From assembly GCA_038087875.1 (NCBI GenBank), contig CM075991.1, positions 8,930,001 to 8,994,000 on the forward strand: 64,000 bases of DNA, written 5' to 3'. The position numbers and the translations under genes are program-made. This DNA is from Malacoraja senta (taxonomy: Eukaryota). This document shows positions 1 through 64,000 of the stretch, in pieces (position 1 is the stretch's first letter; every line of letters begins with the position of its first letter). The notes beneath the pieces are model-generated. The model was not told the DNA's origin, did not search any database, and saw nothing but the letters and a program-made list of their open reading frames with translations.

Positions 1-500
1 TGGTTGCTTCCTGCAACAAGGCTCCACACATCAATCAATGCTTCTGGCTCCTCAAGTAGGATTTTAGTATGCACACTATGATTGAAGTTCATCATTTTCT
101 AATTAACCCTACTGGGCAGTTGACCCAACTCACAATAAAGGAGTTTTATCAATGAAGTTTTACAATTTCATTTCCAGCTCAAAGAAAAGTGAAGTTTTTG
201 AATTAATCAAATAAGTTAATTTGATTCTCTTCATAAAAATGCATTCTCCATATCAGCATTTCTCAATTGGGAATTTGCCAGACAGGTCTGGAGCAGCAGC
301 CAATTGAAATGTGGTCTGCAGCTTGGCAAATCAAGTTAGTGTTGCAGAACTGTTTTTTTATAATTAAGTTGGGTCCTCTCTATCCAACTTGCCTCTTCTT
401 GTGGGTCAACTCATTCTTCTTGTCTCTCCTCCTGCCCCTGAAGTCCATCACATTTTTCTCATTGTTTGCAAATTTTTGCACTGTCTGGAAATGTCAAAAT

Positions 501-1380
501 ATAGATACATAGAAACATAGAAAATAGGTGCAGGAGTAGGCCATTCGGCCGTTTGAGCCTGCACCGTCATTCAATATGATCATGGCTGATCATCCAACTC
601 AGTATCCCGTACCTGCCTTCTCTCCATACCCCCTGATCCCCTTAGCCACAAGGGCCACATCTAACTCCCTCTTAAATATAGCCAATGAACTGGCCCCAAC
701 TACCCTCTGTGGCAGAGAGTTCCAGAGATTCACCACTCTCTGTGTGAAAAAGTTTTTCCTCATCTCGGCCTTAAAGGATTTCCCCCTTATCCTTAAGCTG
801 TGACCCCTTGTCCTGGACTTCCCCAACATCGGGAACAATCTTCCTGCATCTAGCCTGTCCAATCCCATAAGAATTTTGTACGTTTCTATAAGATCCCCTC
901 TCAATCTCCTAAATTCTAGCGAGTATAAGCCGAGTCTATCCAGTCTTTCTTCATATGAAAGTCCTGACATCCCAGGAATCAGTCTGGTGCAATTTCTCTG
1001 CACTCCCTCTATGGCTATAATGTCCTTCCTCAGATTTGGAGACCAAAACTGTACGCAATACTCCAGGTGTGGTCTCACCAAGACCCTGTACAACTGCAGT
1101 AGAACCTCCCTGCTCCTATACTCAAATCCTCTTGCTATGAAGGCCAACATACCATTCGCTTTCTTCACTGCCTGCTGCACCTGCATGCCTACTTTCAATG
1201 ACTGGTGTACCATGACACCCAGGTCTCGCTGCATCTCCCCATTTCCTAATCGGCCACCATTTAGATAATAGTCTGCCTTCCCGTTTTTGCCACCAAAGTG
1301 GATAACCTCACATTTATCCACATTATACTGCATCTGCCAAACATTTGCCCACTCACCCAGCCTATCCAAGTCATCTTGGC
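501..1380 (-). mobile_element. CR1-clade LINE (HER1-like), 5'-truncated: RT C-terminus, 3' UTR and TATGTTTC/TATGTATC-type tail
   Basis: ORF 599..1399 encodes QDDLDRLGEWANVWQMQYNVDKCEVIHFG...LVRPHLEYCVQFWSP...RRLRGDLIETYKIL...FFTQRVVNLWNSLP, typical of the CR1 ORF2 C-terminus. Near-identical copies at 6061, 12370 and 33517. Confidence 0.95.
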
Positions 1381-1382
1381 AT

Positions 1383-1841
1383 TGATAAAAAAAATACATC
1401 TCTTGATGCTCCTGAACACATCATCGGTGATGTAACCTGGGATTCATTGGGTGTTTCGGGTCTTTCAACATCAGACACCCTCACCCAGGCGACCCAGCCG
1501 TGGTTGATCAGACCACGACTTGTGTTCAGGTGGCATTCGCTCCTCCCCATGGACCTCCTCTCCTGATCCAGAGCCATCTCGAGGCTTTCTCCGCAGCCTC
1601 TGTGGTGTTCTTGATGGCTCTTGTCCTCGCCACTCCGTTGACGCCCAGTGCGCTCAAGGCTTTGTAGAGCGATTGCCCTGCAAAACCTCTGCAGCCAACC
1701 TCGATGGCCAAACACCTTGCCTTCCAACCCTGCTTACGGCAGTTTATGACCAGTTCTTCATACTTGGTCATCTTCCTCTCGTGGGCCTCCTCCAGACGGT
1801 CCTCCCACGGCACTGTCAGTACCAACAAGACGATGTTTTGT
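1383..1841 (-). mobile_element. Hero-like (restriction-like-endonuclease clade) non-LTR retrotransposon 3' end
   Basis: ORF 1526..1828 LTVPWEDRLEEAHERKMTKYEEL...GWKARCLAIEVGCRGF...AAEKASRWLW matches the RLE C-terminus of Hero-type elements. A 3' UTR follows, down to about 1383. Confidence 0.8.
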
Positions 1842-2429
1842 CATGAATCTCTCCGACCATGGTGCTTTGAGGGAAGAGACACAAAAAGCTGGAGTAACTC
1901 AGCGGGTCAGGCAGCATCATCTGGAGCAAAGGAAGAGGTGACGCTTTGGATCAAGACCCTCCTTCGGACTGAGAGTCAAGGGATCAGCCATGATCATATT
2001 GAATGGCGGTGCAGGCTCGAAGGACCGAATGGCCTACTCCTGCACCTATTTTCTATGTATCTATGTATCTATGAGAGGAAAACGAAAGATAGAGGGTGTT
2101 ACAGACCTCTCGTCGGAGGAGAGGAGGAGAAATGTTACCTATTTCCTTCGCTCCATAGATGCTGCTGCACCCGCTGAGTTTCTCCAACACTTTTGTCTAC
2201 CTTTGATTTTCCAGCATCTGCAGTTCCTTCTTAAACACGGAGGAGAGACCTTGATGAGGTATAGCTGTGGAGCCGACAAAATGTGAACTGCAGATGCTGG
2301 TTTACTCCGAAGATAGACACATCAAGCTGGAGTAACCCAGCGGGTCAGGCAGCATCTCTGGAGAAAAGGAATAGGTAACGTTTTGGGTCGAGACCCTTCT
2401 TCAGACTGAGAGTCAGGTGAGAGGGAAAC

Positions 2430-3400
2430 AAGAGATATTTGAGAGGATGGTTTTGGAATACATTAAGCCCAGTTTAACAAGCAACATTGACCCATTGCAA
2501 TTCACCTACTGCCACATCAGGTCCATGGCGGTCATTTCCCTGGCCCTACATTCATCCCAGGAATACCTGGATAAGAGAGGCACCTTCGTCAGACTTCTAT
2601 TTATGGACTACACTCTGTTTTAATACCATTATCCTATCCAAGTTCAACTCTAAACTCGGGGAATTTGGAGTCACCACTCACCTCTGCAACTGAATCCTCG
2701 ACTTCCTGCCCAAACAGACCACAATTAGTGAGGATAGGTGATAAATTATCCTCTATGATAATCCTCAAGACTGGTGCCCCACAGAGATGCATTCTCAGTC
2801 CCCCTTTTGTTTCATTACACCTCCATAGCTGTGTAGCCAAATACCACTCCAGTACTCGATTTACAAATGCGCAGAAGACACCACCGTGGTGGGCCAGATG
2901 TCAAATAATGATGATACGATGTAGAGAAAGGAGATTGAGAATCTTGTAACCTGGTGCCAAGGCAACAAACTTTCGCTCAATATTAGCAAGATAAATAAGA
3001 TTGGAATCGATTGGAATCACCAGCAATTTGTCCTTGACCACCCATACTGAAGCAATGGCCAAGAAAGCACACCAACGCCTTTACTTCCTTAGAAGGCTTA
3101 GGAGGTTCAGCATAACCCCAAGCACTGTAAAAAGTATTTTATCGGGATGCAACACAGCATGGTTTGGGAACAGCTCCATCCAAGACAGCAGGAATTTGCA
3201 GAAAATTGTGGACGCAGCCCAGACCATCGCGCAAACCAACCTCCCTTCCATTGACCCCATCTACACTCCCTCTTCTCCCCTCACCCATCAGGCACGAGGT
3301 ACAGAAGTGTCCAGAATCAGGGACAGTTTCTTCACAGCTGTTATCAGCCAACTGGTCCATCCCCTCACCAACCAGAGAGCGGTCCTGACCTACTATCTAC
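2430..3400 (+). mobile_element. Degenerate Rex/Babar-type LINE RT fragment
   Basis: Frameshifted motifs DPLQF, VRLLFMDY, TGAPQRCILSP and KKAHQRLYFLRRLRRF in ORFs 2417, 2665 and 3001. Confidence 0.85.
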
Positions 3401-4817
3401 CCGACATGTGTAGAAAAACCTGCCTCGCACATCTCCTTTAGACTTTTCCCCTCTTATCTTAAATCTATGTCCTTTAGCATTTGATATTTCCATTTTGGGA
3501 AAAAGATTCAGACTATCCACCCTATCATGACTTAATATACTTCTATCAGGTCTCCCCTCAACCCTAGGCTTTCTAGAAAACACAGTCCAAGGTTGTCCGA
3601 CATCTCCCCCTAGTCATTCTGGCATGGTTCTGGTTAACCTCCTCTCCACCCTTTCCAAAGCCTCCACATCCATCCTGCAATGGGGCAACCACAACTGCAT
3701 GCAATACTCCACATGTACGATATCATTTGCCTGGATCGTAACCAAAACAAATTTATTTACTGATCTCACAATAATAATCCAATACTAATATCAATTAATA
3801 TTTTAAATGTCATACAGGGAGTTTAAAACCAGCATCTGTAGTTCCTTCCTACCCATCTTTTTTCTTCAAAGACGCTGCCTGGCCGGCTGAGTTACTCCAG
3901 CACTTTGTGTCTATCTTCGGTATAAATCTGCAGTTCCTTCCGCCACTAAATGTGTCAGGCAGCATCTCTGGACATTTTAGGTTGGGGCCCTTTTTCCGAT
4001 GGTGGAGATGAGGAAAGATAGCTGGTAGGAAGAGCTATCTAGCTGATAGGAAGTGTTGAGGCAAGGGCTGGCAAGAGATGGTTGGATCCATGCTTCTGTG
4101 ATGCATTAGTGCATGACTATATCCCATCTCTGGCTAAAGTAATGTACCTTTGCCAGTGTATTCAAGCATATGGTTTACAAAGGTATAGCATGCAGATAGT
4201 ACCCCATGGTCCCCTTGGGTGGACAGCTCCAAAGAAGCACTGTCCTTCAGGTGATGGAATTGTTTCTCATCTTGGTCCTAAATGGCAAAGCATGGATGGA
4301 TGGGCTGAATGGCCTAGTCGTATCCTAGTTTCTATGTTGTCCCCTTATTGTGACACTGCAGCCCCAACTTCTGATCACTTATGTATAAGATCATGAAAGG
4401 AATAGATCGGGCAAACGTAGTATTTTACCCAGAGTTGGGGAATCAACGACCAGAGGAGCAGGGAATGATTTCATAGGAACCTGAGGAGCGATGTTTATTA
4501 CACAAAGGGTGGTGGGTTGGATCCAAGTAGGGTGGGATTGATGGGCAGTCAGGTCAGGTGTGGGGGGGGGGGGGGAGGAGGAGGGGGGGGCGCAAGGTGG
4601 GTGGAGATGGGAACTAAGGCTGGATGAAAGGTGTGCAAATAGTGAACCTGTCTGGGACCAAAACGGGAGGCCTGGAAGCAGAGCTGGACGCCACTTGGGA
4701 CAAGATGGTTTCGGGGACAAGTACTGGGGAAGGCCATGTGGCTGTGGTAGCAAGTCTGGGCGGGATCACGGTGGCGGAGCAGGAGAACCATAGGAACCAC
4801 AGAGGGGGAGCAGGTTA

Positions 4818-5049
4818 GGGCGGCATAGCGGTGCAGCGGTAGAGTTGCTGCCTTACAGCGCCAGAGACCCGCGTTCAATCCTGACGTGCGGAATTTTTAC
4901 ATTCTCCCTTGGGCTCTGGTTTCCTCCCACACTCCAGAGACAGGTTTGCAGGTTAAGCAGCATCTGTGAATTGTCCCAAGTATGCGGCATAGTGCTTGTC
5001 GGTCCAGATGCGATGGGCCGAAGGGCCTGTCTCCTCTCTGTAACTAAAC
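4818..5049 (+). mobile_element. tRNA-derived V-SINE (HE1-like), internally deleted
   Basis: Head GGGCGGCATAGCGGTGCAGCGGTAGAGTTGCTGCC, B-box-like GTTCAATCC, core TTTCCTCCCACACTCC, tail GGGCCGAAGGGCCTG. Confidence 0.8.
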
Positions 5050-6060
5050 TGCTCCAATTTCTTGCAGTCTACTCTTCATCTTGAATCCAACACTTCATAA
5101 GTGACAGGAGCGGAATTAGGCCACTCGGCCCATCAAGTCTATTCCGCCATTCAATCATGGCTGATCTATCTCTCCCTCTTGACCCCATTCTCCTGCCTTC
5201 CCCGCACAATCCCTGACACCCGTACTAATCAAGAATCTATCAATCCCTGTCTTAAAAACATCCATTGACTTGTCCTCCACAGCCGCCTGTGGCAATTAAT
5301 TCCTCAGATTCACCATCCTCTGACTAAAGAAATTCCTCCTCATCTCCTTCCAAAAAAAACGTCCTTTTATTCTGAGGCTGTGTCCTCCGGTCCTACACTC
5401 TCCCACTAATGGAAACATCCTCTCCAGATCCACTCTATCATAATTAGCAGTCAGTTGCTTAAGATGTTAACCACAAAGTCATTTCCCGCAAGGATCCAGT
5501 CTTCAATCTTGGTTTTCCCATTTTCCAATGCCTGCTGTGAGTTACTCAGCAGTAGTTACCCAAACCCAATCATTTCTTACAAACAGGATTCAGGAAACTA
5601 TAATTCATATTTCAAACACCATACAAAGAGCTAAACACTGGAACATAAAATTTTAAGTAGAAACTGAAATATCATAAACATTAAAATAAACCAAATAACA
5701 TATTTCTAAATATGAGGATTTTAAAATATATTCATGTTGGGGGAATTGCAATGAAAACAGGAGAAATTAGTTTCTGAGGGCCTGATAATTTGCTAAGCAG
5801 TAACTGTGACCAGCGTGCAATTAAACCCAGTTGGATTCTAACTAAACACACAGGGTACTTTACAGCAGAAATGGTTTGTAAACATAGGATATTTGCATCA
5901 GTTCTTGTGCTTCTCGTGATTCTGGTTGAGAAAGCTGTGGACAGAGAGATGAATCACTAAAACCAAACTCAGGATTCAAAACTGCAAAGGAAATTAGCAA
6001 GAGTAGGCCATGTAGCTTTTTGAGACTGTTCCACCTGTTAATATGATCAACAGAGAACGT

Positions 6061-6490
6061 AGATACATAGATACATAGAAAATAGGTGCAGGAGTAGGCC
6101 ATTCGGCCCTTCGAGCCTGCACGGCCATTCAATATGATCATGGCTGATCATCCAACTCAGTATCCCGTACCTGCCTTCTCTCCATACCCCCTGATTCCCT
6201 TAGCCACAAGGGTCACATCTAACTCTCTCTTAAATATAGCCAATGAACTGGCCTCAACTACCCTCTGTGGCAGAGAGTTCCAGAGATTCACCACTCTCTC
6301 TGTGTGAAAAGGTTTTTCCTCATCTCGGTCTTAAAGGATTTCCCCTTATCCTTAAGCTGTGACCCCTCATCCTGGACTTCCCCAACATCGGGAACAATCT
6401 TCCTGCATCTAGCCTGTCCAACCCCATAAGAATTTTGTACGTTTCTATAAGATCCCCTCTCAATCTCCTAAATTCTAGCGAGTATAAGCC
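6061..6490 (-). mobile_element. CR1/HER1-like LINE 3' end
   Basis: Near-identical to 511-930, with GLYSLEFRRLRGDLIETYKIL. Confidence 0.95.
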
Positions 6491-6609
6491 AGAACATAAC
6501 GCATTGAACAGTACTGCACAGGAACAGGCCCTTTGGCCCACAGTGTCCATGCCAAGGTAAATTAAAATCCTCCACCTGTATGTGAATCATATTACCTCCA
6601 TTGTTACCT

Positions 6610-7377
6610 CCAGTGCTGGGGTCATTTTCGCCACCTCCAACGTGACCCCACCACTCGCCATATCTTCCCATCTCCCCCCCTGTCTGCTTTCCACAAAGAC
6701 CGCTCCCTCCGTAACTCCCTGGTTAATTCTTCCCTACCCACCCGCACCACCCCCTCCCCGGGCACTTTCCCTTGCAAACGCAAGAGATGCTACACGTGTC
6801 GCTTTACCTCCCCCCTCGACTCCATTCAAGGACCCAAGCAGTCGTTCCAGGTGCGACAGAGATTCACCTGCACCTCCTCCAACCTCATCTGTTGCATCCG
6901 CTGCTCTAGATGTCAGCTGATCTACATCGGTAAGACCAAGGGTAGGCTTGGCGATCGCTTCGCCGAACACCTCCGCTCGGTCTGCAATAACCAACCTGAT
7001 CTCCCGGTGGCTCAGCACTTCAACTCCCCCTCCCATTCCCAATCCGACCTTTCTGTCCTGGGCCTCCTCCATGGCCAGAGTGAGGACCACCGGAAACTGG
7101 AGGAGCAGCACCTCATATTCTGCTTGGGCAGTCTGCATCCCAGTGGCCTGAACATTGACCTCTCCAATTTCCGGTAGCCCTTGCTGTCTCCTCCCCATCT
7201 CAGCTCTCCCTCAGCCCTTGGGCTCCTCCTCTTCCTTTCTTCTTCCCCCCCCCCCCCCCCCCCCCCCCGCACCCTGTATCAGTCTGAAGAAGGGTTTTGG
7301 CCCGAAACGTTGCCTATTTCCTTCGCTCCATAGATGCTGCCGCACCCGCTGAGTTTCTCCAGCATTTTTGTCTACCT
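6610..7377 (+). mobile_element. Penelope-like element 3' part: GIY-YIG endonuclease plus terminal repeat carrying a hammerhead motif
   Basis: ORF 6851..7177 FTCTSSNLICCIRCSRCQLIYIGKTKGRLGDRFAEHLRSV...VAQHFN...RKLEEQHLIFCLGSLHPSGLN has the GIY-YIG pattern. CTGAAGAAGGGTTTTGGCCCGAAACGTT follows downstream. Confidence 0.92.
7284..7311 (+). ncRNA. Minimal hammerhead ribozyme motif (Penelope-type)
   Basis: CTGAAGA-A-[GGGTT TT GGCCC]-GAAAC-GTT: intact core with palindromic AACGTT stem III. Stem I pairing is weak. Confidence 0.7.
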
Positions 7378-7593
7378 CCATTCCTACATCTTCATGTGCC
7401 TTTCTAAAAGCTTCTTAAATGCCAGGACTCCCATCTATATTCCTGCTCTCTCCCCATATCCCTTTGCCTCCAGAAATGTATCTATCTTCCTAAATAGGAC
7501 ATGGCCTCCGTTGTAGACAAAAATGCTGGAGAAACTCAGCGGGTGAGGCAGCATCTATGGAGCGAAGGAATAGGACATGGCCTCTGTGGTAGT

Positions 7594-7895
7594 CTTCATC
7601 TTGTGTTTGAGGCAGCAGAAGTTATGTAACGCCCTCCAGGCGCTGCAGCCAGTGGGGCCTTCCCCGTTCAACTGCAGCAGGGCGATGCCATCCGGTTCCA
7701 CATCCGTAGATGCCCGCCCTAAAAGGGCGCATGCTCCGGGTTGGTGCCGAGCCGCGGCGACTGAGGTTGCGTTCGGGCTGCAAGCTGCGGCGACTGAGGT
7801 TGCATTATCTCTGCTGCTGTCTCTGTTTGTTGTCGTTCACCTGACTGAAGTCAGTTGACAGGACTCACCACGGGGAGGTCGACAGCATGAGCCCC
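7594..7895 (-). mobile_element. Short non-autonomous retroelement starting with an HDV-like ribozyme fold, 12-bp TSD
   Basis: TSD CTCTGTGGTAGT at 7582-7593 and 7896-7907. The minus strand ends ...CACAAGATGAAG and starts GGGGCTC-AT-GCTGTCG-ACC-TCCCCGT-GGT-GAGTCCT. Confidence 0.8.
7829..7895 (-). ncRNA. HDV-like ribozyme (catalytic C position reads T in this copy)
   Basis: P1 GGGGCTC/GAGTCCT, P2 GCTGTCG/CGACAAC, P3 ACC/GGT, L3 TCCCCGT, P4 CTGAC-TTCA-GTCAG, J4/2 TGAA (CGAA expected). Confidence 0.75.
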
Positions 7896-8151
7896 CTCTG
7901 TGGTAGTGAATGTCCTCTGGAGAATAAATCTCTCCTCATCTCAGCGTTGGACGTTTCGCTCCATTTCCTGAGACTGTGGACACTGGTTATAGACTCTCCA
8001 GCTGAGGGAATCATCCAGTCTGCCTGGCCCCAGTCAAAGGGCTACACTCCTTTAATATCTGGACAACTATCAATCTCTGCTTTGAGTAAACACGATAACT
8101 GAAACTTCTACCAAATCATTCTCATAGAGTGTGGGTAGCTAGATAAAATGT

Positions 8152-8350
8152 TCAAGAAGGAACTGCAGATGCTGGAAAATCGAAGGTAGACAAAAATGCT
8201 GGAGAAACTCAGCGGGTGCGGCAGCATCTATGGAACGAAGGAAATAGGCAACGTTTCGGGCCAAAACCCTTCTTCAGACTGAAGCAGGGTGGGAGGGGTG
8301 GGGGGCGGGATGAAGAAAGGAAGACGAGGAGCCGGAGGGCTGAGGGAGAG
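8152..8350 (-). mobile_element. Penelope terminal-repeat fragment with intact hammerhead core (8250-8277)
   Basis: Reverse complement of the terminal repeat at about 7205-7377, extended to CTGCAGTTCCTTCTT. Confidence 0.85.
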
Positions 8351-9199
8351 GCACTGATTTCTGGCGATACCCGGTCTAGTCGCAGTTCACCAACCTGAGA
8401 ACAAACCATTTACTGTATTCCCATTCTTTGCCTTCTGTCAAATAATCAACTCTCATTCCTGGAGGTGGATGCAATTGCAACTTTTAGGGGAGATTTGGGC
8501 AATTAGACGGGAGGCAAATGTGAATGGCCCAACATGCCAACTCGGTCGGCACTGGGCAGGGTGGGCCGAAGGGCCTGATTCCGTGCCGAATAGTTCTATG
8601 AATCCATGACTATGAAATAGTTATTGGATTGGAGATGGCTGTGAGAAATCCGAGGGAATTTTGGCATAGGAGGCTTTAAAAACAGCATTTGAATGTAGAT
8701 GTAAAATGTATCTGGAATTAGATGGGCCACAGACCAATACAGCTTTCGGTGAAAGCTAAAAACATATTTAAGTAATTGCACTTTCTGAATAAAAATGACA
8801 CATTGCCTTGTAGAACAAATTTGTATTCTTTAGTAACACGTCCTTATATTCTGTGTGTCACTCCCTTTTATTTCTCCTTCCTTCTCATTGATAACAGAGA
8901 GATAATTATAAACTCAGGGCATGGAGGAGTTATGCAAGGTCTAATTCCCGAGCTGACAGTTACATATTGGCTCATTAAATCAACCGAGTGGCTAAGTGCT
9001 TTTACTTTTGGATATTACACATTTCACTGGAAATTGGGAGATGGAACATGAACAAACTGGTTTCTTGTTTGAGGTCCGGCTGTGTAAAACAAAACGTGCG
9101 TTCTGTAGATGTTGGAGGCATTGGAGCACGTCAAACGCAAGAGAAGATATTCTCCGATGGTCGCACAATAGTGACCACCACACATAGATTTGCCTCTGT

Positions 9200-9526
9200 T
9201 TAGTTTAATTTAGTTTAGGTTAGAGATACAGCGCGGAAACAGGCCCTTCGACCCACCGAGTCCACACCGACCAGCGATCCCCGCACACTAACACTATCCT
9301 ACACACACGGAGGATAATTCTACATTCATACCAAGCTAATTGACCTACAAACCTGTACGTGTTTGGAGTGGGGGAGGAAACCGAAGATGTGGGTGAAAAC
9401 CCACGCAGGTCACGGGGAGCACGTGCAAACTCCGTACAGACAGCACCCGTAGTCCGGATCAAACCCATGTATCTGGCACTGCACGCGCTGTAAGGCAGCA
9501 ACTCTACCGCTGCGCTACCGTGCCAA
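9200..9526 (-). mobile_element. V-SINE (HE1-like), full length
   Basis: tRNA-like head at the right end, V core, (CTAAA)n tail at the left end. Confidence 0.9.
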
Positions 9527-10078
9527 CCATGAATACATGAATTGTAATCATGTATTGCCTTTACGCTGACTGGTTAGCACGCAACAAAAAGCTTTTTCCT
9601 GTACCTCGGTACACGTGACACTAAACTAAACTGATCTTAGGATCTGAGAGTCTTATCTGAATTGTATTAGCACAGCACACTGAAGAAGCTAATTTTCAAT
9701 TAATAAAATGCTTGCAACATCCTGAGAGTTTTAGGACCACTTTGATTGACTCGGGCTTTTAACATCCAAATACTTTGCAGCTCAATACAAGTTCTCCATG
9801 GAGTTTAAACTCATGAATACAACTCCTGACCTCTGAATGACTAGTCCTGTGATGTAAGGAATGTGGCTGTGAGCTGAACTTTCCACGTAACACGAGGCCC
9901 TGTTGGTCCCTGCACTCAAACAGGAGATACTCCTCCAAAGCTCTCGCTCGGAGGTGAATGGGATAGTTTGCTTGGAGCTTTGTCGCAACAGCTCAATTTG
10001 AATCTGGTCGGCCTAATAAAACAAATTCAGACCCACAATCTCACGGGAGGGAGAGTATCGCGGTGCCGAAGGACTGGG

Positions 10079-10518
10079 TTTTTTTCTCTTCAGAAATAAA
10101 TTTAATCAATTGTTGCAATAATATATACATACAAAACAATACCCAACAAACTCACCGTCATAATACAAAATCATCCAATTATCAAAACAAATATTCTTCA
10201 ATGTTACTGTACTCTTGAACAACTCCTATTACAATCCTTGTCAAGGATGCATTCCACCCCCCGCGGTGAACAGCGGTCCCGGAAGTCCCCCAGGGCGCCC
10301 ATGGACAGCGCGTAGTCCCTCTCTAGCTCCACCCGGGCGTGGACGTAACCCCGGGAAAGGGGCAGGCAGCCGGCTCGGGCAGAGCCCTCTTCCGCCTGGC
10401 GCCGTGACTGGCCGATGGCCAGCTTGGCCAGGCCCAGGAGCAACCCAACCAGGACATCTTCAGCCCCTACGCACAGGGTGCCCAAAGATGAGGATGGTGG
10501 GTGTGAAATGGCCAAAGC
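10079..10518 (-). mobile_element. Tx1-clade LINE 3' end
   Basis: HFTPTILIFGHP.../EDVLVGLLLGLAKLAI...CLPLSRGYVHARVELERDYALS...RGVECI resembles the Tx1 ORF2 C-terminus. An AT-rich 3' UTR and A-rich tail follow. Confidence 0.75.
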
Positions 10519-11334
10519 ACTGTGGGTTTGAGGGGGGAGAGCAAATGTTTGCAGCTGCTTTGAATGCCTTCTGAATAATAAACATGGAGATTTCTATCTG
10601 CCGCTCCGCTAACAATGCTTACTGACAGGCAGAGAGCGCTACAAAAAAATATTTATTTTGACAGTGTGGTGTACGACTATGTTACCGTTTGAGATTTATC
10701 CAGCACTTTTTCTTTACGCTGTAACAATGCGTTTTTTATGAACGGAAGTTGCTGCAGAACCAGATCGTGTCTTCTGCCATGAGTGCCAGTGGATTAACAA
10801 TCAGCCCCTTTATTTCAGACTGCACCAAGGTCAAATAGGTTAGAATCAGTTAGACAGGTACATGGATAGGACAGGTTTGGAAGGATATGGACCAAGCGCA
10901 GGCAGGTGGGATATGGACCAAGCGCAGGCAGGTGGGACTAGTGTAGCTGGGAGATACAACATGCTGGAGTAACTCAGAGGGTCAGGCAGCATCTCTGGAG
11001 AGAAGGAATGGATGAGGATTCGGGTTGAGACCCTTCTTCAGACTGATCTTCTTCAGACATAAGACCCACGTCTTAACCTTAGTGTAGATGGGACATGTTG
11101 GCCAGTGTGAGCAAGTTGGGCTGAAGGGCCTGTTTCCACACTGTATCACTCTATGAGTCTAATAATTGGAGAAATACCCAGCAGATTAGGCAGTATCACT
11201 GGAAAGAGAAAGAGTTGACGTTTTGGAACACCCTTAAGAGAAAACTGCAGATCTTGGGATCTGGAACAACAAACAATCTTTTGGAGGAACTCAACGGGTC
11301 AAGCAGCATCTGTGGGGTAAAAGGGAATTAATTT

Positions 11335-11641
11335 TGTTTAGTTTAGAGATACAGCGTGGAAACAGGCCCTTCGGCCCACCTAGTCCGCGCCAACCAGTGA
11401 TCCCCGTACACTAGCACTATCCTACAAATAAGGGACTATTTACAATCTTTACCAAAGCCAATTAACCTACAAACCTGTACATCTTTCGAGTGTGGGAGCA
11501 AACCGGAGTACCCGGAGAAAACCCACGCGGTCACCGGGAGATCATACAAATTCCGTAGAGACAGCACCCGTAGTCAGGATTGAACCTGGGTCTCCGGGGC
11601 TGTGAGGCAGCAACTCTACCGCTGCGCCACCGTGCCGCCCG
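11335..11641 (-). mobile_element. V-SINE (HE1-like), full length
   Basis: Same head/core/tail architecture as the other copies. Confidence 0.9.
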
Positions 11642-12014
11642 AATTGACATGTCTGGGACCCTTTGAAGGGTTTCAGACTCATCTCTGAGACTCTGAAGAA
11701 GGGTTTCGACTCAAAACATCACCTAGTCCTTTTCTCCAGAGATGCTGCCTGACCCGCTGAGTAACTCCAGCATTTTGTGCCTATCTTCGGTGTAAACCAG
11801 CATCTGCAGTTCCTTCCTACTAATAACATTGATACAATTAAAGGGATGCTGGATAAATACAAGAGAGAGAAAGGATGGAAGGATTTAACAGCAGTGTTGG
11901 GATGAAGACATGTGCGTAGACCGTTGTGTTTGGGATAGATCTGTGGGATTCACTGGACTTTCCTATCGCTTTCCATTCCATCTCCATTACCGACTCATCC
12001 CCCTTCCCGCCTAA

Positions 12015-12318
12015 GGGCGGCACGGTGGCACAGCGGTAGAGGTGCTGCCTCACAGCGCCAGAGACCTGGGTTCGATCCCGACTATGGGTGCTGTCTGTAC
12101 GGAGTTTGTACATTCTCCCCGTGGGTTTTCTCCCGGATTTCCAGTTTCCTCCCACACTCCAAAGACGTACAGGTTTGTAGGTTAATTGTCTTGGTGTAAA
12201 TGTAAATTGTCCCTAGCGTGTGCAGGATAGGGTAAGTGTGGCGGGGATCGCTGGTCATCGCGGACTCGGTGGGCCGAAGGGCCTGTTTCCAAGCTGTATC
12301 CCTGAACAAAACCAAAAA
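12015..12318 (+). mobile_element. V-SINE (HE1-like), full length
   Basis: GGGCGGCACGGTGGCACAGCGG...GGTTCGATCCC (A/B boxes), V core, tail. Confidence 0.9.
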
Positions 12319-12369
12319 CGAAACTCTCAATATGCGCATTGTGCCTTGTGTGGTATCTGAGGCTGAGGA

Positions 12370-12848
12370 TACCAGACTGATTCCTGGGATGTCAGGACTT
12401 TCATATGAAGAAAGACTGGATGGACTCGGCTTGTACTCGCTAGAATTTAGAAGATTGAGGGGGGATCTTATAGATACTTACAAAATTCTTAAGGGGTTGG
12501 ACAGGCTAGATACAGGAAGATTGTTCCCGATGTTGGGGAAGTCCAGAACAAGGGGTCACAGTTTAAGGATAAGGGGGAAGTCTTTTAGGACCGAGATGAG
12601 AAAATCATTTTTCACACAGAGAGTGGTGAATCTGTGGAATTCTCTGTCACAGAAGGTAATTGAGGCCAGTTCATTGGCTATATTTAAGAGGGAGTTAGAT
12701 GTGGCCCTTGTGGCTAAAGGGATCAGGGGGTATGGAGAGAAGGCAGGTACAGGATACTGAGTTGCCATGATCATATTGAATGGCGGTGCAGGCTCGAAGG
12801 GCCGAATGGCCTACTCCTGCACCTATTTTCTATGTTTCTATGTTTCTA
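12370..12848 (+). mobile_element. CR1/HER1-like LINE 3' end
   Basis: TRLIPGMSGLSYEERL...GIRGYGEKAGTGY*, followed by 3' UTR and (TATGTTTC)n tail. Confidence 0.95.
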
Positions 12849-13314
12849 TATTGGCAGTGGATTCATTCTTCCACAACCAATCGACGATGCCTCAGCCTCA
12901 TTCAACTCTCATTTCAGAATGTTTGGAGAAAAATAAATAACAGGAAAACAATTTCAGGCCGTTCTACTGAATCTTTTCTCTATTCTCTGTTTCCAAGTAG
13001 CGGGTTGAATGATTGCGTCCGTGATATCTGCTATCCATATCACTTAACATTCATGTAATCAACATCAGCAACTCCACTCTGCTGTTCAGAGAGCTCTGAT
13101 TGAAAGGCACTGTTTCATTGCAGCAAAGCCATTATCTAACTTTGGAGTGAATCATTTTAATAAAAAGCTCCAAGTGGTGCCCTGTTTTATCTCAGCTTGT
13201 GCTCAATATTTAAATTTGCTTGAGAGAAGAACAAAGACAAAGAGGAGCAGGCGGCTGACTTCATTAACAAACTGAACTGCCTGGGAGAGTGGAAATCAAA
13301 AGGAAATTAAACCA

Positions 13315-13626
13315 GGGCGGCACAAGGGCGCAGCGGTGGAGTTGCTGCCTCACAGCGACAGGGACCCGGGTTCGATCCCAGCCACGGGTACTGTCTGTAC
13401 GGAGTTTGAACGTTCCCCCCCGTGACCGCGTGGGTTTTCTCCGAGATCTTCGGTTTCCTCCCGCACACCAAAGACGTACAGGTTTGTAGGTTAATTGGCT
13501 TGGTATAAGTGTAAATTGGCGTTAGTGTGCGCGGGACAGCGTTAGTGTGCAGGGTTCGCTGGTCGGTGTGGACTCGGTGGGCCGAAGGGCCTGTTCCCGC
13601 GCTGTATCTCTAAAACTCAAACTAAA
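13315..13626 (+). mobile_element. V-SINE (HE1-like)
   Basis: tRNA head, V core, CTAAA tail. Confidence 0.9.
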
Positions 13627-13744
13627 AATGAACTGCAGATGCCGGAAATCTGATTCGAAATGAGAAGAGCCCGGAAATAGGGCGCAGCGGTAGAGTTTAC
13701 ATAATTTGTCTCAATTTACCTCTCCCAGTTTAGGTGACAACCTA

Positions 13745-14366
13745 TTAGATGCACAGCGTCTCTTGCCAAGAGTAGGGGAATCGAGGGCCAGAGGACATAG
13801 GTTTAAGGTGAAGGGGAAAATATCTAGTGACCGCGCTTTTGCGGTTGCAGCACCTAGACTGTGGAGCAGCATCCCTCTCCTCATCAGAACTGCCCCCTCC
13901 AACTCCTTTAAGTCAAGGCTCAAGACCTATTTCTACTCCCTAGCGTTTTTGAGTCCCTTCTGAGGGGTCGCTGTAAACAGTTTATGTATGTATTGTTAGG
14001 TCTGTGTACCATTGTATGTGGCACATTAATACCAGCACTGATGTACCGCACTTTGGTCAACCTGAGTTGTTTTTAAATGTGCTATAATTGACTGACTGAC
14101 TGACTGACTGAATAGGAATCTGAGTGGTGACATTTTTCACACAAAGGGTGGTGGGTGTATGGAACAAGCTGCTAGAGGAGGTAGTTGAAGCAGGTATTAT
14201 CCCAATGTTTAAGAAACAGTTAGACAGGTATCATGGGTAGGACGGGTTTGGAGGGATATGGGCCAAACGCAGGCAGGTGGGACTGGTGTAGCAGCTGGGA
14301 CATGTTGGCCGGTGTGGACGAGTTGGGCCAAAGGACCTGTTTCCACGCTGTATCACTCTGTGACTC
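13745..14366 (+). mobile_element. CR1 3' fragment interrupted by an L2 insertion
   Basis: LLPRVGESRARGHRFKVKGK breaks at about 13820 and resumes AATAGGAATCTG at 14111. Confidence 0.8.
13825..14110 (+). mobile_element. L2-clade LINE 3' end with (GACT)n tail
   Basis: DRAFAVAAPRLWSSIPLLIRTAPS...FKSRLKTYF is the typical L2 ORF2 end, followed by a GCACTTTGG...AAATGTGCTATA 3' stem and a GACT repeat. Confidence 0.85.
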
Positions 14367-14616
14367 TAAAGGGACTACCTGTTGGGATTTGGTGCTTTGG
14401 GTTGTATCATATCAGACCAACAAAAATCATCTGGTGCGTTGTTCGAAACATTTCCACCATTTTTTGTGCCGAATGGACATTTATAACGGCGCAATGCAAT
14501 GCTGAATTACATCCCTGTTTTTATATTCTAGTCCTGTCGAAATAAGTGTCAGCTTCTGGCAGCCTTTGCCCCATACCCATCTCTCTTTCCCAGTTTTCGT
14601 CCCCTGTTAAACCGAG

Positions 14617-14808
14617 GATAGACACAAAATGCTGGAGTAACTCAGCGGGCCAGGCAGCATCTATGGAGAGAAGGAATGGGTGACAGTTTAGGGTCGAGAC
14701 CCTTTTTAGACCACTCCAACCCGAGACTCGACCCGAAACGTCACCCATTCCTTCACTCCATAGATGCTGCCTGGCCCGCTGAGTTACTCCAGCATTTTGT
14801 GTCTATCT
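14617..14808. mobile_element. Foldback (inverted) pair of Penelope terminal repeats
   Basis: Arms GATAGACACAAAATGCTGGAGTAACTCAGCGGGCCAGGCAGCATCTATGGAG and its reverse complement. Confidence 0.85.
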
Positions 14809-15299
14809 TCCACTCAATCTGAAAATGGATACGGAACCAAAATGTTATCTGTCCATTCCCTCTGCGGATGCTGTCTGACCCACAGAGTTTATCCGCTGTT
14901 TCTTTGCCCACAGTGTGTTTAATAGATACTTGGCGGATTATTTGTCACGGCTGAGTTACTGCTCCTCATGTCTCAACTTGTATGAAAGATGTTGGTGTGG
15001 CAAAAGCAGCCCTCTCCCCTTCCTGCAATGCAAACCTTCACCCCTACCCCCCTCCCCTCCATTTGAGCAGTGTGGTAGCAGAGTGCACCATCCACAATAG
15101 CCTCACCCAAGGCTGTGTAGGCAGGGTTTGGGTTCCGATATAATGCACTCAGCCCCGCAATAGCCTGGAGCAAACACAAGATATGAGCCACTGTAACACA
15201 ATTAGACATTACCAGAAGGCAGTTAATTCCCTTGGAAGTGCATCCATGTAATAGCTGTCAACTTGGTTCCAGTGCAGAGGCTGTGAGGAGTTGGGGGGG

Positions 15300-15720
15300 T
15301 GGGGATTCGGCAGCAGCAGGAGCCTCGGCAGTAGCAGGAGCCTCGGTGGAAGTAGGAGCCCCAGCAGCGGTGGGGCCTCGTGATCGATCTGCGATCAGCA
15401 GTTGATGAGCATGAGGGGACCGTCGTGAAGAACAATGGGGACCCGGCTTGGGGTCCCGCCAGGAGGGACGGTGGGAGATCAAAGGGGGACCCGGTGTGGG
15501 GGAGGGGAGGGCACTCTAGTTTTCGAATCCTCTGCGTTTGGTTGTTTGTTTGTTCATTTGCGCTGTGCACATGGCAGCCAGCCAACAGTCGCTTTTTTTC
15601 ACTTTAAAATTAATTTACATTTCAAGTTTTCGTGTGACTTGTTGTGTGTTGTGACTGTTGGCAGACCAATTTCCCTCCGTGGATGAATAAAATTCCATCG
15701 TATTGTGTTGTATCATATTG
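15300..15720 (+). mobile_element. Probable non-autonomous retroelement 3' part (GC-rich body, Rex/Babar-like tail)
   Basis: Ends AATTTCCCTCCGTGGATGAATAAAATT followed by GTATT-like repeats. The body has 18-bp GCAGCAGGAGCCTCG-type repeats. Confidence 0.45.
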
Positions 15721-15774
15721 CAAATAGATAGAAATCCATCACAGAACTACCAAACAAAGACTTCAAATTCTAAT

Positions 15775-16182
15775 GTGTAAGAAGAAACTGCAGATGCTGG
15801 TTTAAACTGAAGATAGACACAAAAAGCTGGCGGGGACAGGCAGCATCTCTGGAGAGAAAGGAATGGGTGACGTTTCGGGTCGACCCCGAAACGTCACCCA
15901 TTCCTTCTCTCCAGAGATGCTGCTTGTCCTGCTGAGTTAAGGGCTTGGCCCACTTGGTCGTCATTTGCGCGTCATGCAGGTGGCGTGCGAAGATTTTGTG
16001 AATCCCGAAATCCTGGGGCACCGTGTCAATGCCTCACGCCACCACGTCTCACCACGTGCCAGCTGCGCGTAATGCATGCCATGCAGCGTCATGTATGCAT
16101 CACGCATAAATGATGTCGCGTAAATGACCGGCAAATAACGCCCTAGTGGGACAGGCCCTTTACTCCAGCTTTTTGTGTCTCC
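15775..16182. mobile_element. Foldback Penelope mini-element with 14-bp TSD, containing a MITE
   Basis: TSD CTTCAAATTCTAAT at 15761-15774 and 16183-16196. Centre reads GACGTTTCGGGTCGACCCCGAAACGTC. Confidence 0.85.
15940..16159. mobile_element. PIF/Harbinger-type MITE
   Basis: TIR AGGGCTTGGCCCACT/AGTGGGACAGGCCCT, TTA duplicated at 15937-15939 and 16160-16162. Confidence 0.85.
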
Positions 16183-16871
16183 CTTCAAATTCTAATCCTC
16201 TTGTTCCCACACCAATTCCATTCTTCTCCCTTTTACAGCAGTCCACTTGTTAGTTCAGAACACATCTCTAATCAGCGAAACATTTAATTTAAAGCTTAAA
16301 TTGGGATGGTTGCTCAAACGATCAAGTCTGTGCTTCTATCCTTGACCTTGCTTGAAGCTATTGAGGTTTTGTGTTTACTGATGGTACCTGGAATCTATTT
16401 AACGAGAGGCCACATTCAGCGTCAGCTTTGATAGATTTCACAGCAGGAGACGACACTGCTCCTTGGAGCGCAAAGGCTACATTGCGTTTTGCTTAAAGCT
16501 GAAATTGAATCAGACTGCTGCTGTCAATTCATTTGCAATATTCTCTTCCCTCAATTATAAGACAGCTTCAGCAATATAAACACACGATACCGGAATTGGA
16601 GAAGAAAATTGGGAATTCACAAAATCAAAAATGTTGTCCCATCCACACAATGTGTTTGATGAAGGGTCTCGACCCGAAACATCATCTATTATTTTTCTCC
16701 AGAGGTGCTGCCTGACCTGCTGAGTTACTCGATCATTTTGTGTCTATCTTCTTTGTCATTTCTTACAGCCTTGAGCAGAATTGTGTTAATTGTGTGTTTT
16801 GGTTTTTTGCTGTTATGACTGCAGGAACAAAATTTTGTTTGAACCTTGTATGTTTAAATGACAATAAATGG

Positions 16872-16913
16872 CATTCTATTCTATTCTATTCTATTCTATT
16901 CTATTCTATTCTA
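16872..16913. repeat. (ATTCT)n microsatellite, probably a retroelement tail
   Basis: About 8 tandem ATTCT units just after AATAAA. Confidence 0.9.
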
Positions 16914-16989
16914 TAGGATACTTTCAAAGCTGCATTCAATTATGGGATTTGTGTAGGTTTAATGTAAATAGTTGGTTGATGTTGACTTT

Positions 16990-17440
16990 CAGTTGAGTTT
17001 TAGTTCATTGACATGTAGGCTGAGGTACAGTGAAAAGCTTTTGTTACCTGCTAACCATTCAGCAGAAAGACACTACCCGATGACAACTGAGCCACTTACA
17101 GTGTATAGATACATGAGAATGGAATAACGTTTAGTGCAAGGTAAAGCCAGCAAAGTCCGAGCAAGGATAGTCTGAGGGACGTCAAAGAGGTAGATAGTAG
17201 TCCAGGACCGCTCTCTGGTTGTGGTAGGATGGTTCAGTTGCCTGATAACAGCTGGGAAGAAACTGTCCCCGAATCTGGAGGTGTGCGTTTCACACTTCTA
17301 TACCTTTTGCCTGATGGGAGGGGGGAGAAGAGCAGTGGCCGGGGTGCGACTCGTCCTTGATTCTGCTGCTGGCCTTGCTGAGGCAGCGTGAGATATAAAT
17401 GGCGTCAATAGAAGGGAGTTGGTTTGTGTGATGGTCTGGT
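16990..17440 (-). mobile_element. Rex/Babar-like LINE 3' end
   Basis: QTITQTN...LLPPPIRQKV coding remnant plus a 3' UTR that recurs at about 24440, 31620, 34245, 43900 and 63085. Confidence 0.75.
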
Positions 17441-17965
17441 GTGAAGTGATGTGATGTGGTGGGATAAATGTGTGATTCAGTGTGTTTGACTGTGATACAT
17501 CTGCTGAATTGATCATTGGGGTCAAGTTTTTGTTTTGTTTTGCCTCACATCAGTGTCCCAGATGTGCGTATAGAGCATCAGCAATAATGGTTCCTCCCGG
17601 TTAAAAGGCCTGCTTTTCTTGGTTTATCAATAGGGTTACAATTATTGTGCCTTTCGCATGAATTGCCGTCACTACTAAAACGTAGAATGTAACATTGAAT
17701 TGGATTGCCAGCCAAGGGCTTTGCATTGAAAACCTCGAGTGGTGCTTCAACCTTCTACAATTTCAAGCGTGAAACCAAAGCAGTGAAACCAAAATGTCCA
17801 ATGTGTCAGCTTCCATTAAAATAGGTTAAGCAATCCCCCATCATTTGTTTCGACAAAAACAATAGTCACAGCAAATATTTTTGCAGATTGAGAATATTCT
17901 TACACTATTGAGCGGTATATTAAATGGAGATGTAGAATTTCACAAGCAACGAAGTCACAGTGAAC

Positions 17966-18149
17966 ACACACACATGCACAAAAATGCTGGAGTAACTCAG
18001 CGGGACAGGCAGCATCTCTGGAGAGAAGGAATGGCTTTACCTTTCTGCCATTCCTTCTCTCCAAAGATGCTGCCTGTCCCGCTGAGTTACTCCAGCATTC
18101 TGTGACGACCTTTGATTTCAACCAGCATCTGCAGTTCTTTCCTGCACAT
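17966..18149. mobile_element. Foldback Penelope mini-element with 15-bp TSD
   Basis: GAAGTCAC(A/G)GTGAAC at 17951-17965 and 18150-18164, with inverted arms between. Confidence 0.8.
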
Positions 18150-18814
18150 GAAGTCACGGTGAACCTTTACTGTCTCAAAAAATACTGTTTGGCTACAGAT
18201 AGACACAAAATGCTGGGGTAACTCAGCGGGTCGGGCATCGTCATCTCTGGAGAAAATAGATAGCTGGCGTTTCAGGTCGGGACCCTTCTTCAGACTGATT
18301 GTCGGGGGGGGGGGGTTAGGGGTAGGCGTTGACAATGTGGGTGGAGTGAACGGGCTGGGGTTGTTCACCTGGGCAAAGAAAACATAAATGTTATGAAGGT
18401 ATGATTATGAAGATGTTGACCTCAATTGCATATCAAAGTGGAGCTGTGTGAAGACTGGGCTCTGATGTAAAACCCAAAGCAATGTAAAAAAGTGAGATAG
18501 CAATGGGAATACTTTATGTTCAGAGTGAGTTATATTTCAAATTTGATTTGAAAAGCAAATATCATCACGAGTAACTCATCAAAACTTTTCAACATCCGCA
18601 TCCAGCTACTGTTTACATGTGGTGAGGGTTTTTGTCTTTATAAGTCTTTCATCAAGTCATAGTTATACTCATAACATTACAGTGAGCATCCTGTTCCTCA
18701 CAGCGCCAGAGACCCGGTTGTGATCCTGACCTCAGGTGCTGTCCATGTGGAGTTTTTCTGCACTCCAGAGTACAGAAACCAGAGTACCCAGAAGAAACCC
18801 AATTGATCATAGGG

Positions 18815-19272
18815 AAAGCCCCACTGCGGGACGTGGATTTACCATCAGAGCCGATCCCTTGCCAGGGATCGACGCTCCAACCTTGGCCTGAGGATTTTAC
18901 CATCGAGGAGCTCGCAGTCTCGGGTAGAGACAGATGTCGGGAAGCTCCAAATGATCGCCCGGCGCGGGGAGTTGACATCCCCCCATGCAGGAGTCCGGAT
19001 CGCCACGACGCGGAGGGCCCGACCGCCGGCTACAGGAGTCCAGATCGCCCCGTCAACAGAAGGCTCGAGGCCCCCGACCACAGGAGAACAAAGAAGGGAA
19101 GAGATTGAACTTTTTTTCGCCTTCCATCACAGTGAGGAATGTGGAGGAGTCACTGTGGTGGATGTTCATGTTAAAATGTATTTTGTGTGTTCTGTTGCTT
19201 TTTATTGGTACGACTGTACGGCAAATGAAATTCCTCGTATGTTCCAAAACATACTTGGCTAATAAATGATGA
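18815..19272 (+). mobile_element. Probable non-autonomous retroelement (GC-rich body, AATAAA-containing tail)
   Basis: Internal repeats CAGGAGTCC(G/A)GATCGCC, then a 3' end GAAATTCCTCGTATGTT...ACATACTTGGCTAATAAA resembling Rex-type tails. Confidence 0.45.
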
Positions 19273-19949
19273 TTATAAAAGCATGCAAACTCCACATAGA
19301 CAGCAAATGTGGTCACGATTAAACCTAGGAAACTAGAGCTTTGTTGCAACATCTCCACTTGCTGAGCCACTGTGCCGACATTGAACGTTGACAGTAGATT
19401 GATAGAAAACAGCCCCATTGGTAAGTGTGTCCAGATCTAGGGGACATGTTTTTCTTTTTACACAGAGTGTTGGGAGCCTGGAATGTATTGCCAGGAGTGG
19501 TGGTGGAGGCAGATATGATAGTGGTGTTTTAAGAGGCTTTTAGACAGGCCCATGGGAATGTAGGGTATAGAGGGATATGGATCACACGCAGGGGAAGAAG
19601 ATAGGTTTAACTAGACTTCATGTTCTGGTACAAACGTTGTGGGCCGAAGGGCACATTCCTGTGCTGTACTGTTCTGGGTATTTCATTAAGCCGCTTGGCT
19701 AAAAACACAAAGAAGTGATTAAAGGGACACATCTTCTAACAGGGAGAGTCGGTAGGATTCGGAATACATTGCCAATGGATTCAATTCTTGGGCTCGTATA
19801 GGATTCATCATCATCGTTGAAAACATCAGCGACGCAGTGGTGCTGGTTTCCAACGGGAACGGTGACGGACGCACCACACATCTCTGTCCTCCATTCCCTG
19901 TGGACTTCCGCCACTGGATGTACAGGATTTTGGTGTGTGTGTGTGTGTG

Positions 19950-20215
19950 CTTCATCATCATTCCTTACAATGCCGTGTACGACAGTGATCGCAACTTCTA
20001 CTGAAGTGTGGATGGCCGTTGGCTCGCTAGGAGCTCATCCGCCCTTTGACAGCTCTTGTTTTTGGTCCTGCTGGGGGTCCACAGCCCCCTCCTCACCTGG
20101 CAAACCAGGTGGGGGGAGACGGTTTAGTCGCCGACTATCCGCCCATGGGGCAGGTAGCACGGGATTACATGGTACCCGTGGTGAGGGGGGGAACTGTCCC
20201 CCCGACCTGACCTCA
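19950..20215 (-). mobile_element. RTE-like non-autonomous element fragment
   Basis: The minus strand ends ...GGAATGATGATGAAG. The body has several GC hairpins, such as CACCTGG-CAAA-CCAGGTG. Family assignment is by resemblance only. Confidence 0.4.
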
Positions 20216-21171
20216 TATAGGAGCTTAATACAAATCCAAAGTCAAAGAACATGCAGGATATGAGGGAGAGCAGTTGGAACAAGCTGCCAGAGGAGGTAGT
20301 TGAGGCAGGTTCTACAACAACATCTAAAAGAAGATAGACACAGAATGCTGGAGTAACTCAGCGGGTCAGGCAGCATCTCTGGAGAAAAGGAATAGGTGAC
20401 GTTTCGTGTCGAGATCCTTCCGCACACTCTTTAGTCTGTTCTTTAGAGATTTAAAAGACATTTGGATAGGTACATGGATAGGAAAGGTTTAGAGGGATAT
20501 GGGGCAAACGTGGGCAGGTGGGAGTAGTGTAGAAGGGGCCTGTTAGTCGGCAGGGACAAGTCAGGTCGAAGGGCTTGTTTCCGTGCTGTAATACTCTGAG
20601 GACAAAGAATGCAACTAGGTGAATTGCTCTACATTGGGCTAGAATGAATTTAATGGGCCAAATAATCTCCTAAATTACTGCTATCGGTGAGATCTTGTTT
20701 TGCTCTTAGACTTCACATGAAAACAAAGTGGAAGAATGGGATTAACAGGAGTTGTGGAGGTTAATGGGACATATCCTCCTACATGTTGTTAGAGCTATTT
20801 AAAGTTTAAAATACTTAATTAAAAATAGCTAACTCCATAAAAACGGTCCTTAAACTATTAACTCAGTGGCCTAATCAGAGGCTAATGGAATGTCATTCTG
20901 ATGCGGCTCATAAGTATTGTTTTCAGTCAGATTATACTCTGCATGAGTGCAATTGAGCTGTATACAAATACAACAGGTAGTGGTGAAAAGAGGAAAGTAC
21001 CAGAGTGCAGAATATAGTGTTACACGCTCAGAGAAAGGGCAGATTGAAATAAAGTTCAAGGGCCCAAGAAGGTAGGTTGGGAGATCGGGGCTACACCCTC
21101 AGTTTGTGAGGGGACCATTCAGTAGTCTGATTACAGCGGGAAAGAACCTGTTCTTGAAACTGGTGGCATGT

Positions 21172-21926
21172 GGGGGCCACGGTTTAAGAATAAGGAGTAA
21201 GCCATTTAGAACGGAGACGAGGAAACACTTTTCCTCACAGAGAGTGGTGAGTCTGTGGAATTCTCTGCCTCAGAGGGCGGTGGAGGCCGGATCTCTGGAT
21301 GCTTTCAAGAGAGAGCTAGATAGGGCTCAAAGATAGTGGAGTCAGGGGATATGAGGAGAAGGCAGGAACAATAGACAATAAACAATAGGTGCAGGAGTAG
21401 GCCATTCGGCCCTTCGAGCCAGCACCGCCATTCAATGTGATCATGGCTGATCATCCCCAATCAGTACCCTGTTCCTGCCTTCTCCCCATATCCCCTGACT
21501 CCGCTATTTTTAAGAACGCTATCTAGCTCTCTCTTGAAAGCATCCAGAGAACCAGCCTCCACCGCCCTCTGAGGCAGAGAATTCACAGACTCACCACTCT
21601 CTGTGAGAAAAAGTGTTTCTCGTCTCCGTTCTAAATTGCTTATTCCTTATTCTTAAACTGTGGCCCTGGTTCTGGACTCCCCCAACATCGGGAACATGTT
21701 TCCTGCCTCTAGCGTGTCCAAGCCCTTAACAATCTTATATGTTTCAATGAGATCCCCTCTCATCTTTCTAAACTCCAGAGTAGACAAGCCCAGCCGCTCC
21801 ACTCTCTCAGCATATGACAGTCCCGCCATCCCTGGAATTAAACTTGTAAACCTACGCTGCACTCCCTCAATAGCAAGAATGTCCTTCCTCAAATTAGGGG
21901 ACCAAAACTGCACACAATACTCCAGG
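21172..21926. mobile_element. Two CR1 3' fragments in inverted orientation (+ 21172-21368; - 21368-21926)
   Basis: ORF 21106 (+) and ORF 21653..21955 (-) carry CR1 motifs, and the arms are reverse-complementary. Confidence 0.9.
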
Positions 21927-21974
21927 TGTCTATTGTCTATTGTGGTTTCCTGCACCTATTGTCTATTGTGTTGA

Positions 21975-22250
21975 CATCGACAATTGGGAAACCAATGCCA
22001 AGGACAGGAAACTCTGGCAAACCATCACCTAAGAAGGAGCAGCGACCTTCGAAGCCAAGAGTTAGAAGAAAAGAAGAAGAAAACGGAAAGAGAGGCAGCA
22101 ACAACTAAAGCCCGATCTGCCATCTGGAATTACCTGTCTTGAATGTCGAAGAACTTTCAAAGCAGGATTGGACTCATAAGCCACCTGAGTGTCCATAAAA
22201 ACAAATTGTAGACCATCAACCTCGGCCTCGAGGGATAGCCACGACGACGA
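21975..22250 (+). mobile_element. RTE-clade LINE 3' end with C2H2-like motif and (GAC)n tail
   Basis: EEKRRKRKERQQQLKPDLPSGITCLECRRTFKA..IGLISHL (one frameshift), then GGGATAGCCACGACGACGAT. Confidence 0.8.
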
Positions 22251-22311
22251 TCGTGGTTTCAAGCTTTTGCATCTTCTGCCCAAAGGGAGAAGTGTGGATC
22301 ACCAGGGTCTA

Positions 22312-22607
22312 AGCGTTTAGTCTGGAGATACAGCGAGGAAACAGGCCCTTCAGCGCACGGAATCCGTGTCGACCAGCGATCCCCACATAGTAACCGTGTG
22401 CTACACACAATAGGGACAATTTATCATCATACCAACCTAATTCGCCTGCAAACCTGTATGTCTTTGGAGTGTGGGAGGATCCCGGAGAAACCCACCAGGT
22501 CACGGGAGAACGTACAAACCCCGTACAGACAAGCGCCCGTAGTCAGGATCGAACCCATGTCTGGCGCTGTCAGGCAGTAGCTCAACCACTGCGCTACCAT
22601 GCCGCCC
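22312..22607 (-). mobile_element. V-SINE (HE1-like)
   Basis: Head, core and tail all recognisable. Confidence 0.85.
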
Positions 22608-23049
22608 ATAATCAAGTGTTGGCTGCTCGCTCGAGGCAGCATGATGAAGTGTAGATGGAATGGATGAGGAGGAGCAGGGGAAGAGTTGGTTAGTCTCATG
22701 TACTGTGCTGCATCCACAACTCTGCCAGTTCTTGCGGTCTTGGCAGAGCTGTGGCCAACCAAGCCGTGCTGCATCCCAACAGTTTGTTTGCTGCGATGCA
22801 TGAAGTTTGTGTTATGGGAGCAGAATTAGGCCATTTGGCCCCATCTACTCTACTCCGCCATTCAATCATGGTTGATTTATCTTTCCCTGTCAACCCCATT
22901 CTCCTGCCCTCTCCCCATAATCCCTGACACCCTTACTAACCAAGAATCTGGCATTCTTTGCCTTAGAAATACCCAGTCTTGGCTTCCACAGCTGTCTGCG
23001 GCAATGAATTTCACAGATTCACCACCCTCTGACTAAATAAATTCTTCCA

Positions 23050-23292
23050 AGGTAGACATAAATGCTGGAGAAACTCAGCGGCTGAGGCAGCATCTATGGA
23101 GCGAAGGAATAGGTGACGTTTCGGGGCGAGACCTTTCTTCAGACTGACCCGAAACGTCACCTATTCAGACTTCACGACCCGAAACGTCACCTATTTCCTT
23201 CGCTCCATAGATGCTGCCTCACCCGCTGAGTTTCTCCAGCATTTTTGTCTACCTTCGATTTTTCCAGCATCTGCAGTTCTTCCTTAAACAAA
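23050..23292. mobile_element. Foldback Penelope mini-element with 15-bp TSD, inserted in a CR1 3' fragment
   Basis: AAATAAATTCTTCCA at 23035-23049 and 23293-23307. The centre has GACCCGAAACGTCACCTATT twice. Confidence 0.85.
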
Positions 23293-23814
23293 AAATAAAT
23301 TCTTCCACATCTCTTTTCTAAAGGTTCATCCTTTTATTCTGAGGCTATGGCCTCTGGTGCTGGACTCTAGCATGGAAACATCCTCTCCACATCCACTCTA
23401 TCCTGGCCTTTGGTAAGAGTCGTTGAAGAGAGGACGATTCTCTTTGACCAAAGGTCGGCTGTGGACGTTGAGGGCTTGGTGTTCCATCCAGACAGCTGTT
23501 GTAGTAGGAGACCCAGGGGCAGTCACTTAAAGCGTTGATTGCAGGACCGACAGAAGCGACTAAGACAATGCACACATTTGCATTTCAAGGGAACTGAAGG
23601 CTTTGATTGATGCTACTGTAGATGGTGCACCAGGCTACACTGGGAAGGGACAGCAGTCACATTCCTGTTATGTAAGCGTATGATCCTTGACACCAACACC
23701 ATTCATCTCTCACAAATTCAAAACATCATGAAGGTGTTGAAATTACTTTCAGATTTTAAATGCAAATGAGGCTTTAAAGTTCAATTTTCTAATGTTCTAC
23801 TCCCCAACACACAC

Positions 23815-23965
23815 TCTATCTCTTTCTCTCTCTCCCTCTCTCTCTCCCCCTCCTCCTCTCTGTCCATCTCTCTCTCCCCATCTCCCTCCCCATCTGCCTG
23901 TCTGTCTCTGTCTCTTTCTGTCTGCCTGTCTCTCTCTGCCTCTCTCTCTCTCTCTCTCTCCCCCT

Positions 23966-24036
<71 letters not shown>

Positions 24037-24074
24037 TCTCCCTCTCTCTCTCTTTCTCTCCCTCTCCATCTCTC

Positions 24075-24138
<64 letters not shown>

Positions 24139-24159
24139 TCTCTCTCTCTCTCTCTCTCT
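23815..24159. repeat. (CT)n / polypyrimidine microsatellite
   Basis: About 340 bp of almost pure C/T. It accounts for the spurious ER/SL repeat ORFs. Confidence 0.98.
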
Positions 24160-24601
24160 GTAACTTCCACAGTTCTCTAGCAATTCACCCCTGTGTCCAT
24201 CTTTCCCACATGAACGCAGAATAAATTAAATCAGGAGAGAGGAGGTATCACATTTTTAAATGCCATAGAAAGCATGTTATCTATTCGCTACAGCTTGGTT
24301 TGCAAGCAGCTCCATCCAAGACTGCAAGAAATTGCAGAGAATTGTGGACGCAGCCCAGACCAGCGCACAAACCAACCTCTCTTCCGTTGACTCCATATAC
24401 ACCTCATGCTGCCTTGGCAAGGCCACCAGCATAATCAGCATAAAAAGCTTCTTAATTGCGCGCTATCCAGTCAGCGGAAAGACTACACATGATGACAATC
24501 AAGCTGCCCACAGTGTACAGATACATGATAAAGGAAATAATATTTAGTGCAAGATATAGTCCAGAAAAGGCCGATTAAAGATAGCCAAGTGAGGTAATGG
24601 T

Positions 24602-24900
24602 AGGTACACAAAAATGCTGGAGAAACTCAGCGGGTGCAGCAGCATCTATGGAGCGAAGGAAATAGGTAACGTTTCGGGCTGAAACCCTTCTTCAGACTGA
24701 TAGGGGGTGGGGAGAAGAAAGGAAAAAAGGAAAAAGGCGGAGGAGGAGCCCGAGGGCTGGGGGAGGGGAGGAGACAACCAGAGGGCTGATGAAGGGGAGG
24801 GGGACAGCAAGGGCTAGCAGAATTGGGAGAATTCAATTTTCAAGCCCCCAGGATGTAGACTGCCCAAGCGGAATATGAGGTGCATTTCCTGAGGTAATTT
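24602..24900 (-). mobile_element. Penelope 3' end (GIY-YIG C-terminus and terminal repeat, hammerhead core 24668-24695)
   Basis: HLIFRLGSLHPGGLKIEFSQF, then CTGAAGAAGGGTTTCAGCCCGAAACGTT on the minus strand. Confidence 0.85.
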
Positions 24901-36363: not shown

Positions 36364-37122
36364 TTAGTTTGCAAGAGTGCCCACAAGAGTTTCTGCACGC
36401 CTGTTGCTTTAATTCTCCATCTTATTCCCAGTCATTCTTTGGTGTCTTACACTGTTCCAACAAAGCTCAGTGCAAGTTGTAGGAACAGCGTCTCATTTTA
36501 TATCTGGTCGCACGTGAATTCTCAGAACTCAATATTGAATTCAGCAATTTCAGGTAATTCTGGATCTGAATCTCACATTCTCAGACTTCAGTGAGTAGGA
36601 AGGAACTGCAGATGCTTGTTTAAGCCGAAGATAGACTCAAAACGCTAGAAAGCAATTAGAAAGACAAATAGTACATTACCCTTCATTGTAAGATGATTTA
36701 AGTACAGGAGTAAAGACATCTTACTGAAATTATAAGAGGATGGAAACAAAATGCTGGAGTAACTCAGCGGGACAGGCCGCGGGTCACCCAAGGGATGGGT
36801 GACGTTTCGGGTCGAGACAGTCTGAAGAAGGATCTCAAACCGAAACGTCACCCATTCCTTCTCCTCAGACTTTAGTTATTTTTTCTCTCCCATTGTCAAA
36901 TATTTCAGATTTTATGGTGGGATAACACAGCATGGCCATTCAGTTTCTGAGAATTTAGGACCATCGAACCTGATGCATATATTTGATTCCCAACATTGGA
37001 GGTGGCAAATTAATCTACAAGTCAGTAAAGAAGTCTGGATTTTAAAAAAAAAATCACCCCCTTAAAAGTGCACAAATAGCTGTCTGTGTGGAGTTTGTAT
37101 GCGCGTGGGTTTTCTCCGGGTG

Positions 37123-37530
37123 CAGACACAAAAGGCATGAGTAACTCAGCGGGTCAGGCAGCATCTCTGGAGAGAAGGAATAGGTGATGTTTCGGGTCAA
37201 GACCCTTCTTGAGACTGAGAGTCAGGGGGAGAGGGGAACGAGAGATATCGGCAGCACTTAGGAGACTTAAAGCAACGATCAAGGAGGTGTAGGGCACACA
37301 ATGGTCTATTGTTGGTTGTGGAACAGGTGATAAAGTGTAAACAGACAAGAGGAACTAAACAGAACAACAGTAAAGCTAGTACGATGACTAGGGTGGGGGA
37401 GGGATGGAGAGAGGGGGGATGCGTGGGTTACTTAAAGTTAGAGAAATCATATTCATACCTTTACATTGTAAGTTGCCCAAGCAAAATATGAGATGCAATT
37501 ACACCAACTTATGTTTGTCCTCACCCTGCC
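37123..37530 (-). mobile_element. Penelope 3' end (degenerate GIY-YIG end and terminal repeat)
   Basis: HLIFCLGNLQ remnant at about 37460-37500 and the terminal repeat at 37123-37215. Confidence 0.7.
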
Positions 37531-38007
37531 AAAGCTCCGGTTTCCTCCCACACTCCAAAGACGTACAGGGTTGTAGGTTAATTGGCTTTGGTAAAATTGT
37601 AAATGGTCCCTAGTGTGTATAGGATAGTGCTAATGTACAGATCGTGAGGTTAATTAAAGTATGTGTATTATCAACCAAAGTAGTTACAGTGCACCTGGCT
37701 GTCCAAGTCTCACTGGCATTCATCTACACTCACAGTCTGCCCCAGATTATTTCACCTATCATTAAAAGATTCAAAGCCATTTGGCCTGTGTGGTTCATGT
37801 GTTTGCTCACAGGACAATCTCATTAACCACATTTCCCTGCCATCTATTCTCTCTCACACGTCCAATTCCTACCGCCCAGCCACACTGAGGAGCAACTTCA
37901 TAGGTTCGTATGTCAGAGGAGCAGAATTAGGCCATTCAGCCCATCGAGTCTACTCTGCCATTCAAGCATGACTGATCTATCTTTCCCACTCAACCCCATT
38001 CTCCTCC

Positions 38008-38952
38008 CAAGTCAAGTCAAGTGAGTTTATTGTCATGTGTCCCTGGTAGGACAATGAAATTCTTGCTTTGCTTGAGCACAACAGAACATAGTAGGCATTT
38101 ACTACAAGGCATTCTATAAATATATACACAATGGTCAATATACTGATAACGTGCAAATAACAGTATTGGCTAGTAAAGTTCAGTGTTATGTCCGAGCCAG
38201 GTTTAATAGCCTGATGGCTGTGGGGAAGTAGCTATTCCTGAACCCGGTCGTTGCAGTCTTCAGGCTCCTGTACCTTCTACCTGAAGGTAGTAGGGAGATG
38301 AGTATGTGGCCAGGATGGTGTGGGTCCTTGATGATGCTGCCAGCCTTTTTGAGGCAGCGACTGTGGTAGATCCCCTCGATGGAAGGGAGGTCAGAGCCGA
38401 TGATGGACTGGGCAGTGTTTACTACTTTTTGTAGTCTTTTCCTCTCCAGGGCACTCAAGTTGCCGAACCAAGCCACGATGCAACCGGTCAGCATGCTCTC
38501 TACTGTGCACCTGTAGAAGTTAGAGAGAGTCCTCCTTGACAAACCGACTCTCCGTAATCTTCTCAGGAAGTAGAGGCGCTGATGTGCTTTCTTAATAATG
38601 GCATCATTGTTCTCGGACCAGGAAAGATCTTCAGAGATGTGCACGCCCAGGAATTTGAAGCTCTTGACCCTTTCAACCATCGACCCGTTGATATAAACGG
38701 GACTGTGGGTCCCCATCCTACTCCTTCCAAAGTCCACAATCAGTTCCTTGGTTTTGCTGGTGTTGAGGGCCAGGTTGTTGTGCTGGCACCATATGGACAG
38801 TTGCTCGATCTCTCTTCTATACTCTGACTCATCCCCATCAGTGATACTTCCCACAACAGTGGTGTCATCAGCGAACTTGATGATGGAGTTCGCACTATGT
38901 CCGGCTACGCAGTCCTGAGTATAGAGTGAGTACAGCAGGGGGCTGAGCACGC
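38008..38952 (-). mobile_element. Rex/Babar-clade LINE, 5'-truncated, open RT C-terminus, (TTGAC)n tail
   Basis: ORF 38186..39004 CVLSPLLYSLYT...IIKFADDTTVVG...LNTSKTKELIVDF...KKAHQRLYFLRRL...LLPSGRRYRS. Inserted in a CR1 3' fragment. Confidence 0.93.
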
Positions 38953-39325
38953 AGTCTGAGTCTGAGGCTGTGACTTCCTTGCCCCCAATAACCTTTGACA
39001 CCATTGTTAATCAAGAATGTGTCAACATCCACTTGAAAAAATACACAATGGCTTGGCCTCTACAGCAATGAATGCCACAGATTCACTCTAAAGATGCGTG
39101 CTTTTTTCTGAGGCTGTGACCTCTTAGCCTAGACTCTCCCACTAGCGGAAACATCCTCTCCACATCCACTCTAGCCTGGCATTTCACTATTTGGTGAGTT
39201 TCAATGAGTGTCCCCCCCCCCCCTTCCTTCTAAACTCCCGTGAGTACAGGCTAAGAGCTGTCAATGCTCATCATACATTAACCCAAACATTCCCGGGAAC
39301 ATTCTCGTAAACCTCTACTGGACTC

Positions 39326-39525
39326 NNNNNNNNNNNNNNNNNNNNNNNNNNNNNNNNNNNNNNNNNNNNNNNNNNNNNNNNNNNNNNNNNNNNNNNNNNN
39401 NNNNNNNNNNNNNNNNNNNNNNNNNNNNNNNNNNNNNNNNNNNNNNNNNNNNNNNNNNNNNNNNNNNNNNNNNNNNNNNNNNNNNNNNNNNNNNNNNNNN
39501 NNNNNNNNNNNNNNNNNNNNNNNNN
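39326..39525. other. Assembly gap (200 N)
   Basis: Run of N characters. Confidence 1.
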
Positions 39526-39649
39526 TGGAAGGAATATGGGTGGGGGATGGAAAGAATCAGTGTTAGTCTAGGATGGGCACATGGGGGGGGGGGGACAGGG
39601 GGGAAGTGTGTGAGGGAGAGAGGGGAGAAGGGGGGGGGGGTTGCTAGAG

Positions 39650-39900
39650 GTTACTTATAAATGGAGAATTCGCTGTTCTTGGCATTGGGTTGTAAGCTAC
39701 CCAAGTGCAATACAAGGTGTTGTTCGTCCAGTTTGCTTGTGGCCTCACTCTGGTAATGGGGGAGGCCCAGAAGAGAGGGGTCAGTATGGGAATGGGAAGG
39801 GGAGTTAAACTGGCTAGCAACTGGTAGGCCTCGGCAGACAAAGCGCAAGTTTCTGGCGAAATGGTCGCCGAGTGTACGCTTGGTCTCGCCACATCTACAG
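39650..39900 (-). mobile_element. Penelope GIY-YIG fragment
   Basis: GETKRTLGDHFARNL...PVASQFNSPSHS...KLDEQHLVLHLGSLQPN. Confidence 0.85.
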
Positions 39901-40406
39901 AAGTTATTTAGGTTCATTGGCCTCTGTAAATTGCCCCTGTTGTGCAGGGAGTGAATGAGAAAGTGGGATAACATGGAACCAGTGTGAAGGGTGGTCAAAG
40001 GTCGGCATGGTCTTGGTGGACCGAAGGGTCTGTTTCCGGGCTGTATCTATATAAAACATCGGGAACACCAGCTGCAGTAGTTGAGGTTAGATGAGGTGAA
40101 CGTGAATTTCTATTCGGTGGTAGGTGATGTGTGATGGGTGGATGCAGGTATGGTGGGGGATACGATTGCCAGGATGGATGAAGATTGTGACAAAGACGAG
40201 AAGCGAAAAGAAGACAAAAATCTGTCAGATGAGAAAATAAAAAGTGGAGTGAAATATCAATCTAGAGGGAGTGATATGGGTGGATGGGGATAGGAGACAG
40301 AAAGGAGGGTATAAACATGGATGAGAGGGGATAAAACACACAAACTGGAGGAACAGCACTTTATATTCTGCTTGGGTAACTTACAGCCAAACGGTGTGAA
40401 CATTAA

Positions 40407-40763
40407 AGGGCCTGTCCCACTGTACGAGGTAATTCAAGAGTTCTCCCGAGTTTTCCCCTGATTCGAACTCGGAGAATGTCCGTAGAGGGTCCGTAGGAGT
40501 TCGTGGATGTCTCGTAGCGGCTCGTACGAGTAAAAAGTAACCATTTTTTTCATCACGAGTATTTTTTTACTCGTGGACATTTTTCACGGTGTTGAAAAAA
40601 CGTCACGAGTTTACCGGATTTCCCGAGTACCTACCGTTACTCGTACGAGCCGCTACGAGACATCCACGAACTCCTACGGACCCGCTACGGACATTCGCCG
40701 AATTCGAATCAGGGGAAAACTCGGGAGAACTCTTGAATTACCTCGTACAGTGGGACAGGGGAT
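40407..40763. mobile_element. PIF/Harbinger-type MITE, largely palindromic
   Basis: AGGGCCTGTCCCACTGTACGAGGTAATTCAAGAG TIR, TAA at 40404-40406 and 40764-40766. Confidence 0.92.
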
Positions 40764-41258
40764 TAAGTGTAGGGAGCAACTGCAGTTTAGTTTAGTTTAC
40801 GGATACAGCGTGGAAACAGGCCCCTTCAGCCTACCGAGTCCGAACCCGACCAGCGATCCCCGCACATTAACACTATCCTACACACACTAGGGACAATGTA
40901 CGCTTATACCAAGCCAATTAACCTACAAACCTGTACGTCTTTGTGTTCATTCTGGCCAAATTGGAGAGGCCAGGACACTAAAATTGAGTAAAGGCTGCTG
41001 GCCATTTGGTCAATTTAAATGTGCCTTCTGCAGAAATGGGACAAGCTGCAGAATGGTGCCAGTTTGTCTAGAGCCTAGATCAGAGCTGCAGGAAGAGAAT
41101 GGGAACATCTGCAGACCCTGACAATTAGGTGCAAATTGCATGGAATGGATTGGAAGAATGCAAACCAGACATACACATTGCATATAATGTTGCAAAGCTT
41201 TACTTTGCTAGATGTTGATTGGATTAAGTATTGAGCCTTGTCTGGGTTTCAAGGCACA

Positions 41259-41679
41259 TGTTACGATGTTTGTTTCCTCTTCAGGAGTTCCGTTTGAATA
41301 CATTGTATTAGTCACTGTATTATTGGGTTAGGGAAATGTCTATCATATACTGTGTTAATCGATATCTGTTATAGGACTGTAAAGAGACCACCCCCATGTG
41401 GTTCGGCCCCTCAAAGTTCGGGGACAGATAAAAGACCGCACCCACGAGGACCTGAGTCGATCTTCTGGGAGAACGCTTGGGACTGCATGACCTTCTGGAG
41501 TGTCTCTGCTTGAGCGAGGCTAAGAGGGCTTGATCAGGCAGATACGAGGATCGAACCCGCGGTGGTTAGCTATAGTAGCGGAACTGTAATTGTGTTTTGT
41601 CAAAGTAAAGTTCAGGTGCGCAAGTGCTCGACTCAGTGATTTTTGTCTGAAATTAGACAGGGGGGGGAAGCTTAGAACG
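41259..41679 (+). mobile_element. Possible solo LTR
   Basis: Starts TGTTACG, has TATA-like GATAAAAG (~41427) and AGTAAA (~41604), and ends AGAACG. No clear TSD. Confidence 0.35.
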
Positions 41680-41899
41680 AGCTATTTACATTTGGAGTGT
41701 GGGAGGACACCGAAGATCTTGGAGAAAACCCACGCAGGTCATGGGGAGAACATACAACCTCCGTACAGACAGCACCCGTAGTCAGGATGGAACCCAGGGC
41801 TCTGGCGCTGCAAGGCGGTAGCTCTAAGGCTTTGCCACTGTGCCGCCCCAAATTGAAATGGAAAGCGGGTAGGAGAGCGTGACTCCTGCTGGTGATAAG

Positions 41900-42145
41900 A
41901 AGTCTACAGCACCTGGTATTCCCAGGTGGAAACCCATCCAAGTAGCAATCCAGCCTGAGCCTGCTTAGCTTCCGAGATGGTGTCAGCGGTTATGGGGAGA
42001 AGGCAGGAGAATGGGTTTAGGAGGGAGAGATAGATCAGCCATGATTGTTTGGCGGAGTCGACTTGATGGGCCGAATGACCTAATTCTACTCCTATCACTT
42101 ATGACCTGATCAGACGAGATGGGGCGTTTGTTGTCCAGTATGCAC
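41900..42145 (-). pseudogene. 5S rRNA pseudogene interrupted by a LINE 3' tail
   Basis: AAGTCTACAGCACCTGGTATTCCCAGG...CCATCCAAGTA...CCTGCTTAGCTTCCGAGAT / CAGACGAGATGGGGCG is the reverse complement of vertebrate 5S rRNA. Insert at 41979-42107 with GAT duplicated. Confidence 0.9.
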
Positions 42146-42547
42146 TCTGCACTCTTTCCAGCATAACGATCGGTATCACACCTGCAAATGCTTCACAGTG
42201 TTTTTATTGGATCGAACGTGCCAGCTGAACCCTTAAGTTGTCCCCTTTGCCGAAGGATTTGAATCATTAAAGATCCTTGCAGACTTTGACTTCCCACACA
42301 TTGCAACACGCTCTCTGCATGACTGCACACATTAAAAGAGCAAACCCTGCCACTGCAGATATCCTCCCGGGGATCTCTCAGTCCGAACTTGCAAAAGGCA
42401 GTGCTGGGTCGCCTAAAGGTAATCTGAGCTGTCGCAGTGAGAAACCTGTTTTATTTACATCTGCCTCAAGCCACAGAAACAATGTGTCATCTATTGTAAA
42501 AGTACTGGGTAAAGAAACAGAGAACCGCATGTCGATGTAGTGGTCAC

Positions 42548-42938
42548 CAAAGATCCTACAGCGGAGCAAGATAGACCACTCCTGCTAAATCAATGGGCTG
42601 ACGTGTAGTTCTCAACGGAGGGGAACGTGGGCCTTTTTTTCATCCATTTCCGTAACCCGACCCGACCCGACTCGCAGTGTAATCAACGTTGCGGGGGAAC
42701 AGTTTGTGTTAATAAATTAAAATTCTGAAAATGAGGAGATTTTTACCAAATAACTTTTATTTTTACGAGGATGTTTCCGTAACCGGCTTCCGTCTCCGCA
42801 CTAGTATCCTATGGGATCTTTGGTGCTGAGACGGAAGCCGGTTACGGAAATGGGGCCTAAAATTACCCATGAATCTGCCCATGACCGTACTACGTCTTTT
42901 TTGTCGAGTGGACCATCTTGCTCGCTATAGGATCTTTG
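42548..42938. mobile_element. MITE with CAAAGATCCTA TIRs and 8-bp TSD (hAT-like)
   Basis: TIR CAAAGATCCTACAGCGGAGCAAGATAGACCACTC and its reverse complement. Flanks GTGGTCAC (42540-42547) and GTGCTCAC (42939-42946). Confidence 0.8.
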
Positions 42939-43135
42939 GTGCTCACAACACTTGGTATGGTCCTGCACCAGTTGAGTTTACTTCAGGGGCCTCCAAACAT
43001 TTCAGCATGAGGGCCATATTATATATTTGGCACATGTTTGCCGTCCGTACACACACATTCACACAAACTCACACTCAGTTGAGTTTAGTTCATTGTCACG
43101 TGTACAAACGCATGTCTGCACACTAGAGTATAGGA

Positions 43136-43499
43136 CAGGGGTGGGGAACCTGCGGCCTTAAGGCTGCATGCGGCCTTCTAGGCCATTAAGTTTGGCCTTT
43201 TGAACGAATCCAAATTTTGTGGAACAAATCATTTTATTTTTATTAATATGTTTTTGTTCGTCTTTTATTATTTTATTTTAATCTTAAAATGAACGTATTT
43301 AAAATACCAAAGAGTAAAAGAAGATTCAACGAAATAATCCTCCCCGACTGACGGCCACAATTAAAACATTAGTAAGTCACGAGGGCTATTTTAACAAAAT
43401 AATGTACATTTTGAAGTATATCTGATTGAAGTATGTTGGATGCGGCCTTATTAGATTACAGCTAACTTAATGCGGCATTCCAACATGAAAAGGTTCCTG
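43136..43499. mobile_element. hAT (Charlie-like) MITE
   Basis: Starts CAGGGGTGGGGAACC and ends AGGTTCCTG, with TGCGGCC subterminal repeats. TSD GTATAGGA at 43128-43135 and 43500-43507. Confidence 0.88.
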
Positions 43500-43892
43500 G
43501 TATAGGAGGATGAGAGATGATCTTAAGAGGTGTATAAAATCATTGGAGGAATAGATCGGGTAGATGCACAGAGTCTCTTGCCCAGAGTAGGTGATTCGAG
43601 GACCAGAGGACATGGGTTTAAATTCAAGGGAAAAATATTTAATATGAACCTGAGGGGTAATTTTGTCCCTCAAAGGGTGGTGGATGTATTGAACAAGCTG
43701 TCAGAGAAGGTGGTTGAGGCTGGGACTATTCCAACCTTTAAGAAACAGTTAGACAGGTACATGGATAGGACAGGTTTGGAGGGATATGGACCAAACGCAG
43801 GCAGGTGGGACTAGTGCAGCTGGGACATGTTGGCCGATGTGGGCAAGTTGGGATGAAGGGCTTGTTTCCACGCTGTTTCACTCTATGACTCT
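43500..43892 (+). mobile_element. CR1 3' fragment
   Basis: ORF 43530..43814 YKIIGGIDRVDAQSLLPRVG...GLEGYGPNAGRWD. Confidence 0.9.
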
Positions 43893-44384
43893 ACCAAGGT
43901 AGAGTGAAAAGCTTTAGTTGTGTGCTAACCAGGCAGCGGAAAGACAATACATGATTACAATCGAGCGTTCACAGTGTACAGATAGATACATGATAAAGGG
44001 AATAATGTGAATAAAGTTTAGTGCATGTGAATAAAGCTAGTAAAGTCCAATTAAAGCTAGTCTGAGGGTAGGCATATGTCAGACGCCTACGCTGGAGCTC
44101 CATAGATTGTGACAATTTGTAAATTAAAACGGGATAAGGGCACAGGCTTTGGTGGCGAATATTGACGGTAAAAATACCAACGTCATTACATTGCAAACCT
44201 GACAGCAGCTATGTGAATGTGCAAGTTGGCGTCAATAATTCCGTGCCATTTAAAATCTAAGACATAACATGTTCTCCAGAGATGCTGCTTGGCATTGTAA
44301 ACCAGCATATCTGCACCTCTTTGTCTCTACATCCAATGCCTCTCCACAGGACTTCTCCGGTTTGTAACAACCTGCAAATGAGTC

Positions 44385-44688
44385 AAGGGCAATCAAGGTA
44401 GAGTTGCCGCCTTACAGCGCCAGGGACCCTGGTTCGATCCTGTCTGCAGGTGTTGTCTGTACGGAGTTTGTACCTTCTCCCTGTGACCTGCGTGGGTTTT
44501 CTCCAGGATCTCCGGTTTCCTCCCAAACACTAAAGACGTACAGGTTTGTAGGTTAATTGGCTTGGTATAAATTGAAATTTCCCCTAGTGTGCGTAGGATA
44601 GTGCGCGGGGATCGCTGGTCAGCGCAGACTCGGTGGGCCGAAGGGAGTTTCCACCCTGTGTTTCTTAACTGAACTAAACTGAACTGAA
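44385..44688 (+). mobile_element. V-SINE (HE1-like)
   Basis: Head, core and tail recognisable. Confidence 0.85.
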
Positions 44689-45095
44689 CAAGCGTGCATT
44701 CCGGGGACTTGCATAGTAACTTCAGTATAATGTTTTGAGTAACTTTGGTTTCAGTAAGAAATTCGGGGGATGGGGGGGGGGGGGGGGGATGGGGGGGGAT
44801 GGGGGGAGGGGTTGCACTGGTATTGGGATTATTACATTATTGAATGTACATTTTCTGTTATATTATCTATATGTATTGTGTCGCCAAATCTCGCCTTTAC
44901 AATCTCAAAAAACTTCAGAACTTCCTGACCGATTGAGTTCCTCCATTGGTTTATGTCCTACTGAAGATTCCAGTGAGGAGAGGACATTTCCACTGGGTGA
45001 GAGAGTCCAGGACCAGAGGCCGTAGCCTCAGAATAAAAGGATGTACCTTTAGAAAGGAAATGAGGAGGAATTTCTTTTGTCAGAGGGCGATGAAT

Positions 45096-45845
45096 CATAT
45101 AACCATATAACCATATAACAATTACAGCACGGAAACAGGCCATCTCAACCCTTCTAGTCCGTGCCGAACACGTATTCTCCCCTAGTCCCATATACCTGCG
45201 CTCAGACCATAACCCTCCATTCCTTTCCCGTCCATATAACTATCCAATTTATTTTTAAATGATAAAAACGAACCTGCCTCCACCACCTTCACTGGAAGCT
45301 CATTCCACACAGCCACCACTCTCTGAGTAAAGAAGTTCCCCCTCATGTTACCCCTAAACTTTTGTCCCTTAATTCTCAAGTCATGTCCCCTTGTTTGAAT
45401 CTTCCCTACTCTCAGTGGGAAAAGCTTATCCACGTCAACTCTGTCTATCCCTCTCATCATTTTAAAGACCTCTATCAAGTCCCCCCTTAACCTTCTGCGC
45501 TCCAAAGAATAAAGCCCTAACTTGTTCAACCTTTCTCTGTAACTTAGTTGCTGAAACCCAGGCAACATTCTAGTAAATCTCCTCTGTACTCTCTCTATTT
45601 TGTTGACATCCTTCCTATAATTAGGCGACCAAAATTGTACACCATACTCCAGAATTGGCCTCACCAATGCCTTATACAATTTTAACATTACATCCCAACT
45701 TCTATACTCAATGCTCTGATTTATAAAAGCCAGCACACCAAAAGCTTTCTTTACCACCCTATCTACATGAGATTCCACTTTCAGGGAACTGTGCACAGTT
45801 ATTCCAAGATCCCTCTGTTCACCTGCATTCTTCAATTCCCTACCT
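45096..45845 (-). mobile_element. CR1 LINE, distinct subfamily with (TGGTTATA)n tail, open RT C-terminus
   Basis: ORF 45182..45889 QRDLGITVHSSLK...LYKALVRPILEYGVQFWSPNY...NFFTQRVVAVWNELP. Inserted into another CR1 fragment. Confidence 0.93.
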
Positions 45846-46644
45846 AATCTGTGGAATTCCTTGCCACAGACGGCTGTGGAGGTCGGCATTGGGTATTTTA
45901 AGGGGAAGATTGACAGATTTTCTTGAGAATAAAAGATAGATCAGCCATGACTGAATGGTGGAACAGACTAAATGGGCCGAATGGCCTAATTCTGTACCTA
46001 TGACTTATGAGCTTATAAAATTATGAAGTGTTCAACACTCAGGCTAGCCTCAGTTTTTAAGGTTAATGGAAAATAAAGGGCTTGAAGTGTTTACAAGTTG
46101 ATGTTTTCACCTGAGGGTCCACCTTTATCATAAACCACCAAACGTTGCTACAGAAAACGGCTTCTTCCCTCCACGAGCTTCGATCTACTGTGCATGCCAG
46201 AGGCACTGCAAGAACAGAGCGGATAAACAAAGCTCTGAACTCAAAGACAGCAGTACAAAGAAACATGGGAGAATTACATAAAAATCTGGAGTAACTCAGT
46301 GGGTCCGGCAGCATCTCTGGAGAAAAGGAATAGGTGACGATTTGAGTTGGGACCCTTGTTCAGACCCAAAAGGTCACCTATTCCTTTACACCAGAGATGC
46401 TGCCTGTCCCGCTGAGTTTTTGTGTCTATCTTCGGTTTAAACCAGCATCTGCAGTTCCTTCCTACAGTATTACATGCAGGCCCGGGCAACCATGAAAGGT
46501 AGGATTTCAAAGTAATCTTGCACAATTTGACCATGTTGTTAGCGTGTATATGTTAATGGCTATTTTCCGCTTTGGTACAGTGAAAACCGTTGTTTTGCAT
46601 GCTATCCAATCGGATATACTTAAATGCAATCAAGTCAAACGCAA

Positions 46645-47165
46645 GATGGCACAGCAGTAAAGTTGCTGCCTTATAGCTCCGGGTTCGATCCCGACTACAG
46701 GTGCTGTTTGTACGGAGTTTGTACGTTCTCCCCGTGACCTGCGTAGGTTTTTTCTGGGTGTTCCAGTTTCCCCCCAAAGACGTACAGGTTTGTACATTAA
46801 TCGGCTCGGTATAAATGTAAATTGTCCCTAGTGTGTGCAGGACAGTGTTAGTGTGTGTGGGGACGGACTTGGTGGGCCAATACTATACAGATACTATTCG
46901 GTGGGCTATATCACTCTCCCCTGAAATGTCGAGCCCCTTCATCCGTACTCTAGTTCTATCCTAGACACTAGGGAAAATTTACAGAAACCAATTAACCTAC
47001 AAACCTGTACGTCTTTGGAGTGTGGGAGGAAACAGTAGCACCCGGAGAAAACCCACGCGGTCACAGGGAGAACGTGCTAATTCTTTACAGACAGCAGTTG
47101 TGGTCAGGATGGAACCCGGTTCTCGGGCGCTGCAAGGCAGCAACTCTACCGCTGTGGCACCCTGG
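46645..47165. mobile_element. Two V-SINEs in inverted orientation
   Basis: Plus copy at about 46645-46880 and minus copy at about 46940-47165. Confidence 0.85.
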
Positions 47166-47991
47166 GTTGTGGCATAGCAAGGGTTAAAGAAACTTGTAAG
47201 CTCCCACCGCCTTGCCGAACTCACAATGAGTTATGCTGACCTTACATGTTCCCACCTCCTATGTTGGTGTTGGTGTTACTGTACGTAGCAGTTCCAAAAC
47301 AGATTGTTAATTCAGTTCAATCAGAAGAGCCAGTGTTCAGACATACGACCCTCCTGTGCACTAGGAACTGGCTGGAGACTGGCACATTTTTCCCAGCACG
47401 CTGACAGGGAGGGTTTCAACTCATTACCAACTTCCACCTCTCCAGTTCCACTGGCAAAGGCAACTTAACAACATCCTGACAGAAGTGCAGAGCAAGCCAA
47501 TTTTTACCATTTAATTGGACCCCAGAAATCAATTTCCGTGTGTTAATTGGAATGAACAATTCCGGCTCTAGGAAGAGGAAAATAAATTAAAACACATCAT
47601 CATGCCATGGTGAGAGGTGAGTGGCATTTGTGCATTGGCTTTGTCAACCTAGATATAAAACCACAACATCCATCAGCAACCTCCACATCACGGTGAATCT
47701 GTGGAATTCTTTGCCACAGAAGGCTGTTGAGGCCTAGTCAGTGGATATTTCTAAGGCATAGATAGATAGATTTTTGATTAGTTTCTGGTGTCAGAGGTTA
47801 TGGGGAGAAGGCAGGAGAATGGGGTTAAGACGGAGAGATAGATCAGCCATGGTTGAATGGTGGAGTAGACTAGATGGGCTAAATGGTCTAATAATTCTAA
47901 TCCTATCGCTTACGACCATACGACCTAACCTGGTGATAATTTCAAACTACGAACTGTCTATGTTCCACAGAGGTCTTTGGGGTAGAATGGT

Positions 47992-48122
47992 TCTTCTTCT
48001 TCTTTCGTGTGGCGTGCACAGCTTAAAGTTGTTGGACATCTTGTTCTATTTGATCTTCCGTTTGTGCACGTCGAGTTGATTGCATTAGTCGAAACAGGGT
48101 GAAGGTTGCAATCTTCCACCCC
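47992..48122 (-). mobile_element. Second copy of the short HDV-like-ribozyme retroelement
   Basis: GGGGTGG-AA-GATTGCA-ACC-TTCAC[deletion]CCT-GTTTCGA-CTAA-TGCAATC, (AAG)n tail. Diverged TSD GGGTAGAATGGT / AGCTACAATGGT. Confidence 0.78.
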
Positions 48123-48593
48123 AGCTACAATGGTGTAAGAAGGAACTGGAGAAGCTGGTTTACATTGAAGATAGACACAGGAGAATGGGTTTGAGAGGGG
48201 AAGATAGATCAGCTATGATTGAATGACGGAGTGGATTTGATGGGCTGAATGGCCTAATTCTGCTCTGAGAACTAATGAATATGAACATTTAGTACTCGGA
48301 CGTACTCAGCCATTCAGTAAGATCATGGCTGATCTGATTTTGGCCTCAACTCAGTTACCAACAACCTTCAAAGATCGATCTCAGCTTTCGATACATTCAA
48401 TAGCTCAGTCCTTCGAAATCTCTTCTTGGAGTGAAGTTAATCTTGTAACGGTGGAACGGTGGCATCCAATGAGCATAACAGCGATCTCCCAGATAATGAC
48501 CCAATCAATGGGACCATTTGAGAGACAAAATGGTGCCTTGAGACTCAATGGGACAAGTGGAGCATAGGTTTAATATCTAAAAGGTAGCAATAG

Positions 48594-49290
48594 CGGCATG
48601 GTGGAGCAGCGGTAGAGTTGCTGCCTTACAGCACCAGGGACCCGGGTTCGGTCCCGACATGGGTGCTGTCTGTACGGAGTTTGTACGTTCTCCCCGTGAC
48701 CCGTGTGGGTTTTCTCCGAGATCTTCTGTTACCTCCCACACTCCAAAGACGTACAGGTTTGTAGGTTAATTGGCTTGGTGTAAATGTAAAATTGTCTCTA
48801 GTGTGTGTAGCATAGCATTAGCGTTTGGAGATTGCTGGTCAGCATGGACGGTGGGCCAAAGGGCCTGTTTCTGCCCTGCATCTCTAAATTAAACCAAACT
48901 TATAGAAACACATAAAATTCACAAAAGATTGGACAGGCTAGATGCAGGAAAAATGTTCCCGATGTTGGGGGAGTCCAGAGCCAGGGGTCAAGGCTTAAGA
49001 ATAAGGGGTGGGCCATTTAGGACTGAGATGAAGAAATACTTCTTCACCCAGAGAGTTGTGAATCTGTGGAATTCTCTGCCGCAGAAGGCATTGGAGGACA
49101 ATTCACTGGATGTTTTCAAGAGAGAGTTAGATTTAGCTCTTAGGGCGAAAGGAATCAAGGGATATGGGTAGAAAGCAGGAATGGGGTACTGATTGGGGAT
49201 GATCAGCCATGATCATATTGAATGGCAGTGCTGGCTCGAAGGGCCGAATGGCCTACTCCTGCACCTATTTTTTATGTTTCTACGTTTCTA
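48594..49290 (+). mobile_element. V-SINE (48594-48900) directly followed by a CR1/HER1-like 3' end (48900-49290)
   Basis: SINE head, core and tail, then ORF 48929 DRLDAGKMFPMLGES...FFTQRVVNLWNSLP. Confidence 0.9.
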
Positions 49291-49320
49291 AAACTAAACA
49301 CTCCTGGGGTGCAGCACTGG

Positions 49321-49451
49321 CCAGGTAATATACCAGGTAATATACCAGGTAATATACCAGGTAATATACCAGGTAATATACCAGGTAATATACCAGGTAA
49401 TATACCAGGTAATATACCAGGTAATATACCAGGTAATATACCAGGTAATAT
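49321..49451. repeat. 12-bp minisatellite (CCAGGTAATATA)n, about 11 copies
   Basis: Perfect tandem repeat, directly visible. Confidence 0.98.
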
Positions 49452-51175
49452 TATGCTGATATACACAGAGGATAAAGAAGGACCTGCTGTGGGGGAGGAG
49501 GGGGGGAGGAGGGGGCGGGACAAAGGAGGACCTGGCGTGGGATGTTTTGTAACGTTGTCGGCGCCCTTTATGTAGCGACTCTTTGCATACCTTGGGTGTG
49601 CAAAACAAAGCATTTATCTGTGACTCGTCACACGTGGCAATAAAGTATTCAATAATTCATAAGCCACAGGTAACATTGCAGTAAGCTATACACAGGGACT
49701 AAGGATGGGACAGGGCGAATGGATATGGGTTGCCCAGCTTGCCATCCAGCCATTGTCAGTTTAGTGTGGACACAGCCCTATGGTTGAAGATAGACACAAA
49801 ATGTTGGAGTAACTCAGCGGGACAGGCAGCATCTCTGGAGAGAAGGAATGGGTGACGTTTCGGGTCAAGACCCTTCTTCAGACTCTGTGTACAATCAGAA
49901 CATTCATCATCTGAAGAAAAACTATTGCGAAAAACCGTTGTAAATGCTGGAAATTTTAACTAAATCTAACCCGAAACGTCACCTATTCCTTTTCTTCAGA
50001 GTAGCTGCCCGTCCCGCTGAGTTACTCCAGCCTTTTGTGTCTATCTTCAGCCTAAACTAGCATCTGCAGTGCCTTCCTACATCTCTGCTTGAAGGATTCC
50101 TTTATGAAATATTATTCAACACAACACGCACATGAGAATAATCACTTGAACAAACACAATGCAAGATATTGGGTGGCATATTTCCCAAATGAACTGCACT
50201 GTAACGATATTACCAATCTCTGTAACAATATGTATAACGGAATATATTATAATTCATATCAGAATAAATATTATTAACAATAAGTATATATTCATTCAGG
50301 AGTTGTGGATGTTGTCAGAAGAATTAGAGGTTATCTCATGGAATCATAAACATTTCTTGCATCAGGTGAGGGTTTTATGACACCACTGCAGTATTGCAGT
50401 GTCTAGAAAGAGGGTTAAGTCCTCCCTCCACCACCTCCAGTTTAAATTCCATTTGGAATATTTTGGAGCACCAAGAAACCAAGAACCAAGAGGGCTCAGC
50501 CTCATATTAAAGGGTGTGGTCATTCATGACCAAGGTGAGAAGACATGTTATCACCTTGAGGGTAATGAATCTTTGCAATTCTCTGTCCAAGACCCGCACA
50601 GTATATTCAAGGCACAGTTCGAAAGATGTTTTGATATTATGAATATCAAGCTATATGATGTGGAGGATGGAAATACAGATACCGGTTTACACCAGAGATA
50701 GACACAAATTGCTGGAGTAACTCAGCGGGACAGGCAGCATCTCTGGAGAGAAGGAACGGGTGATGTTTTGCGTCTCGACCCGAAACGTCACCCATTCCTT
50801 CTCTCCAGAGATGCTGCCAGTCCTGCTGAGTTACTCCAGCATTTTGTGTCGATCTCAGAATATAATATTGCCTGTGTTTGATCACAGTTCAATGAAGGTT
50901 TAGTACGATGGTCAGCATCAAAACCACAAGGTTCTCGGTATGCTCCAAAACTCTTCTGCAAACTCTTCACTCGTAGATTGGCAACTCAAACCCAATGTTG
51001 TGATATGTGGAGTTTGTCCTTTTCCATTGATTCCCATTCCTTACTCCAAAAGGCAGTCTGAAGAAATGTCCAAGTCAGGTAGGCTACTCCATAGATGTGG
51101 AAACAAAGAACTGCAGATGCTGGTTTACAAAAAAAGAAACAAAGTGCAGTAGTAACTCAGCAGGTAAGGCAGCAA

Positions 51176-51509
51176 TGGCCCTGTCCCACGATGCGAGTTC
51201 ATTCCAAGAGCTCTCCCGAGTAAAAAAAAAAATCAAACTCGTGTTAAGCATGGAGAATGAACGTAGCGGGTACGTTGGAGCTCGGGGACGTCTCTTAGCG
51301 GCTCGTAACGCTAACGGCAGGTACTCGGGAAGACTCGCTAACGGCTGGCAAGCTCGTGAAGACTTGTGAAGTTTTTTCAACATGTTGAAAAATGTCCACG
51401 AGAGCCCCGAGCCCCGACGAGCGGCCATTACCGTAAATCTCCGAGTTCGAATCTGGGCAAACTCGGGAGAACTCAACTTTGAATGAACTCGTACAGTGGG
51501 ACAGGGCTT
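51176..51509. mobile_element. PIF/Harbinger-type MITE
   Basis: GGCCCTGTCCCAC...GTGGGACAGGGC; same family as 29115 and 54125. Confidence 0.88.
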
Positions 51510-53180
51510 TTAGGAGAACGAGGTTAGGTGATGTTTCGGGTCGGGACTGATTCTTCAGACTGATTGTGGGCGGGGTGAGGAGCAAAAGCTGGAGGAGAGG
51601 AGGGGGGGTGGGGGGGGGGAGGGGAGATAGGTCAAAACTTGGCAGGCAATAGGTGGACACAGGCACGGGCTTTTTTTGATAGGCAGATGATCGGACAACG
51701 GCCAGAGATAAAAAGACAGAAGGTGTGAGACAAAAGGATTGAAGAGTTGCGAATTGTGAAGCCAGATAAAGAAATGGAGGTGGAGGTGGAGGTGGCGGAG
51801 GAGGGGAGAAATAGGTGAGAGTCCAGGTGAGGTATGGGGGAGTGCTCTGGGTTCTCCAGTTTCCTCCCGCACTCCAAAGATGTGCAGGTTTGTACGTTAA
51901 TTGGCTTTGGCAAAATTGTAAGTTGTCCCCAGTGTGTGTAGGATAGTGTTAGTGTATGGTGTGATCGCTGGTCAATGCCAACTCAATGGGCCCATCAATA
52001 AAACAGTCTTAACTCTTGCATTTGTGCATTGTTTTCTTAATGTGCCTGCGTGTAGGATAGTGTTAGTGTGCGGGGATCGCTGGTCGGTGTGGACTCGGTG
52101 GACCAAAGGGCCTGTTTCTGCGCTGTATCTCTAAACTAAACTAAACAAAAAACGAAACATTGAAACGCTTTTGACGCTTTCTCTTGGTTTCCCGCAAATG
52201 CCAAATACCCGAGCGGTGCCCTGGCAGTTTTGGGAAGCGACGGCTCACTGCAATCACAGACACTTTGTGATGAGCTGCTGCCTCTTATTCCTCTACGTGA
52301 GATTGCGTTTTGCCCGATCCGCAGCTTTGAGAATTCCGTTCCCAAGTCTGTGCCAGAGGGACACCAATTACAATGAAGGATGGCCACTTCAAACGTCGAG
52401 TTAAGTGGAAATCATGGCCTTTAATAACGAAGGTCTTCAGGTTCCACCAGGGAGAGAGAAGTAACTGCACTCACCCGAGTGTTTCCTGCCCAAGACTTAG
52501 CAGAGGCGAGAAACCCATTTAAGATAAATGAGGGTGGTATCTCGGTGGCCCAATGTGGGACAATATCTTCCTGCTATTTCACAAGGCAGATTATCTTTGC
52601 ACGGAAGCAAAGTGCTTTGGGACACCGTGAAGACATAAGTAGATCATTAATGGGAGCTGGAGTAGGATAGATGGCCCCTCGAGCCGCCTCAGCCTTCAAT
52701 TGATCGTGCATGGAGCTCCATTTTTCTTCCTGTTCCCCATCACCATTGTATCCCTGACAGACTACCTTGGCCCAGAGCACATTCTGTCACTCAGCCTCCA
52801 CAGCGATCTGGGGTAAAGAATTCCAAGGATTCGTGTGAAAAAGAATCCTTCATGTTCACTGAACTGAACTATCTCCAATGCAATTGACAATAAGAGACCC
52901 GAAACGATGCCTATTTCCTTCGCTCCATAGATGCTGCCTCACCCGCTGAGTTTCTCCAGCATTTTTGTCTACCTTAAATATAATGATTATTTCTGATTCC
53001 ACTCCCTCCTCTGGCAGTGAGTTCCAAATATCTACAATTCTCTTTGTAGATACAACACCCCTCAGATCCCCATTAAAACTCCTATCTTTCAATTTAAAAC
53101 TGTGCCCTGTTTTTATACCACTTTTATACACCTGCCATCAATATTTTTATACCACTACCATCAATAAAACAAAACTATCT

Positions 53181-53482
53181 AAGATAGACGCAAAAAGCTG
53201 GAGTAACTCAGCGGGACAGGCAGCATCTCTGGAGAGAAGGAATGGGTGACGTTTCGGGTCGAGACCCTTCTTCAGACTGGTTAGGGATATGGGAAACGAG
53301 ACATAGACGGTGAAGTGGAGAGATAAAGAATAATGAACGCACGATATGCAAAAAAGTTACGATGATAAAGGAAACAGGCCATTGTTAGCTGTTTAGTAGG
53401 GAGAAATGAGAAGCTAGTGCGACTTGGATGGGGGAGGGATAGAGAGAGGGGGAATGCCTGGGCTACATGGTGAGAGAAATCA
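53181..53482 (-). mobile_element. Penelope terminal repeat with intact hammerhead core (53248-53275)
   Basis: GACGTTTCGGGTCGAGACCCTTCTTCAG, and a 3' UTR similar to 37123-37450. Confidence 0.8.
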
Positions 53483-53812
53483 AACCCTTCAATGTCTCTC
53501 GTAATCTTATATACCTCTATCAGATCGTCCCCTCCGCGTCTTTTACTCCAGAGAGTATAAGCCCAGACTATTCAATCCTCCAGTCCAGGCAACATCCTGG
53601 TGAAACTCCTCTGCACTCTCTCCAATGCAGTTACAACACCTTTTAGTCTACAAAAACAGTACTGCAGTCAACCACCCTTATACTTGATGTCTGAAGAAGG
53701 GTTCCAATACAAAACATCACCTATTCTTTCTCTCCAGAGATGCTGCCTGACCCGCTGAGTGACTCCAGCATTTTGTGTCTATCCTGACTTGGGCAATACG
53801 TGACCCCAAATT

Positions 53813-54102
53813 GGGCAGCACAGTGGTAGAGTTGCTGCCTTACTGCACCAGAGAGCCGGGTTCGATCCAGACAACGGGTGCTGTCTGTACAGTGTTTGCA
53901 CGTGACCTGCGTGGGTTTTCTCTGGGGACTCCGGTTTCCTCCCACATTTCCAAAGACGTGCAGGTTTGTAGGCGGATTGGCTTCGTTAAAAATTGTAAAT
54001 TGTCCTTTGTGTGTAGGATAGTGTTAGTGAGCAGGGATCGCTGGTCGGCACGGACTCAGTGGGCCAAAGGGCCTGTTTCCACGCTGTATCTCGAAACTGA
54101 AC
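53813..54102 (+). mobile_element. V-SINE (HE1-like)
   Basis: Head, core and tail recognisable. Confidence 0.88.
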
Positions 54103-54124
54103 TAATACTTAACTCAGGACCTAA

Positions 54125-54445
54125 AACCCCTGTCCCACTGTACGAGTTCATTCCAAGAGCTCTCTCGAGTTTAAAAAAAATCAAAACTCGTGGTAAGCAC
54201 GGAGAATGAACGTAGCGGGTACGTCGGAGCTCGGGGACGTCTCTTAGCGTCTCGTAACGCTAACGGCAGGTTACTCGGGAAGACTCGCTAATGGCAGGTA
54301 AGCACGGGAAGACTTGTGAAGATTTTTCAACATGTTGAAAAATGTCCAAGAGAGCCCCGAGTGGCCATTCCGTAAATCTCCGAGCTCGAATCAGGGCAAA
54401 CTCGGGAGAGCTCTTGGAATGAACTCGTACCGTGGGACAGGGCTT
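54125..54445. mobile_element. PIF/Harbinger-type MITE
   Basis: TAA at 54122-54124 and 54446-54448, with CCCTGTCCCAC TIRs. Confidence 0.92.
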
Positions 54446-56904
54446 TAAGTATTTTATCTCTTCGTCACAGTAAGCACCAAGCAGAGATTGGAAGGAAAGA
54501 GTTAAAGAGGAAACATAATTAAAGTTCTCTGTGCCTTTATTAGTTATTTACATTAATCAAGATGAGACACTTTATTCTAATCCCATCTACACTTCATGCT
54601 GAATTAATGGAGTACCTCATACGTCACTTCCAATAACAGCAAATTAGATCTTAAGATGGACTTAATAGCATCATTCATTTTTAAAATGTGGAGCCTGATT
54701 AGCATAAAGCTGCCAATAATTTCCCAGTATTGCCACTGCAGCTGCTCGTTACAGAGATGGGAAATGCATACCCAGGACCTGGTGAACTAAATTGGACCTG
54801 GCTGCTACAATTATCTGTGTTTTAGGTGGTTTAACATCTCCTTCAGTTTCTATCATGTAATGAATTACTTCGAACGTTCGGAGTGTCTTGTTGGAGTAGT
54901 CAATTACTAAATAGGATTCAAGCAGAACTGCGTGTTAAGCAAAAAAAACACAAACAAATTTTTGACCTTGTTCCTTCAAAATTATGTGCATGCTGTTGAA
55001 CTAGCTAGATGATGAGAGTTTATTGGTGATTGTAATTCAAAGTGAGAGTGGTTTTTAAAATGTGTACGAAGGAACTGCAGATGCTGGTTTAAACCGAAGA
55101 TAGACACAAAAAGCTGGAGCAACTCAGCGGGACAGGCAGCATCTCTGGAGAGAAGGAATGGGTGACGTTTCGGGTCGAGACCTTTTCTTGTTCTCCAATC
55201 CATGTGTGTCTGTCTCCTCATTCTCTCTGTAACATCTTCCAACTCCCACGTTCCAAAGACCTGCAGGTTTGTAGGTTCTTGTGAGGGAAGGAACAGCAGA
55301 TGCCGGTTTACACCGAAGATAGACACAAAATGCTGGAGTAAATCAGTGGGACAAGCAGCACCTCTGGAGAGAAGGAATCGGCGACGTTTCACCATGGGTC
55401 TCGACTCAGTCTACCCCACGACAGAAGGGGGTGGAGTTGTACAGTTTGATAGCCATAGGGAAGAAGGTTGTGAACAGTCTATTGTGGATTGGATTGTTAT
55501 AGGAATTAGTGTAAATGAGTGGTTGATGGTCAATGCAGACTTGACGAGTTAAAGGACCAGTTTTTATGCCGTATGATTCTCTGACTTAAAACTTAACAAT
55601 CTCAAATACACACATTGGTAAAATCTCCTGCTTGCACTTTCATAATATTGCCCATTGCTCTAACCCACATCCACACCTTATTTACCTCTCAGGTGGACAT
55701 TTCCAATTATCTCGGTCAAAGGAGAGCGGGTCTTGGCCACGATCATTAATACGTGTGTTCAGAGGGCAGTTCTTTGATGGAGAATCTCCAACATTACAAA
55801 GAGGTAAAGGTGACGAGATCTAGTAATGCACAATGTCAAATATCACAGCCAAAGACTTCTGACAAGTGCAAAAGGACAAATCATATGTTTGTGTGTTGGA
55901 TTAGTTTAGTTTAGATGCTGCCTGACACGCTGAGTTACTCCAGCTTTTTGTATCTATCTTTGGTATAAACCAGCATCTGCAGTTCCTTCCTACAGGTTGT
56001 GGGCTGAAGAGACTGTTTCTGTGCTGTAGTTTAGCTTAAATATACAGCGCGGAAACAGGCCTTTCGGCCCCCTCTCACCTGAAAGCTATACCTTCTGGTA
56101 TCTGATTTTTCCATCTTGGGAAAAGGGTTCTGACTAACATGATGAGTGGACTAATTATTTTGGTTCTCAAGAAATTTTAAACAGCTTCTGGCTTTGACAT
56201 TGGACAGGAGAGTAGGAAGAATTACAATGGAAATAACAATTTTTAAAAAATGCTGAAAATCCATAAATCTGAGAAAGTTCTGATCCCCTCGCCACAGAAA
56301 CTGCCTAACTTGCTGAAAAATAAAAGTTTTCAGATATAATTTCCTGCATTTGCAATGGTTTTTCTTCAGATGATGAATGCTCTGATTGTAAACAGAACAT
56401 GCTGGTGAGTCAGAGGAAGGGTCTCGATCCGAAACGTCACCCATTCCTTCTACCCAGAGATGCTGCCTGACCCGATGGTTTGTGTCTATCTGCGGAGTAA
56501 ACCAGCATCTGCAGTTCCTTCCTGCACATGCTGATGCAACTCAGCGCGTCAGGCAGACTCCACCGGAAGAGAATCAGTCAATGTTTCAAGTCTACAGCAC
56601 TAACAGAACTGGAGACAAAGGGGCTACAGAGTGTTTTTTATCTCCCCACAGATGCTGCCTGACAAGCTGAGCATGTCCAAAGTGTTGTGTTTTTGTTTAA
56701 GACTTTGTTTTAAAATTTCAATGGAGTTTTTTTTATTTGGTTGGACAGGAGGAGATGTGGTGAAAACTATCCACTAGCAGAAGGATCTAAAAACTGAAAT
56801 GCCAGATAGTTCCTTGATAAATCCAATTGAAACATGTGGTGAGATGTCTTTTCTCAAAGAGTGGTTGGAATGGGGAAGCTGCTATGGTAGAGAAAACTTT
56901 AATT

Positions 56905-57195
56905 TTGAGATACGGCTCGGAAACAGGCCCTTCGGCCCACTGAGTCCGCACTGACCAGTGATCCCCGCACATAAAACACTACCCTACACACACGCACCAG
57001 GGACAATTTACACTTATACCATGCCAAATAACCTACAAACCTGTACATCAGCGGAGTGTGGGAGAAAACCGAAGATCTCGGAGAAAACCCACACAGATCA
57101 TGGGGTGAACGCACAAACTCCGTACAGACAGCACCCGTGGTCAGGATCAAACCCGGGTCCCTGGCGCTGTAAGATTGTAGCTCTACCACTATGCC
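56905..57195 (-). mobile_element. V-SINE (HE1-like)
   Basis: Head, core and tail recognisable. Confidence 0.88.
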
Positions 57196-57674
57196 AGCGT
57201 GCCAGCTCTTGCCTTTAAGAAGAAAATATTCCAGTACTGGACATGAGGAGGGAAAAATAGGAGATAGAAAGAAAAGCAGAAAAACTGAGGTTGGCTTAAT
57301 GGAATGGGGGGGGGGGGAGGCAAAGCATATAAGACACAAAAGGAAATAGGAGAGGTGTGCCACTCGGCCCATCATGCCTGCCATATCATCCAATATGGTC
57401 GTGACTATTCTGCCCCAGGCATGAACTCTTCTCTGACAGCCCCCCCCCCCCATAGCTCGCAATTCCCTGATCTTTCAAAAACATAATTACCTCTTCTTCA
57501 AGTACCTCCAGTGATCTAGCCTCCATATTCCTTTAAGAAACAAAATTCCAGAGATTTACCAACCTTGGTGAGAGGAAGTTGCTCCAAAGCACCTTTGGTT
57601 TTGGAAATTACTGACTTGTAATCCTGTAACTATGTGCCCTTTTTCCTGATCTCTCCCACTAGTAGAAACATCTT

Positions 57675-57976
57675 AGTTTAGATTAGTTTAGTTTAGAGAT
57701 ACAGCACGGAAACGGGGGTACTTCGGCCCACCGACCAGCGATCCGCGCACACTAACACCATCCTACACACTCGGGACCATGTACAATCTTTACGGGAAGC
57801 CAATTAACCTATAAACTTGTACGCCTTTGGAGTGTGGTAGGAAACTGGAGCACCTGGGGAAAAACCACGGTCACGGGGAGAACGTACAAACTCCGTACAG
57901 ACAGCACCTGTAGTCAGGATCGATCCCGGGTCTCTGCGCTGTAAGGCAGCAACTCTACCGCTGTGTCACTGTGCTG
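57675..57976 (-). mobile_element. V-SINE (HE1-like)
   Basis: Head, core and tail recognisable. Confidence 0.88.
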
Positions 57977-58008
57977 CATCTTACCATCTACCCTGTCAAG
58001 CTTTCTTA

Positions 58009-58204
58009 AGGTGTTTAAGAAGGAACTGCAGATGCTGGAAATCGAAGGCACACAGAAAATGCTGGAGAAACTCAGTGGGTGCAGCAGCATCTATGGAGCG
58101 AAGGAAATAGGCAACGTTTCGGGCCCGAAACGTTGCCTATTTCCTTCGCTCCATAGATGCTGCTGCACCCGCTGAGTTTCTCCAGCATTTTTTTTGTGTA
58201 CCTC
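58009..58204. mobile_element. Foldback Penelope mini-element with 12-bp TSD
   Basis: CAAGCTTTCTTA at 57997-58008 and 58205-58216. Perfect palindromic centre AACGTTTCGGGCCCGAAACGTT. Confidence 0.88.
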
Positions 58205-60210
58205 CAAGCTTTCTTATGGTCTGCGTACTTCACCAAGATCACACCCCTCCAAGATCAAACTCCAGATACCTCCAAGGCAGACTCAAAATGCTGGAGTAAC
58301 TCAGCGGGACAGGTACAGCACATCCAATTGCTTTAGCCATGCATGGAGTATTTTGGGAATTTCCTTTCCAATTTTGAGGAATTCCTTTTGGGGTGGAACC
58401 ATCTCTTAACTTGCTTCATGCTCAATATAATTAGACAGAGTCTGAGGAAGGGTCTCGACCCGAAACGTCACCCATTCCTTCTCTCCAGAGATGCTGGCCG
58501 GTCCCACTGAGTTACTGCAGCATTTTTTAGTCCAACTTCGGTATAAACCAGCACCTGCAGTTCTTTCCTGTACGATTGTGTATGACAAGCAAACCATCTC
58601 AAGGTGGTGACTCCACGAATTCTGCCATGGTGTTGCCGCTAAGTTTGTGCTTGACATTTCTTATGGTTAACCTCACCACCAAGGGAACGTTGTGTTCTAA
58701 TTTCAATAAATCTCTTCTCTGCCGTGTTGGAAGTTTGAAAGGAACAGAGTGTGTTGTAATGATGTGTAAAACAGAAGCTGGGAATTAAAGCTAAATAATT
58801 CTACCTATTATCGATAAATAATCGGGCAAGGTATGCTCAAGGGAATGCTGGATAGTCTAACTATTTTTTTTAATTGCTTGAGCAACCAAAATAATATATT
58901 TTATATATACAAGGACTAAATAATTGTTAGTTTTATAGTTTTGAAACTGTTTGGGGCTTCAAACCTCTGGTGAAACTCTGCTTCCCGGGTGGAATGGCTG
59001 GGAAACATTGACTGTGGCAGAAGTCAAGCAGCTGCCTCATAGCTCCAATCATCAGTGCTGTCTGTGTGGAGCTTGCCCGTTTTTTTTCTCTGCAAGCGCG
59101 CATTTCCCCCTGGTCTCATGCTACAAAGTGTCAGCTGCAGGTATGGATGAAGGTCCAATGCAGCCTCTCAACCTGCAGTGGTTTGACTACATGAGACCTG
59201 CCAGAACAAGTCACGGCCATTGACTTGGTTCCAGTGGGCCAGATACCTCAAGTCAACCCTACCAGTCTCCTACATATGGCTGAAGAGAGGTCTCAACCCG
59301 AAACGTCACCTATTCCTTCTCTCCAGAGATGCTGCCTGTCCCGCTGAGTTACTCCAACAATTTGTATCTATCTTCTTACAAATGTCCGCTGGGTTAACAT
59401 CCTTGGTGTGCTTCTGGTCACATCCACTGTTACCTGTCATCTCCACTATGTTTCTTGATGCACCTTCAGTTTGCATGTTCATGATCTTCATAGACACAAA
59501 AAGCATGATTAACTCAGCGGGACAGGCAGCGTCTCTAGAGAAAAAGTCAGGAGAGTGATCAGTTGTTCTGGGGATAGACACAAAATGCTGGTGCAACTCA
59601 GTGGGACAGGCAGCGTCTCTGGAGAGAAGGAATAGGTGACGTTTCGGGTCGAGACCCTTCTTCAGACTGAAAGTCAGGGGAGAGGGAAATGAGAGATATA
59701 GACGGTGATGTAGAGATACAGAATAAATCTTCAATTGGCTTTTCCCATGATCGAACCTATTGCCCGCTCTCTTTTATTACATTATTTCCATATTTTCGTT
59801 ATATTTTCACATATGACTATTTCCATCGTGATTAAGCCAGCTCTCAGGGCAATCCTATCAAACGCATGCCCCACTTGTTTTCCCGCAGCTTACTCTCCCA
59901 CGTGCTCAGCACCTTCACCCTGGTTTTCCTATCACCCACCTACACCAGGAGCCATTTATAGTAGCCAATTAATTGTCCCAATCCGTCTTTGGGACATGGG
60001 AGGAAACCAGAGCAACCATGGGTAACATGTGCGTTCACAGGGAGAATATAAAAATTGCAGACAGTGCCTGGAAAATAGGATTGAACTCGGTTTGGAGGAG
60101 CTGCAAGTGTCGATAAATCACTATATTGCTGACCCGATCCATGCCGGGTTTTCACAATGCCATCTTGTGGTATGCGGTTAGCTGGGCGCGGCAGTCAATT
60201 TTGATAAGGA

Positions 60211-60463
60211 TGTCAAACTACATGGAGGCTTTCGTGTATCTGACTTTTAAATGGATATTAAAGAACTTTATATTAAGGTAAACAACGTTGTTTCAATGCT
60301 TCACACATCAGAAGTGGGATACAAACCCACGCCTCCAGTTGGAGACACACTTCTGACACCATGTATGAAGTATTGAAACAACAAGTCGTTTAACTTCATA
60401 TAAAGTTCTTTAATATCCATATACAAGTCAGAGAGTACACGAAAGCCTCCGCGTAGTTTTACA
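60211..60463. repeat. Long imperfect inverted repeat (unclassified hairpin element)
   Basis: GGAGGCTTTCGTGTA...ATGGATATTAAAGAACTTTATAT...TCAGAAGTG pairs with CACTTCTGA...ATATAAAGTTCTTTAATATCCAT...TACACGAAAGCCTCC. Confidence 0.85.
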
Positions 60464-60641
60464 GCTAGACTCAAAGATATGTTTTTGTAGTTTGTGTTTC
60501 CGTCTGTAATCTCCTTTCCAAGTAGTAACCAGACCCGAGCCGACCAAGCTACCACGATCCTCGCTGTGCATTAATCTGGTTGGTCGCCGACTCCTTTAAT
60601 CCACAATCATTCTCAATGTTTAGGCAAAAGCTTTCTGCAAA

Positions 60642-60932
60642 TTTAGTTTAGTTTAGGAAAGAGGCCCTTTGTCCCATCAAGTCCTTGCTGTCCAGCGATC
60701 ACATATACACTAGTTCTAGAAGTGTGCGCTGGGGACAATTTACAAGAGCCAATTAACCTACAAACCTGCACGTCTTTGGATTGCGGGAGGAAACCGGAGC
60801 ACCTGGAGAAAATGCACGCGGTCACGGGGAGAAGGTACAAACTCCGTACAGACAGCACCCGTGGTCAGGATCGCACCCGGGACTCTGGCGCTGTGCAGCA
60901 GCAACTCTACCGCTGTGCTACCATGCTGCCCC
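60642..60932 (-). mobile_element. V-SINE (HE1-like)
   Basis: Head, core and tail recognisable. Confidence 0.88.
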
Positions 60933-61366
60933 GATCCCTTGGTTGGACCGTGAGGAGCAGCCATGGTCTTTACACAGTTTCCATCACCATTTCCAGGGCA
61001 TCACATCCAGCCACACAATCACTCCAGCACCAGGATTCATTGCTAAATGTCATCGGTGGAGTTGTAAGATTAATTCACTGTCAAAAGCAGCTGGGTCTGT
61101 TTAATATTTTAAAAAGGTTTTGTAGCCTGATGGCCAATAAGCCAATATCCTGTGTAATTATTTTAACAGCAATCGGTGGAGTGCACTGACCTCAACATCG
61201 GGGTGACAGATAGGGCTGTCAAGCCAGAACCACCTGCATTAATTCATTAATACTGAAGCTAAAGTGAAGCAATGAAAACTGGGCAAACCGCTGCTAACTC
61301 GCACTCCCGCCAAACTCGGGCCTCTATGCACCCGGAGAAGATGGAGTATGGAACACAAGAACCGTT

Positions 61367-62468
61367 GCGGCACGGAGGCGCAACGGTGCCAGAGACCCCG
61401 GTTCGATCCTGACTACAGGTGCTTGTCTGCACGGCGTTTGTACGTTTTCCCCGCGAACCGTGTGGGTTTTCTCCGAGTATTTCGGTTCCCTCCCACATCC
61501 CAAAGACGTGCAGGGTTGCAGGTTAATTGGCTTCTGTAAATTGGCCCCAAGCGCATAGGATGAGAAAGTGGGATAACAGGAATCGGAATCAAGATATTGT
61601 GGGGAGAAAGCAGGAACGGGAAAATTTACTATTTCTATGTTTCTAACATTGAAATAGTAAATGGGGTAATCATTGGTCAGCATGGGTTCGCTGTGCCTCA
61701 AGGCCTTTTTCCACGCTGCATCTCTTTGGAAAAAAACAGAAGGGTACTGCACAGGAACAGGCCATTCAATGCACAATGTCCTTGCAGAACCGTACGCCAA
61801 GTGAAACTAATCTCAGAGTACACATGATCCAAATCCTACCATTCCCTGCATACGCATGTTCCTATCAAAAAGCCTTTTTGTGGTGGTGCGGTAGAGTTGC
61901 TGCGTTACAGCACCAGAGACCCGGGTTCGATCCTGAGTACGGTTGCTGTCTGTACGGAGTTTATAAGTTCTCCCCGTGACCGCGTAGGTTTTCTCTGGTT
62001 TCTTCAGCACTCCAAAGGCGTACAGGTTTGTAGGTTAATTGGCTTCAGTATAACTAAATTGTCCCTAGTGTGTGTATGATAGTGTTCTTGTGCAGGGATC
62101 GCTGGTCAGCATGGACTCGGAGGGCCGAAGGGCCTGTCTCCATGCACTATTTCTAAACTAAACTAGCTGTGTATGTTTAGTTTAGTTTAGAGATACAATG
62201 CGAAAACTGGCCCTTCGGCCCACCGAGTCTGCACCGATTAGCGTTCCCCGCACATTAACACTATCCGACACACTAGGGGACAATCTACATTCATTCCAAG
62301 CCAATTAACCTACAAACCTGCGCGTCTTTGGAATGTGGGTGGAAATCGAAGATCTCGGAGAAAACCCACGCACGAATTCCGTTGAGACAAGCACCCGTAG
62401 TCAGGATCGAACCCGGGTCTCCTGGCGCTGTAAGGCAGCAACTCTACCGCTGCGCCACTATGCCACCC
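61367..62468. mobile_element. V-SINE cluster (+61367-61580, +61880-62164, -62175-62468)
   Basis: Three recognisable copies; the last two are tail-to-tail. Confidence 0.85.
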
Positions 62469-63041
62469 CAGTTCTTGCTTTCTAAACTCCATCTTCTCCG
62501 AGTGCATTGTGTGGGAAGCATTGCTGCTGATCTCTTCACCCCCCCGATTCAGAATGCCCTGGGTGATTATAGCCTGTGCTTAGAGGGAAAAATATTGTAT
62601 AACTTCCCTGTGATAACACTATCTGCTCATCTTCAAACTGCGCCACGAGATCCTTTATCTCTAATAAATAGTGCAGCTGGGATACGTTTAATAACTAAAT
62701 TGCTTGGAGAACTCGTAAATTCTTATTGTGCTGCTATCTTCTCTGCAAGCAGTTTTTAGTGATTAATGGTTCCTTGTTCTGAATTACACTGTAATGTTAT
62801 GACCTTTCAATTAATTACAGATCATATTTATTTACCCTGCCCTTCTGTGTGCTGGCTTTAGATGGCTGCATACAAGCCCAGCACTAGTGATTACATCCCA
62901 TGACTGAACTCAGAACAGAGAATCTCTTTCTGGTGTTGAACATGTGAAAGGAGTTGACAGAGAATAATAAAAAAGCAAAAACTCAGTGGGTCAGGCAGCA
63001 TCCCTGGAGAAAAGGAATAGGTGATGTTTCAGATCGGGACA

Positions 63042-63077
63042 AGGTCTGAAGAAGGGTCTCGACCCGAAACGTCACCT
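63042..63077 (+). ncRNA. Minimal hammerhead motif with 4-bp stem I
   Basis: AGGT-CTGAAGA-A-GGGTC-TC-GACCC-GAAAC-GTC-ACCT. Confidence 0.75.
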
Positions 63078-63811
63078 ATTCATCAGACAACTGAACCATC
63101 CTACCAATAACTAGAGAGCAGTCCTGAGCTACCATCTACCTCATTGGAGACCTTTGGACTATCTTTGATCAGACATCTTGCACTAAACATTATTCACTTT
63201 ATTCCCTTTATCATGTAACTGTACACTGTGGATGGCTCGAATGTAATCATGTATTGTCTTTCCGCTGACTGGTTGGCACGCAACAAAAGCTTTTCACTGT
63301 CCCTGTGACAATAAACGAAACTCAAACTCGTTCCTTTTCTCCAGAGATGCTGCCTGTCCCATTGAGTTGCTCCAGCTTTTTGTGTCTATCCTCAGTGTAA
63401 ACCGGCATCTGCAGTTCCTTCCTACACAAGAGAAGAAAAAAAAACTGCTGGAGGAATGTCGCGAGTCAGGCAATATCTAGGAGGTAAATGGGCCGATGAT
63501 GATTTGGGTTGGGACCCTTCATCTATTTCCCTGCAACCCCCACTAGTGGAGCTGCTGCCTCACAGTCCCATCGAGCCAGGTTCAATCCTGCCCAAGCGGC
63601 ACTGTCTGCGTGGAGTTTGCACGTTCTCGCTATGACAGTATAGATTTCCTCTGGATGCTCTGCCTCCCTCCCACATCTCAAAGGCGTACAGGTTAACAGG
63701 CTAGTTGACCACTGTGCATTCACCGATGTGTAGGCAATTGGTTGAATCCGATGCTGGTAGGAATGTGGGGAAATAACATAGGATTAGTCCAGTTTTGATG
63801 CAAAATGGATA

Positions 63812-64000
63812 GAAACAAAGAAAAATAGGTGCAGGAGGCCGCCATCCGGCCCTTCGAGCCAGCACCGCCATCCAATATGATCATGGCTGAACAATACCCC
63901 GTTCCTGCCTTTTTCCCATATCCCTTAATTCCTTTTAGCCCTAAGAGCAAAATATAACTCTCTCTTGAAAACATCCAATGAATTGGCCTCCAATGCCTTC
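63812..64000 (-). mobile_element. CR1/HER1-like 3' end (runs off the window)
   Basis: AAAATAGGTGCAGGAG...TTCGAGCCAGCACCGCC 3' UTR, GIKGYGKKAGTGY. Confidence 0.85.

Follow-up and report, generated by a model that had tools for sequence, protein, structure and literature searches.

Short retroelements whose 5' end carries a self-cleaving ribozyme and which depend on a larger partner have already been published (PMC3414825, PMC3383444, PMC4035085, PMC5786205). In trypanosomes, NARTc (263 nt, derived from L1Tc) and RIME (derived from ingi) are dispersed, non-autonomous partners that combine the 5' head of a LINE with its last ~30 nt, bear an HDV-like ribozyme cleaving just before +1, and are flanked by 11-12-bp duplications (PMC3383444, PMC4035085). 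The R2 SIDEs and R2/R1 hybrid SIDEs of Drosophila unite a 5' ribozyme with a LINE 3' end through internal deletion, and self-cleavage has been shown for SIDEs (PMC3414825); both SIDEs and L1Tc are covered by a review (PMC6765202). The bipartite RTE derivatives Bov-A, RTESINE1/2, MAR4_MD and WALLSI3 are short vertebrate elements made of the 5' and 3' ends of a LINE and have no small-RNA head (PMC5786205). Vingi, first reported in hedgehogs (PMC5753468), is a sister clade of Ingi whose compact elements have one ORF and lack RNase H (PMC13708176), the ORF measuring 993 aa (PMC3708506); many non-autonomous internal deletions are described for derivatives of the hedgehog element Vingi-1_EE and for Vingi-1_Acar (PMC5786205, PMC13708176). 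Six clades with a 5' ribozyme (R1, R2, R4, RTE, Ingi, LOA) are given in PMC5786205, Vingi not being among them, and the passages on Vingi in a 2026 review do not mention a ribozyme. Kojima has posed as an open question whether ribozyme heads explain the restriction of ORF-less bipartite derivatives to RTE, Ingi, Vingi and R2 (PMC5786205).

The window analysed here is a 64,000-nucleotide stretch of the Malacoraja senta genome (contig CM075991.1, positions 8,930,001 to 8,994,000). It contains a 302-bp element (Table 1) that is probably a non-autonomous retrotransposon, produced when an internal deletion in a 3-kb LINE with a single ORF, most likely a Vingi, brought the LINE's first 244 bases next to its last 60, and headed by a predicted self-cleaving HDV-type ribozyme. 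In view of the published R2 SIDEs, NARTc, RIME and Vingi-1_EE derivatives, ribozyme-headed non-autonomous retroelements are thus a known kind. The element differs from NARTc and RIME in having a parent with a 3-kb ORF and no RNase H, an AAG tail rather than poly(A), an animal host and a ribozyme that is predicted only. R2 is specific for a site in 28S rDNA, truly promoter-less and equipped with a restriction-like endonuclease, whereas the element's family is dispersed and of APE type, and its self-cleavage is a prediction where that of SIDEs is demonstrated. The Bov-A-type derivatives have RTE parents and consist of UTR parts, whereas the window element keeps about 150 bases of ORF start. With the Vingi-1_EE derivatives and Vingi-1_Acar it most likely shares the clade, along with the single ORF, the lack of RNase H and the many internal deletions, in a different host. 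No report of a ribozyme on Vingi, or of this family in cartilaginous fish, was found in the literature searched, which was mostly that outside subscription journals; as far as these searches reach, the new aspects are a predicted Vingi ribozyme and the occurrence of a series of natural deletions in a genome of vertebrate type. Vingi thereby joins the LINE clades for which a 5' ribozyme is predicted, in line with the question raised by Kojima.

Table 1. Features of the 302-bp element and its flanks in window coordinates
Feature	Position	Strand	Basis
Whole element, 302 bp, bipartite internally deleted LINE derivative	7594..7895	-	Sequence, copy alignment, parent comparison
12-bp target-site duplication, 5' side of element, adjoining G1	7896..7907	.	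Sequence
Target-site duplication, 3' side of element	7582..7593	.	Sequence
Predicted HDV-type ribozyme fold (element 1-67)	7829..7895	-	Rfam match, pair check; helices assigned by inspection
Catalytic cytosine position (element 57), T in window copy	7839..7839	-	Copy comparison
Start of parent ORF, remnant (element 91-244), to first APE endonuclease strand; frameshifted here	7652..7805	-	Parent comparison
In-frame unit of 33 bp, present as a complete copy plus a partial one	7749..7805	-	Copy alignment
Last 10 codons and stop of parent ORF (element 242-274)	7622..7654	-	Parent comparison
Parent 3' UTR and (AAG)n tail, 28 bp	7594..7621	-	Copy alignment, sister-family comparison

Boundaries, copies and the parent LINE

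An earlier sequence-only reading of the window had quoted a head sequence beginning at G1, the first base of the element, with a 12-bp duplication adjoining it. The head lies at 7895-7829 of the minus strand as written there, and the duplication is present on both sides; because G1 equals the next flank base, a 13th duplication base can be read. A DNA search of the same genome (best 40 scored of 1196 candidates) returned 42 matches to the element. The 24 copies that were aligned end in (AAG)n and diverge from their majority by 5.9% on average; the number of 33-bp units differs between copies of the family. Boundaries were assessed in two samples drawn with the head, whose search pattern has 466 genome matches at ≤1 mismatch. 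The first comprised 127 head matches, reduced to 59 by collapsing duplicates of one insertion and to 56 by dropping 3 more, and the second comprised 60 loci from the first 100 exact head-pattern matches listed, of which 52 remained once 8 5'-truncated loci were left out. In the first sample columns -12 to -1 agree at 29-48%, G1 is found in 44/56 copies and the next columns agree at 80-96%, while in the second G1 is found in 47/52. The copies' 5' ends therefore stack at G1, as had been anticipated, and conservation ahead of it is at background in both samples. Duplications of 8-20 bp flank 27 of the 50 tail-bearing copies in the first sample (0/250 mismatched flank pairs), 25 of the 27 ending at G1 or one base inside, and 34/52 copies in the second (0/200 mismatched flank pairs); they are not a product of chance. 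The base preceding G1 is T in 26/56 copies of the first sample and 31/52 of the second, and the duplications mostly start with A, which together suggest a T immediately 5' of each of the two nicks. Additionally, a contig from a differently labelled organism covers the 5' junction and flank (window 7723-7996) with 22 differences in 274 bases; this insertion may be common to more than one species, although its flank is also a repeat.

Element bases 2-244 match the 5' end, and bases 243-302 the 3' end, of full-length LINE copies in the same genome. This shows that the whole element consists of two LINE ends, joined at a 2-3-base microhomology at about 7652-7653. Identities to the 5' and 3' parts are 85% and 90% for L151, 85% and 91% for L109, and 73% (gapped) and 93% for L150; some long copies are dispersed, among them L150 (3026 bp) and L151 (3619 bp), the latter flanked by a 12-bp duplication of its own. 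Several genome matches of the element stop at base 244, beyond which their DNA continues as a frame coding for endonuclease and reverse transcriptase (RT), and of 20 loci chosen by RT similarity, 18 terminate with the last 55-60 bases of the element. A search for the parent with the 3' 110 bases gave short copies only among the 30 loci examined; it was the matches stopping at base 244 that led to the parent. The earlier description of an element with no tRNA, 5S or 7SL head and no recognisable ORF holds for the three heads (no tRNA in 7000-8500, no 5S or 7SL match in 6500-9000) but not for the ORF, since remnants of both parent ORF ends are present. The long copies with an intact start (L107, L150, L151, L153 and L157, five independent copies) all begin with A, giving an A1-U36 pair, unlike most short copies, which begin with G and a G-U wobble; the short families may stem from another subfamily of the parent. 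The presence of a 2A-like motif where the ORF begins was considered and rejected: the stretch leads into the endonuclease, and PMC3708506 reports Vingi to be without 2A.

The parent LINE is 3.0-3.1 kb long and has a single ORF with Exo_endo_phos and RVT_1 domains (Pfam). None of the copies read had an intact ORF; the genomic copies are broken yet collinear with the 1013-aa protein P0002, to whose last residues they align. The closest intact relatives of the parent protein, of about 1010 aa, are 62-66% identical and lie on 3.3-3.6-kb contigs. RNase H (PF00075) is found neither in the parent pieces nor in P0002, and is present in 20/28 hand-picked, more distant relatives. In an RT tree of 38 rows, none of them a named Vingi or RTE row and with 2 window RT fragments left out as too short, the parent falls inside a clade (100/99) of 16 RNase H-less rows that stands among RNase H-bearing relatives. 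Four of six short parent RT motifs match references in the RTclass1 file, all of them metazoan and Ingi-labelled and most of them hedgehog Ingi-1_AAl, while no motif matches an RTE entry in the part of that file covered, and the RTE entries at the first 12 of 583 places listed for them differ from the parent by eye (PMC3708506, supplement 2). The names Vingi-1_Pp and Vingi-1_BF appear in PMC3391268, from which we infer that the RTclass1 entries Ingi-1_Pp, Ingi-1_BF and Ingi-1_AAl correspond to later Vingi names. Protein-cluster look-ups for 20 proteins yielded no clade name, and a search of solved structures returned L1, R2 and group II intron RTs only. On motif look-ups, domain content and the correspondence of names, rather than a reference tree, the parent very probably belongs to the Vingi clade. 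Thus an autonomous LINE with the same 5' and 3' ends does exist, as had been expected, but it lacks RNase H and belongs to the Vingi/Ingi group instead of being the RTE-type partner that had been proposed. Other retroelements have also left disrupted frames for RT or endonuclease in the window (599-1420, 6566-7177, 38186-39010 and 45182-45940), presumably CR1-like, Penelope GIY-YIG-like and L2/Rex-like.

The predicted HDV-type head

The fold assigned to the head comprises P1 (element 1-7/30-36, 7 bp, opening with the G1-U36 wobble), P2 (10-16/61-67), P3 (17-19/27-29), P4 (42-46/51-55) and L3 (20-26, with U20 and G25). In P1.1, C22-G37 is the only canonical pair and is conserved, the second position being C/U in the family. 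Every pair of P1, P2, P3 and P4 is canonical or G-U in the family majority, which bears out the HDV-type layout with G1 as its first base that had been proposed from the window copy. That copy itself has one P2 mismatch (base 11) and an extra P1 wobble (base 33), neither of which appeared in the earlier account. A search against Rfam, whose HDV models had been suggested as a check, covered 6500-9000 and gave HDV-F-prausnitzii as the best match, exactly over the head, but at 26.5 bits (E 0.033) against a gathering score of 44; likewise, 9 of 12 sister loci match this model at the head with 24.4-35.4 bits, all below 44. Energy folding of the head yields nested helices only, without a pseudoknot, and in trypanosomes the well-folded heads of TcoSIDER1-beta and TbSIDER1-beta are inactive (PMC4035085). 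The head of the element is best described as a predicted self-cleaving HDV-type ribozyme. In the family majority it resembles the CPEB3 and HDV-F-prausnitzii ribozymes in its 7-bp P1 with a G-U first pair, 3-bp P3, 7-nt L3 with U20 and G25, and C57 in J4/2, and the CPEB3 numbering fits the element base for base at U20, C22, G25, U36 and C57 (PMC4836649). It differs from them in the sequences of its helices, and the heads of its family, predicted only, stay below Rfam gathering scores. All integrity checks of the head are passed by 6/44 short copies, 12 long or other-junction copies having been left out of these checks and of the base 57 test in the 303-bp family described below. Besides the P2 mismatch the window copy fails at C57, and its ribozyme is likely to be inactive.

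In the window copy J4/2 reads TGAA, which the sequence-only reading had explained by CpG decay of a catalytic cytosine, with CGAA expected in the consensus. C57 is indeed found in 38/56 and 41/52 copies of the two samples and is the majority base in contigs of 4/4 public runs examined; it sits in a CpG, and decay there is the simplest reading of the copy comparison. In the 303-bp family, C57T is the most frequent CpG change (12/42 versus a CpG background of 144/1475, p 0.0005) and is accompanied by the non-CpG change C47T (6/10, Fisher p 0.04). The ranking behind this sample was in part by similarity to the window copy, in which both changes are present. In the second sample, picked regardless of base 57, C57T stands at 11/52 versus 82/629 for the remaining C-to-T changes at CpGs, an excess short of significance (p 0.07); a different CpG is equally high (12/52) and no marker is common to the T copies. 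The 303-bp family had suggested that active ribozymes are selected against, or that a subfamily is cleavage-dead, and the second sample does not support this. The copies with C57T and C47T could represent a small cleavage-dead sublineage of the 303-bp family whose source still makes precise ends; plain CpG decay is the simpler reading of C57T.

In related metagenome LINEs, a descriptor search of the DNA upstream of the ORF was positive at 4/25 loci, belonging to 2 families, compared with 1/750 shuffles and 0/25 reverse strands; 5 loci with too little upstream DNA were left out, and the 21/25 loci with no descriptor match may be truncated or decayed. In these LINEs the same fold sits 115-223 bases before the ORF match. 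One head, L239:2188-2271, reaches 55.6 bits on the Rfam model CPEB3_ribozyme, above its gathering score of 35, and agrees letter for letter with the consensus of the model over long stretches. An Rfam scan of 22 metagenome loci gave ribozyme matches in 2 of them (L239, and L232 at 25.2 bits) and missed L225. Across three families the letters of P1, P2 and P3 change yet pairing is kept, and the letters of the catalytic core are retained across distant families with differing helices. The related LINEs, which are of invertebrate type, thus carry compensatory changes supporting the HDV-type fold, in three families only and as judged by eye. CPEB3-like heads are also seen in L236 and L237 and at L225:3386 and L232:3317. 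A LINE head that passes Rfam's model of the mammalian CPEB3 ribozyme offers a lead on the origin of that ribozyme. It is conceivable, if on present evidence rather improbable, that Vingi LINEs carry a CPEB3-type head as standard, that the head alone frees promoter-less 120-200-base fragments from host transcripts and lets them spread in a vertebrate-type genome, and that the CPEB3 ribozyme of mammals arose by domestication of a Vingi 5' end.

Deletion families and mobilisation

The junction of the window element recurs at 34 places (≤1 mismatch) with different flanks and their own duplications, and its deletion family is estimated by scaling at about 70 copies. A 203-bp sister family (for example L250, L256 and L260), which retains only 28 bases of the 3' end, has 327 junction matches and an estimated 440 or so copies, making it ~6 times as abundant. 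It accounts for 57 of the 60 heads of the second sample, in which there was no full-length copy, although the head pattern misses a variant that long copies often have. Breakpoints at other places are seen in singletons, whose lengths run from 123 bp (L305) through 165 bp (L249) to 746 bp. The head is kept in all of the independent deletions (L154, L155, L156, L157, L027, L249, L305 and the 203-bp family). Since the last 28 bp are the sole 3' part left in the 203-bp family, they are the likely recognition site of the reverse transcriptase. This natural deletion series narrows what a Vingi template needs in cis: the head is retained throughout, and in the family with the most copies the 3' part has shrunk to 28 bases. 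Vingi-1 is used as a tool for inserting genes with RNA alone, the donor RNAs being flanked by UTRs (PMC13708176), and a self-cleaving 5' UTR would matter there.

Direct observation extends to the ends common with the LINE, the ORF remnants, the duplications, the 5' ends at G1 and the several independent deletion families. Beyond these, the proposed cycle is as follows. RNA containing the element would be trimmed at G1 by the ribozyme; the endonuclease and reverse transcriptase of the LINE, acting in trans, would recognise the last 28 bases or fewer together with the AAG tail; and a copy would be inserted by target-primed reverse transcription, leaving a 10-14-bp duplication. The common tail and the length of the duplications point to the parent protein as the probable agent of this trans-mobilisation. 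The short length of the element would let most copies arrive full-length, and inserted copies would then decay neutrally, the window copy having presumably lost its catalytic C at the CpG in this way. R2 SIDEs rely on read-through and self-cleave (PMC3414825), and the first 77 nt of L1Tc and NARTc are both internal promoter and ribozyme (PMC3383444). By analogy with the latter pair, our best guess is that the RNA would come from host read-through and from a promoter inside the head together.

The double role of those 77 nt in trypanosomes also lends itself to a different explanation, that an internal promoter starting at +1 gives the copies their precise 5' ends and that the ribozyme fold is minor or vestigial, or serves translation or protein binding. 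The copies are dispersed, with no fixed host promoter ahead of them, and C57T with C47T occurs in 6 copies of the 303-bp family, L001 and L014 with duplications adjoining G1, both of which would agree with this. Cap copying, as in L1, would be expected to add a G at -1. Such a G is rare, however (3/52 copies), the second sample gives C57T neither a clear excess nor a companion marker, and the core letters are kept where the helices around them differ. We therefore think it unlikely that an internal promoter dispenses with the ribozyme, and prefer trimming at G1.

The two further alternatives are far less probable. The sequence-only reading had proposed an independently assembled, promoter-less, ribozyme-headed SINE moved by an RTE LINE. 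The ribozyme head, the AAG tail and the lack of a tRNA, 5S or 7SL head all agree with it, and RTE too yields bipartite derivatives, some RTE families being predicted ribozyme carriers (PMC5786205). It was right in seeing a non-autonomous retroelement; a deleted LINE derivative has multiplied at many sites. However, every base of the element, ORF remnants included, maps to one LINE, which refutes a separately built SINE; its head is not derived from a small RNA (tRNA, 5S, 7SL or snRNA), as in a SINE, but is the LINE's own 5' end, and the RT motifs agree with Ingi/Vingi references and not with the RTE entries seen. As a whole this proposal is now very unlikely. Less likely still is that each short copy is a one-off deletion, or a joining of 5' and 3' ends during insertion of a long LINE, and not a member of a moving family. 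The unique breakpoints of L154, L155, L156, L157, L249 and L305 would suit such events, and these singletons may have arisen so; for the two main families it is refuted because the junctions are shared, each recurring with different flanks and its own duplications at the many places counted above. The preferred reading thus remains that of an internally deleted LINE derivative that has moved as a family.

A few copies show further rearrangement. An inverted head or tail segment is present in L037, L105 and L108, as expected from twin priming or later rearrangement. In L065 (1488-1707) a copy is interrupted at the junction by an element of ~220 bp with terminal inverted repeats and a TAA duplication, presumably a Harbinger/PIF-like MITE. 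Finally, one full-length LINE insertion belongs to a unit of several kb that is found, amplified, on dozens of small unplaced contigs (L061-L063, L066-L068 and others). Its neighbours there are presumably an LTR fragment of integrase-like character and a frame resembling L1 ORF1.

What the first reader, a model, noticed from the sequence alone, without database searches (positions are those of the whole stretch)
14617..58216. Foldback Penelope mini-elements: single TSD-flanked insertions with the inversion centred on the hammerhead
Seen: inverted terminal-repeat pairs bounded by 12-16-bp direct repeats at 15775-16182 (CTTCAAATTCTAAT), 17966-18149 (GAAGTCACRGTGAAC), 23050-23292 (AAATAAATTCTTCCA), 27459-27613 (CTTAGGTTTTATTTAA) and 58009-58204 (CAAGCTTTCTTA). 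Similar pairs lie at about 14617, 30858, 46280, 49786 and 50690. In the cleanest cases the symmetry axis is stem II itself: AACGTTTCGGG|CCCGAAACGTT (58114-58135) and GACGTTTCGGGTCGACCCCGAAACGTC (~15869-15895). The two arms usually differ in length, and the centres differ between copies. Known: Penelope insertions often carry an inverted truncated terminal repeat. Inference: each unit forms anew during reverse transcription, when the cDNA folds back at or near the ribozyme hairpin and self-primes. The product looks like a MITE but has a retrotransposon origin.
Basis: partly seen in the sequence, partly recalled or inferred. Interest (0 to 1): 0.72.

Follow-up and report, generated by a model that had tools for sequence, protein, structure and literature searches.

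The report
Two-armed Penelope retroelement insertions
These small hairpin-shaped inserts are real single insertions of a Penelope-type jumping gene in a cartilaginous fish, and their lopsided arms suggest the enzyme started copying RNA from both cut ends of the chromosome and the two copies were then joined, rather than one copy folding back on itself.

Summary
The structures are real. All 5 named units have the stated 12-16 bp target-site duplications. The window holds 14 head-to-head pairs among 80 hits to one Penelope terminal repeat; arms share subfamily variants (0.81 vs 0.59 shuffled); termini, centres and TSD lengths vary, so they are not MITEs. The architecture (inverted pLTR, one-sided tail, TSD, palindromic junction, self-priming idea) is published (PMC3846280). 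The centre is near, not on, the ribozyme: of 26 inner arm ends, 13 lie in stem II, 8 at a sharp boundary 2-5 nt before the core, none at the cleavage site. Simple fold-back fails a direct test: the second arm cannot hold sequence the first lacks, yet in 6 of 8 informative units the arm crossing the centre is the shorter one, and 10 of 13 units carry the ~34-nt tail on exactly one arm. Best reading (0.55): both nicked target ends prime cDNA at the two tail-flanking start sites known in vitro (PMC11167929), and the cDNAs are joined at stem II microhomologies. Small sample; no whole genome was available.

The parts
15775..16182 (.). Unit E3: long left arm (minus, +14..+130), short right arm (plus, +14..about +92) split by a MITE; 4-bp overlap TCGA at the centre; 14-bp TSD at 15761 and 16183
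15940..16159 (.). Nested fixed-end MITE with TTA duplication, inserted at +70..+72 of the right arm of E3
17966..18149 (.). Unit E4: short left arm (+31..about +90), long right arm (+31..+130), 13-nt spacer, no ribozyme core; 15-bp TSD (1 mismatch)
23050..23292 (.). Unit E5: SHORT left arm crosses the whole ribozyme (-5..about +94), long right arm from +15 to +129; 27-nt templated spacer; 15-bp exact TSD. Cleanest case against simple fold-back
27459..27613 (.). Unit E6: long left arm (+36..tail), short right arm (+35..about +92), 10-nt spacer with a 7-nt inverted copy of the right arm; 16-bp exact TSD overlapping both arm ends
58009..58204 (.). Unit E15: long left arm, short right arm, loop-less palindrome centred GG|CC (+17/+18) at 58123/58124; 12-bp exact TSD
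14607..14810 (.). Unit E2: left arm -2..+103, right arm +13..+96, 15-nt spacer, no tail, no TSD found; compatible with fold-back
30521..30776 (.). Unit E7: old, both arms with tail, right arm from -5; no TSD
30857..31029 (.). Unit E8: long left arm ends at +53 (or +36 through an imperfect overlap), SHORT right arm starts at -4; 8-bp TSD (weak)
35786..35964 (.). Unit E9: old; short left arm from +16, long right arm from -3; no TSD; compatible with fold-back
36593..36863 (.). Unit E10: left arm +11..+97 with a distal piece +75..+128 behind an 86-nt insert; right arm -4..about +48 only; 13-bp TSD (1 mismatch) around the whole
46280..46465 (.). Unit E11: SHORT left arm to -2, long right arm from +16, 3-bp overlap GAC; 10-bp TSD with 1 mismatch (not above chance)
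49784..50081 (.). Pair E12 (left out of the counts): short left arm to -3, 84-nt spacer that matches the flank of the solo at 56408, long right arm from +17
50661..50859 (.). Unit E13: axis on the stem II loop, loop read in the sense of the SHORT right arm; left arm carries the tail; no TSD
62979..63081 (.). Unit E16: left arm +11..+72, right arm -2..+36, both cut short; no TSD
6566..7177 (+). C-terminal remnant of the Penelope-like ORF (GIY-YIG endonuclease region), followed by a pyrimidine-rich 3' region and the terminal repeat at 7281-7377: ties the repeat to its parent element
8148..8337 (-). Solo copy with upstream region, ribozyme (C3 at 8277) and tail; used as the reference for laying public contigs
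34111..34245 (+). Solo copy -3..+130 with 12-bp TSD and two extra G before -3: anchors the 5' boundary

Best explanation
Each unit is one integration of a Penelope-like element in which BOTH ends of the staggered target cut prime reverse transcription (twin or dual priming). Positions count from C3 of the ribozyme core (+1). The enzyme, probably a dimer, nicks the two strands 8-16 bp apart (TSD: shown). One 3' end starts at the site near +94..+96, the other at the site near +129..+132, the two ends of the ~34-nt tail (end positions shown; priming there inferred from the anole enzyme). Both cDNAs are antisense and about 60-120 nt long, so they face each other head to head. The one started at +96 usually runs to a boundary at -5..-2, probably the RNA's 5' end (inferred); the other stops earlier. 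The free ends are joined through a few complementary bases, which stem II supplies best (GAC/GTC, TCGA, GGCC, GGGTC), or through short templated fillers (junctions shown; end-joining route inferred). The ribozyme acts as a source of self-complementary sequence next to the RNA's start, not through cleavage.
For: In 6 of 8 informative units the arm crossing the centre is 25-49 nt shorter at its outer end; a fold-back copy cannot be longer than its template. 10 of 13 units have the tail on exactly one arm (p 0.045 against independent arms), 2 of 13 on neither (p 0.007 against fold-back). Short-arm ends coincide with ends of solo copies: 23 of 44 solos lack the tail, 21 have it; in public contigs loose ends with random AT-rich flank lie at +94..+96 in 4 of 4 runs and at +129 in 1 of 4 among the 24 rows shown. 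The anole enzyme cuts and extends both strands, starts at two sites flanking the tail with no strand difference, prefers uncleaved RNA and is modelled as a dimer (PMC11167929). Two centres are loop-less palindromes, simplest as two ends annealing on a 4-bp palindrome. 7 of 13 centres have 2-27+ nt that belong to neither arm's continuation. All 4 head-to-head-type joints shown have one side at -5..+1. TSD starts match the RNA continuation at 3-4 of 6 bases at 6 of 8 short ends (modest).
Against: n is 13 units from one window; inner ends were set by hand. 6 of 8 is not itself different from a coin toss (p 0.14): it refutes pure fold-back but does not prove 'short arm leads'. 2 units (14607, 35786) go the other way; 4 are ties and 1 has equal ends. 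Three of the 6 (46280, 50661, 62979) lack a TSD above chance, so later deletion of a tail is possible; 50661 rests on a 2-nt loop; 36593 is complex. The two loop-less palindromes could also be fold-backs with one inserted base. The 19-nt piece in the centre of 23050 looks like a real short snap-back. Arms overlap by 50-80 nt, so one RNA must be copied twice or two RNAs used; neither is shown. One search showed only 15 of 108 joints, gave no arm pairs, and the partner side at 8234 may be where the other subfamily loses alignment.
Confidence: 0.55

Rival explanations
1. A free hairpin DNA intermediate: cDNA (or antisense RNA, as proposed for rotifer elements) folds back near the ribozyme, is made double-stranded past the tail, and the endonuclease cuts the two strands about 34 nt apart before integration, leaving the tail on one arm.
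For: Explains one tail per unit (10 of 13), shared variants and, with a fixed stagger, 'crossing arm is short' (6 of 8). The tail was ascribed to endonuclease resolution of an intermediate (PMC8557442) and palindromic junctions to self-priming (PMC3846280).
Against: Later in vitro work places the tail between two RT start sites (PMC11167929). Does not easily give solos of both lengths with TSDs, the unit with two tails, the arm ending at +48, ends scattered over several bases, or non-templated spacers.
Confidence: 0.18
2. One reading: one target-primed cDNA folds back at or near stem II and copies itself.
For: Junctions cluster in stem II; arms share variants; the cDNA end at -2/-3 reads GAC and can pair with GTC in stem II; units 14607 and 35786 fit; short snap-back pieces at 23050 and 27459.
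Against: 6 of 8 informative units have second arms longer than the supposed template; only 2 of 13 lack a tail against about half expected; the one centre with the exact hairpin-loop signature (50661) points to the short arm as first strand.
Confidence: 0.13
3. Second-hand origin: two separate insertions side by side (the enzyme can cut its own repeat), or retrotransposition of pre-existing hairpin masters, later trimmed by deletion between stem II microhomologies and homogenised by gene conversion.
For: Copies cluster: 7 of 29 neighbouring pairs within 100 nt are not in units and tail-to-tail; E12's arms are discordant; the anole enzyme cuts its own repeat.
Against: One TSD around both arms in 6 of 14; non-head-to-head neighbours agree at only 0.55 of diagnostic sites against 0.81 for arms; no two of 13 centres are the same.
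Confidence: 0.09
4. Cut-and-paste MITE amplification.
For: Short inverted-repeat units with TSDs.
Against: TSDs of 8-16 bp, unequal variable termini, unique centres; the repeat follows a GIY-YIG ORF remnant; the window's true MITEs have fixed ends and 3-bp TWA flanks.
Confidence: 0.02

Closest known systems
Endonuclease-bearing Penelope-like elements with inverted pLTRs (Adineta Pen2a/Pen2/Pen3a, PMC3846280, passages; general scheme PMC8557442, passages; D. virilis form C, PMC2377424, passages)
   Same: Head-to-head repeat copies inside one TSD, 30-40 nt tail on one arm only, overlap or palindrome at the inverted junction, ribozyme in the repeat.
   Different: Here the whole insertion is just the two arms (155-270 bp, no ORF), about one per 5 kb of this window, TSDs are longer (12-16 against 8-10 bp), and the arm asymmetry argues against the self-priming explanation given there.
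Poseidon of Anolis carolinensis in vitro (PMC11167929, main text parts 1-2 of 4 and passages; supplements not seen)
   Same: Two start sites flanking the tail, both strands cut and extended, AT-rich targets, ribozyme cleavage not needed.
   Different: The text read does not deal with inverted insertions or join the two extensions into a model; different family (no tree made here).
L1 twin priming and the postulated 'dual priming' (PMC2837659, passages)
   Same: Two inverted fragments inside one TSD (7-20 bp there), both nicks used as primers, little or no microhomology at the inner junction.
   Different: Twin-primed L1 fragments do not overlap; these arms duplicate 50-80 nt, as dual priming (two RNAs, unproven for L1 in that paper) or double copying of one RNA would give; priming is at internal sites, no poly(A).
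Non-LTR retrozymes (bioRxiv 10.64898/2026.07.22.740005, part 1 of 5 and passages; minimal ribozymes PMC4209133, parts 1-2 of 4)
   Same: Short non-coding Penelope-repeat derivatives with a minimal type I hammerhead; opposite-strand ribozyme pairs 100-700 bp apart were noted in Schistosoma.
   Different: Retrozymes are head-to-tail arrays with a ribozyme in each unit; these are head-to-head and carry at most one whole core.

Membership tests
EN+ Penelope-like element | Repeat lies behind an ORF ending in a GIY-YIG endonuclease, with RT upstream | tested here: met
   ORF remnant 6566-7177 precedes the copy at 7281; Pfam GIY-YIG E 0.05-0.07, below cut-off; relatives from rays and sharks at 53-71% identity, of which P0003 passes the GIY-YIG cut-off and has a sub-cut-off RVT_1 hit. 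No Penelope RT was identified in the window itself.
EN+ Penelope-like element | Minimal type I hammerhead in the repeat (extra base before stem II, G-C closing pair, palindromic stem III remnant) | tested here: met
   Read directly in 3 natural copies against the description in PMC4209133; helix I only 2 bp; Rfam finds nothing. Cleavage not tested.
EN+ Penelope-like element | 30-40 nt tail at one end only | tested here: met
   Ends at about +96 and +130; one tail in 10 of 13 units.
EN+ Penelope-like element | Inverted or tandem repeat copies inside a variable TSD | tested here: met
   6 of 14 units and 5 of 48 solos with score 10 or more that are true flanking repeats (2116, 7513, 10952, 24600, 34113).
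EN+ Penelope-like element | Clade placement (Penelope/Poseidon, Neptune, Nematis) and intron retention | not tested
   No RT tree made; a Cys-rich stretch before the endonuclease recalls the Neptune linker (recalled, no call).
MITE (cut-and-paste) | Fixed symmetrical termini | tested here: not met
   Arms end at different repeat positions and vary between units.
MITE (cut-and-paste) | Fixed TSD length and shared internal sequence | tested here: not met
   TSD 12, 13, 14, 15, 15, 16 bp; 13 of 13 centres differ.
Non-LTR retrozyme | Two or more head-to-tail units each with a ribozyme | tested here: not met
   Units are head-to-head; at most one whole core.
Self-primed cDNA fold-back product | Arm crossing the turn reaches at least as far 3' as the other arm | tested here: not met
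   Fails in 6 of 8 informative units.
L1-type twin priming | Inverted fragments do not overlap (internal deletion) | tested here: not met
   Arms duplicate 50-80 nt in most units.
Dual priming (two RNAs) | Arms may come from different templates | tested here: inconclusive
   Arms mostly concordant; 46280 and 49784 differ at diagnostic sites, but both are old or weakly anchored; subfamilies active at different times would give concordance either way.

The most novel reading that the evidence does not exclude
Priming from both target ends, one at each side of the tail, is the normal Penelope integration route: it yields the inverted repeat, the one-sided tail and the TSD in one step, and when priming happens on the 5' repeat of an uncleaved, capped RNA that starts 3 nt before the ribozyme core it mass-produces ORF-less 100-270 bp solos and hairpins. 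The shark and ray genomes would then hold a very large natural record of the reaction, able to settle the self-priming question.
Probability: 0.4. Interest if true: 0.72.

Novelty: new variant of a known kind. Interest (0 to 1): 0.52.

Why it matters
How Penelope elements make their inverted structures is described as undefined (PMC8557442) and has been put down to self-priming (PMC3846280). These minimal units give a simple countable test (which arm crosses the centre, which carries the tail) that favours two-ended priming and links genome structure to the 2024 in vitro results; an in vitro system exists to check it. Practical points: the units will be mis-annotated as MITEs, and each can give a 50-90 bp RNA hairpin if transcribed (inference; not tested).

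Tried and rejected
Pattern scans for more copies: 26 metagenome, 0 viral, 25 prokaryote-genome loci; none of the 51 matches beyond 34 nt, all chance. Protein scan of prokaryote genomes: 86 pattern hits, none confirmed. Rfam: no hammerhead at gathering score in the window or at E 10 on one copy. Sequencing runs: no RNA holder listed, so expression and the RNA 5' end are untested. table 5c (joints with 1-3 letters between, e.g. 8269 to 8237) gives no orientation and was not used; the tenfold depth drop past 8281 is partly confounded by upstream sequence that differs between subfamilies. RNA folds of two copies were not unusual (z 0.65 and -1.70). Cleavage-site hypothesis: rejected, 0 of 26 unit ends and 2 of 44 solo ends at +27..+30. 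Rows dropped: E12 from the counts of 13 (long spacer, discordant arms; adding it gives 7 of 9); E10 and E16 from the variant test (under 40 shared bases), leaving 12; pairs 1877/2116, 53177/53689 and 56528/56641 not treated as units (other repeats between, different subfamilies or too decayed). Far-TSD hits of score under 11 ignored, since the null reaches them. A 3' splice site at -2/-1 (as in D. virilis, PMC4209133) was considered for the 5' boundary and not excluded.


Full report
Setting. The window is repeat-rich animal DNA; the closest relatives of its GIY-YIG ORF remnant (6566-7177) are from rays and sharks. No whole genome is held. The ORF remnant is followed by a pyrimidine-rich stretch and a ~135-nt repeat that begins with a minimal hammerhead: core CTGAAGA, one extra A, stem II closed by G-C, GAAA, palindromic ACGT, cleavage expected after +28 (description in PMC4209133). 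I number from C3 = +1, with no zero. A profile from 25 window copies finds 80 hits, in two main subfamilies (13 and 35 typed copies).

Observation. All five named units are there with their TSDs. Among abutting hits, head-to-head is 12 of 19, tail-to-tail 3, tandem 4. Arms agree at 0.81 of diagnostic sites against 0.59 when right arms are shuffled (12 units, p 5e-5) and 0.55 for 14 other neighbouring pairs. No two centres are alike. The window's real MITEs, 20 ends with a fixed terminal motif and TWA flanks at nearly all, are a clear contrast; two sit in the same TTA of the repeat. So: single retro-insertions formed anew, not MITEs.

Where the inversions turn. Inner ends of 13 units: 8 at -5..-2, 13 at +8..+20, 5 at +31..+36, none at +27..+30 (values set by hand, uncertain for 30521, 30857 and 50661). 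Solo copies also pile up at the boundary (15 of 44 at -5..+4, of which 2 continue upstream in a different sequence) but rarely in stem II (3 of 44). So stem II is specific to inversions, and the boundary is general. Public contigs agree: laid on the solo at 8130-8360, 75,029-108,897 contigs per run in 4 runs of 4 organisms show loose ends with random flank at -2 (2 runs), +94..+96 (4 runs) and +129 (1 run) among 24 of 1155 rows shown; 5 of 15 joints shown (of 108) change strand, and 4 of them have one side at -5..+1 (orientation inferred by me). The boundary reads TCAGTCT, like an initiator (recalled consensus; an Inr-like TCACT is noted in PMC3846280). Four of 4 solos that begin AGT at -3 without the templated C have G before it, and two with TSDs show only 2-3 extra bases ending in G: suggestive of a copied cap, but a splice acceptor at the same place, as in D. 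virilis, is not excluded.

The test of fold-back. If a cDNA folds back and copies itself, the arm that crosses the turn is the template and the other arm cannot extend beyond it. In 6 of 8 informative units it does: 23050, 30857, 36593, 46280, 50661, 62979; 14607 and 35786 go the other way; 4 are ties and 1 has equal ends. At 23050 a 15-bp exact TSD abuts the short arm, which runs through the whole ribozyme, while the other arm holds 34 more bases; later loss of the tail would have damaged the TSD. Ten of 13 units have exactly one tail and only 2 have none, although 23 of 44 solos have none. At 50661 the centre is what a stem II fold-back of the right arm would leave, yet the left arm has the tail. 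At 58009 and 15775 the palindromes have no loop, which two ends annealing on GGCC or TCGA give with no or one change. Six centres show 1-5 bp of clean overlap, seven show fillers, some copied from the arms; such fillers recall polymerase-theta end joining (recalled, not tested).

Mechanism. The anole enzyme cuts and extends both strands and starts at two sites that flank the tail, on uncleaved RNA (PMC11167929). If both ends of one staggered cut do so, one at +96 and one at +130, the product is what is seen: TSD, head-to-head arms, one tail, and a lead arm that more often reaches the RNA's 5' end. Shown: TSDs, end positions, junctions, asymmetry, arm kinship. Inferred: priming at both ends in vivo, dimer, RNA start at -3, joining route, one or two RNAs. 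A hairpin intermediate resolved by a staggered cut explains much of the same and is the main rival (0.18); pure fold-back is left with a minority of units and the short fillers (0.13).

What is known. Inverted repeats inside a TSD, the one-sided tail, junction palindromes and self-priming are in PMC3846280 and PMC8557442. Very short insertions are usual for some Penelope-like families (median 128 bp, PMC9977147). Twin and dual priming are L1 models (PMC2837659; a twin-priming intermediate is described in 10.1101/2024.12.14.628481). My searches listed no paper that applies them to Penelope inversions or describes these two-arm units in cartilaginous fishes; the library lacks most subscription papers, including older Penelope mechanism papers, so this is weak. 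Papers seen: PMC11167929 and PMC4209133 parts 1-2 of 4; the retrozyme preprint part 1 of 5 and passages; PMC8557442, PMC3846280, PMC9977147, PMC2377424, PMC3681739, PMC2837659 and the L1 preprint as passages only; no supplements. Notes from this scan report like units in other shark-like genomes and file them as the known pattern (unchecked).

Verdict. Real; a new, minimal variant of a known Penelope insertion type. The sample is small, but the test is cheap to scale. Interest 0.52.

Noticed in passing
window 49784-49968 (minus) and 56323-56500 (plus): The left arm of pair E12 plus its whole 84-nt spacer aligns end to end with the solo at 56408 and its upstream flank 6.4 kb away, apart from a 12-nt gap over that solo's TSD and a 13-nt duplication: a read-through copy or local capture, or a shared chimeric master.
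   Followed up: partly
window 15940-16159 and 29886-30328: Two different MITEs of one terminal-motif family inserted at the same TTA (+70..+72) of the Penelope repeat; eight more such MITEs in the window. PIF/Harbinger-type by the TWA flank (recalled).
   Followed up: partly
window 3942/3944, 56527/56528, 63427/63409: Tail-to-tail abutting pairs: an antisense copy starts right behind a long end. A joint of this kind (8149 to 8193) is in all 4 runs. The inner copies are more decayed; unexplained.
   Followed up: no
repeat positions -1..+10 and +37..+49 (e.g. window 30932-30945, 34111-34160): The ribozyme core can pair with a downstream stretch, an alternative fold that would switch the ribozyme off and gives a second imperfect microhomology used at 30857.
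   Followed up: partly
window 34111-34245, 56405-56530, 58436-58572, 20330-20430: Solos starting at A(-3) carry a non-templated G just before it (4 of 4), as a copied RNA cap would leave.
   Followed up: partly
window 30851-30856: Six bases between the left TSD and the long arm of unit 30857 are the reverse complement of six bases just beyond the right TSD; may be chance.
   Followed up: no
window 599-1420, 12236-12760, 33560-34165, 38186-39010, 45182-45940: Several 3' remnants of LINE reverse-transcriptase ORFs (38186 hits Pfam RVT_1); a 200-base N gap at 39326-39525.
   Followed up: no
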